56,777 nt of DNA, taken from contig JBGSIZ010000197.1 in assembly GCA_041742255.1 (NCBI GenBank), positions 1-56,777 of the forward strand, in the 5' to 3' direction. Under the pieces are notes generated by a model that was given only the letters and a program-made list of their open reading frames with translations, did not search any database and was not told where the DNA came from. Origin of the DNA: Marivivens sp. GTDB taxonomy: Bacteria > Pseudomonadota > Alphaproteobacteria > Rhodobacterales > Rhodobacteraceae. A program made the translations under genes and the position numbers. Every line of letters begins with the position of its first letter. Within the stretch, counting starts at the first letter, position 1. This document shows, in pieces, positions 1 through 56,777 of the stretch.

Positions 1-1254
1 GCGGCCATCTGCCCAGTAGCCCAGCCGCCGTTCCAGCGCCCGCCGCCCTGATCCGATCAGGCTGTGCCCCGGATCCCGCGTTGCCGCCGTCGTTCCGGCG
101 TGGGCAAGGTCAAGCGCCGCCTGTGTGACGGCGACCTCGGATTTGGACGACTGGCGGGCGAGGTCTTCGATCGCGGTGCGGTAGAGGTTCCGCGTTGCAA
201 AATCCATGGCCCCAAAGTCCGATCCGGACCGCAGTTGCGCATCGACCGGGCTGACATCCTCGAAGAAATCGGGCCAATCCATTTCGGAAATCAGCCGCAT
301 GCTGGTGACGATGTTGCGCATGGTCACGTTTGACGCGCCTTGGCGGTTCTGGGCGCGCTGCACCACCTCGTCAAGCGTCCGGCCCTGTTGCCGCAACTTG
401 CCGTCAAGCCAGCCATGCAGGGGGGTGTCGGTGCTGTCGATGCTGCGCAGGCGCTGTGCCATGCGGGCCGCCAGAATTTCCGGCAGGGGTGCTGCGTTAA
501 AGGGCGCCGTGGCCCGCGCAAAGGCCGCGTATCCTGCATCCGGCAAGGGCGTTGTGCCATCCGCGCCGGAAAGCCCCAGCGCCGTATCCACCACCCCGTC
601 CGCCGTCCGCCGGATGTCTTGTCCAGCGACGATTTGCGCTGACAACCGGCGCATGTTTTCGATCAGAACGATCCGCAAGGTGATTGCCAGCGCCCAGAGT
701 TCGCCGATCGTCAAAGGGTCAACCGTTTGATAGGCCTTCACAAAGCGTGCAAAAACAGCCCCGTTCAAAAGGCTGTCTGTGTGGGCGATGTAGGCCCAAG
801 CGATCCCCAGAACACGGGGATAGCCCGCCAGCGGGCCGGTTCCCAGTTTGGGCAATTGTCGGTAATACTGTGGTGGCAGATCGCGCGTGATCTGATGCAC
901 CTGCCGTTCGACCATATGATAGTTGTCCAGCAGCCATTCCGTGGCTGGCGTGACCGTTTGCCCGGCCTGCACCGCCTGCATGGAACGTTTGTAGGTCGCC
1001 AGAAGTGCCTCCGCATTGTCCGCCAAACGGTCGTCCAATGATGCGGTGCGGATGCGGTGGGTGGCAATCGTTTGCGCCGCCGCAAGCGACATCGCGTGAT
1101 GCTCCAGCCGTTCCGCACCAAAGAGATCCGCCCGGATCACCACTTGATCGTGCCACACATCGCCGGGCGATGCGCGTCGCGCACCGCGCCGCCATGGGAA
1201 ACGCGCCAAGGTCGGTTCAGGACCCGTTGATGGGTCCGGGCGTTTAGGTGTCAC
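1..1254 (-). CDS. cyclic beta-1,2-glucan synthase-like protein (NdvB/ChvB/Cgs family), N-terminal ~418 codons; gene continues past the left window edge
   Basis: My own translation of the minus-strand frame, which is open from 1254 to position 1. It is absent from the ORF track because it has no stop in the window. Sequence: VTPKRPDP...VIRADLFGAERLEHHAMSLAAAQ...TEWLLDNYHMVERQVHQIRRDLPPQYYRQLPKL...GELWALAITLRIVLIENMRRL. This matches the conserved N-terminal region I recall for NdvB-type glucan synthases. Start provisionally set at GTG 1254-1252; the frame stays open upstream, so the start is uncertain. Confidence 0.55.
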   Translation of the reverse strand, partial: MTPKRPDPSTGPEPTLARFPWRRGARRASPGDVWHDQVVIRADLFGAERLEHHAMSLAAAQTIATHRIRTASLDDRLADNAEALLATYKRSMQAVQAGQTVTPATEWLLDNYHMVERQVHQITRDLPPQYYRQLPKLGTGPLAGYPRVLGIAWAYIAHTDSLLNGAVFARFVKAYQTVDPLTIGELWALAITLRIVLIENMRRLSAQIVAGQDIRRTADGVVDTALGLSGADGTTPLPDAGYAAFARATAPFNAAPLPEILAARMAQRLRSIDSTDTPLHGWLDGKLRQQGRTLDEVVQRAQNRQGASNVTMRNIVTSMRLISEMDWPDFFEDVSPVDAQLRSGSDFGAMDFATRNLYRTAIEDLARQSSKSEVAVTQAALDLAHAGTTAATRDPGHSLIGSGRRALERRLGYWADGR

Positions 1255-1573
1255 GGGTTGGATGGCCGTGCCGGGGTGCGCGTGACAAGCGCGCGTGATT
1301 GCGTCCCGACGGGCACCAAGGCGCGGCCCTGAACCCGGTCGGGGGGTGTTGTGGCCTCTGGGATGTCAAGGGTCGTATCGTTTCCGAGCCGGTTCGCCAT
1401 GGCGGCCCAACTGTCTGCGATTGCAGTCCATTCCATCGAAGCATCCTTTTGAAATCAGGGCGCAGGGGGTTGGCAGACCTGCGCGTTCTTAATCAACGGT
1501 TGATGTGTGCGGGCGTTCCATGCGGATGCCGACCTACGGAAATATTCTGTTCCGTGCGCGACAACGGCCCGGA

Positions 1574-2464
1574 TCAAAAACGGAGCGTTGCGCCCGGTCC
1601 GTTCATCGTGCCCGTGGACAGCGGCGGGATAGCGGTCTGATCCTTGACGATCCCTTGATACGCGATACCCGCCTCAAGCAGGCCATCGTGGTTGCCGCAG
1701 TCATACCGGGTGCCGCTGAACCGGAAGGCACAAAGCGGGACATGGCCCGCATCATTGGCAATCGCATCGGTCAGTTGGATTTCACCGCCCGCCCCGGTTT
1801 TCCCCTGTTTGAGCGTCTCGAAAATGCAGGGATCCAGAATGTAGCGCCCCACAGCCGCCAATCGCGACGGGGCCAGCCGTGCCGAGGGTTTTTCCACCAT
1901 TCCCGTGACCGGGACCGTGCGCCCGATGGTTGGCCGCGCAAGGTTGAAAATTCCGTATTTGTCGGTTTCGTCCGGCCGCACTTCCATCGCGGCAATCAGG
2001 TGCCCTCCGGTGTAATGGCGCGCCATTTCGGACAGGCAGGGTGTCCCAAGGATCAGGTCATCGGGCAAGATAACCCCAAACGGACCGGCCAGCACATGCG
2101 GCAGCGCGCACAGGACCGCGTGTCCGAGGCCAAGCGGGTGCGCCTGTTCGACAAACACGATGTCGAGGCCGGGCGGCACCTCGATCCCGGTCAAGGTGGC
2201 CGCAAGCCCGGATTTGCCAGACGCCCGCAAGGCCGCGACATAATCGGGTGTCGGCGTCAGATAGTCCCGGATGGCCTGTTTGTCCGGGTGGATCACGATC
2301 ACGATCCGGTCCGCGTTCAGGTCGATCGCCTCGTCTATCGCGAATTGCAGAACGGGCCGGTTGTAGACATTCAGGAGTTCTTTTGGCGTTGTCTTGGTCG
2401 CCGGGAGGAGCCGCGTTCCTTGACCCGCTGCCGGGATCACCACAGTTCGAATGTGCATTGTCAT
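1574..2464 (-). CDS. galU: UTP-glucose-1-phosphate uridylyltransferase
   Basis: ORF 1574..2668 trimmed to the internal ATG at 2464 (MTMHIRTVVIPAAGQGTRLLPATKTTPKELL...). It has the classic GalU N-terminal G-x-G-T-R motif plus VEKP and a GRY-type C-terminal region. It lies directly upstream of, and on the same strand as, the glucan synthase-like gene. Confidence 0.9.
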   Translation of the reverse strand: MTMHIRTVVIPAAGQGTRLLPATKTTPKELLNVYNRPVLQFAIDEAIDLNADRIVIVIHPDKQAIRDYLTPTPDYVAALRASGKSGLAATLTGIEVPPGLDIVFVEQAHPLGLGHAVLCALPHVLAGPFGVILPDDLILGTPCLSEMARHYTGGHLIAAMEVRPDETDKYGIFNLARPTIGRTVPVTGMVEKPSARLAPSRLAAVGRYILDPCIFETLKQGKTGAGGEIQLTDAIANDAGHVPLCAFRFSGTRYDCGNHDGLLEAGIAYQGIVKDQTAIPPLSTGTMNGPGATLRF

Positions 2465-2681
2465 GTTGATAAACCCCACCGTTTTGGACCCAGTCAGGAA
2501 TACCAACGCCCACACGACTGGGGCGTTCCCAGTGAAGCAGGGGCCATTGGCGGTGGATCGCCCAAGGGGGTCGTTGCCCAAAGGGAAGCCGGAACGGAAG
2601 TTGCGGGCGGGCGTTTCTATCGGTGTTGGGTGAAAACGTGGTCGGTAGTCGATCTGCGCAGTGCCCACGGAGGATTTCTAG

Positions 2682-3596
2682 ATGAAGACGCTTCTTTCAA
2701 CGACGGCTCTGGTTCTGGCGATTGGGTTTCCGACCCTTGGTTTTGCCCAGACCACAGCCGAAACCGCGACCCAGACCGATACTGCGCAAACCGAAACTCC
2801 CGGATTTCTGAGCGTGCGTGGGTCGTCCGATCTGTTCGCGTCGGAATTGATTGGTCATGACGTGTTTGCCCGCCGCGTGCCGACCGAAACCGCCGCCACC
2901 GGCGACGCCGCCTCGATGAATTCCGACGCATCCGCCGGTATGGGCACGATCGCCCGCGCCGATCTGGATGCCATGGACAACATCGGTCAGATCAACGAGA
3001 TCATCCTGTCGAGCGATGGGCAAATCCGCGCCTTGGTGATCGGTGTGGGCGGCTTTCTGGCCATGGGCGAACAAGACGTTGCCGTGACGATGGATCAGGT
3101 CACGTTCGTGACCGACAATGACGATCAGTCGCAGTTCTATATCATCGCCGATACCGGCGCCGATCTACTGAAAACATCGCCCGCGTTTGACCGCACTGCG
3201 GCCCGTCCGGACGATATGCACACCGATATGGACGCCGGAACCATGGATGCGGGAACAGATCGCACAGCCCTTGCCGCCCCCGAAATGATGCGTGATGGTT
3301 ATAATCAGGTTGAGGTGACCGAGGTTACGACCGAAATGCTGATGGGCCGTTCGGTGTTTAGCGTGAACGACAACGAGGTCGGCACCGTGACGGATATGAT
3401 CATCGACGACGCAGGCAGCATCACCAACGTCATCATTGATTTTGGTGGTTTTCTGGGAATGGGCGTCAGCCATGCCTCGCTCGATTTCGACGAACTGACG
3501 ATCTTGTCCACTGATGGATATGACGATGTGCGTCTGTATGTGGATGCGACCAAGGAACAGATCGAGGCGCTGCCGCAATACGAAGCCGTCAAGTAA
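2682..3596 (+). CDS. secreted protein with two PRC-barrel domains
   Basis: N-terminal signal peptide (MKTLLSTTALVLAIGFPTLGFAQT). Two PRC-barrel-like segments (LIGHDVFARR...GQINEIILSSDGQIRALVIGVGGFLAMGEQDVAV and LMGRSVFSVNDNEVGTVTDMIIDDAGSITNVIIDFGGFLGMGVSHASL). GGAGG-type RBS (cacggaggatttctagATG). Confidence 0.75.
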   Translation: MKTLLSTTALVLAIGFPTLGFAQTTAETATQTDTAQTETPGFLSVRGSSDLFASELIGHDVFARRVPTETAATGDAASMNSDASAGMGTIARADLDAMDNIGQINEIILSSDGQIRALVIGVGGFLAMGEQDVAVTMDQVTFVTDNDDQSQFYIIADTGADLLKTSPAFDRTAARPDDMHTDMDAGTMDAGTDRTALAAPEMMRDGYNQVEVTEVTTEMLMGRSVFSVNDNEVGTVTDMIIDDAGSITNVIIDFGGFLGMGVSHASLDFDELTILSTDGYDDVRLYVDATKEQIEALPQYEAVK

Positions 3597-3683
3597 GCCG
3601 ATTGGCGGTGTAGCACCCACCGTTGCAGGGGTGAGTGCCCTTGCAGCGGCCCCCGCGCTGTGCCGCTGCTGTGAAATCCAACG

Positions 3684-3720
3684 AAAAAGGCCGCGCAGGG
3701 AACTGCGCGGCCTTTGTTGT
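3684..3720. terminator. bidirectional rho-independent terminator between convergent PRC-barrel genes
   Basis: Perfect 10-bp GC-rich stem ggccgcgcag (3689-3698) / ctgcgcggcc (3703-3712) with loop ggaa. Flanked by A5 on the left and TTTGTTGT on the right. Confidence 0.65.
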
Positions 3721-3737
3721 CAGAGCAGGCCGTCAGA

Positions 3738-4097
3738 TCAGCCAGCGTGGTGCGGCATCGCCTTGAGCTTTTCCTTGGTGGTGTCGAGGTTCACCCGCAC
3801 GTCGGTGCCGTCGGTTTCGCGCAGCACGGTCAGTTGGCTGAATGGAAGGACCACCGAATGGGCCCCCATGCCCAAAAACCCGCCGACGTCGATCACCGCT
3901 GCCGTGATCTTGCCATGGGCATCAACCTGAAGCGAGCTGATCGAGCCGATGTCGTCGTTGTTGCGATCGTAGACGCTGGCATTTTCCACGTCCGCAGTGG
4001 TGAGGTCATGCATTTCGGCCCGGTTGTAGCCATTGCGCACAAACGCGAATGCCCCGCCACCGTCGGTGTCGTGGGATGTATGTGTATGATCTGTCAT
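3738..4097 (-). CDS. small PRC-barrel domain protein
   Basis: ORF 3738..4280 trimmed to the ATG at 4097, preceded by GGAG (ggagaaatccATG). Sequence MTDHTHTSHDTDGGG...DIGSISSLQVDAHGKITAAVIDVGGFLGMGAHSVVLPF is a PRC-barrel signature. Confidence 0.7.
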   Translation of the reverse strand: MTDHTHTSHDTDGGGAFAFVRNGYNRAEMHDLTTADVENASVYDRNNDDIGSISSLQVDAHGKITAAVIDVGGFLGMGAHSVVLPFSQLTVLRETDGTDVRVNLDTTKEKLKAMPHHAG

Positions 4098-4284
4098 GGA
4101 TTTCTCCTTGATCCCGAAGGTCGGGATTTTGGCAACAGGTTCCCCCTGCAAGGTCGCGGTATGCCCCCCAGAACCGGTGCAGGCCTGACCGATGACAGTG
4201 TCACCAGCGACCATGCTGTGGTTGAAGGAAGGCATACCGGAACAACGCCGGGACCATGCCCCCGTTCCAAGGCATTCCATGGTG

Positions 4285-5451
4285 TCAGCCGGTCTTTGCC
4301 AGAAAGAACCGGATCATCTGGGCTGACGCGTCCGGACCTTGTGCGTCCGTAAAAGATCCTGCGACCCGACCGCCGGACCATGCGTGCCCCGCCCCCTTGA
4401 TCGTCCAGAGTTCGGTGCCGATGCCCCCGTTGAACCCGGCATAATCGTGCCGGATATAATCCCGTCCGCGCACCGTCTTGACGACGACGCTGGTCGGGAC
4501 GGCGTCGCCCCCAAGGGCTGCCGCCACGATCGCCAAAGCATTGGACGGATGAACGGTGCGGTCGGCGTCGCCATGGAAAATGATCCGGCGGACGGTTTTG
4601 GCGGTGGTAGTGGCGGGCGCCGTTCCGGTGCCCGAAGCCCCGTTGTGCATCGCCCCCATCGCGGACAGAACATCGCGGGCCGCCCCGCGCGCCAGCCCGG
4701 AATGGATCCCCGCCGCCGCGAACACGTCCGGATAGGTGTCCGCAAGAATGGCCGCCATTGCCCCACCTGCCGACAGGCCCGCCACGAACACCGCCCCCCG
4801 GTCAAGGCCGAAATCCTTGGTCAGTTTGCGCGTGAGCGAGGCAAGGATCGCAGGTTCTCCCGCGCTGCGCGCCTGGTTGCCGGGGCTGAACCAGTTCCAG
4901 CAGGACGCCGCGTTGTGCCGCCCGGTTTGCGCCGGATAGGCGACGATGAGACCGTGTTTTTCCGCGAGCCCGTTCATGTGGGTGCCCACGGCGAAATCGT
5001 CGGGTGTCTGGCTGCACCCGTGCAGCATCAGGACAAGACCACGGGGCCGGGAGGGCGCGCTGGCTGGCACCTTGAGGTTGGGGGGCAAATTCACGCTGGC
5101 GGGCACATACAATTTGTAGTCCCGCGCCCCGGCTGTCGTCCGGTGCGACCGCGCCAGATAGTGCGCGCCCTGTGGAATACGGGGTTTGGGTCCGGGCGTG
5201 CCGGAGGCGGCCGATTTTGGCACCACCGCCCGCAATTGCCGCAACACCGTGCCGAGCGATGTCCCGGCTTTGGCTGTTTTGGCCTTGCGCGGTTTGGTCG
5301 TCTTAGGCGTCAGCGCGGTGAGCGGGGCCAGCGCAGAGGCCACCATCAGCCCCGTCATCTTTTTCTGCAGCGAGCGGGTCGCCGATGTCACCTTGGCCGG
5401 GCGCATCAAACGGTTGGCCCGGCGCAAGGCGGTTGCAAACGAACGTGGCAT
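4285..5451 (-). CDS. PHB depolymerase-family esterase (alpha/beta hydrolase, LpqC-like)
   Basis: LVLMLHGCSQTPDDFAVGTHMNGLAEKHGLIVAYPAQ...CWNWF...VFVAGLSAGGAMAA (G-x-S-x-G nucleophile elbow)...IIFHGDADRTVHP. This is typical of the esterase/PHB depolymerase family. It has a long basic N-terminal region. Confidence 0.8.
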   Translation of the reverse strand: MPRSFATALRRANRLMRPAKVTSATRSLQKKMTGLMVASALAPLTALTPKTTKPRKAKTAKAGTSLGTVLRQLRAVVPKSAASGTPGPKPRIPQGAHYLARSHRTTAGARDYKLYVPASVNLPPNLKVPASAPSRPRGLVLMLHGCSQTPDDFAVGTHMNGLAEKHGLIVAYPAQTGRHNAASCWNWFSPGNQARSAGEPAILASLTRKLTKDFGLDRGAVFVAGLSAGGAMAAILADTYPDVFAAAGIHSGLARGAARDVLSAMGAMHNGASGTGTAPATTTAKTVRRIIFHGDADRTVHPSNALAIVAAALGGDAVPTSVVVKTVRGRDYIRHDYAGFNGGIGTELWTIKGAGHAWSGGRVAGSFTDAQGPDASAQMIRFFLAKTG

Positions 5452-5600
5452 GGAACAGTCCTATCAGGGGTGACCGTGAGCGCCGGAAATGGCGTCCGGC
5501 AGGCAAATGACGGTTGCACGGTATCCGAGCAATAACGCCGCGCACCGGCTTGCGTTGCATGTGACGCAGCGTTCGCGGCAAACGGGTCGGCGCGCGCGCC

Positions 5601-8600
5601 CTAGGTCTCGGCCGCCAGCGCGATCCGAACCAGTGCAGGCAGCGATTTTGCCCCGCTTTTGCGCATCAAGGACGCGCGGTGGTTTTCCACCGTGCGTTGG
5701 TTGATCCCCAGATCTGCCGCGATGATCTTGTTTGGCTTGCCTGCCAGAACATGGGTCAGGACCTCGCGTTCGCGCGCGGTCAGGTCCGCAAACTGTTTTT
5801 GCGCCGATTTCCGCAATTGCGACCGGGTGGAGCCGTCATCGTCGCCTTTCAGCGCCCGCCGCACGCTGGCCAGCAATTCTGCAGCGCTGGTGGGTTTTTC
5901 GATCAGGTCAGACGCGCCCGCCTTGAGCGCCGCAACCGCCGTGGCCGCATCCCCGTGCCCGGTCAACATCACGCTGGGCAGGTGGGCACCTTGATCCCGC
6001 AACTGGGATATCAGGGTGATGCCGTCGATGCCGGGCAATATGTTATCGACCAAAAGACAGGCCCGGTCATGCGATCTGGGTCGCGCGAGGAAGTCTTCGG
6101 CGGATCCGAATGTGGCCACGGCCCAGCCCTCGGCCTCGAACAGGCGGCGGGTGGATTCGCGGATCATCGGATCGTCGTCCACGATGTAGATCGTCGTCTC
6201 GGCCGTCTTGGCATCGGCCAGCCGCACGTTTTTATCGCGCGCCTTGTGCAAAAGATCGGATATCTGCGCCAGCAGGATCTCGGGCATCACAGGCTTGGAA
6301 ATCTGATCGTGGTCGGTCGCTGCGATGCGTTTGAGGACCGGGATCGTGATGTCGCCCGTCAGGATGATCGTGGGCACGGCCGACCCCAGAATATCCGGCA
6401 GATCCTGTGCCAGCCGCAGCCCGTTGGTGCCCCCGTGCAAATCAAAATCGGTCAGGAGCAGGTCCGGTTTGATGTCTTCCTCGCTGGCCCAAGCGAGCGC
6501 CTCGGTGGCGTTGGACATCGCGATGACGGTGTGACCTTCGTTCACCAGAACCTCTTGCAACAAATCCTTGAGCGGTTCTTCGTCCTCGACCAACAGAATG
6601 GTGCCGGTTTGACGCGCGCCGGGCGGCATTGGTTCCATCATGGCATGCGGGGTGCCGTCGTGGGCGGCGTTGACCACGGGCAGCGTGATCCTGAACGTCG
6701 ATCCCTTGCCGGGTGTGGAGCGGACAGCCACCGGATGTTCCATCAACTGGCCCAACCGCTGCACAATCGAAAGACCCAGACCGATGCCGTGCCCGCCGAA
6801 CGCGGCCGCCTTTTCGCCTTGATGGTAGGCTTCGAAAATCTGCGACGACTCCGTTTCCGCCACGCCGATGCCTGTGTCGCACACCAGCACCGACACGCTG
6901 TCGCCATGATGCCGGCAGCCCAGCAATATCCCGCCTTTGGGCGTGTATCTCAGCGCGTTTGACAGCAGGTTGCGCAACATCTGTTCCAGCAGTTGCGGGT
7001 CCGTCCGGACCCACGCCGTGCAGGGAACAGACCGCAATTTCAAGCCTTTAAGGTCGCATTGGGGCGCATATTCATCCGCCAGCCGTTGCAGCAACGGGGC
7101 GATGGCCATAGGCCGCATGTTGGGCCGCACGATGCCCGAGTCGATGCGGTTCACATCCAGCATGGAATCCAGCATGCCGGTCATGGAATTCAGGGTCTGA
7201 TCCATCAAAAGCGCCAGCCGCACCCCTTCGGTTGTCCGTTTCTTGGGGAGCAGCAATTGATTGAGCAACGCCATGGCCTGCAACGGTTGCCGCAAATCGT
7301 GGCTGGCGGAGGCCAGAAACCGCGATTTGGCCCGTGTTGCGCGGTCAGATTCCAGGGTGGCGGCCTTGAGCGCGGCATTGGTCCGTTTTCGGTCGGTGAT
7401 ATTGGCGTAGGTGATGACCACCCCTTCGATGTGCCCGCCTTCGGTGCGATAGGGCTGCACGCGTCGCTGGAACCACTGACCATTGACACCGTTGGTTTCG
7501 CGTTCGGTGGCGTCCCCCGAGGTCAGCACGCTGCGGCAGTCGCCAGCCAGATTTTCATCGTCCGACACCCCGGCGAGATCGGCCAGCGGACGCCCGATAT
7601 CGGTGGGGATCACCCGAAATATGGTCCGCGCGGCGGGGGTGAAAAACCGGATATTCAGGTCCAGATCAAGAAACAGCGTGGCGACATCCGTGCTGAACAA
7701 CACGTTTTGCAGGTCGTTGGCGGTTGTCCGGTGCCGTTCCAGTGTTTCCTGAAGCTGGCTGTTGAGGGCTGTCAGTTCTTCGTTCAGTGATTGCAGTTCT
7801 TCTTTGGATGCCAACAGTTCTTCGTTGGTGGATTGGAATTCCTCGTTGACGGACAAGGCTTCGGCGGCATCGGCCCCGTGCGCCTCGACAGCCTGTTCCA
7901 GATCACGCAAGGCGTCGGACAGATCGCTGCGCATGGCCTCCAGATCGGCCTCCAGATCGGCGGTGTCGCGAGCCGAGGGCGCGCTGCTGTCGGGTGCGGT
8001 GTCGTCAGGCCCTGTTGCCCGCGCGGAGGGTTTCGGCGTGTCCACAAAGCAGACCAGATACAATTGTTCCCATCCCGCCGTCACGGCATGCACCACAATA
8101 TCGAACCCCTGTGCGTCGCTCAGGCGGCCACCGGAGATGGTGACGCGCGCGTTTTGCGGGGTGCAAGCCGCGACTGCCGTCCGGAACCGCGCCCGCAGCG
8201 CCTTGGGCAGGATGCCCAGCAACCCCTGATCCGGGTGGCCTTGGGTGATCTTGAGGTATCGTTCGGTCGGTCCCAGAAAATACAGACATTCCAGACGGTC
8301 ATTCAGCAGAACCGCCGCAGGTGCATAGGTGTCCAGCACGATCCGGCGGCACAGATCGGCCAGCACGCCGCGCCGGACCGGCATTTGTTCGGCGGGGGCC
8401 GCAGCACTTTCGCGTTTGCCGATGACGAAATGCAGATCGCTCGGATGGCTTTGCCCGACCCGCCGCCACAGCCGCGCGTCTTTGTCCACAACCGCAAAGC
8501 AGCCGTCACTGTGGCCCGGCATTTCAGCCGCCCCCAGCAGCAGCAGCCCGCCTGTCCGCAGGGCAAAGCAGCAACGCGCGATGACCCGTTTTTGCGCCTC

Positions 8601-10001
8601 TGGCCCAAGGTAAATCAGCACGTTGCGACACGACACGAGGTCAATTTTCGAAAACGGCGGGTCAATGAGCAGGTCCGCCACCGTGAACACGATCACGTCC
8701 CGCAACGCCGAGGCAACCCGGTAGCCGCCGTCCTGCGCCACAAAATACCGGGACAGACGTTCCGCCGATACGACGGTTTCGATTTCCTTGGGATAAAACC
8801 CGGCCCGTGCCGTGGCGACCGCCTCGGGATCTATGTCCGACGCCAGAATTTGCAGGCGGGCGGTGGTTCCTGCGGTTGCCATCGCCTCGAGACAGACGAT
8901 TGCGAGGCTATACGCCTCTTCGCCGGTGCTGCACCCGGCCACCCAGACCCGCAAGGGCCGGTCTGCCGGGATTGCGGCCACCAGTGCCGGGATTTCCACG
9001 TCTGACAGATGATCGAACACGGCGGGGTCCCGGAAAAATCCGGTGACGTGGATCAACAGGTCCGCCGACAGGTTCGCCTGTTCGTCAGCATCCCGCCGCA
9101 GAATGGCAAGATACCGCGCCACATCGTGCTGCCCCAACCCCAAAAGCGCCATTCGTCGCGCAATCCGGCGTTCCAGTGTGCCGCGTTTGTAGAGCGATAT
9201 GTCCTGTGCCGCGAAATCCCCGACAAAGGCCAAAAGATCATCGAACCCGGCCTGATCGGTGTTTGGCCCCAGCGATACATGGGTCGTGTCGTCTGCGGTT
9301 GGGTCAGAGGCGTGTTCTACGCCGCGCTGATTTTTCTCGGCAAAAGATTTTATCGCGGCCCCCATCTGCGCAGTGGGCAGGATTGCATCCACCAGGCCGG
9401 TCTTGATCGCGCTTTGTGGCATGCCCGGATAGCCTGCCTCGGAGGGGTCTTGCGCGATGACCAGCCCACCTGCGGCGTGTATCCGTTCAAGGCCCGCGCT
9501 GCCGTCGCTGGCTGTGCCCGACAACACGATGCACGCGGTCCGCGCCCCCACATCGGCCGCAAGCGACCGCAAAAGCACATCAAACGGATGCCGCACCGCC
9601 CGCCCGTTTTTTGGTTCGGACAGGTGGAGGGTCCGGTGGTCCACGGTCAGGAACAGGCCGGGCGGGATAACGTGCAGAACACCCGGTTGCAGGGTCATGC
9701 CGTTTTTGGCCTGAACCACGGTCAAGGCTGTGTGGCCCGCCAGCAAGTCAACCATCATGCTGTCGTGCGTTGGATCAAGGTGCAGGATCAGAACAAACGC
9801 CGCATCCACGGACCCCGGCATATCCCGCAACAAGGCCCTGCAGGCGTCCAGCCCCCCCGCAGAGGCCCCGATCGCAACGACGGGCAGATCATTTCGCGCA
9901 GAATGTGTGGGCATGGCGGTCTCCGGATGATCGGTGTCGTGCCGGTGCGACCACGAGGTCGGTATGACGGCAACCGGTGAATGCCTTGCGGTTTCATTCA
10001 T
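5601..10001 (-). CDS. multidomain signalling protein: CheB-like methylesterase + CheR-like methyltransferase + PAS + HisKA/HATPase + REC + REC + LuxR-type HTH
   Basis: A single uninterrupted 1466-aa ORF. Domain signatures in order: [13 protein letters not shown] (CheB Ser motif); [17 protein letters not shown] (CheR SAM site); coiled coil [25 protein letters not shown]; PAS ([24 protein letters not shown]); H-box [15 protein letters not shown]; HATPase (DTGIGV...[11 protein letters not shown]); REC1 (ILLVEDEE...LLLTDFDL); REC2 (IYIVDDDP...LLVDNILPG...LIEKP); HTH ([42 protein letters not shown]). The alternative start ATG at 9914 has a better SD (ccggagaccgccATG). Confidence 0.85.
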   Translation of the reverse strand: [1466 protein letters not shown]

Positions 10002-10423
10002 CCTGCTTGCCCCCGTCTTAGCAGCATTTTGCCCGTCCGGACATTTACATTTTGAGCGGGGTCGCCGGCAGAATCCTGCCTATTGCACAGGGTTCTGGCC
10101 TGTTGCGCGACCGGAGTGAGTAGATTCCGACCCTGTTTGCAATTCTCGAAAAAGCCCAAAACCAACCCACGGCACGATGTGAGCCGCAAGTGCACGAAAG
10201 GCTGGGCAGTCAGGTCGACGAGGATGCAAGCGGGGTCTTCCCTCCCCCGAGTTCCAATCGCATCCGGTCGTTGTCTCAAACCTGATTGTCCAGCCGTTTT
10301 TGCGAATGGGCTTGCAAGAAGACAAAATGCCGAACGCACGGCACCAACAAAATTCTCGGTGGTCTGACCCGTTTCGCCAGTGCTGGCGGACCGCGACAGG
10401 CTGCGACATTCAAGGAAGTTACC

Positions 10424-10498
10424 ATGAACCAGATCATTTACATCGTCGGCGCGGTTGTTATCGTCCTCGCCTTGCTGAGCTTTGTCGGACTGCGCTGA
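10424..10498 (+). CDS. candidate 24-aa hydrophobic membrane peptide
   Basis: MNQIIYIVGAVVIVLALLSFVGLR. Preceded by aaggaag RBS 6 nt upstream of the ATG. The longer track ORF 10286..10498 has a non-coding-looking N-terminus. Too short to confirm without comparative data. Confidence 0.35.
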   Translation: MNQIIYIVGAVVIVLALLSFVGLR

Positions 10499-10572
10499 CG
10501 CGCCGTTCTGAGCGATCCGCGCCCGTGGCGCACCAGCGCTGTGACGCATCTCCCCCATGAAGGAATACTGCA

Positions 10573-11487
10573 ATGCCGAACGAAAATTCACCGCCGCGTC
10601 AGCGTCCGCCGCAAAGTGCAATCATGGCGATGGCCAGCGTGTCCTACCTTGACTGGGCGGCCGTTCTGGCCGGCAGTATCTTTGCCGTTGCGATTTCGTT
10701 TCTGTTGATCAGTTTCGGTGCCGGCCTTGGTCTGTCGCTGACGTCGCCCTATCGCGGCGAAGGGGTGTCTGCGGCATGGCTCGCGATTGCGGCGGGCATC
10801 TGGTTTGCGTGGGTGATGGTCACCAGTTTTGGTGCCGGTGGATATATCGCCGGGCGTATGCGTCGCCCGGTCGGCGACGCCTCTGCCGTCGAAGTGGAAA
10901 TGCGCGACGGCACCCACGGGTTGCTGGTTTGGGCAACGGGCGCGCTGGTCAGCACAATCCTGTTTGCCACGGGCGTTGGCGGCCTTGTGACTGCGGGCAG
11001 TGCTGCTATCGGCTCGGCCGTGGGCACGGTGGCCGATGTCACCATGGATGCGGTGTCGCCGGATTATTTCGCCCATGTGCTGTTGCGCAGTTCAGAGGTC
11101 CGGCCCCCGGCCGAAGACGGCACAGTGACCCCCGGCATTGATCCCGCCATCCAAGAGGAAATTGCCGTAATCATCACCCGGACGGTGTCCAGTGGTGACA
11201 TGGAAGACCGCGACCGGGCCTATCTTGCACAAGTCATTGCCGCCAACAGCGATCTTGATGTTGCCGCCGCCCGCATCCGTGTCGAAGACGTCAATGCCGA
11301 AATTGACGACGCCCGCACCGCTGCCTTTGAAGCCGTCGAAATGGCCCGTGTTGCCGGAGTTGTCTTTGGCTTTATCGCCGCCGCAACCCTGTTGATCGGT
11401 GCCATCGCCGCATTCTTTGCCGCAGCGGCAGGTGGTCGTCACCGCGACGAGGCCATCGATGCGTCCCTCATGGCCGAACGGCGTTGA
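10573..11487 (+). CDS. hypothetical integral membrane protein
   Basis: Several clear hydrophobic helices (AAVLAGSIFAVAISFLLISFGAGLGL; AAWLAIAAGIWFAWVMVTSFGAGGYIAG; LLVWATGALVSTILFATGVGGLV; C-terminal VAGVVFGFIAAATLLIGAIAAFFAAAAG). RBS gaagga upstream. No family recognised. Confidence 0.6.
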   Translation: MPNENSPPRQRPPQSAIMAMASVSYLDWAAVLAGSIFAVAISFLLISFGAGLGLSLTSPYRGEGVSAAWLAIAAGIWFAWVMVTSFGAGGYIAGRMRRPVGDASAVEVEMRDGTHGLLVWATGALVSTILFATGVGGLVTAGSAAIGSAVGTVADVTMDAVSPDYFAHVLLRSSEVRPPAEDGTVTPGIDPAIQEEIAVIITRTVSSGDMEDRDRAYLAQVIAANSDLDVAAARIRVEDVNAEIDDARTAAFEAVEMARVAGVVFGFIAAATLLIGAIAAFFAAAAGGRHRDEAIDASLMAERR

Positions 11488-11524
11488 TCCGTTTGCGCCT
11501 TCTCAAACCCAAAAGGACACCCCA

Positions 11525-11596
11525 ATGCCTGCCATCATTGCCTGGCTTCTCGGAGCCCCCCTTCTTGTCGTGATCATCATCGCCTTGTTGCTCTGA
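11525..11596 (+). CDS. candidate 23-aa hydrophobic membrane peptide
   Basis: MPAIIAWLLGAPLLVVIIIALLL, preceded by aaaagga RBS. Second mini-ORF of the same kind, flanking the membrane protein gene. Confidence 0.3.
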   Translation: MPAIIAWLLGAPLLVVIIIALLL

Positions 11597-11650
11597 CGAT
11601 CCTTGACCCCTGATCCGCGCGCCGTTTCACCCCCTTGAACGAGGTATGCC

Positions 11651-11848
11651 ATGACCCGCCAATCCAAAGCCGACGTTTTCATCTCTGTGCTTGCACAAAT
11701 GCTGGAAGACGACCGCGAACATCGCGCCATGCGCCGCCGGGTGCAGAGCAAGGCGCGGGCAGAGCGGTTTGACCTCGCCTTTCGGACCAAACCCAAGGCC
11801 GAGAGCCGTTTGGGCGACCGCGCCAAAAACCTTGAACTGACGGCTTGA
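11651..11848 (+). CDS. hypothetical small charged protein (65 aa)
   Basis: ATG preceded by gagg (acgaggtatgccATG). Helical, charged sequence. No family recognised. Confidence 0.35.
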   Translation: MTRQSKADVFISVLAQMLEDDREHRAMRRRVQSKARAERFDLAFRTKPKAESRLGDRAKNLELTA

Positions 11849-11900
11849 CCTGACTGGTTCAGCGTCCCGTCTCCGGAAAACAACCCAAAGGAATGACATC

Positions 11901-12389
11901 ATGACCATCGAAACTCTCGACGATCTGTTTCTTCACACGTTGAAGGACGTTCTTTATGCCGAGCGCAAGATCCTCAAGGCGCTGCCGAAGATGGAACGCA
12001 ACGCCACCGATCCAAAGCTGAAAGCCGCGCTGTCGTCCCACCGCGACCAGACCGAAGATCACGTTGTCCGGCTGGAAGAAGTGTTCGAAATGTTGGGCAA
12101 AGCCGCCCGTGGCGCGAAATGCGATGCCATGGAGGGTCTTGTCGAGGAGGCCGAAGGTCTGATTGCCGAGATCAGTGATGCCGCGACCATGGATGCGGCG
12201 ATCATTTCGTTGGCGCAAGCCGTCGAACACTATGAAATCGCCCGTTATGGCACGTTGGTCGCATGGGCAAAACAGCTTGGCCATCCGAAGGCCGCCGCTT
12301 TGTTGCAGGAAACGCTTGATCAGGAATACAGCGCGGACAAGGCGTTGTCGAAGATCGCCGAGACCCGGTTGAACGCCGCCGCAGCCTGA
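11901..12389 (+). CDS. DUF892 (YciE/YciF-type) ferritin-like stress protein
   Basis: LDDLFLHTLKDVLYAERKILKALPKM...KLKAALSSHRDQTEDHVVRLEEVFEMLG...KCDAMEGLVEE...AQAVEHYEIARYGTLVAWAKQLG. This is the characteristic DUF892 pattern. RBS aaagga. Confidence 0.85.
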   Translation: MTIETLDDLFLHTLKDVLYAERKILKALPKMERNATDPKLKAALSSHRDQTEDHVVRLEEVFEMLGKAARGAKCDAMEGLVEEAEGLIAEISDAATMDAAIISLAQAVEHYEIARYGTLVAWAKQLGHPKAAALLQETLDQEYSADKALSKIAETRLNAAAA

Positions 12390-12453
12390 GGTGATACCTG
12401 CGCGGGGTGTTGCGGCGGGGGTCTGTCCCATCAAACACCCGGCAGGCGGCGGC

Positions 12454-12478
12454 GGCACTGACTACCGGTCATGCCGTT
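12454..12478 (+). promoter_or_regulatory. candidate ECF-type promoter (GGCAC-N16-CGTT) upstream of the ECF sigma gene
   Basis: ggcac (12454-12458), 16-nt spacer, cgtt (12475-12478), about 105 nt upstream of the ATG at 12584. One mismatch to the GGAAC-N16/17-CGTT pattern known for alphaproteobacterial EcfG-type sigma factors. Purely a pattern match. Confidence 0.25.
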
Positions 12479-12583
12479 GTTCGTTACCCTTCATTCACCC
12501 GAATTTCCGTTTGTTTATCGGCCTTTTGTTGCGCGTCGACCAGACGACACGCGGGCCCAGACCCAAGAAACGAGGCATGCGCC

Positions 12584-13069
12584 ATGACCATTCGTCATCC
12601 TTTTCACCAGCTTTTGCCAGAACAGGGCGTGGCGCTCCGGCGTCGTGCGCTTAAGTTGACCGGCAATGAACACCGTGCCGAAGACCTGGTGCAGGCGACC
12701 TTGCTTAAGGCGTGGGCGAGCCGGGACAGTTTTAACGCCGAAACCAATTTGCGGGCGTGGTTGTTCACGATCATGCGCAATACGTTCTTTTCCGATCTTC
12801 GCAAAAGCCGCCGTGAGGTCGAAGATGTCGATGGCAAGGGTGCCATGGCTCTTTATGAAGAACCCCGTCAGGATCATGCGATTGCGTTGAATGAATTGAT
12901 TTCCGCAATGGCCTTGTTGCCACAGGCCCAACGGCGGCCGCTGGTTTTGATGGGCGCCTATGGCTATTCCCAGATTGAAGCGGCGAAGGCGTGTCAATGC
13001 ACCGTGGGCACGATCAAAAGCCGGGTGAGCCGGGGTAGGGCGACGCTGTCGGATACTCTTGCCTTTTGA
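12584..13069 (+). CDS. ECF (group IV) sigma-70 family RNA polymerase sigma factor
   Basis: ORF 12407..13069 trimmed to the ATG at 12584 (gagg RBS). Region 2: AEDLVQATLLKAWASRDSFNAETNLRAWLFTIMRNTFFSDLRK. Region 4 HTH: YSQIEAAKACQCTVGTIKSRVSRGRATL. No anti-sigma-like gene is adjacent. Confidence 0.85.
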   Translation: MTIRHPFHQLLPEQGVALRRRALKLTGNEHRAEDLVQATLLKAWASRDSFNAETNLRAWLFTIMRNTFFSDLRKSRREVEDVDGKGAMALYEEPRQDHAIALNELISAMALLPQAQRRPLVLMGAYGYSQIEAAKACQCTVGTIKSRVSRGRATLSDTLAF

Positions 13070-13140
13070 CCGGTTGCGCCGAGATACCGAAACCGTATCG
13101 CGCGCACCCTGACCTAATTGATCTGGTGTGATGACCGGTA

Positions 13141-13872
13141 GTGCCATCCACACATTTAATGGATGCACCAATGAATATCATGCCTGCCCCTATTCAAAAT
13201 CCCGGTGAGTCAAAGATTGACGGGGATTTTTCCGTTCAGAAATCCATTGTAATCTGTGATTCAAATCCGATTTTGTCGTGGATGCTGCGCCAATTGTTTT
13301 TATCGGATGCCCATCTGTCTGGTTATTACATCGAGTGTGCATCAGAGTTGAATTTTGAAACGCTGGCAGCCATGGCCCCAACGGTTCTGATTGTCGATCC
13401 GTTCCAATCGGACACTTGCCCGGAAAATGTTGCATCCCATTTTGCGGCGCTGTCGGTCGCCACGGCATTGGTGGGATATTGCACGGCGGTGTCCCGCGTG
13501 CAGGTCCTGCATTTGAACAGCGTCGGGTTTCGGGGGGTTGCGCCGAAAGCCATCGACAGCGGCGAACTTGTCCGGATGGTGTGCGCGGTCGCGTTTGGCG
13601 GAACCTATTTACATGCGAGCCTTAGGGACGATTCTGTTGTGAAAGGTCACGGTAATTCACAGAATGGGCGGCTCCATTCAAGCCTGACCGAGCGTGAGAA
13701 TGATGTTTTGCGTGGTATTGCCCTGGGTAGTTCCATCAAGGAAATTGCCAGTATCCTGAATATCAGCACCAAGACGGTGGATACCTACAAGACGCGCGCC
13801 AATCAGAAACTTAACCTGCATTCCCGGTCAGACATTGTCGAGTATGCGATAAAGTCCGGTTGGATGCTGTAG
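13141..13872 (+). CDS. NarL/FixJ-type response regulator (receiver-like domain + LuxR HTH), orphan
   Basis: C-terminal LTERENDVLRGIALGSSIKEIASILNISTKTVDTYKTRANQKLNL is a LuxR HTH. The N-terminal receiver-like fold has IVICDSN (D-S instead of the usual D-D), VLIVDPF and APK. The track start at 13141 is GTG; ATGs at 13159, 13171 and 13180 are alternatives. The gene is visibly AT-richer than its surroundings. Confidence 0.8.
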   Translation: MPSTHLMDAPMNIMPAPIQNPGESKIDGDFSVQKSIVICDSNPILSWMLRQLFLSDAHLSGYYIECASELNFETLAAMAPTVLIVDPFQSDTCPENVASHFAALSVATALVGYCTAVSRVQVLHLNSVGFRGVAPKAIDSGELVRMVCAVAFGGTYLHASLRDDSVVKGHGNSQNGRLHSSLTERENDVLRGIALGSSIKEIASILNISTKTVDTYKTRANQKLNLHSRSDIVEYAIKSGWML

Positions 13873-14147
13873 GGATATTGAGGTTGTAACTAGGCGCAAA
13901 AACACCTTTGGATTGCAGTGTACAACTATAGATTGAATTTTCCATAAACCATTAAAAAAAAACACATAAAACTGGATTGTTATTCGATAACCAAGAGGCC
14001 GAATTGCGGTTTTTTTCGCCTTTTCCCTACAAGGTGTCCAATTGTTCATACAATGCTGCGCCTGCATAAAATGTTATGTTGAATTTGCGGTAATTGAGAA
14101 ATTGATTCGCCGGAAATTCCAGATCCAATCAAGCGGAGAAGCAGATT
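13873..14147 (+). promoter_or_regulatory. AT-rich 275-bp leader/promoter region upstream of algD
   Basis: The most AT-rich stretch in the window. It contains an A9 run (13954-13962), at least eight GATTG/AATTG motifs, a near-palindrome ttgttat-tcg-ataacca (13978-13994) and a possible sigma-70-like pair TTGTTC-N17-CATAAA (14043-14071). GGAG RBS before the ATG at 14148. No promoter can be assigned with confidence. Confidence 0.5.
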
Positions 14148-15467
14148 ATGGCCAGTATTTCAGTGTTCGGGATTGGATATGTCGGGGTTGTCTCCGCCGC
14201 CTGTTTGGCGCGGGACGGTCACGATGTTATTGCCGTAGATGTCGAACCCACACGCGTTGACGTTATCAATTCCGGCAAATCTCCGATTGTTGAAAATGGT
14301 CTTGATGCGCTTATTGCGGATGCAGTGTCCGCCAATCTGTTGACTGCGACACTTGATGCGCAAGACGCCGTGATGCGGACCGATGCCAGTTTCGTATGTG
14401 TGGGCACGCCCAGCAACCCGGATGGGTCGGTTGGCCTCGCGTATATTACCAATGTGTGCGACATAATTGGCCGCGCGATTGCCGCAAAACAGTCGTATCA
14501 TTCGGTCATCATCCGTTCGACAATCGTGCCCGCCACGATGGAAACGGTGTGTATTCCGGCACTTGAAGCCGCATCAGGCCTGAAGGCCGGCGTGGATTTC
14601 GGCGTTGGCTACTACCCGGAATTCCTGCGCGAAAGCACCGCAATCGAGGATTACGATAATCCCGGTTTGATTGTCTTTGGGGCGTTGGATCAACCCACGT
14701 TTGCAATACTGAACCTGCTCAACAAGGATATGCCTTGCGTGACCCATGAGGTTGATCTGCGCACGGCCGAGATGGTGAAATACACGTCCAACACCTGGCG
14801 GGCGGTCAAGGTGACCTTTGCCAACGAAATCGGCAATATCGCCAAAGCGTGCGGGCTGGACGGTCAGTTGGTGATGAAACTGCTGTGTTCGGACGACAAG
14901 GTGAATATATCGTCGCATTTCATGCGGCCCGGCTTTGCATTTGGCGGGTCTTGTTTGCCCAAGGATGTCCGCGCGCTGCAGCAATTGGCCCGCGCCCGCG
15001 ACGTCGAGGCGCCATTGATGTCGGCGGTTCTGAAGGCGAACGACGCCCAGATCGATCGCGCGGCCCGGATGGTGACAAACACCGGCAAGACGATCGTCGG
15101 TCTGGTTGGTATCAGTTTCAAGCCCGGCACCGACGATCTGCGCGAAAGCCCCTTGGCCGAGCTGGCGTCCCGGCTGATCGCCGAGGGTCACAATGTGCAG
15201 GTGTATGACCCGAATGTCAGCACCGGCTATGCCCATGATCTGGCCGGAACGGGCCGGGGCAACGATGTGGTTCCCGATCTGCGCGACCGCATGGTTCCCA
15301 CCATTGATGCCCTGATTGAGGGGTCGGATATGATCCTTGTCGGCAACAGCTATGACGAGGCCGTCGGACCACTGCGCAAGGCGATGAAAGATCATCCGAT
15401 GGTCGATCTGACACGGGTTCAGCCGGGCCTCGTGTCTGGTGGATCCTATCAGGGCATCTGCTGGTAA
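14148..15467 (+). CDS. algD: GDP-mannose 6-dehydrogenase
   Basis: ISVFGIGYVGVVSAACLARDGHDVIAVDV...GKSPIVENGL...FVCVGTP...GVGYYPEFLRESTAIEDYD...MRPGFAFGGSCLPKDVRAL...FKPGTDDLRESP. The C-terminal ...YQGICW matches the GICW end I recall for Pseudomonas AlgD. Confidence 0.9.
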   Translation: MASISVFGIGYVGVVSAACLARDGHDVIAVDVEPTRVDVINSGKSPIVENGLDALIADAVSANLLTATLDAQDAVMRTDASFVCVGTPSNPDGSVGLAYITNVCDIIGRAIAAKQSYHSVIIRSTIVPATMETVCIPALEAASGLKAGVDFGVGYYPEFLRESTAIEDYDNPGLIVFGALDQPTFAILNLLNKDMPCVTHEVDLRTAEMVKYTSNTWRAVKVTFANEIGNIAKACGLDGQLVMKLLCSDDKVNISSHFMRPGFAFGGSCLPKDVRALQQLARARDVEAPLMSAVLKANDAQIDRAARMVTNTGKTIVGLVGISFKPGTDDLRESPLAELASRLIAEGHNVQVYDPNVSTGYAHDLAGTGRGNDVVPDLRDRMVPTIDALIEGSDMILVGNSYDEAVGPLRKAMKDHPMVDLTRVQPGLVSGGSYQGICW

Positions 15468-15468
15468 C

Positions 15469-16956
15469 ATGCAGGTTCTGGGGCACATATTTTACCTTCT
15501 GGTTCTGGGCATTCTGGTGTTCAGCCTGCCCACGGGCGGGCTGGACGGGTCCGAAGGCGTGATCCTTGTGTTAGGCGTCCTCGGCCTGTGGCGGTATTCG
15601 TGGGCCGCGATCAATTTCAGCCGGGCGGCCTGGTATCAGATGATTGCCTATCCTCGGCTGCGAAAGCGCGCCGATGTCGCCTATGCGGATCGCGCGGCCC
15701 CGGCACATGCCTATTTTCTGGTGACCAGTTACAAGATTGACCCCGATGTCACGACACGGGTCTATCGGTCGATCTTTGATGCGGCGGCGGCGTCGGTGGG
15801 CGGTGCCACGGTGGTGGCGTCGATCGTGGACGGGGCCGATCTGCGGCTCGTGCGGTCCGTCTTTGCGATGATGCGCACCGATATGACCGGTGTCCGCCTG
15901 ATCGTGGATCAGGTGCCCGGCACGGGTAAGCGGGATGCGTTGGCCAAGGCGCTGCGGATCATCACCGGGCAGGCCCCGACCTGGCGCGATATTGTTGTTT
16001 TCGTAGATGGCGACAGCTGTGTGCCCATCGACATTGTGGCCCGGTCTGCACCCTATTTCTGCGATCCCGGAGTTGGCGCACTTACCACAGATGAAAGCGT
16101 CGAGATCACTGATGCCCCGCTGTTCCGCGATTGGTTTGCCCTGCGGTTCACCCAACGGCAGATGATGATGTCGTCGATGGGTCTGGGGCAGCGCGTATTG
16201 ACGTTGACGGGCCGAATGTCCGTATTCCGCGCCGATCTGGCCACCGATCCGGGCTTTATCCGGCAAGTGCAGAGCGATTATCTGGACCATTGGCGTCTGG
16301 GCCGCGTCAATTTTCTGACCGGCGATGATAAATCAACGTGGTTCTGGCTGCTTCGAAACGGGTATCGGATGCTGTATCTGCCGGATGTGCAGACCGTGTC
16401 GATGGAACGTCAGCCGCTGCCGGGGTTCGTCAATTCTGCCGTTACATTGATGGTGCGGTGGTTTGGCAACATGATGCGGACCAATGGCCGTGCGCTGGCG
16501 CTGCCTGCGTCCCGGATCGGCGTCTTTACCTGGTGGTCGCTGCTGGATCAGCGCATTTCGATCTGGACGACGTTGGCCGGCCCCTTGGGCGTGCTGTTGA
16601 CCGCCCTGTTCGTCAGTCCTGCAATCCTGCCCGCCTACATCGCGTGGCTGATGGCCACCCGGTATGTGTTTTGCATCGCGCTGTCGTTGTTCCGGGGGGG
16701 CGGGTTCCCGATCTCCTATCCGTTCCTTTTGTATTTTGGCCAGATCGTAGGGGCCGCTGTCAAAAGTTTCGTGATGTTTCGGCTGGATCGCCAGCGGTGG
16801 ACCCGGCAGGCGGCCCCCTCTGGTTCGGCGTCTGGACCCGCAATCGCGCGTCGGTCTGTCGGTGCGTGGCTGGGTCAATTCGGGTCGTCCTATGTCCACA
16901 TCCTCACGCTGGGTTGGCTCACGCTGGGCGTGATGTTCCTGACCGGCCTCCTCTAG
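15469..16956 (+). CDS. alg8: alginate (polymannuronate) synthase, GT2 catalytic subunit
   Basis: ORF 15439..16956 trimmed to the ATG at 15469, 1 nt after the algD TAA. Matches recalled Alg8 blocks: PGTGKRDAL, VLTLTGRMSVFRA, HWRLGRVNFLTGDDKSTWF, MVRWFGNMMR, FRLDRQRWTRQ. Multiple TM helices. Confidence 0.88.
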   Translation: MQVLGHIFYLLVLGILVFSLPTGGLDGSEGVILVLGVLGLWRYSWAAINFSRAAWYQMIAYPRLRKRADVAYADRAAPAHAYFLVTSYKIDPDVTTRVYRSIFDAAAASVGGATVVASIVDGADLRLVRSVFAMMRTDMTGVRLIVDQVPGTGKRDALAKALRIITGQAPTWRDIVVFVDGDSCVPIDIVARSAPYFCDPGVGALTTDESVEITDAPLFRDWFALRFTQRQMMMSSMGLGQRVLTLTGRMSVFRADLATDPGFIRQVQSDYLDHWRLGRVNFLTGDDKSTWFWLLRNGYRMLYLPDVQTVSMERQPLPGFVNSAVTLMVRWFGNMMRTNGRALALPASRIGVFTWWSLLDQRISIWTTLAGPLGVLLTALFVSPAILPAYIAWLMATRYVFCIALSLFRGGGFPISYPFLLYFGQIVGAAVKSFVMFRLDRQRWTRQAAPSGSASGPAIARRSVGAWLGQFGSSYVHILTLGWLTLGVMFLTGLL

Positions 16957-16959
16957 TTC

Positions 16960-18066
16960 ATGTCTGAAAAAGGTATTCCCATGGAAAACGCTATCGTCGC
17001 CAATACGGCGCATCAGCCACTCAGTTTGCCGGACGGCAACGACCATGCGATCGTCGATCTGCCGTTCATCGCCGTCATTGACGGGCGGCAGTTTCGCGGG
17101 CGGGGCTTGTCGTTGGTGGCGGCCTATGTCGCGGGGTTGATGGACCCGGTGACCTTGAACGAAACCCGCATTGTGCGTCTGGTGTTTCAGTTTGATGGGT
17201 TTTCTGTGTCTTTGGTTCTGGATGCCGAAATCCGTGAAGGCGGGGCCGGACCCGGTGATGTGGCCCTGATTTTCAGCCGCCCCACCGGAGAGCATCTGCC
17301 GCAGCTGCGCCATGTCATCAACGCCTATATCGCAGGCGATCTGGTGGGCGTGGGACAGACGATTGCCGTGGCCGGGACCGCCGCACCCAAGGCGCAAAAG
17401 GCCCCCGGTGTGCCCGAGCGCAGGTTTTCCCCGCGCCGGGTGGGTGGTGCATTGGGTCTGGGGCTGTTGTCGCTGGCATTGGTGTCGATCGCCGGCACGC
17501 TTGCCTATCAGCGGTTGTTCGTGACGTTGGTTCCCGGTCTTGGGACGGTCGTGTCAACCGGCGAGGTGATGCGGTCCACCACCACCGGCCAGATTGTGTT
17601 TCTGGATCTGGCGGCGGGGCAGGGCGATGTCGCGGTTGCCATCCAATCCGCATCCGGTGACGTCCAAAGCCTTGTACTGCCGTGTGATTGCACGGTGACG
17701 GCGCTGGGCCTGCGCGAGGGGTCCACGGTGTTGATCGGTGAACCGGTTCTGACCCTTGGGTCCGATACCGACCAAGTGTTGGTGTCTGCCACTGTTCCCT
17801 CCGACGTGCTGTTTGATCTGTCCAGCGCCGCGCGTATCCAACTGACCTTGCCGGGGGGGCAGACGGTCATGGCCCGGATCGAGCCGTCCCAACCCGTGCG
17901 CGTGGGCACACAAGATCCGATGATCCTATTGCGCCCCGATGTTCCGCTTGGCGCGGACCGGGTCGGTGACCCGGCACAAATCCGTATCCTGCAAAACTGG
18001 GGTGGACTGACCACATGGTCCGCCGCCCTGCGCACCCGCATTTCCACCTTGTTCGAGAAAGCCTGA
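16960..18066 (+). CDS. alg44: Alg44-like co-polymerase (PilZ-like N-domain + TM + membrane-fusion-like periplasmic domain)
   Basis: LVFQFDGFSVSLVLDAEI and LRHVINAYIAGDLVGVGQTI align with recalled Pseudomonas Alg44 (LLFQVDSISFSLEVEFQV; LRYLITSYLAGEVIGVGDML). A TM segment (GALGLGLLSLALVSIAGTLAY) and a C-terminal beta-rich domain follow. The canonical PilZ c-di-GMP motifs appear degenerate (see findings). Confidence 0.75.
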   Translation: MSEKGIPMENAIVANTAHQPLSLPDGNDHAIVDLPFIAVIDGRQFRGRGLSLVAAYVAGLMDPVTLNETRIVRLVFQFDGFSVSLVLDAEIREGGAGPGDVALIFSRPTGEHLPQLRHVINAYIAGDLVGVGQTIAVAGTAAPKAQKAPGVPERRFSPRRVGGALGLGLLSLALVSIAGTLAYQRLFVTLVPGLGTVVSTGEVMRSTTTGQIVFLDLAAGQGDVAVAIQSASGDVQSLVLPCDCTVTALGLREGSTVLIGEPVLTLGSDTDQVLVSATVPSDVLFDLSSAARIQLTLPGGQTVMARIEPSQPVRVGTQDPMILLRPDVPLGADRVGDPAQIRILQNWGGLTTWSAALRTRISTLFEKA

Positions 18067-18069
18067 CCG

Positions 18070-19506
18070 ATGAAAACCATTTATCCTTTGATCTTGTGTG
18101 GTGGCATGGGTTCCCGTTTGTGGCCGATGTCGCGGATCGACCAGCCCAAGCAATTCCAGCCGACCAACGGCAAGGGCAGTCTGACCTATTTTCAGACCAC
18201 CGTGCAGCGCCATCAGGGCCCGATGTTTCATGACCCGATCATCGTCACGAATGCCGCACAGGCCGATCTGGTCGGGCAACAATTGACAGAAATTCAGGCC
18301 ACCGGCCGCATCATCGGTGAACCCGTCGGGCGCAACACCGGGCCTGCCGTTCTGGCGGCTGCGTTGTCGATCCTGCGCGATGATCCGGATGCCATCCTGT
18401 TGGTTGTGCCCTCGGATCACATAATATCGGGCGATTTGAACCGCACTGTGGCCCAGATGGTGGCCGCCGCCAACGCGGGCCAGATCATCACCTTTGGCAT
18501 CCCTCCCGGGTATGCCGAGGCTGGATATGGCTATATCATCGACGGTGGTGAGGTCGAAAACTATGACGGCCTGCATACCGTCGCGCAGTTCATCGAAAAG
18601 CCCCCCGTCGAAGAGGCGCAACGCCTGATTGATCAAGGTACCGCCTATTGGTCGTCCGGGATCAGTCTGTTTCGCGCCGATGTCATCCGCGCTGCGTTCG
18701 AAGCCTATGAACCGCAGACATTTGCCGCAGTGGCCGCAGCCGTGGCCGATGCCGCGACCACGCCAAACGGGATCACCTTGAACGAGGACGCGTTCCGGGA
18801 CGCCCGCAACGAGCCGACCGAACGGTTGATTTTTGAACGTAGCCCTGCCATTGCGCTGGCCCCGCTGAATGTCCGGTGGGACGATGTGGGCGCATGGGCC
18901 GCTGTTTATGACGTCAACACGAAGACCGGCGACGGAAATGTCACCAACGGCGATGTGATCGCGCTCGACACCACCAATTCGTTGATCCGAAGCGATGGCC
19001 GGTTGGTCGTTGTCATTGGAATGAACGACGTGATCGTCGTGGATACCAAAGACGCGCTGTTGGTGACCGACCGCAAGCACGCCCAACAGGTCAAGGTCGT
19101 GGTGGAAAAGCTGAAATCAGGCGGCAGACGCGAAGTCGTCAGCCACCCGTTCCGGAACCATGCATGGGGCGGCATCGAGGCGTTGGCTACCGATCCCGAT
19201 TACCGGGTCGATATCCTGACCTTGCTGCCCGGATCCTCCATGCAGATCAATGGCCACGGCACGGGTGCCAGTTTCCTGTCGGTGGTGTCGGGGCACGCGA
19301 CCTATCTCGAGGATCGTAAGGGCAATGATAACACCTTGGCCCTTGGCAGTATGCTCACGATCCACAAGGATACCGAGCTGACCCTGACCAACACCGCCGA
19401 TTTCGACCTTCAGGCGATCCTGTTGTCCACGACGCCATCGGTGACAGCGACCTCGGGTCATCTGGTGTATCCCGCGCGTCCGCTTCGGTCGGTCGCGAAT
19501 GGCTAA
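18070..19506 (+). CDS. algA: mannose-1-phosphate guanylyltransferase (AlgA/ManC type, with divergent C-terminal cupin/PMI domain)
   Basis: YPLILCGGMGSRLWPMSRIDQPKQF, GEPVGRNTGPAV, VVPSDHII, GYGYI, FIEKP and WDDVGAW are GMP-domain signatures. The C-terminal cupin is recognisable (HAWGG...LLPGSSMQ...VVSGHA) but lacks the usual H-H-x-R-x-E-H-W metal ligands. Confidence 0.82.
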   Translation: MKTIYPLILCGGMGSRLWPMSRIDQPKQFQPTNGKGSLTYFQTTVQRHQGPMFHDPIIVTNAAQADLVGQQLTEIQATGRIIGEPVGRNTGPAVLAAALSILRDDPDAILLVVPSDHIISGDLNRTVAQMVAAANAGQIITFGIPPGYAEAGYGYIIDGGEVENYDGLHTVAQFIEKPPVEEAQRLIDQGTAYWSSGISLFRADVIRAAFEAYEPQTFAAVAAAVADAATTPNGITLNEDAFRDARNEPTERLIFERSPAIALAPLNVRWDDVGAWAAVYDVNTKTGDGNVTNGDVIALDTTNSLIRSDGRLVVVIGMNDVIVVDTKDALLVTDRKHAQQVKVVVEKLKSGGRREVVSHPFRNHAWGGIEALATDPDYRVDILTLLPGSSMQINGHGTGASFLSVVSGHATYLEDRKGNDNTLALGSMLTIHKDTELTLTNTADFDLQAILLSTTPSVTATSGHLVYPARPLRSVANG

Positions 19507-20998
19507 GGTGTTGTATGCTCTGATGATGTGTGCGGCGGTCTGGCCCGTTGGGGCTGCCGCACAGCAGATGGATTATCTTGCCAGCCAACGGCTGGAGGGG
19601 GCCGTTGTCCAACTGCAGGATCCGCTGCTGGCGGGTGGGTTGGCGACCGAAGCGGCCAAGGTCATGGTCAGTGTCGGCTTGCCTTGGCCTGCTTCTGCTG
19701 GCGCGGTCATTCCCCACCCGGACGCTGTGCCGTCCGAGTTCACTGTTGTCCCCGGTGCGGTTGTCGAACTGGTCGATATCCGGCTGTTGCTGACCCAGAT
19801 TGCCATCCAGTCCGGCGCGCGGGATCACGCCGCGCTGGTGCGCGCCCAAGGGCTGCGGGATCACGATGTGATCCTGTTGCGCGGCGGCTTTGCGACGCTG
19901 GCCGATTTGTGGACCATGTCCCGCGACACGCCCGCGCAGGGCTTTGTGACCCAAACGGACGACGGGATCATCCTGACCCGGCCATTGGCCATTTGGTCGG
20001 ATGCCGGTCTGACGTTGGGTGCCGCGGATCAGCTTGTTCTGGATCGGTCCAGTGGGACGTTCATCGCCAACTTTGGCTGGTTGGACATCGCGGGTGGCAC
20101 GATTGCCGGCAACGATACCGACAACACGGCCGAGCCGCCGTTTCGGCCCTTTGTCATGACTGCCGGCCAAGGCAGCCTGACCGCGGAGGCCGCCGCGTTT
20201 CAAACCCTGGGTTTTGGCACGTCCGCCGTCTTTGGTGGTCTGTCTGTGGTCAACAATGGGTTGGTGCCCTCTCTGCGCGCGTCTGCTGTCACGCACAGCA
20301 CTGTGCGCGACGTTGTCACGATTGGCCTTATCGGGACGACAGGTGCGATGCTGTCTGGCAACTGGATCAAGGGTGCCACTGGCCCCGCCATCCTTGTGTC
20401 CAACAGCGCCCAAACGACGGTCGCGGACAACCGGTTCACCGCCCTGCAGGGGCCGCAATCCATCCGCGTGACGGTTGGTTCCGTGGAAACCCGGATCAGC
20501 GGCAATCTGATGACGGGGACCGCCCGCCTGGGTATTTTGATCGACCGGGGCAGCCACGATGTGACGATCGCGCAAAATCTGGTCGTGGGAAGTGTGACAA
20601 CCGGAATTGGCATTGATCGCGCGACCTGCGTGACCATCGCGGGCAATCTTGTCGCCAACAATGGTGGCACGGGCATCAGTCTGACCGATACAGATGAAAC
20701 GGCTGTCACTGACAATGCCGTGTTGTTCAATCAGGGGTCTGGTATCGTGGTCCGCGCGCAGGGGCCAGCGGCCAGTGTCAGCATCTCGGGCAATGTGCTG
20801 ATGGGCAACCGTGACGGTTTGCGGGGTGCCACGGTGGGCGCCGTTGTGTTGGGACACAACGACCTGAGCGGTCAGATGCCGCGCATCTTTTCCGGCGATT
20901 TTGCCCCGTTGACGGTAAACTGGTTGCGCACGCGCGGCGACGTCGTGGCGGCGTCCGAACCGTCTGTGATGCCCTGCTTCGGTCAGGGAGAAGGCTGA
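19499..20998 (+). CDS. algG: AlgG-like periplasmic right-handed beta-helix protein (mannuronan C5-epimerase family, catalytic motif not conserved)
   Basis: Signal peptide (MAKVLYALMMCAAVWPVGAAAQQ). N-terminal VILLRGGFATLADL...LAIWSDAGLTL resembles AlgG. Parallel beta-helix repeats are present (IAQNLVVGSVTTGIGIDRATCVTIAGNLVANNGGTGISLTDTDETAVTDNAVLFNQGSGIVV). The start overlaps the algA stop by 8 nt. Confidence 0.7.
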   Translation: MAKVLYALMMCAAVWPVGAAAQQMDYLASQRLEGAVVQLQDPLLAGGLATEAAKVMVSVGLPWPASAGAVIPHPDAVPSEFTVVPGAVVELVDIRLLLTQIAIQSGARDHAALVRAQGLRDHDVILLRGGFATLADLWTMSRDTPAQGFVTQTDDGIILTRPLAIWSDAGLTLGAADQLVLDRSSGTFIANFGWLDIAGGTIAGNDTDNTAEPPFRPFVMTAGQGSLTAEAAAFQTLGFGTSAVFGGLSVVNNGLVPSLRASAVTHSTVRDVVTIGLIGTTGAMLSGNWIKGATGPAILVSNSAQTTVADNRFTALQGPQSIRVTVGSVETRISGNLMTGTARLGILIDRGSHDVTIAQNLVVGSVTTGIGIDRATCVTIAGNLVANNGGTGISLTDTDETAVTDNAVLFNQGSGIVVRAQGPAASVSISGNVLMGNRDGLRGATVGAVVLGHNDLSGQMPRIFSGDFAPLTVNWLRTRGDVVAASEPSVMPCFGQGEG

Positions 20999-22431
20999 TG
21001 GTTTTCTCGTCCGAGACCTTCTTGTTCCTGTTTTTGCCGCTGTTCCTTGCGGTTTATTACCTGACGCCGGTTCGGTTCCGGTCGGTCACGATCCTGATCG
21101 GATCCTATGCCTTTTACGGCTGGTGGCGTCTGGATTTTCTGGGCCTTTTGTTTGTCACCACGCTGTGGACCTATTTCTTTGGTCGCCGGATTGGTGCAGC
21201 GACCGATGCGCGGACGGCCAAGATTAATCTAGTGTTTGGATTGCTGGGCTGTCTGGCGGTTCTGGGCGTGTTCAAATACCTGAATTTCTTTATCGACAGC
21301 TTTGCCACGCTGTGGGGCACCGATGCGGATGGATTGGGTGTCCATTGGCGTCTGATCTTGCCGATCGGAGTGTCGTTTTACGTCTTTCAGGCGGTCAGCT
21401 ATCTGATTGATGTGTATCGCAAGGATGCCGTGGCGACCGCGGGGTTCTTTGACTTTGCGGCCTTTATCGCCCTGTTTCCACAATTGATCGCGGGTCCGAT
21501 CCTGCGGTTCAAGGATTTGGCCGGGCAGTTTGCGCAGCGCGACCATTCGGTTGAACTGTTTGTGCAGGGCATGACCATCTTTGCGATTGGTTTGGCGAAA
21601 AAGGTGTTGCTGGCCGACACTGTGGCCCCTTTGGCCAATCTGGCGTTCGACACTCCCGATCCCAGCGCCGCGCTCGCGTGGCTTGGGTCGATTGCCTACA
21701 TGATCCAGCTTTACTTTGACTTTTCCGGCTACAGCGACATGGCGATCGGTCTTGGGTTGATGATGGGGTTCCACTTTATCCAGAATTTCGACACGCCCTA
21801 TATCAGCCGGTCGATCACGGAATTCTGGCGTCGCTGGCACATCAGCCTGTCGGTATGGCTGCGCGATTACCTGTATATTCCGTTGGGTGGGAACCGCAAA
21901 GGCGTGGGTCGGACCTATGTCAATCTGATGCTTGTGATGGTTCTGGGTGGGCTGTGGCACGGGGCAAACTGGACCTTTGTTCTGTGGGGCCTGTGGCACG
22001 GCGGGTGGCTTGCCATTGAACGCGCCACGGGCCGGGCCAAGGGCACCGACCTGTTCGCGCTCGGTTCCACCTTGATGATCGTGCTGATGGGTTGGGTGAT
22101 GTTCCGTGCGGCCGACGTGGCGCAGGCCATGGGGGTGTATCGCGGCATGCTGGGCTTGAATACTGCGGCAGCCGGTTCCGTGATGGGCCCCGCAAGCGCG
22201 CTTGGCATCACAAACGAAAGCCTTGTCTTTTTGGCAATCGGTATTGCGATTGCAGCCTTTGAACCGCGTCTCAATCGCGTTGCTGCGACCCGCCTGCAAC
22301 CCGGCCAGACCGGGCACCTGACCATGCTGAACGCGCTGGCACCTTCGGTGCTGATGGTTGGGCTGGGCACGGTCACTGTCATGAAACTCGCGGAACAGAG
22401 CTTTTCTCCGTTCCTGTATTTCCAGTTCTAG
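20998..22431 (+). CDS. algI: alginate O-acetyltransferase, MBOAT family
   Basis: MVFSSETFLFLFLPLFL..., multiple TM helices, and the MBOAT core FWRRWHISLSVWLRDYLYIPLGGNRKG...GLWHGANW. The ATG shares one nt with the algG TGA (TGATG). Confidence 0.9.
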   Translation: MVFSSETFLFLFLPLFLAVYYLTPVRFRSVTILIGSYAFYGWWRLDFLGLLFVTTLWTYFFGRRIGAATDARTAKINLVFGLLGCLAVLGVFKYLNFFIDSFATLWGTDADGLGVHWRLILPIGVSFYVFQAVSYLIDVYRKDAVATAGFFDFAAFIALFPQLIAGPILRFKDLAGQFAQRDHSVELFVQGMTIFAIGLAKKVLLADTVAPLANLAFDTPDPSAALAWLGSIAYMIQLYFDFSGYSDMAIGLGLMMGFHFIQNFDTPYISRSITEFWRRWHISLSVWLRDYLYIPLGGNRKGVGRTYVNLMLVMVLGGLWHGANWTFVLWGLWHGGWLAIERATGRAKGTDLFALGSTLMIVLMGWVMFRAADVAQAMGVYRGMLGLNTAAAGSVMGPASALGITNESLVFLAIGIAIAAFEPRLNRVAATRLQPGQTGHLTMLNALAPSVLMVGLGTVTVMKLAEQSFSPFLYFQF

Positions 22432-22439
22432 GGGGTCTG

Positions 22440-23546
22440 ATGACCAGAATTCTGTCCATGGCCCGCCTTGCGCTGCCAACTGTGTTCTTTGGTTACGCGG
22501 TCTTTGCCAATCTTGTGATTGTGACCGGACCACATCCAGACATCGGATTGCCCGCAAAGGGTGTGCTGTCGGGCGGTTTGACGATCAATCTGGACAGTTT
22601 GTACAAAGACAGGCTGCCCCATATGGACCCGTCGTCCAGTTTAGTGGGGGCCGCACGCTATGCCATGTTGAACGAGGCCCGGCATGGGGCCGTTGTCGGG
22701 CAATCCGGGTGGCTGTTCAGCGCGGAGGAGGTCCGGCCGCTGCCCACCCCGGATCAATGGGACCGGGCCATTGCGACGGTTCTGGACCTTGAGGCACAGA
22801 TCGTGCGTGGTGGTGCCGTCCTGATTGTTGTCCCGTTGCCGGCCAAGATCGACGTCGCCCGGTCCCGCGGGGCCGATGCGGCCATGGCGGATGTCATGGC
22901 AGGCCTTTATGCCGATTTTGCTCGGAGTCTGACCGCCGAGGGCATTCCGGTTGTGACAGCCCGTGCTGAACTCCTTGCGTCTGAAACGCCTGCCTTTTTT
23001 GCCACGGATACGCATTGGACCCAGCACGGCGCCGATGTGGTGGCACAGGCGATTGCGGCATCGGGCACGATTTCGCCGGGGCGGTTGATCTATGACCGAG
23101 TGGCCCAATCGCCGACGGCATTCACCGGCGATCTGGTCCGTTTTGTAACGGCGGCGGCGATGGCCCCCGGCCTTGGCCTGATGCCTGAAACAGTCCGACC
23201 CGTGGTGCAGACCCCCGTGAGCGCGAGTGTTGATATTTTTGGCGGCGCGGACCGGGACATCGTTCTGGTGGGCACCAGCTATAGCGCCAATGCCGATTGG
23301 GGATTTGCCGACGCTCTGATGTATCGACTGGGCCGCGATGTTGTCAGCGTGGCCCAGGAGGGTCTGGGCCCGGTGCAACCGATGCGCGACTATCTTGCCA
23401 GCCCGGACTATCATGCGGCCCCCCCGACTGTCGTGATCTGGGAAATCCCGGTCCGGTATCTGACCGATCCGGCGGTGTGGCTGCACACCGATGCGCCAAC
23501 CCCCGAGATATCCGCATCCCTGCACAAGGAAAACGCTGATGGATAA
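22440..23546 (+). CDS. algJ: alginate O-acetyltransferase AlgJ-like (membrane-anchored SGNH-like)
   Basis: N-terminal anchor (LALPTVFFGYAVFANLVIV). FFATDTHWTQHGADVVAQAI (D-x-H of the AlgJ/AlgX triad) and LVGTSYS (Ser). Confidence 0.8.
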   Translation: MTRILSMARLALPTVFFGYAVFANLVIVTGPHPDIGLPAKGVLSGGLTINLDSLYKDRLPHMDPSSSLVGAARYAMLNEARHGAVVGQSGWLFSAEEVRPLPTPDQWDRAIATVLDLEAQIVRGGAVLIVVPLPAKIDVARSRGADAAMADVMAGLYADFARSLTAEGIPVVTARAELLASETPAFFATDTHWTQHGADVVAQAIAASGTISPGRLIYDRVAQSPTAFTGDLVRFVTAAAMAPGLGLMPETVRPVVQTPVSASVDIFGGADRDIVLVGTSYSANADWGFADALMYRLGRDVVSVAQEGLGPVQPMRDYLASPDYHAAPPTVVIWEIPVRYLTDPAVWLHTDAPTPEISASLHKENADG

Positions 23547-24300
23547 GTCACTGGCCGTGGTTTTCAGCGCCGTGGTGTTCGCATCTGCGGCGGCGGCGGG
23601 GCCGATGCCACCCGGATGGATGCCCCCGTCGAGCGTCGTGCAGATCGAGTTCATTTTTGACAACGCCGTCCGCCGCACGAACGACCTCCCGACTGCAGGA
23701 TTGCGCGCGGCCCGGCGTCAGATGATTGGTGGCGGCAGTATTAGCCTTGGCAATTTGCAGGCCTTGGCCGATGCAGGCGATGGTTTGGCCGCATTTCGAT
23801 ATGCCAAGATACTGCAAGAGCGCGGGATCGCCGACACGACGGGCGCCGCCGCCCATTACTACTCCATCGCGGCCTATACCGGACGGGCCTTTGCCGTACC
23901 GCCCTTGGCCCGTTTGTTGCGCGACGAGGGGGCGAATTACAGCAACAGCCGACTGACGCAGGCGCTCAATGCCATGACCGTGCAGGCGATCAGCGGGAAT
24001 CCAGTTGCTGCGACGTTGCTTGGGCAATTGTATGCGGACGGTGTGCCGTTCGGGCGCGATCTGGTGTTGGCGCAGACCTATCTTGGGCTGGGCGAGGGTG
24101 CGGGCACGCCGCCCGCCATTCTGCAACTGGGTGTCGCGTTGATGTCGGATCCTGCGGACATCGCCGCGGGCCATATTGGTGCGCGGGCCGCCCTGACCCA
24201 AGCCGCCGCCAGTGACGATCTGTCCGTCCGGGTCACCGCAGAAAACCTGTTGCGCCTGATCGATCTGCCGATCTCCCCCCAAACCGAGGTTCTCCAATGA
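23539..24300 (+). CDS. secreted Sel1-like repeat (SLR/TPR-like) protein, 253 aa
   Basis: ORF 23491..24300 trimmed to the ATG at 23539, which overlaps the algJ stop by 8 nt. Signal peptide MDKSLAVVFSAVVFASAAAAG. Sel1-type repeats (LADAGDGLAAFRYAKIL...AAHYYSIAAYTG...GNPVAATLLGQLYADGVPFGRDLVLAQTYL). Possible AlgK-like role is inference only. Confidence 0.6.
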   Translation: MDKSLAVVFSAVVFASAAAAGPMPPGWMPPSSVVQIEFIFDNAVRRTNDLPTAGLRAARRQMIGGGSISLGNLQALADAGDGLAAFRYAKILQERGIADTTGAAAHYYSIAAYTGRAFAVPPLARLLRDEGANYSNSRLTQALNAMTVQAISGNPVAATLLGQLYADGVPFGRDLVLAQTYLGLGEGAGTPPAILQLGVALMSDPADIAAGHIGARAALTQAAASDDLSVRVTAENLLRLIDLPISPQTEVLQ

Positions 24301-25622
24301 TCGTTTCTTCACGCCGCGCTGCGCTGGTCCTCGCGATGATGTGCGGTACATCGGTTACAGCACAAACGTCCGAGTATCGCTGTGGCCAACTGGACCTGGC
24401 TTCGGCCCTGCCTTCCATCGAAGGGCGCAACGGTGTCTTTTACCGGGTTCTTGCCGATTTGCGGATGCGGCACCCGATGGAAGAAGCGGCGATGCAGCAA
24501 TTGGCGGACTTGTCTGCCGCACTGGCAGCAGGTGGCACCACCCTGATATACGTCACGGTTCCGACCAAAAGTCAGGCCATGCCGCAGTTTCTGCCGCCCG
24601 CCGCCGCCGACTACAGCTTTGACAGTGCGACTGCCGTTCTGGTGTATGATGACATCATCGCCCGATTGTCGGACCATGGCGTGTTGGCCCCGGATATTCT
24701 GGCGGCTTTGTCATCGGCACCCGAGGACGTGCTGCCGTTCTTTCAGGCCGATTTTCACTGGACCTCTGATGGTGCCCGGTTAGCTGCCGCCGCGATTGCC
24801 AGCGTCATCAAGGCACAGCCGGAATACGGCGAGATGACCGTTTCGCAATACCAGACCGTTGCCATTGAACAGACGACGGCGTTTTCGACCATGCGCCGCA
24901 CGTTGCAGACATTCTGCAAAGACGAATTGCCCCGTGTCGAGGATGTGGCCCATGTGACCAGCGTGGTGGCGGGCGATACTGCAGTCGTGGCAGATATTTT
25001 TGCAGGCGACGATGATCCGGCCCAGATCGTGTTGGTCGGCACGTCGTTTTCAGATTCGCCGCTTGGAAATTTCGCCGGTTTCCTGTCCGAATATTCCGGT
25101 CTGGATGTTGTCAATTATGCGGTTTCCGGCGGCAATCAGTTTGGCGCAATGACATCCTATCTGACCTCCCGGGATTTTGCCCAAAGCCCGCCACGGTTCC
25201 TGATCTGGGAAAATCCGGTCTATAGCAATCTGGCCCAATATGGCCCCGATCCGATGGATGAACTGATCGCCGCCGCCGGGCAAACCTGTTCTGCCCCGCT
25301 GCCGATTGTGCAATCGGATGGCAATAGCCTGACCGCTGATCTGACCGGGTTGACGATTGGTCGGGGGGACGTGATCCGCGCCGATCTGGGAACGGACGGG
25401 CCACGGACGGCCGCGTTTTCCTTGACCACCGCAACCGGCATCATCCGCAACGCGACTATGATCCGAAGCGACCGGATGCTGGCCTCTGGCCAATTCTACA
25501 AACCGCTCGGCAGTATCTGGCATCCAGATCTGACCGCCGTGACCGTCACCTTTGACAGGCCGGTTTCCGATCTGTCGACCCTTTCCCTTTGCCAAATGTC
25601 CCGAAAGGATACCTCCGGATGA
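24297..25622 (+). CDS. algX: AlgX-like periplasmic SGNH-like acetyltransferase with C-terminal beta-rich (CBM-like) domain
   Basis: Signal peptide (RRAALVLAMMCGTSVTAQT). FFQADFHWTSDGARLAAAAIA and LVGTSFS, the same D-x-H / Ser signatures as AlgJ/AlgX. About 120 extra C-terminal residues. ATGA overlap with the upstream gene. Confidence 0.7.
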   Translation: MIVSSRRAALVLAMMCGTSVTAQTSEYRCGQLDLASALPSIEGRNGVFYRVLADLRMRHPMEEAAMQQLADLSAALAAGGTTLIYVTVPTKSQAMPQFLPPAAADYSFDSATAVLVYDDIIARLSDHGVLAPDILAALSSAPEDVLPFFQADFHWTSDGARLAAAAIASVIKAQPEYGEMTVSQYQTVAIEQTTAFSTMRRTLQTFCKDELPRVEDVAHVTSVVAGDTAVVADIFAGDDDPAQIVLVGTSFSDSPLGNFAGFLSEYSGLDVVNYAVSGGNQFGAMTSYLTSRDFAQSPPRFLIWENPVYSNLAQYGPDPMDELIAAAGQTCSAPLPIVQSDGNSLTADLTGLTIGRGDVIRADLGTDGPRTAAFSLTTATGIIRNATMIRSDRMLASGQFYKPLGSIWHPDLTAVTVTFDRPVSDLSTLSLCQMSRKDTSG

Positions 25623-26242
25623 CCCGATTTTCAAAACTGCTCGTGTGCGCCCTTGTGCTGAATGCTGGCCACGCGCTGGCGCAGGATGCCCAACTCTACG
25701 AAGATCCGGCAGACCCGAATGCGTCGTTTGTGCGGATCGTGTCGCCGGGCGAAACCCTTGCGGTGGTGGGGCTGAACACCTTTGACGCGGTGCAGGATGG
25801 CGTGACGCCTTATGTGACGATGACCGCCGGGCCGATCTCGGTTGCGGTGGGCGATCTGACCGCCGACGGGGATATTCCGCCCGCGACCTTCTACAGCTTT
25901 GTCGTGGGGTCCGATGGGACGCTGCATTTGTTGCAGGACCAGATCACAAACAGCCCGGCCAAGGCTGATCTGGTGTTCTACAACCTGTCCGATCTTGCGT
26001 CGGTGGACCTGTTTGTGCCTTCGGTCGATGCGATGGCGCTGGAGGATATTCTTCAGAACACATCGCGTCAGGTGTCGCTTAAGGCGCCATTGATCCTTGA
26101 TTTTGAAATCCGGGACGGCGCGACAGTCCTGGCCAGTTTGCCCGCGATCGAAATGCAGCGCCGGGCCGGCGTGACCGTCGTCCTGAGCGGCAGCGCGGGC
26201 GACTATGTCGCCACCAGCAGCGAAAATTTCTATTCCAACTGA
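25619..26242 (+). CDS. algF: AlgF-like alginate O-acetylation protein
   Basis: ORF 25589..26242 trimmed to the ATG at 25619 (ATGA overlap with the algX stop). Signal peptide MTRFSKLLVCALVLNAGHALAQ, then LYEDPADPNASFVRIV..., resembling the recalled AlgF N-terminus (ALYGP..P.GSAFVRAYN). Size is about 207 aa and the position is next to algI/J/X. Confidence 0.6.
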   Translation: MTRFSKLLVCALVLNAGHALAQDAQLYEDPADPNASFVRIVSPGETLAVVGLNTFDAVQDGVTPYVTMTAGPISVAVGDLTADGDIPPATFYSFVVGSDGTLHLLQDQITNSPAKADLVFYNLSDLASVDLFVPSVDAMALEDILQNTSRQVSLKAPLILDFEIRDGATVLASLPAIEMQRRAGVTVVLSGSAGDYVATSSENFYSN

Positions 26243-26263
26243 CCCGCGAAAGGGCATACCCCC

Positions 26264-29038
26264 ATGACACATTTCATGACCAACATTTTGACCGTGAACC
26301 GTTCCGGGGGTAGCCTGGCAGCGGGTCTTGTGCTGTCGCTTGTGGTGGCCCATCCGGGCGGCGTGGGGGCGCAAACCTTGCCGCTTGTTTTTGAGCCGCC
26401 GACCATGGAGGTCTCGCAGGTTTGCGTGCCCCGATTGTCCGACGCCGATCTGGCGGCGCAGTGGCAGGCGTGGGATGGTCGCACCCTGCCGGATCAGGAT
26501 ATCGGGCTTATCAATCGCGACATGCGCCGATTGGCGGAACTGGACGCGCTGAAATGGGACGTCACCATCCAAAAGGTGATTTCTCTTTTGCCGCGCTTGT
26601 CGCCGAGTTTTACCGAAGACCATGTGGCCCTTGCCCAAATCGAACAGATGATTGCGCTGGGGCAATTGCAGGAATTGAAAACCTTGGGGTTGGTCCAGAA
26701 ATTGCTGGACCGGGGCGAAGAAAATTCCCCACGGATGTTGAATGCCCTGGCCGGGTTTCTGACCGAAGGTGTCGGGATTGACCGTGACGTTCAGCGTGCC
26801 GATGAATTCCTGATGTCCGCAGGATATGGCGGCAATGCCGACGCCTTGCTGACGTTGTCCCGCCGGACGGTTGCGGGAAATGCGCCGCCCGCTTGGGATG
26901 TGAACCCGCAACTGGCGGTGACGATGGCCTTTGGATCGCTGCTGGGTCAGATTGATCCCTTGATCTGCGACAGGATTGCCCGGATTGCCCGCGAATTCAC
27001 CAGTGGCGACGTGGTCAGTGTGGATCACGATCTGGCGGTCCGCTGGTATCGGTTGGCCGCCGATCTGGGCGATCCGATTGCCGCGTGGCGCGTGGCCGAA
27101 TATGAAATGGAGTCCGAACTGGTGACCAAGGACAATGATGTCCTGATCACCTATCTGGCCAAGGCCGCCGCCGGAAATCTGCCCTATGCCCAAGTTGCGT
27201 TGGGTCGCGTGTATGAAGGTGGGGCATTGGTCCCCACCGATTTGCAGCAGGCCAGCATCATGTATCAGGCCGCCGCCGCAGGTGGTGATCGTGCAGGTCT
27301 GATCCGGTTGTCCGGGTTTCTGGAGGCACAATTGCCCGCCGATCCGGCACTGCTCCCCGACTTTTTGGCGACGCTGGACAGGCTTGCGGCGTTGGAGGAC
27401 ACGCCTGCGTGGGTTTATACCAAACAAGCCGCCCATATTCTGCGGGTGCAGGGGCGGTGGGCCGGACAAGACGCCGCCCGGGTGTTGCTGGAACAGGGGG
27501 CCGCGATGGATGACCCGACGGCCATCATGATGTTGGCCCAGATCGACCTTGGCACCGCCCGGACCGATGCGGAGTTTTATGCCGTGGTCGATCGCTTGAT
27601 CCATGCCGTCACGACATTGGGCGAAGCGGCCCCGACCACCGATCTACAGGCCGCATTCCTGTGCAAGGCCCCGGCTGCGCCCCGGTTAGATGAGGCCGCC
27701 TATTGGGCACAGGCCGAGGCCGCCATCGGGTCATCCTCGGTCGAATTCAGCAATCTGGCGTTGATGAAACTTGCGGCTGATCCGGATCCCCTTGCGATGG
27801 CTGCGTTGCAGACCCAGGCCCTGTATGGTCGCGCGACGCCATTGGCCAATCTGGTGACGGTTCTGGAAAACAACGGGGCCCCGGCATCAGAACTGGCGTT
27901 CTGGACCCAATATGCAACGCAGTTTGATAATGTCGAAACCGCATTGGCCGCGCTGGCCCTTGATACTGCAGCAACGCCGGATGCGCGCGCCGATGCGTTG
28001 ATCCGGTTCCGCGCGGCTGTGGTGTCAGGCGATACCAATGCCCCGCTCAAGCTCGCGCAGGCCTTGTTGATGGACGGTGCGACAAACGCGCAGGCGGAAG
28101 CCGCGGTGTTGTTGGATGGGCTCGCCCGGACCGGCAATGGCGAGGCGATGATGCTTTTGCAACAGGCGGACCCGGTAACCTATCCGACACGCCGGGCGGC
28201 GTTTGACGCCTTCGAGGCCGAGATTGAGGCGCGCGGCGACTTTTGGGCCATGATGCTTGCCATGCCATTTCTTGCCGATGCCGACCGCCGCGACATCTAT
28301 GCCGCCCGGGCCATCACCGCGATGCAATGTGCGTTCCCCGAAGCCGTGGCGTTTGCCACCGTTCAGAATGAGGTTGGCAATGCCACCGAAGCCCAACGTT
28401 GGCTGCGGATTGCCACAGCGTTGGCGGAAGCGCAGTCTTGGCAAACCGTGCAACTTGCCGATACCTATCGCGCCCTTTTGGGCAGCGACGGGGACGCTAC
28501 TGCCTTGGCCCTGTATGAACAGGCCTATGCGGCGGGCAACCGGACGGCTGTGCAACGGTTGATCCGCATCTATGGGGATCCGGCAAAGGCGGGCTATGAC
28601 CAAGCCCGGATTGTAACGCTGTATGTCGATCTGGTGGGGCTGAGCGACGCCGATCATATTCCTGCCGTCCTGAGCGATTTGTCCCGCAAAGACCCGGCAT
28701 TGCGCACCGCGATCGAGGCCAAACTTGATCTTGATGCGCTGTATGCACAGGCAGCAGAGGCCGGAAATCCCGAGGCGATGCGCGAACATGCGCGCCGGTT
28801 GCGGGCGGTTGCCATCACGCGCACCGAAATCGACGTGTCGACCAATTGGTTGGTTCTGGCGTCTGAAGGCGGCGATGTGCCGGCCATGGTGATGTTGGCG
28901 CAAGCCTATTCGATGGGAGTTGGCGTGCCGGCCTCACTCGAAAATGCGCGGGGCTGGTTGCAAAAGGCCGCCGATGCCGGTGATCCGGCGGCCATTGAAA
29001 TGGTCAAACTCTTTGCTGTTGATGCGGGGTCAAATTGA
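26264..29038 (+). CDS. large (924 aa) secreted Sel1-like/TPR-like repeat protein
   Basis: N-terminal hydrophobic signal-like segment (SLAAGLVLSLVVAHPGGVGAQT). Many Sel1-type units along the whole length (HDLAVRWYRLAADLGDPIAAWRVAEY; AQVALGRVYEGGALVPTDLQQASIMYQAAAAGGDRAGL; AMVMLAQAYSMGVGVPASLENARGWLQKAADAGDPAAI). All-helical appearance with no beta-barrel-like region. Confidence 0.65.
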   Translation: MTHFMTNILTVNRSGGSLAAGLVLSLVVAHPGGVGAQTLPLVFEPPTMEVSQVCVPRLSDADLAAQWQAWDGRTLPDQDIGLINRDMRRLAELDALKWDVTIQKVISLLPRLSPSFTEDHVALAQIEQMIALGQLQELKTLGLVQKLLDRGEENSPRMLNALAGFLTEGVGIDRDVQRADEFLMSAGYGGNADALLTLSRRTVAGNAPPAWDVNPQLAVTMAFGSLLGQIDPLICDRIARIAREFTSGDVVSVDHDLAVRWYRLAADLGDPIAAWRVAEYEMESELVTKDNDVLITYLAKAAAGNLPYAQVALGRVYEGGALVPTDLQQASIMYQAAAAGGDRAGLIRLSGFLEAQLPADPALLPDFLATLDRLAALEDTPAWVYTKQAAHILRVQGRWAGQDAARVLLEQGAAMDDPTAIMMLAQIDLGTARTDAEFYAVVDRLIHAVTTLGEAAPTTDLQAAFLCKAPAAPRLDEAAYWAQAEAAIGSSSVEFSNLALMKLAADPDPLAMAALQTQALYGRATPLANLVTVLENNGAPASELAFWTQYATQFDNVETALAALALDTAATPDARADALIRFRAAVVSGDTNAPLKLAQALLMDGATNAQAEAAVLLDGLARTGNGEAMMLLQQADPVTYPTRRAAFDAFEAEIEARGDFWAMMLAMPFLADADRRDIYAARAITAMQCAFPEAVAFATVQNEVGNATEAQRWLRIATALAEAQSWQTVQLADTYRALLGSDGDATALALYEQAYAAGNRTAVQRLIRIYGDPAKAGYDQARIVTLYVDLVGLSDADHIPAVLSDLSRKDPALRTAIEAKLDLDALYAQAAEAGNPEAMREHARRLRAVAITRTEIDVSTNWLVLASEGGDVPAMVMLAQAYSMGVGVPASLENARGWLQKAADAGDPAAIEMVKLFAVDAGSN

Positions 29039-30099
29039 TGTATCGCCAGATGTTTTTGTCCTTGGCCGTGGTTCTGACCACGGCCCACCCCTTGCGGGCG
29101 CAAGACGCCGCGCCCCAGGAACCCGCGCTCCAAGACCCTGCGCCAGAACCGTTTGTTTGCGTCCAGACGCCCGAACCGGTCATAAGCCTGAGCCATGGCA
29201 GCCGCTACAGCAGCAGTGACAGCAGCCGGACGGAGTTTGACGAGGCGTCAAATGAAGATGTGAATGCCCAACTCAAACCCGTGGATCAATTCATCACGGA
29301 TCTGGCCAAGGCCGCAAACCGGGCCGTATCCACACCTGCGGATCGCCAGATTGCCGCCGATTGCGTTTTGACGGGCCTTGCCGTTTGGGCCGGGGCGGAT
29401 GCGCTCAGCGATCTGGCCACGATGAACGCCCAGCTTTCTGCGCCGTCGCGGATTGCCGGGCTGGCGTTTGCCTATGCGCAAATCGACCCCTTTCTGGAGC
29501 CGTCAGAGGACCGGGACATTGTGCAGGCGTGGCTGTCTGACCGGGCGCGGGACACGATCACCTATTTCGACTCTGATGCACCGCCCAAGGCCAGCCAGAA
29601 CAATCTGCGGGCGTGGGCGGCTCTGGCAGTGGCACGGGTCGGTGTCACCGTGGATGACGCAGCCATGATCGACTGGGCCGCAGCATCTGTTGAACTGGTT
29701 GCCTGTCAGGCAGCACCAGACGGCAGCCTGCCGCAGGAAATGATCCGGAAAAACCTCGCCCTGCATTACCAATTGCACGCGGTGACGCCGCTTGTCGTCA
29801 CGGCGGCCTTGCTGCAGCAAAAGGGGTTCGACCTGTTTCGGGCCTGCGACAATGCCATCCACAGAACCGTTGATTTCAGCCTGGCCAGTTTTGAAGACCC
29901 CGCTGTGGTCGAGGATTTGACGGGTCATCCCCAAACCTATTTCGATGGAACAGAGACCTTGCGCGGGTTCGAGTTTGCGTGGGCACAGGCCTATCTGTCG
30001 ATCTTTTATGCGCCGCAACTTGCCGGGTTTGTTGAGCAATTCGGGGACCTTGCCAATTCCAAGATCGGTGGAAAGCAGGCGTTGATCTGGGGCGACTGA
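29035..30099 (+). CDS. algL: AlgL-like periplasmic polysaccharide lyase family 5 protein (His of the NNHSYW motif replaced)
   Basis: Signal peptide (MFLSLAVVLTTAHPLRAQ). NNLRAWAALAVARVGVTVDDAAMIDWAAASVE...DGSLPQEMIRKNLALHYQLHAVTPLVVTAALL is collinear with recalled Pseudomonas AlgL (NNHSYWAAWSV...LFDWAV...[24 protein letters not shown]). ATGA overlap with the upstream gene. Confidence 0.7.
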   Translation: MMYRQMFLSLAVVLTTAHPLRAQDAAPQEPALQDPAPEPFVCVQTPEPVISLSHGSRYSSSDSSRTEFDEASNEDVNAQLKPVDQFITDLAKAANRAVSTPADRQIAADCVLTGLAVWAGADALSDLATMNAQLSAPSRIAGLAFAYAQIDPFLEPSEDRDIVQAWLSDRARDTITYFDSDAPPKASQNNLRAWAALAVARVGVTVDDAAMIDWAAASVELVACQAAPDGSLPQEMIRKNLALHYQLHAVTPLVVTAALLQQKGFDLFRACDNAIHRTVDFSLASFEDPAVVEDLTGHPQTYFDGTETLRGFEFAWAQAYLSIFYAPQLAGFVEQFGDLANSKIGGKQALIWGD

Positions 30100-30189
30100 C
30101 CGGCGTCCAGCACATGTTATCGGGGCGGGTGGCACAGTGCGTGGGTTTTGGGTAAACCCGGTCACAGTCGAACCGATGGAGATCGTCGC

Positions 30190-31191
30190 ATGTCGTTGAA
30201 TTCCGCCACAGTGGCGTCGCGCCTGTCCGTCGCCCCGATGATGGATTGGACCGATCGTCATTGCCGGTATTTTCACCGCCGTCTGACCCGGCGCGCCCTG
30301 CTGTATACCGAGATGGTCACTGCACCAGCGGTGATCCACGGGGACCGGGATCGGTTGTTGGCGTATGATCCGGCTGAACATCCTGTGGCAGTGCAACTGG
30401 GGGGTTCTGACCCGGTTGAGCTGGCACAGGCTGCCCGGATTGTCGCCGATTATGGCTATGACGAGATCAACCTGAACGTCGGGTGCCCGTCCGACCGCGT
30501 GCAATCGGGCTGTTTTGGGGCGGTGTTGATGGAGCGGCCCGGATTGGTCGCAGACTGTGTCGCCGCGATGATGGATGCCACATCGGTCGAGGTCACGGTC
30601 AAATGCCGGATCGGCGTAGACGACCAGATCCCGCAGGATGTTCTGCCTGATTTTCTGGCCCGGGTCAGTGCCGCAGGGGTTAACCGGTTTGCCATTCACG
30701 CCCGCAAGGCCTGGCTCAAGGGGCTGAGCCCCAAGGAAAACCGGGACATTCCGCCGCTGGAGTATGATCTGGTGCTGCAGATGAAGGGCCTGTTTCCCCA
30801 CCTGCATTTGTCTGTAAACGGGGGCATCACCACGTTGGAACAGGCGGTGGCGTTTCTGGATGCGGGCCTTGACGGTGTGATGATCGGGCGGGCCGCCTAT
30901 CACACGCCTGCACAGGTTCTGGTCGCCGCAGACCGCGTTATTTTTCAAGAAGATCAGGATGTTGATCCCGTTCAGGTGGTGGCCGATATGGTGCCCTATA
31001 TCGACCGCCATCTGTCGGCGGGGGGCAGGGTGCATCAGGTGACGCGCCATATGTTGGGGCTGTTTCATGGCCGTCCCGGTGCGCGGGCGTGGCGGCGCAT
31101 CTTGTCGGACGAGGCCAATCGCGATGGTGCGGGTCCAGAGGTGCTGCTGCGCGCGCTTGCACAGGTTCAGGTCGAACAAGACGCCGCCTGA
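30190..31191 (+). CDS. dusA: tRNA-dihydrouridine(20/20a) synthase
   Basis: ORF 30148..31191 trimmed to the ATG at 30190. LSVAPMMDWTDRHCRYFHRRLTRRALLYTEMVT...VAVQLGGSDP...EINLNVGCPSDRVQSGCFGA...IHARKAWLKGLSPKENR. Typical DusA. Confidence 0.9.
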   Translation: MSLNSATVASRLSVAPMMDWTDRHCRYFHRRLTRRALLYTEMVTAPAVIHGDRDRLLAYDPAEHPVAVQLGGSDPVELAQAARIVADYGYDEINLNVGCPSDRVQSGCFGAVLMERPGLVADCVAAMMDATSVEVTVKCRIGVDDQIPQDVLPDFLARVSAAGVNRFAIHARKAWLKGLSPKENRDIPPLEYDLVLQMKGLFPHLHLSVNGGITTLEQAVAFLDAGLDGVMIGRAAYHTPAQVLVAADRVIFQEDQDVDPVQVVADMVPYIDRHLSAGGRVHQVTRHMLGLFHGRPGARAWRRILSDEANRDGAGPEVLLRALAQVQVEQDAA

Positions 31192-31250
31192 TCCCTTGCG
31201 GGGGGGCTGTGTTCCGGGCATCAAGGCGTGCAAATCCAAAGGAACCCAAG

Positions 31251-32069
31251 ATGCCGGATATGACGTTGCTGTTTCTGATGGTGGCCATGTTGCTGGCCAT
31301 CGGGGCATTTGCCGGGGTTTTGGCGGGATTGCTGGGCGTGGGCGGCGGTATTATTTTGGTTCCTGCGTTCTACTACGCCTTTTCCGTGTTGGGATATGAC
31401 AGCCCGCAATTGATGCAGATGTGCCTAGCTACATCGCTGGCCACGATCATCGTGACGTCGGTGCGGTCGGTTCTGGCCCATAACAAAAAGGGCGCGGTGG
31501 ACTGGGCGATTCTGCGGGGATGGGCGGCCGGGATTGCTGTGGGGGCCGTCGTTGGCGTGCTGGTCGCGTCGTCGTTGCGGTCTACGGCGTTGCAGGCCAT
31601 TTTCGGGACTCTGGCGATAATTGTGGGTCTTTACATGGCCTTGTCCAAGGCGCACTGGCGTTTGGGTGATGCGATGCCGATGGGGATAAAAGGGTTCGCG
31701 ATTTCCCCTGTCATCGGTTTCCTGTCGGTTCTGATGGGCATTGGCGGCGGGTCGTTTGGGGTGCCGACGATGACGTTGTTCAACGTTCCGATCCACCGTG
31801 CGGTGGCGACGGCAGCCGGATTTGGGGTGCTGATTGCAGTGCCCTCGGTCGCCGGATTTTTGCTGGTGGATATGGCTGTGGCCCCCCCGCTGACCATCGG
31901 CGCGGTCAATTTGGTGGCGTTTTTAATCGTGATTTCAATGACTTTGATCACCGCCCCTTATGGCGCTGCGCTGGCCCACAAGACCGATGCGGTGCGGTTG
32001 AAGCGGGTGTTTGGCGTGTTTTTGATCCTTGTTGCGCTCAATATGTTGCGGAAGGCTGCCGGATGGTAG
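31251..32069 (+). CDS. TauE/SafE (DUF81) family anion exporter
   Basis: ORF 31089..32069 trimmed to the ATG at 31251 (aaggaacccaag ATG). LLAIGAFAGVLAGLLGVGGGIILVPAFYY... repeated in the second half (VLMGIGGGSFGVPTM). Multi-TM. Confidence 0.85.
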   Translation: MPDMTLLFLMVAMLLAIGAFAGVLAGLLGVGGGIILVPAFYYAFSVLGYDSPQLMQMCLATSLATIIVTSVRSVLAHNKKGAVDWAILRGWAAGIAVGAVVGVLVASSLRSTALQAIFGTLAIIVGLYMALSKAHWRLGDAMPMGIKGFAISPVIGFLSVLMGIGGGSFGVPTMTLFNVPIHRAVATAAGFGVLIAVPSVAGFLLVDMAVAPPLTIGAVNLVAFLIVISMTLITAPYGAALAHKTDAVRLKRVFGVFLILVALNMLRKAAGW

Positions 32070-32833
32070 AGGACGCATTTTTCGGGTTGGGCTGGGCTGT
32101 ATTGCCCGCAGATCAACGGGTCGCCAAATGGGCCGCTGCCGCGAGGGGAGAGGCGGTGCGCGTTGCTGCCGATCCGGAGCAGAAAGCCCGGTGGTTGCGG
32201 CATGGAAAAACGTGGTTTGTGGGGGTTGATGCCTTGCCCAATGGGCCGGATGGGTCGATTGGCGGGGTGCCGTTGCAAGGGCCGTGGGACCGCGCGATCG
32301 CGATTCCCAACCCCCTGCACCCCGCCCAATTATCCGTTATATATCAAGGGTATCCGGGCCGTGATCCCGACGAGACGGACGCCGCCCACAAGTTCCGCCG
32401 GGACCGTGATGCCGCCCATCTGGACGGGCTGTTGGCCGAGGGGCCGGGCAAGCGCCGGTTCTTGCGCGAACCCCATGCGTGGATTCTGGGCATCGCATTG
32501 AACAAATCCGACGCCAGCCCCTTGGTCGTGTGGGAAGGCAGCCATGAAATCATCCGCGAGGCGTTTCTGACAGCCACCGCAGGTATCCCCCCGGCGATGT
32601 GGCAAGACATTGATTTCACGGACGTTTACAAGGATGCCCGCGCCGAGGTTTTCGAGCTGTGCGAGCGCCGCGAGGTGCGGTTGCAGCCGGGGCAGGCGGT
32701 GTTGGTGCATCGGTTGGCCATTCACGGTGTGGCACCTTGGGCCAATGGGGCCAAGGCCCCGCCGGAGGGTCGGATGATGGCCTATTTTCGGCCCCGGATG
32801 ACAGATGTGCGGGCGTGGTTGCGCGACGATTGA
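32063..32833 (+). CDS. conserved hypothetical protein (possible Fe(II)/2OG-dioxygenase-like fold)
   Basis: Coding-like composition and an overlap with the upstream stop (ATGGTAG). A possible H-x-D (AAHLDG) and a distal His (LVHRLAIHG) hint at a PhyH-like fold. Function is not supportable from sequence alone. Confidence 0.55.
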   Translation: MVEDAFFGLGWAVLPADQRVAKWAAAARGEAVRVAADPEQKARWLRHGKTWFVGVDALPNGPDGSIGGVPLQGPWDRAIAIPNPLHPAQLSVIYQGYPGRDPDETDAAHKFRRDRDAAHLDGLLAEGPGKRRFLREPHAWILGIALNKSDASPLVVWEGSHEIIREAFLTATAGIPPAMWQDIDFTDVYKDARAEVFELCERREVRLQPGQAVLVHRLAIHGVAPWANGAKAPPEGRMMAYFRPRMTDVRAWLRDD

Positions 32834-32846
32834 CCGTTTGGATAAA

Positions 32847-32880
32847 GCGTCGGTTTTCCGTCGGTATCCCGTCGGTGTCG
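32847..32880 (+). repeat. array of three 11-nt direct repeats (CGTCGGT core), copy A
   Basis: gcgtcggtttt ccgtcggtatc ccgtcggtgtcg. 28/34 identical to 50651-50684. Located in a 3'-3' intergenic region. Confidence 0.6.
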
Positions 32881-32903
32881 TTTTTGCGAAAAATCCGCCC
32901 GGT

Positions 32904-33152
32904 TCAGTCCTGTGACAGACGTGCTGCGCGTCCGCCGCGCCGCGTGACCGGGGCCGCCTGACGGGTCGGCAATTCGGCCATCACGGTTTGACGCGCCCGT
33001 GGGGTCATGCGCCCCCACGCGCTGATTTCTTCAATCGAGCGTTTGCAGCCGATGCACAGCCGTGTGTCCGGATGGATCACGCAGGTCTTGATGCAGGGGC
33101 TGTCAATCTCGGCCCGTTTCCAGATGTCGTCACTGTGTTCGGGTTTGGTCAC
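32904..33152 (-). CDS. DUF1289 family small Cys-rich protein
   Basis: SPCIKTCVIHPDTRLCIGCKRSIEEISAWGRM is the DUF1289 signature. GTG start overlaps the ruvX TGA (GTGA). Confidence 0.75.
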   Translation of the reverse strand: MTKPEHSDDIWKRAEIDSPCIKTCVIHPDTRLCIGCKRSIEEISAWGRMTPRARQTVMAELPTRQAAPVTRRGGRAARLSQD

Positions 33153-33625
33153 GATGCGCGCCTTATGTGGGTGAGCCGGTCCAGCATTCCCTGAAGGATA
33201 TACCCGGCGGCGACGTGGTCGATCACCTCGGCGCGACGTTTTCGGGACGTATCCGCCTCGAGCAGCGCCCGTTCGGCGGCGACGGTGGACAGCCGTTCAT
33301 CCCAATAGGCGATGGGCAGGGGCGTGAGCCGTTCCAGATTGCGGGCAAAGGCGCGGGTGGATTGCGCGCGCGGGCCTTCGGAGCCGTCCATGTTGAGCGG
33401 CAGGCCCAGCACGATCCCCCGCAAATCCCGACCCGCGATGATCGCCAACAGCGCCGACGCATCAAGCGTGAATTTCTTGCGACGGATGGTTTCGAGCGGT
33501 GTGGCGATGCTGCGGTAGCTGTCCGACACTGCCACCCCGAGCGTCACGGTTCCAAGGTCAAGCCCGCAGACCGCCCCAAAGGGTGGAAGGGCCGCAGCAA
33601 AATCTTCGGCGGTTGTGCAGATCAT
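33149..33625 (-). CDS. ruvX: Holliday junction resolvase-like putative pre-16S rRNA nuclease (YqgF)
   Basis: VCGLDLGTVTLGVAVSD...IVLGLPLNMDGSEGPRAQSTRAFARNL...PIAYWDERLSTVAAER. YqgF/RuvX pattern. Confidence 0.9.
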   Translation of the reverse strand: MICTTAEDFAAALPPFGAVCGLDLGTVTLGVAVSDSYRSIATPLETIRRKKFTLDASALLAIIAGRDLRGIVLGLPLNMDGSEGPRAQSTRAFARNLERLTPLPIAYWDERLSTVAAERALLEADTSRKRRAEVIDHVAAGYILQGMLDRLTHIRRAS

Positions 33626-33635
33626 GGGGTGCGGA

Positions 33636-34853
33636 TCATTGGGTGATCCCGGCCTGACGCGCGGCGTCGTCGATCAATGCCACATCGGCGGGAGAGGCCG
33701 CAAAAACATCCCGCGCTTCGAGCAGGATTTCGGTGGCCCGATCGGTTTCGCCCAAGACCCCGTAGGCCGTGATGAGCCGCGCCCAATCCCCCGCCGATCC
33801 GCCCTCGGACGCCAATCGGTCCGACAATTGCGCCACCATGCCCCGGATCATCGCATCCCGGTCTTCGGGGGCCATGTCGGCGGAATTCGCGATGTCGGCG
33901 GCGGTTGGACCCCGTTCGGGTGGCAGGGTGTAGTCCGCCCCGGCCCGCATCGCCGCATCTTCGATCTGGGCGCGCGCCAGTTGGACGTGGACGGTTCCGA
34001 TGTCCCCGCCTTCGACCACTTGCCGCCAGAGCCGGAAGGCGATGTCGGGCCGGTCCGTTTGCGCATAAAGGAGTCCCAGATAATAAAGCCCCGTCGCGTT
34101 GGTTTCGTCCCGTCCCAGAAGGATGCGGATGACCTGTTCGGCCTCTGGCGACACTTGCCCCAAGGTGGCCGCGACCATGAGGTCGAGGAGATAGCCGTAG
34201 TCATCGGTGGTGGCGGTGTCGGCCTTGAGCCGGATCACCTCGTTCTGGGCGCGGGCGGCGGCGGCGTAGTTTTCAAGGTCGCGTTCCACATTGGCCAGAA
34301 ATTCCCAGCCCTGAAGCTGGTCCGGGTTGGCGGCCACCACCTGTCGCAACTGCGTCACGATGTTTTGTTCTTCGTCCGTCAGCACGATGGGCGGGCGGGG
34401 CAGGGTGGCGGCCTGCGCCTCCATTTCCGATTGGGTGCCCCGGTTTTCCCGCAGCGCGTCCCCGGCCGCGAGCCGCGATTGCAGCGAAATGTCCGGATAG
34501 CCCGGTGCCCCGAGCCGCGCATAAAGCCCGATCCCCCCGCCCGCCACCACGAGAACCGCGAGAAGGGCGAGGATGCGGTTGGCCGTGGCAGACCCGTCCG
34601 AGATCGCGGCCACCCCGGTTTTGTCCGCCAGCAAGAGCCTGCGTGAAATTTCCGTGCGTGTCCGGTCTGCGTCCTGTGGGGCCAGCACCCCGCGCGCAAG
34701 ATCCCGGTCCACCTCGGCCAGTTGGTCCCGGTAGATCCCGAGGGCCTGATCGTCGTTGTCGCCTGCCCCGGCCCCGTCCCGCCGCAGCAGTGGCCCGGCG
34801 AGCATGGCCCCCGTTACGAGCCCGATCAGTGCTGCGATGATCCAGAATGTCAT
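33636..34853 (-). CDS. ccmI: cytochrome c-type biogenesis protein CcmI/CycH
   Basis: N-terminal TM (MTFWIIAALIGLVTGAMLAGPLL), then LGIYRDQLAEVDRDLARGVL...AD..RTEISRRLL, a second TM and C-terminal TPR-like repeats. Typical CycH architecture. Confidence 0.8.
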   Translation of the reverse strand: MTFWIIAALIGLVTGAMLAGPLLRRDGAGAGDNDDQALGIYRDQLAEVDRDLARGVLAPQDADRTRTEISRRLLLADKTGVAAISDGSATANRILALLAVLVVAGGGIGLYARLGAPGYPDISLQSRLAAGDALRENRGTQSEMEAQAATLPRPPIVLTDEEQNIVTQLRQVVAANPDQLQGWEFLANVERDLENYAAAARAQNEVIRLKADTATTDDYGYLLDLMVAATLGQVSPEAEQVIRILLGRDETNATGLYYLGLLYAQTDRPDIAFRLWRQVVEGGDIGTVHVQLARAQIEDAAMRAGADYTLPPERGPTAADIANSADMAPEDRDAMIRGMVAQLSDRLASEGGSAGDWARLITAYGVLGETDRATEILLEARDVFAASPADVALIDDAARQAGITQ

Positions 34854-35066
34854 GGCCCCTGCCCATTGTTTGGTCTGCCTTACCTAACGAGTGCGCGCCC
34901 GCCTGAAAAGGCCCCACCCTGCGGCAGGACGGCGCGCTTGTGACCGCATGTCGCAAGTCGCTATCAATGCGACGCTCTGTGTCGGCTCGACGCGGGGGTT
35001 CAGGTTCAGGTAAAGCCTGCGGAATGGACCGGGGCACGCCCCCCGCTGTCAGGGGTTGGATTGAGC

Positions 35067-36314
35067 ATGAAACGCTATTCAGTATTCGCCGTCGCCCGCG
35101 AGGCCCTGCGCAACCACACCGGATGGGACCGCGCGTGGCGCAGCCCCGAACCCAAGCCCGCCTATGATGCCATTATCGTGGGGGCTGGCGGCCATGGATT
35201 GGCCACCGCGTATTATCTGGGCAAGAACCATGGCATCCGTAACGTTGCAATTCTGGAAAAGGGGTGGCTGGGCGGTGGCAACACAGGCCGCAATACCACC
35301 ATCATCCGATCCAACTACCTGCAGGACCCGTCCGCCGCGATTTATGAAAAGGCCCGAGGGTTGTATGAAACCCTGAGCCAGGATCTGAATTACAACGTCA
35401 TGTTTTCCCCCCGCGGTGTCATGATGCTGGCTCAGACCCAGCATGAGATCCGCGGGTATCAGCGCACCGCCCATGCCAACGCATTACAAGGGGTCGCGAC
35501 CGAGTTCATTTCCCCCGCCCGCGTCAAGGAACTGTGCCCGATCATCAATCTGGCTGGTCCCCGCTATCCCGTTCTGGGTGCCTTGTGGCAGCCCCGTGGC
35601 GGCACCGCCCGGCATGATGCCGTCGCGTGGGGCTATGCCCGCGCCTGTTCCGACATGGGGATGGATATCATCCAGCAGTGCGAGGTGACCGGTATTCGCC
35701 AAGAGGCCGGCCGCGTTGTGGGCGTGGACACCACCAAAGGCCCCATCGCATGCACCAAACTGGGCATGGTTGTGGCCGGTCACACGGGCGTTCTGGCCGA
35801 TATGGCCGGGTTCCGGTTGCCGATCGAGAGCCTGTGTTTGCAAGCCCTTGTGTCCGAGCCGATCAAGCCGTGCATGGATGTGGTCGTCATGGCCAACACC
35901 GTGCATGGCTATATGTCCCAGTCCGACAAGGGCGAAATGGTCATTGGCGGTGGCACCGACGGGTTCAACAACTATACCCAGCGCGGGTCGTTTCATCATA
36001 TCGAGGAAACCGTGCGTGCCTTGAACGAGACGTTCCCGATGATTTCCCGGCTCAAGATGTTGCGCCAGTGGGGCGGTATCGTGGACATGACGGGGGACCG
36101 GTCGCCGATCATCTCGAAAACCCCGCTGGGGAATTGTTTTGTCAATTGCGGTTGGGGCACCGGTGGTTTCAAGGCGATCCCCGGCAGTGGCTGGGCCATG
36201 GCCGAGCTGATGGCCAAGGGCGAGCCCGGCCCCTTGGCGGAGGAGTTCAGCATGTGGCGGTTCCGCGAGGGTAAATTCATCGACGAAAGCGTCGCCGCAG
36301 GGGTCGCGCATTGA
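35067..36314 (+). CDS. soxB: sarcosine oxidase subunit beta
   Basis: MKRYSVFAVAREALRNHTGWDRAWRSPEPKPAYDAIIVGAGGHGLATAYYLGKNHGIRNVAILEKGWLGGGNTGRNTTIIRSNY. The track start at 35061 is TTG; the ATG at 35067 is preferred. Confidence 0.92.
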   Translation: MKRYSVFAVAREALRNHTGWDRAWRSPEPKPAYDAIIVGAGGHGLATAYYLGKNHGIRNVAILEKGWLGGGNTGRNTTIIRSNYLQDPSAAIYEKARGLYETLSQDLNYNVMFSPRGVMMLAQTQHEIRGYQRTAHANALQGVATEFISPARVKELCPIINLAGPRYPVLGALWQPRGGTARHDAVAWGYARACSDMGMDIIQQCEVTGIRQEAGRVVGVDTTKGPIACTKLGMVVAGHTGVLADMAGFRLPIESLCLQALVSEPIKPCMDVVVMANTVHGYMSQSDKGEMVIGGGTDGFNNYTQRGSFHHIEETVRALNETFPMISRLKMLRQWGGIVDMTGDRSPIISKTPLGNCFVNCGWGTGGFKAIPGSGWAMAELMAKGEPGPLAEEFSMWRFREGKFIDESVAAGVAH

Positions 36315-36447
36315 TGTCCGCGCTTTCCCGCCCAGCGGTTGCCGCCATTTTGGCCGGACCCCGCCCAAACCGAGGCGGTGGGACGCGCCGTCTTTCATTC
36401 TGGGGTCACTGTGGTCTGATGGACCCGTCACAGATGGAGGATACCCC

Positions 36448-36696
36448 ATGGCAGATTACACCACAGGACGCGGCGGACGCAGGTCGGCCGGGCTATGGTT
36501 TGCGGCGGGGGCGGTTGCCCTCCTCCTTGCTCTTGTTGTTTTTGCCTTGGGTTGGGCCGGGGGCGGAGCAGAGAACGGCGCGCCACCCGAACCCGCAGCC
36601 CCGGCAGTCGAGTCACCCGCACCGGAACAGCCCCTTGTTGAACCGCCTGCGGTTGAACCACCTGCGGCAAAACAACCGGCCACACCGGGCAATTGA
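36448..36696 (+). CDS. hypothetical membrane-anchored proline-rich protein (82 aa)
   Basis: Strong RBS (atggaggatacccc ATG). One TM (LWFAAGAVALLLALVVFALGW), then a Pro/Glu/Ala-rich tail with a 15-nt tandem duplication (VEPPAVEPPA). Lies inside the sox operon. Confidence 0.45.
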   Translation: MADYTTGRGGRRSAGLWFAAGAVALLLALVVFALGWAGGGAENGAPPEPAAPAVESPAPEQPLVEPPAVEPPAAKQPATPGN

Positions 36697-36731
36697 CGCC
36701 CGGTTTCTGACGTCCACTCACGATGACACGG

Positions 36732-36765
36732 CCAAAGGCGGGTGCAGCGATGTGCCCGCCTTTGG
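36732..36765 (+). terminator. strong hairpin (possible terminator or attenuator) inside the sox operon
   Basis: Perfect 11-bp stem ccaaaggcggg (36732-36742) / cccgcctttgg (36755-36765) with a 12-nt loop, followed by tgtgtgtg (no clean T-run). Confidence 0.4.
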
Positions 36766-36864
36766 TGTGTGTGCGATGGGCGGCTCAGCAACGCAACAAA
36801 ACTCGGAGTTTGTTTCTTTTAAAGCGGAAAGAAATACCCATGTGGTGCCGGTAGGGTCTCATAG

Positions 36865-37428
36865 ATGAAGTTTCCTGATGTTTTCATAGATATTCTAGGT
36901 TGGAGCTGGATATTGCTGTGGCTGGGCCTCTCGACCTTCTTTTTCTGGGTTGGAAATGGAGATTCATTTCAAGCAGTCGGTGTAGTTGGAATATCCGGTG
37001 CAGTTGCATACTATGCCGCGCAACGACATGCGACGCCTAAGCCAATTGGTATGATTGAGAGCCAACTATTGTTGAATAGACGTCTCAATCAAATTTCTGA
37101 TGCGGTCGGTGTTGCCTCGGCCAACATCGCATTGCTAGCAAAGAGTGTTCGAAAGAGCACCCTAGAGCAAGGACAAGAAGTTGATTCGATTGTCGAAAGT
37201 TTGAGTGGCGTAAGACATGAAGTCATTGAAAAATCTTTAGAAGGAACGGCAAGAGAGTTCGACCCATTATTTGAAGGTAATGCGCTTGAACAGCGTTTAA
37301 CTGAATTAATGGTTCAAAAAGCGCGTCGCAATTCTGAACTTTTACAAGCGATAGTTGTCGTGCTGGGAACCTTGCAATCAGGGTTGGGTGGGTCATTTGT
37401 AAACTTGATTGCTAGAGGGACTATTTAA
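36865..37428 (+). CDS. hypothetical low-GC membrane protein (187 aa) inserted between soxB and soxD
   Basis: Two N-terminal TM helices (FIDILGWSWILLWLGLSTFFFWV; AVGVVGISGAVAYYAA), then a helical, coiled-coil-like C-terminal part. Codon usage is strongly A/T-biased relative to every neighbour. The TAA ends 1 nt before the soxD ATG. Confidence 0.55.
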   Translation: MKFPDVFIDILGWSWILLWLGLSTFFFWVGNGDSFQAVGVVGISGAVAYYAAQRHATPKPIGMIESQLLLNRRLNQISDAVGVASANIALLAKSVRKSTLEQGQEVDSIVESLSGVRHEVIEKSLEGTAREFDPLFEGNALEQRLTELMVQKARRNSELLQAIVVVLGTLQSGLGGSFVNLIARGTI

Positions 37429-37429
37429 T

Positions 37430-37759
37430 ATGCTGACCCTGACCTGCCCCTGTTGTGGCGTTTCCGGCGAGGAGACCGAATTTCATGCGGGTGGCGAGGC
37501 CCATCTGAAGCGGTTCGGGCCGGGGTCCGATATTGACGATTTCGAGGGCTACATGTTCATGCGTGAAAACCCCAAAGGCGTTCATTTTGAACGCTGGCGG
37601 CACGTTTACGGGTGCGGCAAGTGGTTTCTGGCCGCCCGCTGCACCGCCACGCTGGAGGTGTTTGGCACCTATCCCGCCCAGACCAGCGAACCCCCGCAGC
37701 ACATCCGCGATGCCATCACCGCAAAACGCCCCGGTTGGGCGTGGAGAGATTTCACATGA
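37430..37759 (+). CDS. soxD: sarcosine oxidase subunit delta
   Basis: ORF 37409..37759 trimmed to the ATG at 37430. MLTLTCPCCGVSGEETEFHAGGEAHLKR...YMFMRENPKGVHFERWRHVYGCGKWF. SoxD zinc-ribbon pattern. Confidence 0.9.
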   Translation: MLTLTCPCCGVSGEETEFHAGGEAHLKRFGPGSDIDDFEGYMFMRENPKGVHFERWRHVYGCGKWFLAARCTATLEVFGTYPAQTSEPPQHIRDAITAKRPGWAWRDFT

Positions 37760-40758
37760 GCACCCGTCTTGCCACTGGTGGCCGCCTGACCAATCGTGCC
37801 CGCCCGGTGGATTTCACGTTCAACGGCAAGCGGTTGAAGGGGTATGACGGCGATACCCTTGCCGCCGCATTGCTGGCCAATGACCAGATGCTGGTGGGCC
37901 GGTCGTTCAAGTATCACCGCCCGCGCGGCGTTGTCGCGTCGGGGGCCGAAGAACCCAACGGGTTGGTCAATCTTGGACGGGGCGGCACGTTTGAACCCAA
38001 TCAACGCATCACCACGACCGAAGTGTTCGACGGGTTGGAGGCCACGAGCCAGAACCATTGGCCCAGTCTGGAGTATGACATCGGGGCCGTGAACGGCCTC
38101 TTGGCCCGGTTCCTGCCTGCCGGATTTTACTACAAGATGTTCATGCACCCGCGCCCGTTGTGGAAGCATGTGTATGAACCGTTCATTCGGCAGTCTGCCG
38201 GTTTGGGCAGGGCCCCCAAGGACCGCGATGCCGATACATACGAACATTTCTACCACTATACCGATGTTCTGGTGATTGGCGGCGGGATTGCGGGGCTTGC
38301 CGCCGCACTTGAGGCCGCCCAGTCCGGGGCCAAGGTGTTGTTGATCGAGCAGGCCCATTGGTGGGGTGGCCGCGCCGTGGTGGACGGTGTCCGCATTGCC
38401 GGAATGGCCGCCGCCGATTGGGTGGATCAGACGCTGATTACATTGCGCGGCATGGCCAATGTGATGGTGCGTGACCGGATGATGGGGGCCGGTGTCTATG
38501 ACCACGGTTATGTTCTGGCCTATGAACGCCTGACCGATCATTTGCCCCGCGCCGTGGGCCCCCGCCACCGGTTGTGGCGCGTCCGCGCCCGTCAGATCAT
38601 CACCGCCACGGGGGCCATTGAGCGCCCGTTATCTTTTGCCGGCAATGACATACCGGGCGTTGTTCTGGCGTCTGCCGTGCGCGATTACGTCGTGAACTGG
38701 GGCGTGTCCGTGGGCGACCGCACCGTGATTGTCACCAACAACGACGACGCCTATCGCACCGCCATTGCATTGAAAACCGCCGGGTTGGAGGTGCCGATGA
38801 TTGTTGACGCCCGCCCCGTAGCAGATGGTCCGTTACCCCAGCAGGCCCGCGCGTTGGGCATCCGCGTGGAACCCGGCAAGGCGATTGCCAAGGTAAAGGG
38901 CGGTGCCCGTGTCACGGGTGTCGCCATCTGTGCCCAAGCCGGGGAAGGTGCCGTGTTGGAGGAGGTCGCGTGCGACTGCATTGCCATGTCGGGCGGATGG
39001 TCCCCTGTGGTCCATTTGTGGTCCCATTGCGGGGGCAAACTGGTGTGGGACGACGCGAAGGCGATGTTCCGCCCTGATGCCGACCACCCCCCGACCGGAG
39101 CCGATGGTGCCCCCATGGTTCGTGTGGCTGGTGTCGCCAATGGGCATATGTCCAGCGCCGCCGTCTTGGTCGATGCCATGACCGCCGGTTTCATCGCCGC
39201 CGGTGGCACGGGTGCCCCCGGTGCCCCGCCGCCCGTCGAGGAGGCCGCCGAGGCCCCGATGGCCCCGGTGTGGATCATGCCCCAAGGGGCCGCCTATGCC
39301 TTGCGGTCCAAGGCGTGGTTGGATTTCCAGAATGACGTCAAGGTGTCCGATGTGCAGTTGGCCGCCCGCGAAGGGTTTGAAAGCGTTGAACATGCCAAAC
39401 GCTATACCACTCTTGGCATGGCAACCGATCAGGGTAAGTTGAGCAATATCAACGGTCTTGCAGTTCTTTCTAATGCATTGCATCAAGAGATACCGCGCAC
39501 TGGCACGACCGCGTTCCGCCCCCCCTATACCCCGATTTCGATGGGGGCGATTGGCGGGGCCGCCCGTGATGACGTGTTCCAGCCCATCCGCAAGACCCCG
39601 ATGCAGGACTGGCACGATGAGAACGGTGCCGATTTTGAACCCGTCGGACAGTGGCGCCGTCCCTATGCCTTTGTCCGTTCGGGCGAAACCGTGCATGACG
39701 CCGTCACCCGCGAGATTTTGAATGTGCGCGGGAATGTTGGCGTTCTGGATGCCTCCACCCTTGGCAAGTTGGTCGTGAAGGGTCCGGATGCCGGACGGTT
39801 TCTGGACATGCTCTATACCGGCGTGATGAGCAGCTTGCCCGTGGGTAAGTGCCGTTATGGTCTGATATGCAGCGAAAACGGGTTTCTGAGCGATGACGGC
39901 GTTGTGGCCCGGATTTCCGAGGATACATGGCTGTGCCACACGACCACAGGGGGCGCTGACCGCATCCATGCGTGGATGGAGGATTGGTTGCAGTGCGAAT
40001 GGTGGGACTGGAAGGTTTACGTGGCCAACGTGACCGAACAGTTCGCCCAGGTCGCTGTGGTTGGCCCAAAGGCCCGTATGGTTCTGGAAACCTTGGGCGG
40101 GATGGATGTGTCCCGCGCCGCGTTGCCGTTCATGCAATGGGCCGATGGCGTGTTGGCCGGGTTTGCCGTGCGGGTGTATCGCATCAGTTTTTCGGGTGAA
40201 TTGTCCTATGAGATTGCGGTGGACGCAGGACAGGGCCGCGCGTTCTGGGATGCCGTGCTGGAGGCCGGAGCCGCGTTGGGGATCATGCCCTATGGCACCG
40301 AAGCCTTGCACGTTTTGCGCGCCGAAAAGGGGTTCATCATGATCGGCGATGAAACCGATGGCACGGTGATCCCACAGGACCTGAACCTTGGTTGGGCGAT
40401 TTCCAAGAAAAAGCCCGATTATCTGGGCAAGCGCGCCCAGGAGCGGTCCCATATGGCCGATCCGAACCGCTGGAAGCTGGTGGGTCTTGAGACGTTGGAT
40501 GGGTCCGTATTGCCCGATGGGGCCTATGCCGTGGGGGACGGCGTGAACGCCAATGGCCAGCGGGTTACGGTGGGGCGCGTGACCTCCACCTATCATTCCC
40601 CGACACTGGGCAAGGGGATCGCCATGGGGCTGGTGCTGCATGGCCCGGACCGAATGGGCGAGGTTTTGCAGTTTCCCAAACTGGATGGCAGCGTGGTGCA
40701 GGCCCGGATTGTCGATCAGGTGTTCTATGACAAGGCGGGGGATAAACAGGATGTCTGA
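37756..40758 (+). CDS. soxA: sarcosine oxidase subunit alpha
   Basis: ORF 37612..40758 trimmed to the ATG at 37756 (ATGA overlap with the soxD stop). FTFNGKRLKGYDGDTLAAALLANDQMLVGRSFKYHRPRG...VLVIGGGIAGLAAA... C-terminal aminomethyltransferase-like (GcvT) domain. Confidence 0.92.
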   Translation: MSTRLATGGRLTNRARPVDFTFNGKRLKGYDGDTLAAALLANDQMLVGRSFKYHRPRGVVASGAEEPNGLVNLGRGGTFEPNQRITTTEVFDGLEATSQNHWPSLEYDIGAVNGLLARFLPAGFYYKMFMHPRPLWKHVYEPFIRQSAGLGRAPKDRDADTYEHFYHYTDVLVIGGGIAGLAAALEAAQSGAKVLLIEQAHWWGGRAVVDGVRIAGMAAADWVDQTLITLRGMANVMVRDRMMGAGVYDHGYVLAYERLTDHLPRAVGPRHRLWRVRARQIITATGAIERPLSFAGNDIPGVVLASAVRDYVVNWGVSVGDRTVIVTNNDDAYRTAIALKTAGLEVPMIVDARPVADGPLPQQARALGIRVEPGKAIAKVKGGARVTGVAICAQAGEGAVLEEVACDCIAMSGGWSPVVHLWSHCGGKLVWDDAKAMFRPDADHPPTGADGAPMVRVAGVANGHMSSAAVLVDAMTAGFIAAGGTGAPGAPPPVEEAAEAPMAPVWIMPQGAAYALRSKAWLDFQNDVKVSDVQLAAREGFESVEHAKRYTTLGMATDQGKLSNINGLAVLSNALHQEIPRTGTTAFRPPYTPISMGAIGGAARDDVFQPIRKTPMQDWHDENGADFEPVGQWRRPYAFVRSGETVHDAVTREILNVRGNVGVLDASTLGKLVVKGPDAGRFLDMLYTGVMSSLPVGKCRYGLICSENGFLSDDGVVARISEDTWLCHTTTGGADRIHAWMEDWLQCEWWDWKVYVANVTEQFAQVAVVGPKARMVLETLGGMDVSRAALPFMQWADGVLAGFAVRVYRISFSGELSYEIAVDAGQGRAFWDAVLEAGAALGIMPYGTEALHVLRAEKGFIMIGDETDGTVIPQDLNLGWAISKKKPDYLGKRAQERSHMADPNRWKLVGLETLDGSVLPDGAYAVGDGVNANGQRVTVGRVTSTYHSPTLGKGIAMGLVLHGPDRMGEVLQFPKLDGSVVQARIVDQVFYDKAGDKQDV

Positions 40759-41308
40759 GGCAGTGAGCGCGCTGGGCGGCCGGGCCGCGGCCGGGGTTGT
40801 CACGATCCGCGATGCCGGGTTGCAGGGGATGGTGACCTTGCGCGGTGATCTGACCGATCCCAAGCTGAAGGCCGTTGTGAAAAAGGTGACGGGTGTGCCG
40901 ATGCCCGAAACCCGCCGCGCGGTTGTCATGCAGGGGCAGGGGGCCGCGTGGATGTCGCCCGACGAAGTGCTGTTGCTGGTCCCCTATGCGCAAGCGGGTG
41001 CTGTGGTGGCCACGATAGAGACCGCGTTGGCGGGCAGTCACTTCATGGCTGTGAACGTGTCTGATGCCCGCGCGTTTCTGACCGTGTCCGGCAGTTATGC
41101 CGCCGATGTCATGGCCAAGAACGCCCCGGTGGATTTTGACACCTTTGGCCCCGGCGATTTTCGCCGCAGCCGGTTAGGGCAGGTGGCCGCTGCGTTCTGG
41201 ATGGACGATGCCCAGACCTATCACGTCATCTGTTTCCGGTCCGTCGCCGATTATGTGTTTGATCTGTTGCGGATTTCCGCCGAAGCGGGGCCAGTGCGCC
41301 ACACCTGA
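40751..41308 (+). CDS. soxG: sarcosine oxidase subunit gamma
   Basis: ORF 40640..41308 trimmed to the ATG at 40751, which overlaps the soxA stop by 8 nt. Size (185 aa), position and the ...GMVTLRGDL...WMSPDEVLLL... pattern fit SoxG. Confidence 0.82.
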   Translation: MSEAVSALGGRAAAGVVTIRDAGLQGMVTLRGDLTDPKLKAVVKKVTGVPMPETRRAVVMQGQGAAWMSPDEVLLLVPYAQAGAVVATIETALAGSHFMAVNVSDARAFLTVSGSYAADVMAKNAPVDFDTFGPGDFRRSRLGQVAAAFWMDDAQTYHVICFRSVADYVFDLLRISAEAGPVRHT

Positions 41309-41310
41309 GG

Positions 41311-42114
41311 TCAGGCGGCCAGATCCCGCGCCGGTTTGCACTGTGACACCCAATCGGTGTCCGTGGCATAGCCCAGTTTGATGAGCGCCGCGCCGTAGCG
41401 GTCTGCGTAAACCTCGGCCACCTCACGCGGGAGTTTGGTGATCCATTGCGCCGATGCCCCGGAGGTAACGTGTGCCGCGACCCGTTCGGCCCGATTGTCG
41501 GTTTGTTTCAGCCCGCCAAACAGCGAATTGTCCCAATACGCCTGCACGGCGCGGTCGATATCCAAACCGTCAATCGCGAACCGGGTCAGGACGTCCCGGA
41601 ACAGCGCGCAATTGGTGTCGTCGATCAAGGCTTCGTAGGTCAGGTCAATCGCGTTGGGGTGGCCATAGGGCCATGCCAGCATTTCGCGCAGCGTGTCAGC
41701 GTGTTTATGCTCCATCTCGAACAACAGGCGGGCGACGTCGCCGTCGATGCTGTTGAGGTGGTCCTGATAGTTCTTGCCGCCCCAGTCATCCCGTTTTTCC
41801 CGCAGGAATTTTTCATTCCCCAACGGCGCAATCAGGTGGTAGCGCATCCCCGACAACAGCACATCGCGCGGGTCGCGGATGATGTGCAGGAACCGCGCGT
41901 GGAGCATATCCAGCAGTTGTTTGGGGAAACTGGACGACCAGTTGACGATGATTTGCGGCCCTGTTGCTGCTGCCTCGGCCAGTTTTTGTGCCCGGTAACA
42001 TTGCATGAAGGGCAGCGATTGATCGTCCTTGATCTGTCGGAACACCTTGCGCATCCAGACCGTGCCCGTCTTGTGGTGGGTGCCGATGCACAGGAAACGC
42101 GCCGGGGTCATCAT
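41311..42114 (-). CDS. sulfotransferase family protein
   Basis: 5'-PSB-like loop CIGTHHKTGTVWM and 3'-PB-like FLHIIRDPRDVLLSGMRYH, typical of PAPS-dependent sulfotransferases. Confidence 0.75.
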   Translation of the reverse strand: MMTPARFLCIGTHHKTGTVWMRKVFRQIKDDQSLPFMQCYRAQKLAEAAATGPQIIVNWSSSFPKQLLDMLHARFLHIIRDPRDVLLSGMRYHLIAPLGNEKFLREKRDDWGGKNYQDHLNSIDGDVARLLFEMEHKHADTLREMLAWPYGHPNAIDLTYEALIDDTNCALFRDVLTRFAIDGLDIDRAVQAYWDNSLFGGLKQTDNRAERVAAHVTSGASAQWITKLPREVAEVYADRYGAALIKLGYATDTDWVSQCKPARDLAA

Positions 42115-43205
42115 GCGGCATCCTTGTCGGTGTCGTCGCTGGTTTGGTCGTCCACAAGGTCACGGGGGAATTCCCCGGTATCGACGAAGGTGCGGTAGAG
42201 CGGTTCGGTCAGTTGGTAATCAAGCGCCAGCCGCGAGGCGTGCAGACACGCCCGCAGCAAGGCGGCCAGATCCGGGTCCGACAACCAGCCGTCGATGATG
42301 GGCCGGATCGCGTCCGTCCGGATGGACCTGTCGGCCACGGTGTTGATGTCATATTTGTCCCAATAGCCCATGTCGATCCGGCCTTTGTTTTTCGAATTGG
42401 CCGTGCCGCGCAGGCGTTTCAACAGGAAATCTTCCCGGCTTTTGATCGCGTAGTGGTTCACCTGAGCGAAGTCATGCCCAAGGTTGTCCTTGTTCGAGCG
42501 CCACCCGGTTTTGAGGTATTTGTCCCCCATCGGCTGCCCCGATCCGTTGGTCCAGCGGATGTCCACGCTGTCCAGATCTTTGTTTTTCAGGAACTTGGGC
42601 CGGTGGACCCCGTAGAAATCGAACGCCGCCGGTTTGAACAGCGTCTTGAACCCCCAGACAAGCCCGTTTTCCGGGTTTTCAAAGTTTGATCCTTGAGTGA
42701 AACGTTCCGTAATCAGCCGGGTGGGGTCGAACCGCGCCTCGCCACACGACCCCATCAGCCGCCAATTGACCGAAATCGCATCGGGTGCCCCGCAAGCGTC
42801 GATGAGCGCCTGCACCGAATTGTCCCCGGTGTGGACGTTGAGGTATTCGTCCGCGTCCACGATGAGGACGTAATCGTGCGCCCGCACGAATTCCATCCGG
42901 TTGGCCCGGCTGTAGGCCGCCCGTTGCGGGTCCATGCGGGGCCCAAGCGGGTTGTCGAAATGCCGTATCACCCCCATCTGGTCCAGCCGGTTGAGGATCA
43001 GGTTGGTCCCGTCCGTGCAATCGTTTGAAAAGATGCAGAAATCATGGATGCCGATGGATGTGTGATAGGCCAGCCATTCCAGCAGATATGGCCCTTCGTT
43101 CTTCATGGTGGACACGAGGATGACCCGCGCCGCGCCAGATTGCCCGGTGGGTTGGGCGGCAACCGGGGCCAGTTTGGGGGTCTTTTCAGATTTCTTCTTG
43201 GCCAT
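42111..43205 (-). CDS. glycosyltransferase (GT2-fold, GT92/DUF23-like)
   Basis: VILVSTMKNEGPYLLEWLAYHTSIGIHDFCIFSNDCTDGT...VLIVDADEYL (DxD). ATGA overlap with the sulfotransferase start. Confidence 0.7.
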   Translation of the reverse strand: MAKKKSEKTPKLAPVAAQPTGQSGAARVILVSTMKNEGPYLLEWLAYHTSIGIHDFCIFSNDCTDGTNLILNRLDQMGVIRHFDNPLGPRMDPQRAAYSRANRMEFVRAHDYVLIVDADEYLNVHTGDNSVQALIDACGAPDAISVNWRLMGSCGEARFDPTRLITERFTQGSNFENPENGLVWGFKTLFKPAAFDFYGVHRPKFLKNKDLDSVDIRWTNGSGQPMGDKYLKTGWRSNKDNLGHDFAQVNHYAIKSREDFLLKRLRGTANSKNKGRIDMGYWDKYDINTVADRSIRTDAIRPIIDGWLSDPDLAALLRACLHASRLALDYQLTEPLYRTFVDTGEFPRDLVDDQTSDDTDKDAA

Positions 43206-43252
43206 GGGCGGGGATCCTTTGGGGTGGCTCGCAGACGTGGAGGGGAGACGGG

Positions 43253-44950
43253 TCAGGAGGCCTTTTTCGTCTTGGTTCCGGATTTCGCGCGTTTTTTTTT
43301 CTTGGATGTGGCGGGGGGGGCGTCGTGCTGGGTGGCGTTGGCGCTGGCCACCAGTGCCGCGACGTGGGGTTTGAGGGCGGGCACGCCCAGATTGCGGGCC
43401 TCGGGCGTATTCATGAACGGGTTGGTGGGGTGCAGGGGCGTGGCCGCGATGGCCTGTTCCACCCGCGACAGCACCTGTGCCGCCTGCGGCAGATCCCCCG
43501 CCTGCGCCAGTTGCGCGAGCGCCTGTTGCACCTCTGGCCGGTCGGATTTGAGTGCGACCGCTGCCAGTTTTTCCACCACTTGCGGGGGTTCTTCGCCGGG
43601 GCCGTAGCGTTTGGTGGGGATGCCTGCGGCGCGTGCGGCGCGGCGTGCGGCGCGTTTTGCGTCGGTGTCACGGTCGACCGGTCGCGCGACCTTTTCAGGT
43701 TTGACCGTGACCGACAAGGCCGCCGCACTGATCGCGTCGCGTTCTTCGCGTTTCGTTGTCCCCTCAGACGGCCCTTCGCCAGCGGCGGCAAGGAGCGTGC
43801 TGCGGGTTTCCCCCTTTTTCGCGGTTTGGGTTTCGGCGATCATCCGGGCGATGTCGCGGTCGGGCACGCCGTTGGCCTGCATTTCCTTGACCTTTTCCTG
43901 CCACATCTTGGGCAGGTGTTGGATGAACAACACCTCGTCCAGTTTATCAAGCGGGATTTTGGAGGCCTCGCGCAGTTCGGCGACCCATGTTTCATAGTCC
44001 CCCGTGCTGCGCAGTTTGGCGACGCGGGCGGCGTGAAAGTCGAGCGCGCGCGCCTGCAGGTCGCCCAGAACCGGGTCGGCCAGCATTTGCGCCATCAACG
44101 CCTTGACCGCAGGCACATGGCGGTGCGCGTGTTTCGCCTCGATTTCATTGCGGTCAAAGAGCGCGAAATAGGCCGCGTTATACTTGTCCTCTTTGTTGTT
44201 CACGTTGCCCCGGACGCGGCGCAGCAAATACGCCTCGTAGCTTTTGACCGCATAGTGGTTCAGTTCGGCAAGGCCGTAGCCCAGCGTGGGTTTGGTGGAC
44301 CGCCAGCCCGACAGCGAGAACTCGTCGGGCATCCGTTCCCCCGACCCGTTGACCCATATCTGGTCATAGAGCGCCTTGGCGTTGGCGGGGTCCTGTTTGG
44401 CGTGTTTGATGTGGGGCCGGTGGATGCCCAGTTTGATATTCGGATAGGGCCGGAACAGGGTTTTGACCCCCCAGCCTTTTTTGAATTTATCCGGCGCCGC
44501 CCGGGTGTAGTGTTCGGTCACAAGCCCCGGATTCCAGTCGGTGATCCCCGCCGATCCGTAGAACCGCCATGTGATCGCCATCGCGGAGGCATCATGTGGG
44601 ATGCGGTCCACAAGGTCGGGGATGCGTCCGTCGCCGCATTTGATCGACAGGAATTCGTCCGCATCCATGGTCAGGATCCAGTCGGAGTTCATCACGACCG
44701 GGTTTTTCGTCGCCAGTTCCAGCGCGTTGGGCTGTGGTTTCTTGCCCGGTGGCACGTCGTTGCGGAAGTGTTTGCAGAACCCCATCGATTCCAGCCGGAT
44801 CAGCATGTCGTCGGTGCCGTCGCCGCAGTTGTTGGTATAAACGCAGATATTGTCAAAGCCCAAATGGTGGTGGTAGGCCACCCATTCGACAAGGCTGTGC
44901 CCCTCGTCCTTCATCATGGAGAGGATGGTGTAGGTGCTGTGAGGGGCCAT
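43253..44950 (-). CDS. glycosyltransferase paralog (GT2-fold, GT92/DUF23-like) with long charged C-terminal extension
   Basis: YTILSMMKDEGHSLVEWVAYHHHLGFDNICVYTNNCGDGT...ILTMDADEFL parallels the neighbouring GT. About 230 extra C-terminal residues end in KKKKRAKSGTKTKKAS. Start set at the ATG at 44950 (MAPHSTY...); the track ORF extends to 45124, so the start is uncertain. Confidence 0.62.
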   Translation of the reverse strand: MAPHSTYTILSMMKDEGHSLVEWVAYHHHLGFDNICVYTNNCGDGTDDMLIRLESMGFCKHFRNDVPPGKKPQPNALELATKNPVVMNSDWILTMDADEFLSIKCGDGRIPDLVDRIPHDASAMAITWRFYGSAGITDWNPGLVTEHYTRAAPDKFKKGWGVKTLFRPYPNIKLGIHRPHIKHAKQDPANAKALYDQIWVNGSGERMPDEFSLSGWRSTKPTLGYGLAELNHYAVKSYEAYLLRRVRGNVNNKEDKYNAAYFALFDRNEIEAKHAHRHVPAVKALMAQMLADPVLGDLQARALDFHAARVAKLRSTGDYETWVAELREASKIPLDKLDEVLFIQHLPKMWQEKVKEMQANGVPDRDIARMIAETQTAKKGETRSTLLAAAGEGPSEGTTKREERDAISAAALSVTVKPEKVARPVDRDTDAKRAARRAARAAGIPTKRYGPGEEPPQVVEKLAAVALKSDRPEVQQALAQLAQAGDLPQAAQVLSRVEQAIAATPLHPTNPFMNTPEARNLGVPALKPHVAALVASANATQHDAPPATSKKKKRAKSGTKTKKAS

Positions 44951-45194
44951 TTTCGCCACTATGTCCTGTCGACTGCCTGTTTCGTGACCGATAGTCCCGC
45001 CCGTCTTAAGACCGGGTTGAGGGACCTGCTGTTTTCGCGCCAGTTCTTGGTCGGCAGCATACAGCCTACACCGGGAAAGTCTACCGCACCGGACAGGTTT
45101 GCGTGGCCCGAACCGTGCGATCATGGGTTGACGTCAGCCCCTGCAGCGCTTTGTTACGGGGCAGAGACCGAAACCCTGACCGGAGGACCACATC

Positions 45195-45794
45195 ATGGCC
45201 TTTACCCTGCCTGACCTGCCCTATGCCCACGACGCGCTTGCCGCCAAGGGCATGTCGAAAGAGACGCTCGAATACCACCATGACCTGCACCACAAGGCCT
45301 ATGTGGACAACGGCAACAAGTTGATTGCCGGGACCGAGTGGGAGGGCAAGACCCTCGAGGACATCATCGTGGGCACCTATAATGCCACCGCTGTTGCCCA
45401 GAATGGGATTTTCAACAACATCAGCCAGTTGTGGAACCACAACCAGTTTTGGGAAATGATGGGCCCCGGCGACAGCAAGATGCCGGGCGAAGTTGAAGCC
45501 GCCCTGACCGAAACCTTTGGGTCGGTCGCCGCGTTCAAGGAGCAGTTTGCCGCCGCTGGTGCCGGCCAGTTCGGGTCCGGTTGGGCATGGCTGGTCAAGC
45601 TGGCGGATGGATCGTTGCAGATCACCAAGACCGAAAACGGCGTGAACCCGCTGTGCTATGGCCAGACCGCATTGTTGGGTTGTGATGTGTGGGAACATTC
45701 CTACTACATTGATTTCCGCAACAAGCGCCCTGCCTATCTCACCAACTTTCTTGACCATCTGGTCAACTGGGAAAACGTCGCCAGCCGGATGTGA
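45195..45794 (+). CDS. sodB: Fe-type superoxide dismutase
   Basis: MAFTLPDLPYAHDALAAKGMSKETLEYHHDLHHKAYVDN...FNNISQLWNHNQFW...GSGWAWL...GCDVWEHSYYIDFRNKRPAYL. Confidence 0.95.
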   Translation: MAFTLPDLPYAHDALAAKGMSKETLEYHHDLHHKAYVDNGNKLIAGTEWEGKTLEDIIVGTYNATAVAQNGIFNNISQLWNHNQFWEMMGPGDSKMPGEVEAALTETFGSVAAFKEQFAAAGAGQFGSGWAWLVKLADGSLQITKTENGVNPLCYGQTALLGCDVWEHSYYIDFRNKRPAYLTNFLDHLVNWENVASRM

Positions 45795-45816
45795 TCCGGG
45801 CGGTATTTGACGACAG

Positions 45817-45848
45817 CGGCGCCCCCTGATCGGGGCGCCGTTTTCGTT
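45817..45848 (+). terminator. rho-independent terminator of sodB
   Basis: 9-bp stem cggcgcccc (45817-45825) / ggggcgccg (45832-45840), loop ctgatc, followed by ttttcgttt. Confidence 0.75.
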
Positions 45849-45953
45849 TGGCCCATTGTTTCAGGCCCACAATTTCATTTGAGAATGGTTGAATTGATCG
45901 GTTGACCGCGCCGTCCGATAGAAGGGAGGCGCGCAGACGCGCTGTGTCAACCG

Positions 45954-46805
45954 ATGGGGTCAAACATGTTAGAAGAATTTTCTGGACAATACATCAGCCA
46001 AGTCACTGGCTTTTTCGGGGTCACACCGACCGTGTCGGTCAAAGATGTCACGCTTGTCGATACCAACCTTGTTCGTGGCGACGGTGCCACCGAGAACGTG
46101 GGCAACGGGCTGTTTGATGGCGTCCCGCTCGTCAATCTGTATCCGGCCGCCTATGGCACGCTGGACGACGGCGAAGTGCTGACCACGGTTGTTTTCCGCG
46201 ACGGGACTGCCCTGACCGGGGTGCGCGCGCTGTATGATGGTCAAACCGGTGCCTATGGGTATCTGCAAGAGCAGTTTTTGCTGGATACCGCGGCGCTGGC
46301 GTCGGTGGGCAAGACGCTGGCAGATGTGGCCAATGTCGATGTGACCGCCTTGACCGATCACACTCTGAACTGGGCCGAGTTCGGGTTTACCGCAACCGGC
46401 GTGGTTGTGCCCGATCCCGAACCCGAACCCGAGCCGGAACCCGTCACCCCGCTGAACCTTGTTCAGGGGACCGCCGGGAATGATCGCCTGACGGGCACAG
46501 CGGGTGACGATCTGATCCGGGGCGGCGGCGATGATGACCGCCTGACGGGCCGCGCCGGCGCGGATACTTTTGTCTTTGGTGCCGAGACCCGCGACAACGA
46601 CCGTGACCGCGACGTCATCACCGATTTCAACGCCGCCGAAGATACGATCGTGTTCGAGGCCGGTGCCCAGATCCGGTTCATCGAAGAGCGCAACGGCAAC
46701 CTGTTCATCCAGTTAGAGGGCGATCGCGATGCGATCACCGTTCTGAACGCGGACCGGGGGCTGGTCGCCAATTTCGTGTTCACCGAAGATATCTTCGTCG
46801 CCTGA
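45954..46805 (+). CDS. RTX (hemolysin-type calcium-binding repeat) protein, probable secreted protein
   Basis: C-terminal half carries GTAGNDRLTGTAGDDLIRGGGDDDRLTGRAGADTFVFG (GGxGxD-type nonapeptides), preceded by a PDPEPEPEPEP linker. The N-terminal domain is unrecognised. An alternative ATG lies at 45966. Confidence 0.7.
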   Translation: MGSNMLEEFSGQYISQVTGFFGVTPTVSVKDVTLVDTNLVRGDGATENVGNGLFDGVPLVNLYPAAYGTLDDGEVLTTVVFRDGTALTGVRALYDGQTGAYGYLQEQFLLDTAALASVGKTLADVANVDVTALTDHTLNWAEFGFTATGVVVPDPEPEPEPEPVTPLNLVQGTAGNDRLTGTAGDDLIRGGGDDDRLTGRAGADTFVFGAETRDNDRDRDVITDFNAAEDTIVFEAGAQIRFIEERNGNLFIQLEGDRDAITVLNADRGLVANFVFTEDIFVA

Positions 46806-46818
46806 GGGCGTGCGAAGG

Positions 46819-46858
46819 TCCGGGCCGCTGGTTGATTGGCGGCCCGGATTTACTTGTT
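46819..46858. terminator. hairpin terminator between the convergent RTX and LOG genes
   Basis: Perfect 10-bp stem tccgggccgc (46819-46828) / gcggcccgga (46839-46848), 10-nt loop, followed by tttacttgtt. Confidence 0.55.
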
Positions 46859-46872
46859 GGCCGGGCCTTGGT

Positions 46873-47433
46873 TTATTGGGTTGCCGCCATTTGCAAGGCT
46901 GTTTCCACGGCGGCCACATCCGGGGCGAGTGTGACGAAGTCCCGCAGCGACGCATCCGCGAAGCCCTGCGCGATGATGTGGTCGATCAGCTCCATAAGCG
47001 GCCCCCAGTAGCCGTCTGTGTTGAGCAGGATGATTGGTTTGTCGTGCAGCCCCAGTTGCCGCCATGTCAGCGCCTCGAAAAACTCGTCAAGGCTGCCCGC
47101 CCCGCCGGGCAACATAACGACCGCATCCGCGTTCATGATCATCACCTTTTTGCGTTCATGCATGGTTTCCGTGATGATGAACTGGTCGAGGTCGCGTTTG
47201 CCTACCTCCCAATTCAGGAGGTGCGTGGGGATCACCCCGAAGGTTTTACCCCCTGCCGCCTGTGTCGCCCGCGCCACTGTTCCCATCAGCCCCACGTCCC
47301 CCGCCCCGTAGACCAGCCGCCAGCCCCGCTGCGCGAGCATCTGCCCTGTGGCCTGTGCCGCTTGGGTGTAACTGTCCCGCGCCCCGGCCCGGGACCCGCA
47401 ATAGACACAGACGGAAAACAGACTGGCGGACAT
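46873..47433 (-). CDS. LOG family protein (TIGR00730; cytokinin riboside 5'-monophosphate phosphoribohydrolase-like)
   Basis: VCVYCGSRAG...LVYGAGDVGLMG...VIGVIP...ETMHERKKVM...VMLPGGAGSLDEFFEALTW.QLGLHDKPIILLN. Canonical LOG motifs (PGGxGTxxE). Confidence 0.9.
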   Translation of the reverse strand: MSASLFSVCVYCGSRAGARDSYTQAAQATGQMLAQRGWRLVYGAGDVGLMGTVARATQAAGGKTFGVIPTHLLNWEVGKRDLDQFIITETMHERKKVMIMNADAVVMLPGGAGSLDEFFEALTWRQLGLHDKPIILLNTDGYWGPLMELIDHIIAQGFADASLRDFVTLAPDVAAVETALQMAATQ

Positions 47434-47480
47434 GATGATCCTTTCAGGATGCGAGAGGGCTTTGACCGCTTGTATCTGCG

Positions 47481-48722
47481 TTGCTAAGGTCGCTCAACCA
47501 ATGGTCGCTGGACCATGCGGAACAAAAGGGGCCAGGGGTGGCAAACGGGGGAACGGACGCGCTGAAACTGGCGCTGGGCGTGGGGGCTGCGGCGGCGATT
47601 GTCGTGCTGGCGGTGCTGTTTGTGCCGCGTGCAGGGGGGCCTGTGCCGGAACAGACCCCGTTGGCGGCGGTTCCTGTGCCGTCGGGGCCTATTGCCGGGA
47701 TAACGGAAGCCGCCCCGGTTGCCGAGCCGCAGGCGGTTGCCCCACCCATGTTCACCCAATTGCGCGTGGACCCGCAAGGGCAGGTGGGTGTGGGCGGCGT
47801 GGCTCATCCCGGTGCTGTGGTCGAGGTCCGCGTGGACGGTGCCCCGGTGGCCCGCACGCAGGCCAATGAGGCGGGCGATTTCGTGGTGCTGTTTGACCTG
47901 CCCCCGTCCGATCAGCCCCGGAGCCTGACGTTGATGGAGGACCCCGATGGGGCGGCCGTCCTGTCGGACGAGGCCCGGTTGGTGGCCCCGTTTGCCGCCC
48001 CTGAGTCGACTGCCGATGGTCCAGTGGCCGTTGCCGAAGGGGCCGGGGTTCCGGACGTTGTGGCCGATGTTGTGGAGACGCCGGACGCCCTTGTGGTCGA
48101 ACCTGTGGCCGAGCCTGTTGCCGAGGGTGTTGCGGAGGTTGAGACAGAACCCGCCGCGATCCCGGATGCCCAGCCGACCGTGCTGGCCGTGGATGCCGAG
48201 GGTGTCCGCGTGGTGCAACCCGCGACCCCGCCCGAGGTGATGTCCATCGTGGCGCTGGATACCATCACTTATGACCCCGCAGGCGATGTCGCCTTGACCG
48301 GTCGCGCCAGTGGCGATGGCGAGGTTCGCATTTATCTGGACAATACCCCGTTGATTGCCACCGCAATCGGTCCCGATGGCGCATGGCGCACCGCCTTGCC
48401 GCAGGTTGATACCGGCACCTATACATTGCGGGTGGACGAGGTGGACACCGCCGGCACCGTCATCAGCCGGATTGAAACCCCGTTCCTGCGCGAAGAACCC
48501 GCCGCCGTGGCAGAAACCCTTGCCGCCCAGACAACCGCCGACGGGTTTGTCGCCGCTGTGACAACCGTGCAGCCGGGCATGACCCTTTGGGCCATTGCCC
48601 GCGACCAATATGGCGAAGGAACCCTGTATGTGCAGGTCTACGAGGCCAACAAGGACGCCATCCGCGATCCCGATCTGATTTATCCCGGTCAGGTGTTTGT
48701 CATGCCTGCCCCGGTCGAATAG
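47481..48722 (+). CDS. LysM domain-containing peptidoglycan-binding protein
   Basis: N-terminal TM (LALGVGAAAAIVVLAVLFV). Acidic low-complexity middle (VAEPVAEGVAEVETEP). Ig-like region. C-terminal LysM (VQPGMTLWAIARDQYGEGTLYVQVYEANKDAIRDPDLIYPGQVFVMP). Start uncertain: TTG 47481 or GTG 47538. Confidence 0.7.
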   Translation: MLRSLNQWSLDHAEQKGPGVANGGTDALKLALGVGAAAAIVVLAVLFVPRAGGPVPEQTPLAAVPVPSGPIAGITEAAPVAEPQAVAPPMFTQLRVDPQGQVGVGGVAHPGAVVEVRVDGAPVARTQANEAGDFVVLFDLPPSDQPRSLTLMEDPDGAAVLSDEARLVAPFAAPESTADGPVAVAEGAGVPDVVADVVETPDALVVEPVAEPVAEGVAEVETEPAAIPDAQPTVLAVDAEGVRVVQPATPPEVMSIVALDTITYDPAGDVALTGRASGDGEVRIYLDNTPLIATAIGPDGAWRTALPQVDTGTYTLRVDEVDTAGTVISRIETPFLREEPAAVAETLAAQTTADGFVAAVTTVQPGMTLWAIARDQYGEGTLYVQVYEANKDAIRDPDLIYPGQVFVMPAPVE

Positions 48723-48793
48723 CGGGTGCCGGGTCTGGTCAAGGGCGCGTGCCGGGCCTAGGTAGACACCCAGCCCGCAAGTGAGAGTGCCCG

Positions 48794-50623
48794 ATGCGTC
48801 AATTGCCCAAGTCCCAAGCCAACCTGTCCGGTCAGAAGATCGAAGGTTGGAACGTCATCCGCCGCGTGGTGCCCTATTTGTGGCCCGAAGGCGATACCGG
48901 CACCAAGGTTCGGGTCATTCTGGCCTTGTCAGTGCTGATGCTGGCCAATGTGATCGCTGTGGCCACCCCGTTTTTGTATCAGCAATCTGTCGATGCCTTG
49001 ACCCCGAGCGGGGCGGGGGCCGCCACGTTTCTGGCCTTGGGTGCGATTGGTTTGACAGTGGCCTATGGTATCGCCCGCCTGATGTCCGCCGGATTTCAGC
49101 AGTTGCGCGATGTGATTTTTACGCCCGTTGGACAGCGCGCGCTGCGCCGTCTGGCGCTGGAGACGTTCACCCACATTCACCGTTTGTCGATGCGGTATCA
49201 CATCACCCGCAAGACCGGCGGGTTGAGCCGCGTGATCGAGCGCGGCGTCAAGGGTGTGGATTTTCTGTTGCGGTTCCTGTTGTTCAGCATGGGCCCGCTG
49301 GTCATCCAGTTGCTGATGATTTTGGCCGTTCTGTTCTACAAATTTGACGCCTGGTATATGGTCGTCGTGCTGGTCACGATCGTCTTGTATGTCTGGTTCA
49401 CCTTTGCCGTGACCGAATGGCGTGTCAAAATCCGCAAGATCATGAATGAGCAGGACACCGACGCCAATCAAAAGGCGATCGACAGTTTGTTGAACTTTGA
49501 AACCGTCAAGTATTTTGCCGCTGAACGGTGGGAAGCCGACCGGTATGACCGCGCCATGGAGGGTTACGAATCCGCCGCTGTGCGCACCAACAATTCGCTG
49601 GCCGTTCTGAACTTTGGTCAGGCATTGTTGATCACGGTCGGGCTGGTCGTGGTCATGGTGATGGCCGCCGTGGGTGTAGAGCGCGGGGCGCTGACCGTGG
49701 GCGATTTCGTGTTGGTCAACGCCTATATGATCCAGATCACCATGCCGTTGAATTTTCTGGGCACCGTCTATCGCGAGATCCGGCAGGCCCTGATTGATAT
49801 GGGTGATATGTTTGATTTGTTAGAGCAGCCAGCAGAAGTGACCAACAAACCGGGCGCGGATGTTCTAAAAGTGCAAGGCGGTGAGATCGTTCTGGACAAT
49901 GTTCTGTTCGGATATGACCCCGAACGCGCCATTCTCAAGGGCGTGTCCCTGACCGTCGCTGCCGGCACCACCACCGCGATTGTCGGGTCGTCGGGGTCTG
50001 GCAAATCGACCATCGGACGCCTGTTGTTCCGGTTTTACGATGTGAATGGCGGGGCCTTGCGGATTGATGGGCAGGACCTGCGTGATGTCACCCAGGAAAG
50101 CCTGCATGCCCAGATCGGCGTGGTCCCGCAGGATACCGTTTTGTTCAACGATACCGTGCATTACAACATCGCCTATGGCCGCCCCACCGCCACCGAGGCC
50201 GAGATTGTCGCCGCTGCCCGCGCCGCCAAGATCCACGATTTCATCATGAGCCTGCCCGACGGATACAAGACCACCGTGGGCGAGCGCGGTCTGAAACTGT
50301 CGGGCGGTGAAAAGCAGCGCGTGGGCATTGCCCGCACGTTGTTGAAAAACCCGCCCATCCTGTTGCTGGACGAGGCCACGAGCGCGCTGGATACCGAAAC
50401 CGAGCGCGAGATTCAGGCCGAGTTGAAGGCCATGGGGCAGGGCCGCACCGTTTTGACCATTGCCCACCGGTTGTCCACGATTGCCGATGCCGACGAGATT
50501 GTCGTGCTGGAAGATGGCGTGATCGTGGAGCGTGGACGCCATGACGATCTGGTGGCCCGCGACGGACGGTATGCCCATTTGTGGAATCGCCAAGAGGCCG
50601 GAGAGGACGACGTCGCGGCTTGA
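48794..50623 (+). CDS. ABC transporter, fused permease/ATPase, Atm1/HMT1-like exporter
   Basis: Six-TM domain followed by Walker A (GSSGSGKST), ABC signature (LSGGEKQRVGIAR) and Walker B (ILLLDEATSALD). The N-terminal VVPYLWPEGDTGTKVRVILAL resembles Atm1-type exporters. Confidence 0.85.
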   Translation: MRQLPKSQANLSGQKIEGWNVIRRVVPYLWPEGDTGTKVRVILALSVLMLANVIAVATPFLYQQSVDALTPSGAGAATFLALGAIGLTVAYGIARLMSAGFQQLRDVIFTPVGQRALRRLALETFTHIHRLSMRYHITRKTGGLSRVIERGVKGVDFLLRFLLFSMGPLVIQLLMILAVLFYKFDAWYMVVVLVTIVLYVWFTFAVTEWRVKIRKIMNEQDTDANQKAIDSLLNFETVKYFAAERWEADRYDRAMEGYESAAVRTNNSLAVLNFGQALLITVGLVVVMVMAAVGVERGALTVGDFVLVNAYMIQITMPLNFLGTVYREIRQALIDMGDMFDLLEQPAEVTNKPGADVLKVQGGEIVLDNVLFGYDPERAILKGVSLTVAAGTTTAIVGSSGSGKSTIGRLLFRFYDVNGGALRIDGQDLRDVTQESLHAQIGVVPQDTVLFNDTVHYNIAYGRPTATEAEIVAAARAAKIHDFIMSLPDGYKTTVGERGLKLSGGEKQRVGIARTLLKNPPILLLDEATSALDTETEREIQAELKAMGQGRTVLTIAHRLSTIADADEIVVLEDGVIVERGRHDDLVARDGRYAHLWNRQEAGEDDVAA

Positions 50624-50650
50624 ATCCGGCCCGATTTTCGGTGACATATT

Positions 50651-50684
50651 GCGTTGGTATTCCGTCGGTATTGCGTCGGTGTGC
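50651..50684 (+). repeat. array of three 11-nt direct repeats (CGTCGGT core), copy B
   Basis: gcgttggtatt ccgtcggtatt gcgtcggtgtgc. 28/34 identical to 32847-32880. Ends 35 nt upstream of the MFS gene ATG. Confidence 0.6.
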
Positions 50685-50719
50685 CTATCCCCCAATCCCG
50701 GACCACAGGAGGCCCTGCG

Positions 50720-51913
50720 ATGACCCCGAGTTTCCTGCGTTCTGCCCTTGTTCTGGGTCTGTTGTCTGCTGTTGGCCCATTTGCCATTGATATGTTCCTG
50801 CCTGCGTTGCCGATAATCGGGGCCGCGTTGGATGCCCCCGTGGCCACCGTTCAATTGACCCTGACGTTGTATTTCGTGGCCTTTGGGCTGTCGCAGATGA
50901 TCTATGGACCGCTGGCCGATCAGTATGGTCGCAAGGCCCCCATCCTTGTTGGGTTGTCGATTTTTGCGGTGGCGTCGGTGTTGGCCGCGATGGCCCCGAC
51001 GATTGGCTGGTTGATCGCGGCCCGCGTGTTGCAGGGGATCGGGGCCGCATCGGTCATGGTGGTGCCCCGTGCGATCATTCGCGACATGATGACCGGACCG
51101 CAAGCCGCCCGGATGATGGCCGCCTTGATGATGGTGATTTCGGTGTCCCCGATGTTGGCCCCTTTGGCGGGCGCCGGGTTTCTGGCCATGGGCAACTGGC
51201 GTTTGATATTCTGGGCGCTGGCCGGGGCAGGCATTGCCAGCCTTTTGGTGACCGTGTTCCTGCAACCTGAAACGCTCAAACGCGAGGACCGCGTGCCCGT
51301 CAATTTCGCGTCCATGGGCCGGGGTATCCGGGTGTTGATGACCGATCCCGGGTTTCTGGGCCTGACGTTTGTGGGCGCGTTTGGATTTGCCAGCTTTTTC
51401 GTGTTCATCTCAAGCGCCGCGTTTGTCTATTCCGGGCAGTTCGGGTTGACCCCGGTGCAGTTTGGCCTCGCGTTTGCCGCCAATGCGATGGGGTTTATCG
51501 GCGCATCCCAGTTTGCAGGCGTGATCGGGGGCCGAATCGGCATGGGGCCGATGATCCGGTTGGCCGCGTTCGGGTTTGCGGGGTTTTCGGTTGCGTTGCT
51601 GGTTCTGGCGCTGGCCGGGTTGGCCAGTTTGCCTGTCATCATCGGGATGCTGGTTCTCGCCAATGGCTGTTTGGGTCTGATCATTCCCGCCACGATGGTG
51701 ATGGCGCTGGACGATCACGGGGATATTGCGGGCCTTGCGTCGTCCCTTGGCGGCACGTTGCAGATGATTCTGGGCGGCGTGTTTGTGGCCCTGACGGGGC
51801 CGTTTTTCGATGGCACGGCGGTGCCGATGATCGCCGCGATTGCTGTGTCTGCCGTGGTCACGTTGCTGTTGGCGCTGTGGGTGCTGCCCCGGTTGCGGAT
51901 GCAAAGCGCCTGA
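50720..51913 (+). CDS. MFS transporter, Bcr/CflA drug-resistance subfamily
   Basis: ORF 50654..51913 trimmed to the ATG at 50720 (aggagg RBS at 50707-50712). [29 protein letters not shown]...[28 protein letters not shown] is the Bcr/CflA N-terminal signature. 12 TM. Confidence 0.85.
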
Positions 51914-51962
51914 GGGCGGTTTTTTCTGGCATCCAACCGGGGTCAGGCGTATGCCGCCGCCC

Positions 51963-52304
51963 ATGACCGATACCTTGCCCCCGTGCCCCGAGTGTAAATC
52001 CGTGTTCACCTATGAGGTGGACGCCCTGTTGACCTGTCCCGAATGTGGCCATGAATGGACCGCCGCCGGGACCGATGATCCGGTGATTGAGGTGCGCGAC
52101 AGTGTGGGCAATATCCTGCGCGATGGCGACACCGTCACCGTCATCAAGGGGCTGAAGGTCAAGGGGTCGTCCACCATGCTCAAGGTCGGGACCAAGGTCA
52201 CGGGCATCCGGTTGGTTGCGGGCGACCATGACATTGATTGCAAGATCCCCGGATTTGGCCAGATGGGCCTGAAATCCGAGTTTGTGAAAAAGGTCGCTGA
52301 TTAA
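51963..52304 (+). CDS. PhnA/YjdM-like zinc-ribbon protein
   Basis: [28 protein letters not shown]...[68 protein letters not shown] is nearly collinear with the E. coli PhnA I recall. Alternative ATG at 51951. Confidence 0.85.
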
Positions 52305-52320
52305 CCCTGACCCGCCCCGG

Positions 52321-55300
52321 TCATTCCGCCGCCTTGAGCGGGGTTTGCAGGGGCAGGGGGGCCATCAGCGGTTCTTCGGTCCAGATGATTTCTGGCGCTG
52401 GCGTCCGCGCCGCTGCCCGTGACAGTGCCCAGTCCCGCGCCGCCTGACTGGACCGGCCGAACGACAGTTTCGACAACAGTTGCGCCCCCCAGAGTGCGTA
52501 GGTGGTGACCCAGACCCGGATCGCCAGCATGGACGGCGTGAACACCAGCGTCAGAACCGTCGCAATGCCCAGACCGAACACCACCGCCGTCGCCAACTGT
52601 TTCCACCACAGCGCCGTGGGGCTGTCGATCGAATACCCCCCATTGATGAAATCGAGCGATAGCCCGAACATCATGGGCGCAAGCCCCGCCATGGTTGTGA
52701 TGGTGGTCAACAACACGGGGCGAATCCGATCCTCGGCCGTGCGCGTGATCGCCTCGGTCCGGGGCATGTATTGCCGGTAATCCTGATAGGTGTCGATCAA
52801 CACGATGTTGTTGTTCACCACGATCCCTGCCAGCGCCACGATGCCCGTGCCCGTCATGATGATCGAGAACGCCTGATCCATGACCAGCATCCCCACCAAG
52901 ACCCCCGCCGTGGACAAGACCACCGCCAGCAGCACCAGAACCGAGTTGTAGAACGAATTGAACTGCGCCAGCAGAATGATGAACATGAGGCCAAGCGCCC
53001 CCGCAAAGGCGGTCATGAGGAACGCCCCGCTTTCTTCCTGTTCTGCCGTGTCCCCGGTCCATTCGTAGCTGACCGAGGCGGGCAGGACCCCGGTGTCCAG
53101 CCATTCGGTGAGCGCCGCAATGCGTTCGTTGGCCGTGACGGGGATTTCGGTTATGTCGTCCTCTTCGAGCAGAACTGCGATGCTGTCGGGTGTTCCGTCG
53201 TTTTCGTAGGCGATGATGTCATACCGCGCGGCCCCTGTGGCCGTGTCATCAACCAGCCGCGCATAGGCCAGCGAAACGGGGATATTGCCGACCTCTGTTG
53301 TCAGTTTTACCAGACCCTCGGCCACGCCTGCCTTGACGTTGAAGGCCCGTTGCTGGTCGATCCGGTCGATTTGCGCAAGTTGCGCGACGGGGGTGCGCGT
53401 GATGAAATTGGACAAGGGCACCAGACCGGCAGGAGTGCGCACCTTGAGGCTGTCGAGAGTGGACAGCACTCGGTCTTGTTCGGGCAGGCGCACCCGGATT
53501 TCAATCTCTTCGTCGGAACTGTCCACCCGCATGGTGTCCAGAAGAACCCCCCGCGTGACCAACTGCACCATGCCGCCGACCGTCGCCACGTCTGCGCCGT
53601 AGCGCCCGGCCTTTTCCACGTCCACGTCAATCTGCCAGTCGATGCCGGGCAGGGGGCGGCTGTCTTCGGCCTGAATGACGCCGGGCAGGGTGTCCATCGC
53701 CCGCCGCACGGTGTCGGTCGCGGCCAGAAGGTCGTCCCAGTTGTCGGATTTGAGTTCGAGGTGGATCGGTTTGGACGCCCCCGGACCCATTGCAAGGTTG
53801 AGCGTTTCCGTCCGGATGCCCGGTATTTTCGCCAGTTCCGCCGACAGCCGTTCGATCACCAGATCGCCGTCAAGGTCCGCCCGGTTCAAGCCGTTGGCCG
53901 CTGCGAAATCGTCCCGGTCTTCCCATGGCACGAGTTCGAGTTGGAGTTGCCCGATCGCGTCCCCCGGACCCCCGGCCCCCCCGGTGTTCTGGTTCAGACC
54001 ACCCGCCCCCGCAAAGGCGAACACGGTTTGCACGCCCGGTTCCTGCAGCGCCACCGATTCCACCTGTGCGACGAGCGCGTCTTTTTCCGGCAGGCTGAGG
54101 TTGCCGCGCGCCTGAACGTAGACGATCACCTGTTCGGGTTCGGATTCCACAAAGAATTCAACGCCGTTGTTGTTTTTGCCAAAGTAGACGAACGTCCAGA
54201 CCACGAACACGCCCACTGCCGCCACCGACACCAGCGGCATGATCGGGTTGCCGACGATAAAATGCATCACCTTGCCAAAGACCGACCGGTGGTAGCCTGC
54301 CCGCACCCGCCGCGCGGGCCGTTCGAGCGTGGCTGCCCCCATCGTGATCGAAAGGCCGACCGCCCCCGCAAAGAACAGAACGAACCCAGGAAGTGACGCC
54401 ATGACCCCGTCCGTTTGCACCGCTTGGCCCGAGAAATAGCCGGGGTTGAGCGTGAGCATCGCCCCCATGAACGCCACAAGCCCCGCAGGCACCACCAGCG
54501 CCGCCCGTGCCCACCACGGCAACCGCCCCCGCAAGGCGTCAGACGCCCGCCCGAAAATCCGGCTCATCCGGCCTGTCACCCCGCCCAGAACCGGTAGATA
54601 CACCAGCGCCACCACAAGCGACGCCGACAGCACGAAAATCAGCGTGACCGGCAGCATCCCCATGAATTCCCCCGGCACGCCGGGCCAGAACAGCATGGGC
54701 AGGAAGGCGCACAGCGTGGTCGCCGTGGACGACACGATGGGCCAGAACATCCGTTTGGCGGCCTCGACATAGGCGTGCATGGGGCCGGACCCTTCGGAAA
54801 TCCGTTTGTCGGCGTATTCGACCACCACGATGGCCCCGTCCACCAGCATCCCCACCGCAAGGATCAGCCCGAACATGACGATATTGGAAATCGTGATCCC
54901 CATCACCCCCATCAGCGCAAAGGTCAAAAGGAACGAGGTGGGGATCGAAAACCCCACAAGCAGGGCGGGTCGCGTGCCCAGTGACGCCAGAACCACGATC
55001 ATCACCAGCGCGATGGCGGTCAGAACCGAGCCTTCGAGCTGGCTGACCATGGAGGCCACGTTGCGGCTTTGGTCGTTGGAGGTGCCGACCTGAATGGCCG
55101 CCTGCAATTCGGGGGGCCATGATGCCCGTTCGGCCTCGACCGTTGCGCGCACGAGCGCGGAGGTGTCGATGAGGTTGAACCCTTTGCGTTTGACCACCTG
55201 AAGCGCCACGGTGTTCTGGCCGTCGAACCGTGCCGTGGACTGCCGGTCCTCGAACGTCAATTTGATGTTTGCAAGGTCGCCAAGTGTCACAACCCGGTCC

Positions 55301-56043
55301 CCGTTGGTTTTGACGGGCAGGTTGTAGACGTCTTGCGGGCTGTTGAAGGATGATGGGATCTTGACCGCAAAGGACCCTTGCGCGCTGTCCACGTCCCCCG
55401 CCGCGATCAGCAGGTTGTTGTTGGTCACAACCCCGATAAGTTCCCCCGCCGTGACGTTATACGCCTCGAGCCGGAGGGGGTCGATGATGACCTCGAGCAT
55501 TTCGTCCCGTTGGCCGGTCAGCGCCGCCTCTAGCACCGCGTCAAGGCTTTCCAGACGGTCCTGAAGGTCTTTGGCGACCTGCACCAAGGTCCGTTCGGGC
55601 ACCGCCCCTGTCAGGTTCACGATGATGATCGGAAATTCCGAGAAGTTGATTTCGTTGATGGAATACTGGTCCGCGCCAGACGGAAACTGGGCCTCGGCGG
55701 TGTTCATCGCGTCGCGCACGTCGGCCATGATCCGCGTCTTGTCCCAGCCGAATTCAAATTCGAGTGCGACCCCGGCGTAACCTTCGGCCGCCGTCGCCGA
55801 CATGGATTTCAAGCCGTCCAGATCGGCCAATTGTGTTTCCATCGGTTTGACGAGCAGTTTTTCGCTGTCTGCTGCCGAAATGCCGGGGAAGGGCACCGAG
55901 ACAAACAGCGCCGGGATTTCGATATCTGGTTCGCCTTCTTTGGGCAGGCCCACATAGGCGTAGCCGCCCGCCAGAAGCGACAGAAAGATAAAGGCGAGCA
56001 CCATCCGCGCGCGGGATGCTGCCCAATCGACGATGCCGGTCAT
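52321..56043 (-). CDS. RND family efflux transporter permease (AcrB/AcrD/AcrF superfamily), unusually long (1240 aa)
   Basis: N-terminal MVLAFIFLSLLAGGYAYVGLPKEGEPDIEIPALFVSVPFPGISA and the conserved TM4 block GLILAVGMLVDGAIVVVE. 12+ TM topology with two large periplasmic loops. Confidence 0.9.
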   Translation of the reverse strand: MTGIVDWAASRARMVLAFIFLSLLAGGYAYVGLPKEGEPDIEIPALFVSVPFPGISAADSEKLLVKPMETQLADLDGLKSMSATAAEGYAGVALEFEFGWDKTRIMADVRDAMNTAEAQFPSGADQYSINEINFSEFPIIIVNLTGAVPERTLVQVAKDLQDRLESLDAVLEAALTGQRDEMLEVIIDPLRLEAYNVTAGELIGVVTNNNLLIAAGDVDSAQGSFAVKIPSSFNSPQDVYNLPVKTNGDRVVTLGDLANIKLTFEDRQSTARFDGQNTVALQVVKRKGFNLIDTSALVRATVEAERASWPPELQAAIQVGTSNDQSRNVASMVSQLEGSVLTAIALVMIVVLASLGTRPALLVGFSIPTSFLLTFALMGVMGITISNIVMFGLILAVGMLVDGAIVVVEYADKRISEGSGPMHAYVEAAKRMFWPIVSSTATTLCAFLPMLFWPGVPGEFMGMLPVTLIFVLSASLVVALVYLPVLGGVTGRMSRIFGRASDALRGRLPWWARAALVVPAGLVAFMGAMLTLNPGYFSGQAVQTDGVMASLPGFVLFFAGAVGLSITMGAATLERPARRVRAGYHRSVFGKVMHFIVGNPIMPLVSVAAVGVFVVWTFVYFGKNNNGVEFFVESEPEQVIVYVQARGNLSLPEKDALVAQVESVALQEPGVQTVFAFAGAGGLNQNTGGAGGPGDAIGQLQLELVPWEDRDDFAAANGLNRADLDGDLVIERLSAELAKIPGIRTETLNLAMGPGASKPIHLELKSDNWDDLLAATDTVRRAMDTLPGVIQAEDSRPLPGIDWQIDVDVEKAGRYGADVATVGGMVQLVTRGVLLDTMRVDSSDEEIEIRVRLPEQDRVLSTLDSLKVRTPAGLVPLSNFITRTPVAQLAQIDRIDQQRAFNVKAGVAEGLVKLTTEVGNIPVSLAYARLVDDTATGAARYDIIAYENDGTPDSIAVLLEEDDITEIPVTANERIAALTEWLDTGVLPASVSYEWTGDTAEQEESGAFLMTAFAGALGLMFIILLAQFNSFYNSVLVLLAVVLSTAGVLVGMLVMDQAFSIIMTGTGIVALAGIVVNNNIVLIDTYQDYRQYMPRTEAITRTAEDRIRPVLLTTITTMAGLAPMMFGLSLDFINGGYSIDSPTALWWKQLATAVVFGLGIATVLTLVFTPSMLAIRVWVTTYALWGAQLLSKLSFGRSSQAARDWALSRAAARTPAPEIIWTEEPLMAPLPLQTPLKAAE

Positions 56044-56777
56044 CCTTTTGCCTCCTGCCAGGTCGGGTCAACCCTGACCCCGTCGATGACGTATTCCTGA
56101 CCCACGACGATGATGTCGGCCTGATCGGGGAGCCCACCGACCCAGACCCCGTCCACCGTGTCCCGGATGAGCGTCACCGGGGCAAAGCCCGCCACGTTGC
56201 CTGGATCGACCGTGCGCACCCCCAAGGTGCCGTTGTCATCTAGCGTAAGCGCCGATTGCGGCAATAGGTGCGCCGCCCGGCCATCTGCCGCCACGAGGAT
56301 TTCCGCCGTCTGCCCGTCGCCGATGGTCAGGTCGGGGTTGGCCACGGTGATTTCAACGCGGAATGTCCGGGTGGTTTCATCGGCAGAGCGGGATACGAAG
56401 CTGACCGTGCCGCGCACCTCTTGCCCCGATGTCAGACGCGCGCCCGCCAGCGCCCCCGGTTTGATCTTGTCCACGTCCCCTTCGGCGACAAAGCCCACGA
56501 GCCGGATCGGGTCGAGTTGCAGGATTTCGGCGCACAGCACCCCCGGTTGCAGGAGCGAACCGAGTTCGGCGGTGTCCTGATTGAGGAGGCCGCCAAAGGG
56601 GGCGGTGATCTGCAATTTCGCGATGTTTTGTTGTGCGCCCGCGACGGCGGCGGTGGCCGATACGATCCCTGCCTTGACGCTTTCGATTGCCGCCACCGCA
56701 CTTTGCACGCTGGCGTCCGCGCCCACGATCCCGGCCCGCGCCCCTTCGAGTGCGGCCTCGGCAGAGGTGACGCCCGC
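56040..56777 (-). CDS. RND efflux periplasmic adaptor (membrane fusion protein), C-terminal part; gene continues past the right window edge
   Basis: ...IAKLQITAPFGGLLNQDTAELGSLLQPG...VGFVAEGDVDKIKPG...VSFVSRSADETTRTFRVEI... is a typical MFP. The frame stays open upstream of the track start (GTG 56726) to the window end. ATGA-type overlap with the RND gene. Confidence 0.8.
   Translation of the reverse strand, partial: AGVTSAEAALEGARAGIVGADASVQSAVAAIESVKAGIVSATAAVAGAQQNIAKLQITAPFGGLLNQDTAELGSLLQPGVLCAEILQLDPIRLVGFVAEGDVDKIKPGALAGARLTSGQEVRGTVSFVSRSADETTRTFRVEITVANPDLTIGDGQTAEILVAADGRAAHLLPQSALTLDDNGTLGVRTVDPGNVAGFAPVTLIRDTVDGVWVGGLPDQADIIVVGQEYVIDGVRVDPTWQEAKG

Follow-up and report, generated by a model that had tools for sequence, protein, structure and literature searches.

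An alginate-like exopolysaccharide operon in Paracoccaceae with altered catalytic motifs and no linked AlgE porin

Work on alginate biosynthesis has concentrated almost entirely on Pseudomonas and Azotobacter. In Pseudomonas aeruginosa and Azotobacter vinelandii, the operon runs algD-8-44-K-E-G-X-L-I-J-F-A; AlgK is an outer-membrane lipoprotein built of TPR/Sel1-like repeats, and AlgE is a porin with an 18-strand beta-barrel. Clusters of this type extend further: according to a 2015 review, numerous other genomes carry putative alginate clusters (PMC4444821), and a 2020 survey (Bundalovic-Torma et al., PMC7112194) predicted 'atypical' alginate operons without algKE, among them one in Dinoroseobacter shibae DFL 12 (Rhodobacteraceae) with AlgD, AlgA, Alg8, AlgF, AlgI, AlgJ and AlgX assigned. 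Our search of the literature on such a cluster in Tabrizicola, Cypionkella, Paracoccaceae and D. shibae returned no experimental work. Here we analyse a related locus in a 56.8-kb stretch of Marivivens sp. DNA (56,777 nucleotides; hereafter the window). An earlier sequence-only reading of this DNA implied that the system was new; the catalogued operons without algKE and the further putative clusters do not support that part of it.

A conserved twelve-gene block

Positions 14148-30099 hold 12 tightly packed plus-strand ORFs, and an ORF check returned the coordinates given by the sequence-only reading (Table 1). The order, algD-alg8-alg44-algA-algG-like-algI-algJ-sel1(small)-algX-algF-like-sel1(924 aa)-algL-like, differs from that of Pseudomonas and Azotobacter. 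Computed with the most plausible start codons, the junctions are gaps of 1, 3, 3, 8 and 21 nt or overlaps of 8, 1, 8, 4, 4 and 1 nt, confirming the close spacing described earlier; 21 nt is the largest gap. The alg8 ATG lies one base past the algD stop, and the small Sel1 gene and algX share 4 nt, an instance of translational coupling. Public gene calls place the alg44-like start at 16981.

Table 1 Features of the operon and the region directly upstream
Feature	Coordinates	Strand	Evidence
LuxR/GerE-type regulator, degenerate receiver-like N-terminus	13141..13872	+	PF00196 GerE at E 2e-18
AT-rich 275-nt spacer, sigma-70-like promoter match at 14045-14072	13873..14147	+	sequence read
algD, GDP-mannose 6-dehydrogenase	14148..15467	+	1mfz match; TIGR03026 at 373 bits
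alg8, GT2 polymannuronate synthase (putative)	15469..16956	+	PF13641, PF13632, motifs
alg44-like co-polymerase with a PilZ-fold domain, a single TM helix and a membrane-fusion domain in the periplasm	16960..18066	+	AF2/Foldseek
algA-like mannose-1-phosphate guanylyltransferase, degenerate isomerase cupin	18070..19506	+	NTP_transferase (PF00483), ManC beta-helix (PF22640)
algG-like periplasmic beta-helix protein, no DPHD	19499..20998	+	profile match to AlgG 4nk8
algI, MBOAT acetyl carrier	20998..22431	+	PF03062 at E 3e-30
algJ, membrane-anchored SGNH-like acetyltransferase	22440..23546	+	PF16822 at E 1.6e-54
Small periplasmic Sel1-like repeat protein, about 250-269 aa	23539..24300	+	family profile against Sel1 structures
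algX, periplasmic SGNH acetyltransferase, C-terminal domain	24297..25622	+	PF16822 at E 1e-49; 120 bits to AlgX 4knc
algF-like periplasmic protein	25619..26242	+	PF11182 at E 8e-8 (32.4 bits, just below the 34.4 cut-off)
924-aa periplasmic all-alpha Sel1/TPR solenoid	26264..29038	+	PF08238, AF2
algL-like PL5 protein, NNLRAW instead of NNHSYW	29038..30099	+	PF05426 at E 2.5e-29; 80 bits to AlgL 4ozw

Comparing the block across genomes, as the earlier reading had proposed, showed the 12 genes in the same order in at least 12 further Paracoccaceae genomes with full-length loci, including Tabrizicola, Cypionkella, Marivita, Yoonia and Tropicimonas. The flanks of these loci are unrelated, and the arrangement is not due to chance. 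Across many genomes, the related loci fall into three architectural variants; one variant, L023, has eight genes and lacks algI, algJ, algF and the small Sel1 gene. Family assignments and synteny together uphold the description of an alginate-type cluster with rearranged order. Profile searches agreed for AlgD, AlgI, AlgJ, AlgX and the AlgL-like protein, whereas AlgF scored below its cut-off and Alg44 was weak by sequence. For Alg8, the GT2 Pfam domains were found but no NCBIfam model matched; NCBIfam holds no model naming Alg8, Alg44, AlgJ, AlgX or AlgF. We conclude from the sequence that 14148-30099 is a real operon for an alginate-like slime polymer, predicted to be acetylated polymannuronate. 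Its probable identity, and the reading we favour, is a version of the alginate synthase-dependent exopolysaccharide machine that is specific to this lineage and conserved as a self-contained module in some Paracoccaceae.

The 12-gene order is usually preceded by a LuxR-type regulator gene, with a homologue directly upstream of algD in eight related loci (L003, L004, L005, L007, L008, L013, L014 and L016), and the encoded protein is likely the operon's regulator. The only plus-strand promoter-like site near the operon start is the consensus match in the spacer. Genes for an ECF sigma factor and a DUF892 protein further upstream were considered as operon parts and rejected, as they are not conserved beside the operon elsewhere.

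Synthesis and modification proteins

The precursor enzymes point to mannuronate. AlgD matched P. aeruginosa GDP-mannose 6-dehydrogenase (1mfz) over its full length at 438 bits (E 3e-130), against only 243 bits for the best UDP-glucose dehydrogenase. AlgA scored 367 bits against TIGR01479 (cut-off 373), with the alignment covering positions 1-413 of 467. The PMI cupin was absent from its Pfam matches, and the cupin metal-ligand stretch reads QINGHGTGA clade-wide, so that the isomerase metal site is missing and only the guanylyltransferase part of a bifunctional AlgA (PMI + GMP) is present. Judged by these domains, AlgD can provide GDP-mannuronate together with the guanylyltransferase part of AlgA. 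The earlier statement that precursor and polymerase signatures are intact therefore stands for AlgD, the guanylyltransferase part and the Alg8 motifs, but not for the degenerate mannose-6-phosphate isomerase cupin of AlgA.

The DGD, GDDKS and LMVRW motifs of Alg8 were invariant in 14/14 sequences, and the motifs would correspond to the Pseudomonas Alg8 residues D188/D190 and D295/D296/K297. A PDB sequence search with Alg8 gave no match, and its putative orthology to Pseudomonas Alg8 draws on genomic context and motifs. That leaves some room for a GT2 enzyme making a polymer other than a mannuronate homopolymer, with alginate-like accessory genes co-opted, just as the acetylation module was co-opted for cellulose in a known case (PMC7112194). 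Such a product is very unlikely: algD and the GDP-mannose pyrophosphorylase gene sit inside the operon in most variants, and a gene of the PL5 polyM-lyase family is linked to it.

Structure prediction was the more informative route to the Alg44-like protein. Its AF2 model (pLDDT 79) aligned in Foldseek to the Alg44 PilZ structures 4rt1, 4xrn and 4rt0 (TM 0.75-0.82, rmsd 2.3-2.8 A) and also to the membrane-fusion proteins BesA, MexA and CusB. As modelled, the product has the Alg44 architecture of cytoplasmic PilZ domain, TM helix and membrane-fusion domain. The canonical c-di-GMP binding motifs of a PilZ domain are RxxxR and DxSxxG (PMC8461298). No RxxxR was found N-terminal to the barrel, here or across the clade, and the DxSxxG position reads GLSLVA in the clade; the PilZ fold is kept nonetheless. 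The c-di-GMP receptor signature is thus altered clade-wide, as first reported. Activation would proceed without canonical c-di-GMP binding to Alg44, with more reliance on transcription through the adjacent LuxR-type regulator.

A similar pattern marks the AlgG-like family, which is clearly homologous to AlgG (family profile against 4nk8, E 1.2e-23) and well conserved. In 22/22 members, the DPHD motif, which carries the proton-abstracting His of AlgG (PMC4444821), is replaced in the alignment by the small or hydrophobic residues A-I-L-(V/I)-S, so the reported change in the epimerase signature is real. Because DPHD is missing, we predict that the product is an O-acetylated beta-1,4-polymannuronate with little or no epimerisation. 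A true alginate with guluronate, made by an AlgG-like protein using other catalytic residues or by an unlinked secreted epimerase, seems improbable. The family's homology to AlgG speaks for it, as does conservation beyond the seeming need of a pure spacer, with many invariant residues including one Arg in the beta-helix; the uniform loss of DPHD speaks against it. In Pseudomonas, AlgG additionally serves a structural function that does not depend on its catalysis, and this too weighs against retained epimerisation.

The altered lyase signature was likewise recovered clade-wide: the AlgL-like protein keeps the equivalents of Tyr256 and Arg249, and here as in all relatives Leu stands at the position of His202. 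In our analysis this His-to-Leu change is no proof of lost lyase activity, because P. aeruginosa AlgL H202A has no activity in vitro yet behaves like the wild type in vivo (PMC8829089). The AlgL-like protein may be a weak or altered housekeeping lyase. More generally, a protein that has lost its known catalytic residues need not have lost its activity.

The acetylation proteins are a different matter. A full O-acetylation set is encoded, comprising AlgI (PF03062), AlgJ and AlgX (PF16822 twice) and AlgF (PF11182, weak); the AlgF homologues in L001, L002 and L020 do carry a PF11182 match. TDTHW and GTSYS are invariant in AlgJ, ADFHW and GTSFS are conserved in AlgX, and every full-length algI copy retains the His of GGLWHG. 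The sequence comparison shows that AlgI, AlgJ, AlgF and AlgX keep their catalytic residues, and the reported D-x-H, Ser and MBOAT His signatures are intact across the clade. The one exception we noted is AlgX of L023, which is catalytically dead by motif and still adjoins the 924-aa Sel1 gene. That it is retained there suggests a structural role for the pair of AlgX and the 924-aa protein.

With several classical catalytic and ligand motifs missing, the operon could be read as what is left of a canonical alginate operon that lost algK and algE, and as decaying and without function. We give this reading hardly any weight. None of the 12 ORFs is disrupted, translational coupling runs through them, the 924-aa Sel1 (Sel1L) family comprises 120 representative clusters at E<=1e-30, and the same substitutions are fixed in relatives only 25-70% identical, in which the other catalytic motifs stay invariant. 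We interpret the motif pattern as purifying selection on a different design.

Sel1-repeat proteins and the route across the outer membrane

Both repeat proteins, like the AlgG-like and AlgL-like proteins, carry signal peptides. The 924-aa protein is a tandem alpha/alpha Sel1-repeat solenoid by Pfam and AF2 (pLDDT 88.4, pTM 0.75, ~48 helices, 0 strands). Among PDB entries it matched Sel1 proteins (E 4e-19) and, at E 3e-5, AlgK (7ula_B); the top Foldseek matches of its model were the Sel1-repeat proteins 6ok3, 4bwr and 8sxq, and we rejected it as an AlgK orthologue because AlgK lay outside the top 50. The small protein has no Pfam match from its own sequence and joins the same fold class by family profile (Sel1 structure 8sxq, E 1.8e-21). 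AlgK 7ula_B ranked far below generic Sel1 proteins, at E 1.4e-3, and orthology was rejected here too. In most species the Sel1 proteins have SPase-I type signals and no lipobox Cys; the small Sel1 homologue of Tropicimonas has the lipobox LAAC. The earlier verdict that the operon lacks AlgK is correct as to orthologues and, in most species, the lipobox, but overstated, since both Sel1 proteins share the fold class of AlgK.

The 924-aa gene is present in L001-L017, L020 and L023, accompanies Alg8/44/G/X in each of the variant clusters, and is linked to a PL5 gene even at only 25% identity. We suggest that this solenoid acts as core scaffold and chaperone and that the AlgG-like protein, AlgX and both Sel1 proteins together form a periplasmic scaffold. 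A fusion of the small Sel1 protein to AlgX occurs in Jannaschia pagri. An apparent AlgX::Sel1L fusion (P0390) was set aside as a probable assembly or frameshift artefact, as most cluster genes on its contig are fragmented.

No large ORF of the window matched a beta-barrel or porin family, and the operon and flanks of related loci, covering the three variants at locus level, held no AlgE-type barrel gene. A 304-aa ORF at 10573-11487 was considered as a barrel and rejected as a helical membrane protein. The absence of AlgE from the operon is thereby upheld, and no adjacent algK-algE pair, which the sequence-only reading had named as evidence of an assembly artefact, was found in the window or related loci. 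Outer-membrane passage would use a channel encoded elsewhere.

A polymer that is not released through an AlgE-like porin at all, and either stays periplasmic or cell-bound or leaves by another route such as docking of the Alg44 membrane-fusion domain to a TolC-type channel, is an improbable alternative. The barrel gene is missing from three cluster variants in many genomes, none of ~80 full-length Sel1L family representatives has extra barrel-sized sequence, and the C-terminal domain of the Alg44-like protein resembles the MexA, MacA and CusB adaptors in Foldseek. Yet the same adaptor-like domain is found in Alg44 of Pseudomonas, which exports through AlgE, and to our knowledge every characterised Gram-negative synthase-dependent system uses a dedicated barrel. 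The porin search covered the window and the related loci, and an unlinked barrel gene is possible. Export through a channel encoded elsewhere is our tentative account, and the clade raises the question of how a synthase-dependent polymer crosses the outer membrane with no linked porin.

Comparison with described systems

The clade amounts to a natural experiment in which AlgG, AlgL, the PilZ domain of Alg44 and, in the eight-gene variant, AlgX lose catalytic roles while the proteins are retained; such catalysis-less retention supports a scaffold role from comparative data. Predictions are testable in the cultured carriers Marivita lacus, Yoonia sp. 67-2, Tropicimonas marinistellae and Jannaschia pagri, and non-epimerised acetylated polymannuronate from non-pathogens could serve as a source of mannuronan.

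Like the D. shibae cluster, the locus is an alginate-type cluster outside Pseudomonas, in Rhodobacteraceae, without algK and algE. In the survey, divergent units make up the D. shibae cluster, with no Alg44, AlgG or AlgL assigned, and the 12-gene co-linear layout, the two Sel1 proteins and the clade-wide motif losses do not figure in that survey (PMC7112194).

With Pseudomonas and Azotobacter, the locus shares a single operon encoding AlgD, Alg8, Alg44 (PilZ-TM-MFP), the AlgA guanylyltransferase, an AlgG-family beta-helix, AlgI/J/F/X and a PL5 AlgL-family protein, with signal peptides on the periplasmic components. It differs in having two Sel1-repeat proteins instead of an AlgE barrel and an AlgK orthologue, in the absence of DPHD, RxxxR, the His202 equivalent and the PMI metal sites, and in its LuxR-type regulator gene upstream, where the Pseudomonas algD promoter is controlled by AlgU/AlgR/AmrZ. 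Of the original picture, a distinct and possibly non-epimerised acetylated polymannuronate system with its own export and regulation, the signatures and the missing linked AlgE hold up; the points on AlgK and novelty went too far.

In the AlgK-AlgX complex (PDB 7ULA), the C-terminal AlgK repeats contact the AlgX N-terminus (PMC9734138). Gene overlap links the small Sel1 protein to algX here, and the J. pagri fusion fits the same contact, its repeat domain being N-terminal to AlgX. In contrast to AlgK, the small protein is about half as long, mostly without a lipobox, and no closer to AlgK than generic Sel1 proteins are. We propose it as an AlgX-binding AlgK analogue that may hold AlgX as AlgK does in Pseudomonas.

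BcsC, PgaA and PelB likewise devote a long periplasmic helical-repeat solenoid to a synthase-dependent polysaccharide. They end in a C-terminal beta-barrel, whereas the 924-aa protein is all-alpha throughout, and its relatives are too, judging by length. It is conceivable, if rather unlikely, that the locus represents a fourth Gram-negative synthase-dependent secretion design with neither TPR-porin nor AlgK/AlgE, in which the 924-aa solenoid, AlgX and the small Sel1 protein would pass the polymer to a shared, non-dedicated channel, possibly a TolC-type duct recruited by Alg44, and the PilZ domain would be blind to c-di-GMP.

Operon architecture and related loci

Twelve plus-strand open reading frames make up the operon: algD, alg8, alg44, algA, an algG-like gene, algI, algJ, a small Sel1 gene, algX, an algF-like gene, a gene for a 924-aa Sel1-repeat protein (Sel1L) and an algL-like gene. 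With the most plausible start codons assumed, neighbouring genes are separated by 1, 3, 3, 8 and 21 nt or overlap by 8, 1, 8, 4, 4 and 1 nt, in agreement with the close packing described in the sequence-only reading. An AT-rich spacer of 275 nt lies 5′ of algD and holds the sole plus-strand promoter-like match near the operon start; the next gene 3′ of the operon encodes a dihydrouridine synthase. A LuxR/GerE-type regulator sits directly 5′ of algD in the window and in most related loci. Just upstream of it are DUF892 and ECF sigma factor genes, which are not conserved beside the operon in the related loci compared.

Querying one genome per GTDB species with conserved AlgG-like peptides yielded 17 loci, every one from Rhodobacterales or Paracoccaceae. 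Carriers include Marivita lacus, Cypionkella, Frigidibacter, Tabrizicola, 'Rhodobacter' MAGs, Yoonia sp. 67-2 and two Tropicimonas species. All loci long enough to judge share the identical 12-gene order, with otherwise unrelated flanks. The proposed twelve-gene alginate-type operon is real, and the block recurs across related genomes in different surroundings.

Variant architectures were also found. The Jannaschia pagri cluster encodes a natural 722-aa fusion of a small-Sel1 part (35% identity, E 4e-11) and an AlgX part (40% identity). A more distant eight-gene cluster, L023, has a Sel1L of 26% identity and no algI, algJ, algF or small Sel1 gene; both the D-x-H and Ser catalytic motifs are gone from its AlgX. 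A PL5 gene again comes directly after another Sel1L relative (25% identity). In a further related cluster, L022, most genes are broken up and one call looks like an AlgX::Sel1L fusion; sequencing or assembly error, or decay of the copy, is the probable cause.

Elsewhere in the window, a second glycan-related block hints at a sulfated glycan, and the RTX/exporter group may pair a type I secretion substrate with its exporter. The window holds no outer-membrane factor gene to accompany its RND pump.

Features of the window and of related loci
Feature	Location	Strand	Description
Signalling protein	5601-10001	-	1466 aa; CheB methylesterase, CheR methyltransferase, PAS, HisKA/HATPase, two receiver domains, C-terminal LuxR/GerE HTH
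DUF892 and ECF sigma genes	11901-13069		
Promoter-like match	14045-14072	+	
Operon	14148-30099	+	12 genes
AlgA-like	18070-19506	+	
Small Sel1	23539-24300	+	about 250 aa, counted from ATG at 23539
Sel1L	26264-29038	+	924 aa
Sarcosine oxidase-like set	35061-41308		DAO-family beta subunit, 1048-aa alpha subunit with GCV_T domain, SoxG gamma subunit
Glycan-related block	41311-45124	-	two GT2_4/GT92-like glycosyltransferases (364, 623 aa), sulfotransferase-domain protein
RTX/exporter group	45954-50623		RTX-repeat protein (283 aa), Big_6/LysM protein (413 aa), ABC exporter with transmembrane domain (609 aa)
RND efflux pump	52321-56726	-	AcrB family (1240 aa), HlyD-type adaptor
J. pagri cluster			alg8-alg44-algG-like-algI-algJ-722-aa protein-algF-Sel1L; no algD, algA, algL
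J. pagri 722-aa protein	L020:15053-17221 (BPFH01000003.1)		N-terminal small Sel1 domain, C-terminal AlgX
L023 cluster	L023:1782-13761 (GCA_020357715.1)		algD-8-44-A-G-X-Sel1L-L
L022 cluster	L022:1906-14721 (GCA_036704275.1)		
Tropicimonas marinistellae small Sel1	L017:13815-14573		

Gene identities and catalytic motifs

AlgD aligns along its entire length with P. aeruginosa GDP-mannose 6-dehydrogenase (438 bits); against the best UDP-glucose dehydrogenase the score is 243 bits. AlgA combines nucleotidyl transferase and ManC beta-helix domains. Its cupin-sized C-terminus is kept and the isomerase metal-ligand motif is gone, a stretch absent clade-wide; the protein is probably a guanylyltransferase only, and the isomerase must therefore be encoded elsewhere.

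The second gene, the putative alg8, encodes a GT2 that no PDB or NCBIfam match could name. The third matched HlyD_3 (E 8e-4) and Alg44 PilZ (E about 0.7) weakly at sequence level. Its AlphaFold model (30 homologues, pLDDT 79) superposes on the Alg44 PilZ structures 4rt1, 4xrn and 4rt0 with TM 0.75-0.82 and rmsd 2.3-2.8 Å, and its C-terminal part resembles the membrane-fusion proteins BesA, MexA, CusB and MacA. Because of these two matches, the predicted structure confirms an Alg44 architecture. The fifth gene encodes a beta-helix protein (family profile versus AlgG, E 1.2e-23), AlgI is an MBOAT protein, AlgJ and AlgX match PF16822 (AlgX with 120 bits to 4knc), and the last gene belongs to the PL5 alginate-lyase family (80 bits to AlgL). 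AlgF is a marginal PF11182 match in the window, and its homologues at related loci do carry the domain.

Motifs of polymerization and acetylation are invariant across the clade: DGD, GDDKS and LMVRW in Alg8, GGLWHG in AlgI, TDTHW and GTSYS in AlgJ, and (A/T)DFHW and GTSFS in AlgX. Others are missing clade-wide. The AlgG-like proteins have A-I-L-(V/I)-S in place of DPHD, whose His is proposed to abstract the proton (PMC4444821). The PilZ domain lacks RxxxR and both the Asp and Gly of DxSxxG, at which position it reads G-L-S-L-V-A (c-di-GMP motifs as defined in PMC8461298). In the AlgL-like proteins NNHSYW has become NNLRAW, removing the His202 equivalent, and the Tyr256 and Arg249 equivalents are retained. 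Tyr256 is the catalytic acid/base of P. aeruginosa AlgL, and the H202A variant is inactive in vitro and behaves as wild type in vivo (PMC8829089), so this sequence change needs careful reading.

Sel1 proteins, export and regulation

No beta-barrel is encoded among the twelve operon products or the other large open reading frames of the 56.8-kb window, and no cluster variant compared encodes AlgE or AlgK. The unannotated 304-aa reading frame upstream (10573-11487) encodes a helical membrane protein and no barrel.

Sel1L matches Sel1 repeats, and among solved structures Sel1 proteins rank first, with AlgK (7ula_B) at E 3e-5. Its AlphaFold model (35 sequences, pLDDT 88.4, pTM 0.75) is a single continuous solenoid of about 48 helices and zero beta-strand; Foldseek returned Sel1-repeat and TPR solenoids, with AlgK outside the top 50. 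The family comprises 120 representative clusters at E<=1e-30, and the roughly 80 full-length representatives (900-935 aa) carry no extra barrel-sized sequence. The small Sel1 protein has no Pfam match; a profile built from 13 orthologues finds Sel1 structures (E 1.8e-21) and, more weakly, AlgK (E 1.4e-3). Both window proteins carry signal peptides, neither of them with a lipobox cysteine. Unlike other orthologues, the T. marinistellae small Sel1 carries the lipobox-like stretch L-A-A-C within its signal peptide and may be a lipoprotein, like AlgK.

The operon encodes enzymes that supply GDP-mannuronate, a GT2 and its Alg44-type partner, a full acetylation set whose catalytic residues are intact, and six periplasmic proteins that are secreted. 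The product would be an O-acetylated polymannuronate low in or free of guluronate, and the main function of the AlgG-like, AlgX and Sel1 proteins would be that of a scaffold in the periplasm. A scaffold role has three observations in its favour: algX overlaps with the small Sel1 gene and in J. pagri forms a single gene with it; the non-acetylating L023 keeps a catalytically dead AlgX beside Sel1L; and the same motifs are lost throughout, even as the proteins themselves remain conserved down to identities of 25-40%. The repeat-first order of the fusion fits a crystal structure in which the N-terminus of AlgX is bound by the C-terminal repeats of AlgK (PMC9734138). Judged from motifs only, the adjacent LuxR-type regulator, rather than canonical c-di-GMP binding, probably drives regulation. 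We consider it unlikely that this is a synthase-dependent system with neither a dedicated porin nor c-di-GMP control.

Comparison with known systems

A 2015 review reports putative alginate clusters from many genomes (PMC4444821), and atypical alginate operons are a phenomenon already reported: a 2020 operon survey described 'atypical' operons that have lost algKE or modification genes, and its Dinoroseobacter shibae (Rhodobacteraceae) cluster encodes AlgD, AlgA, Alg8, AlgF, AlgI, AlgJ and AlgX (PMC7112194). The sequence-only interpretation holds in part; core alginate chemistry, altered signatures for c-di-GMP binding, epimerase and lyase, and the lack of a linked barrel stand, whereas algKE loss had been reported before (PMC7112194). 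Our literature search, limited in scope, found no account of the 12-gene order, the pair of Sel1 proteins, the Sel1-AlgX fusion or the motif pattern seen across the clade. Among known systems, the alginate operon of Pseudomonas/Azotobacter comes closest: the window operon shares its core chemistry but lacks five of its defining features, namely AlgK, AlgE, DPHD, the c-di-GMP motifs and a PMI domain.
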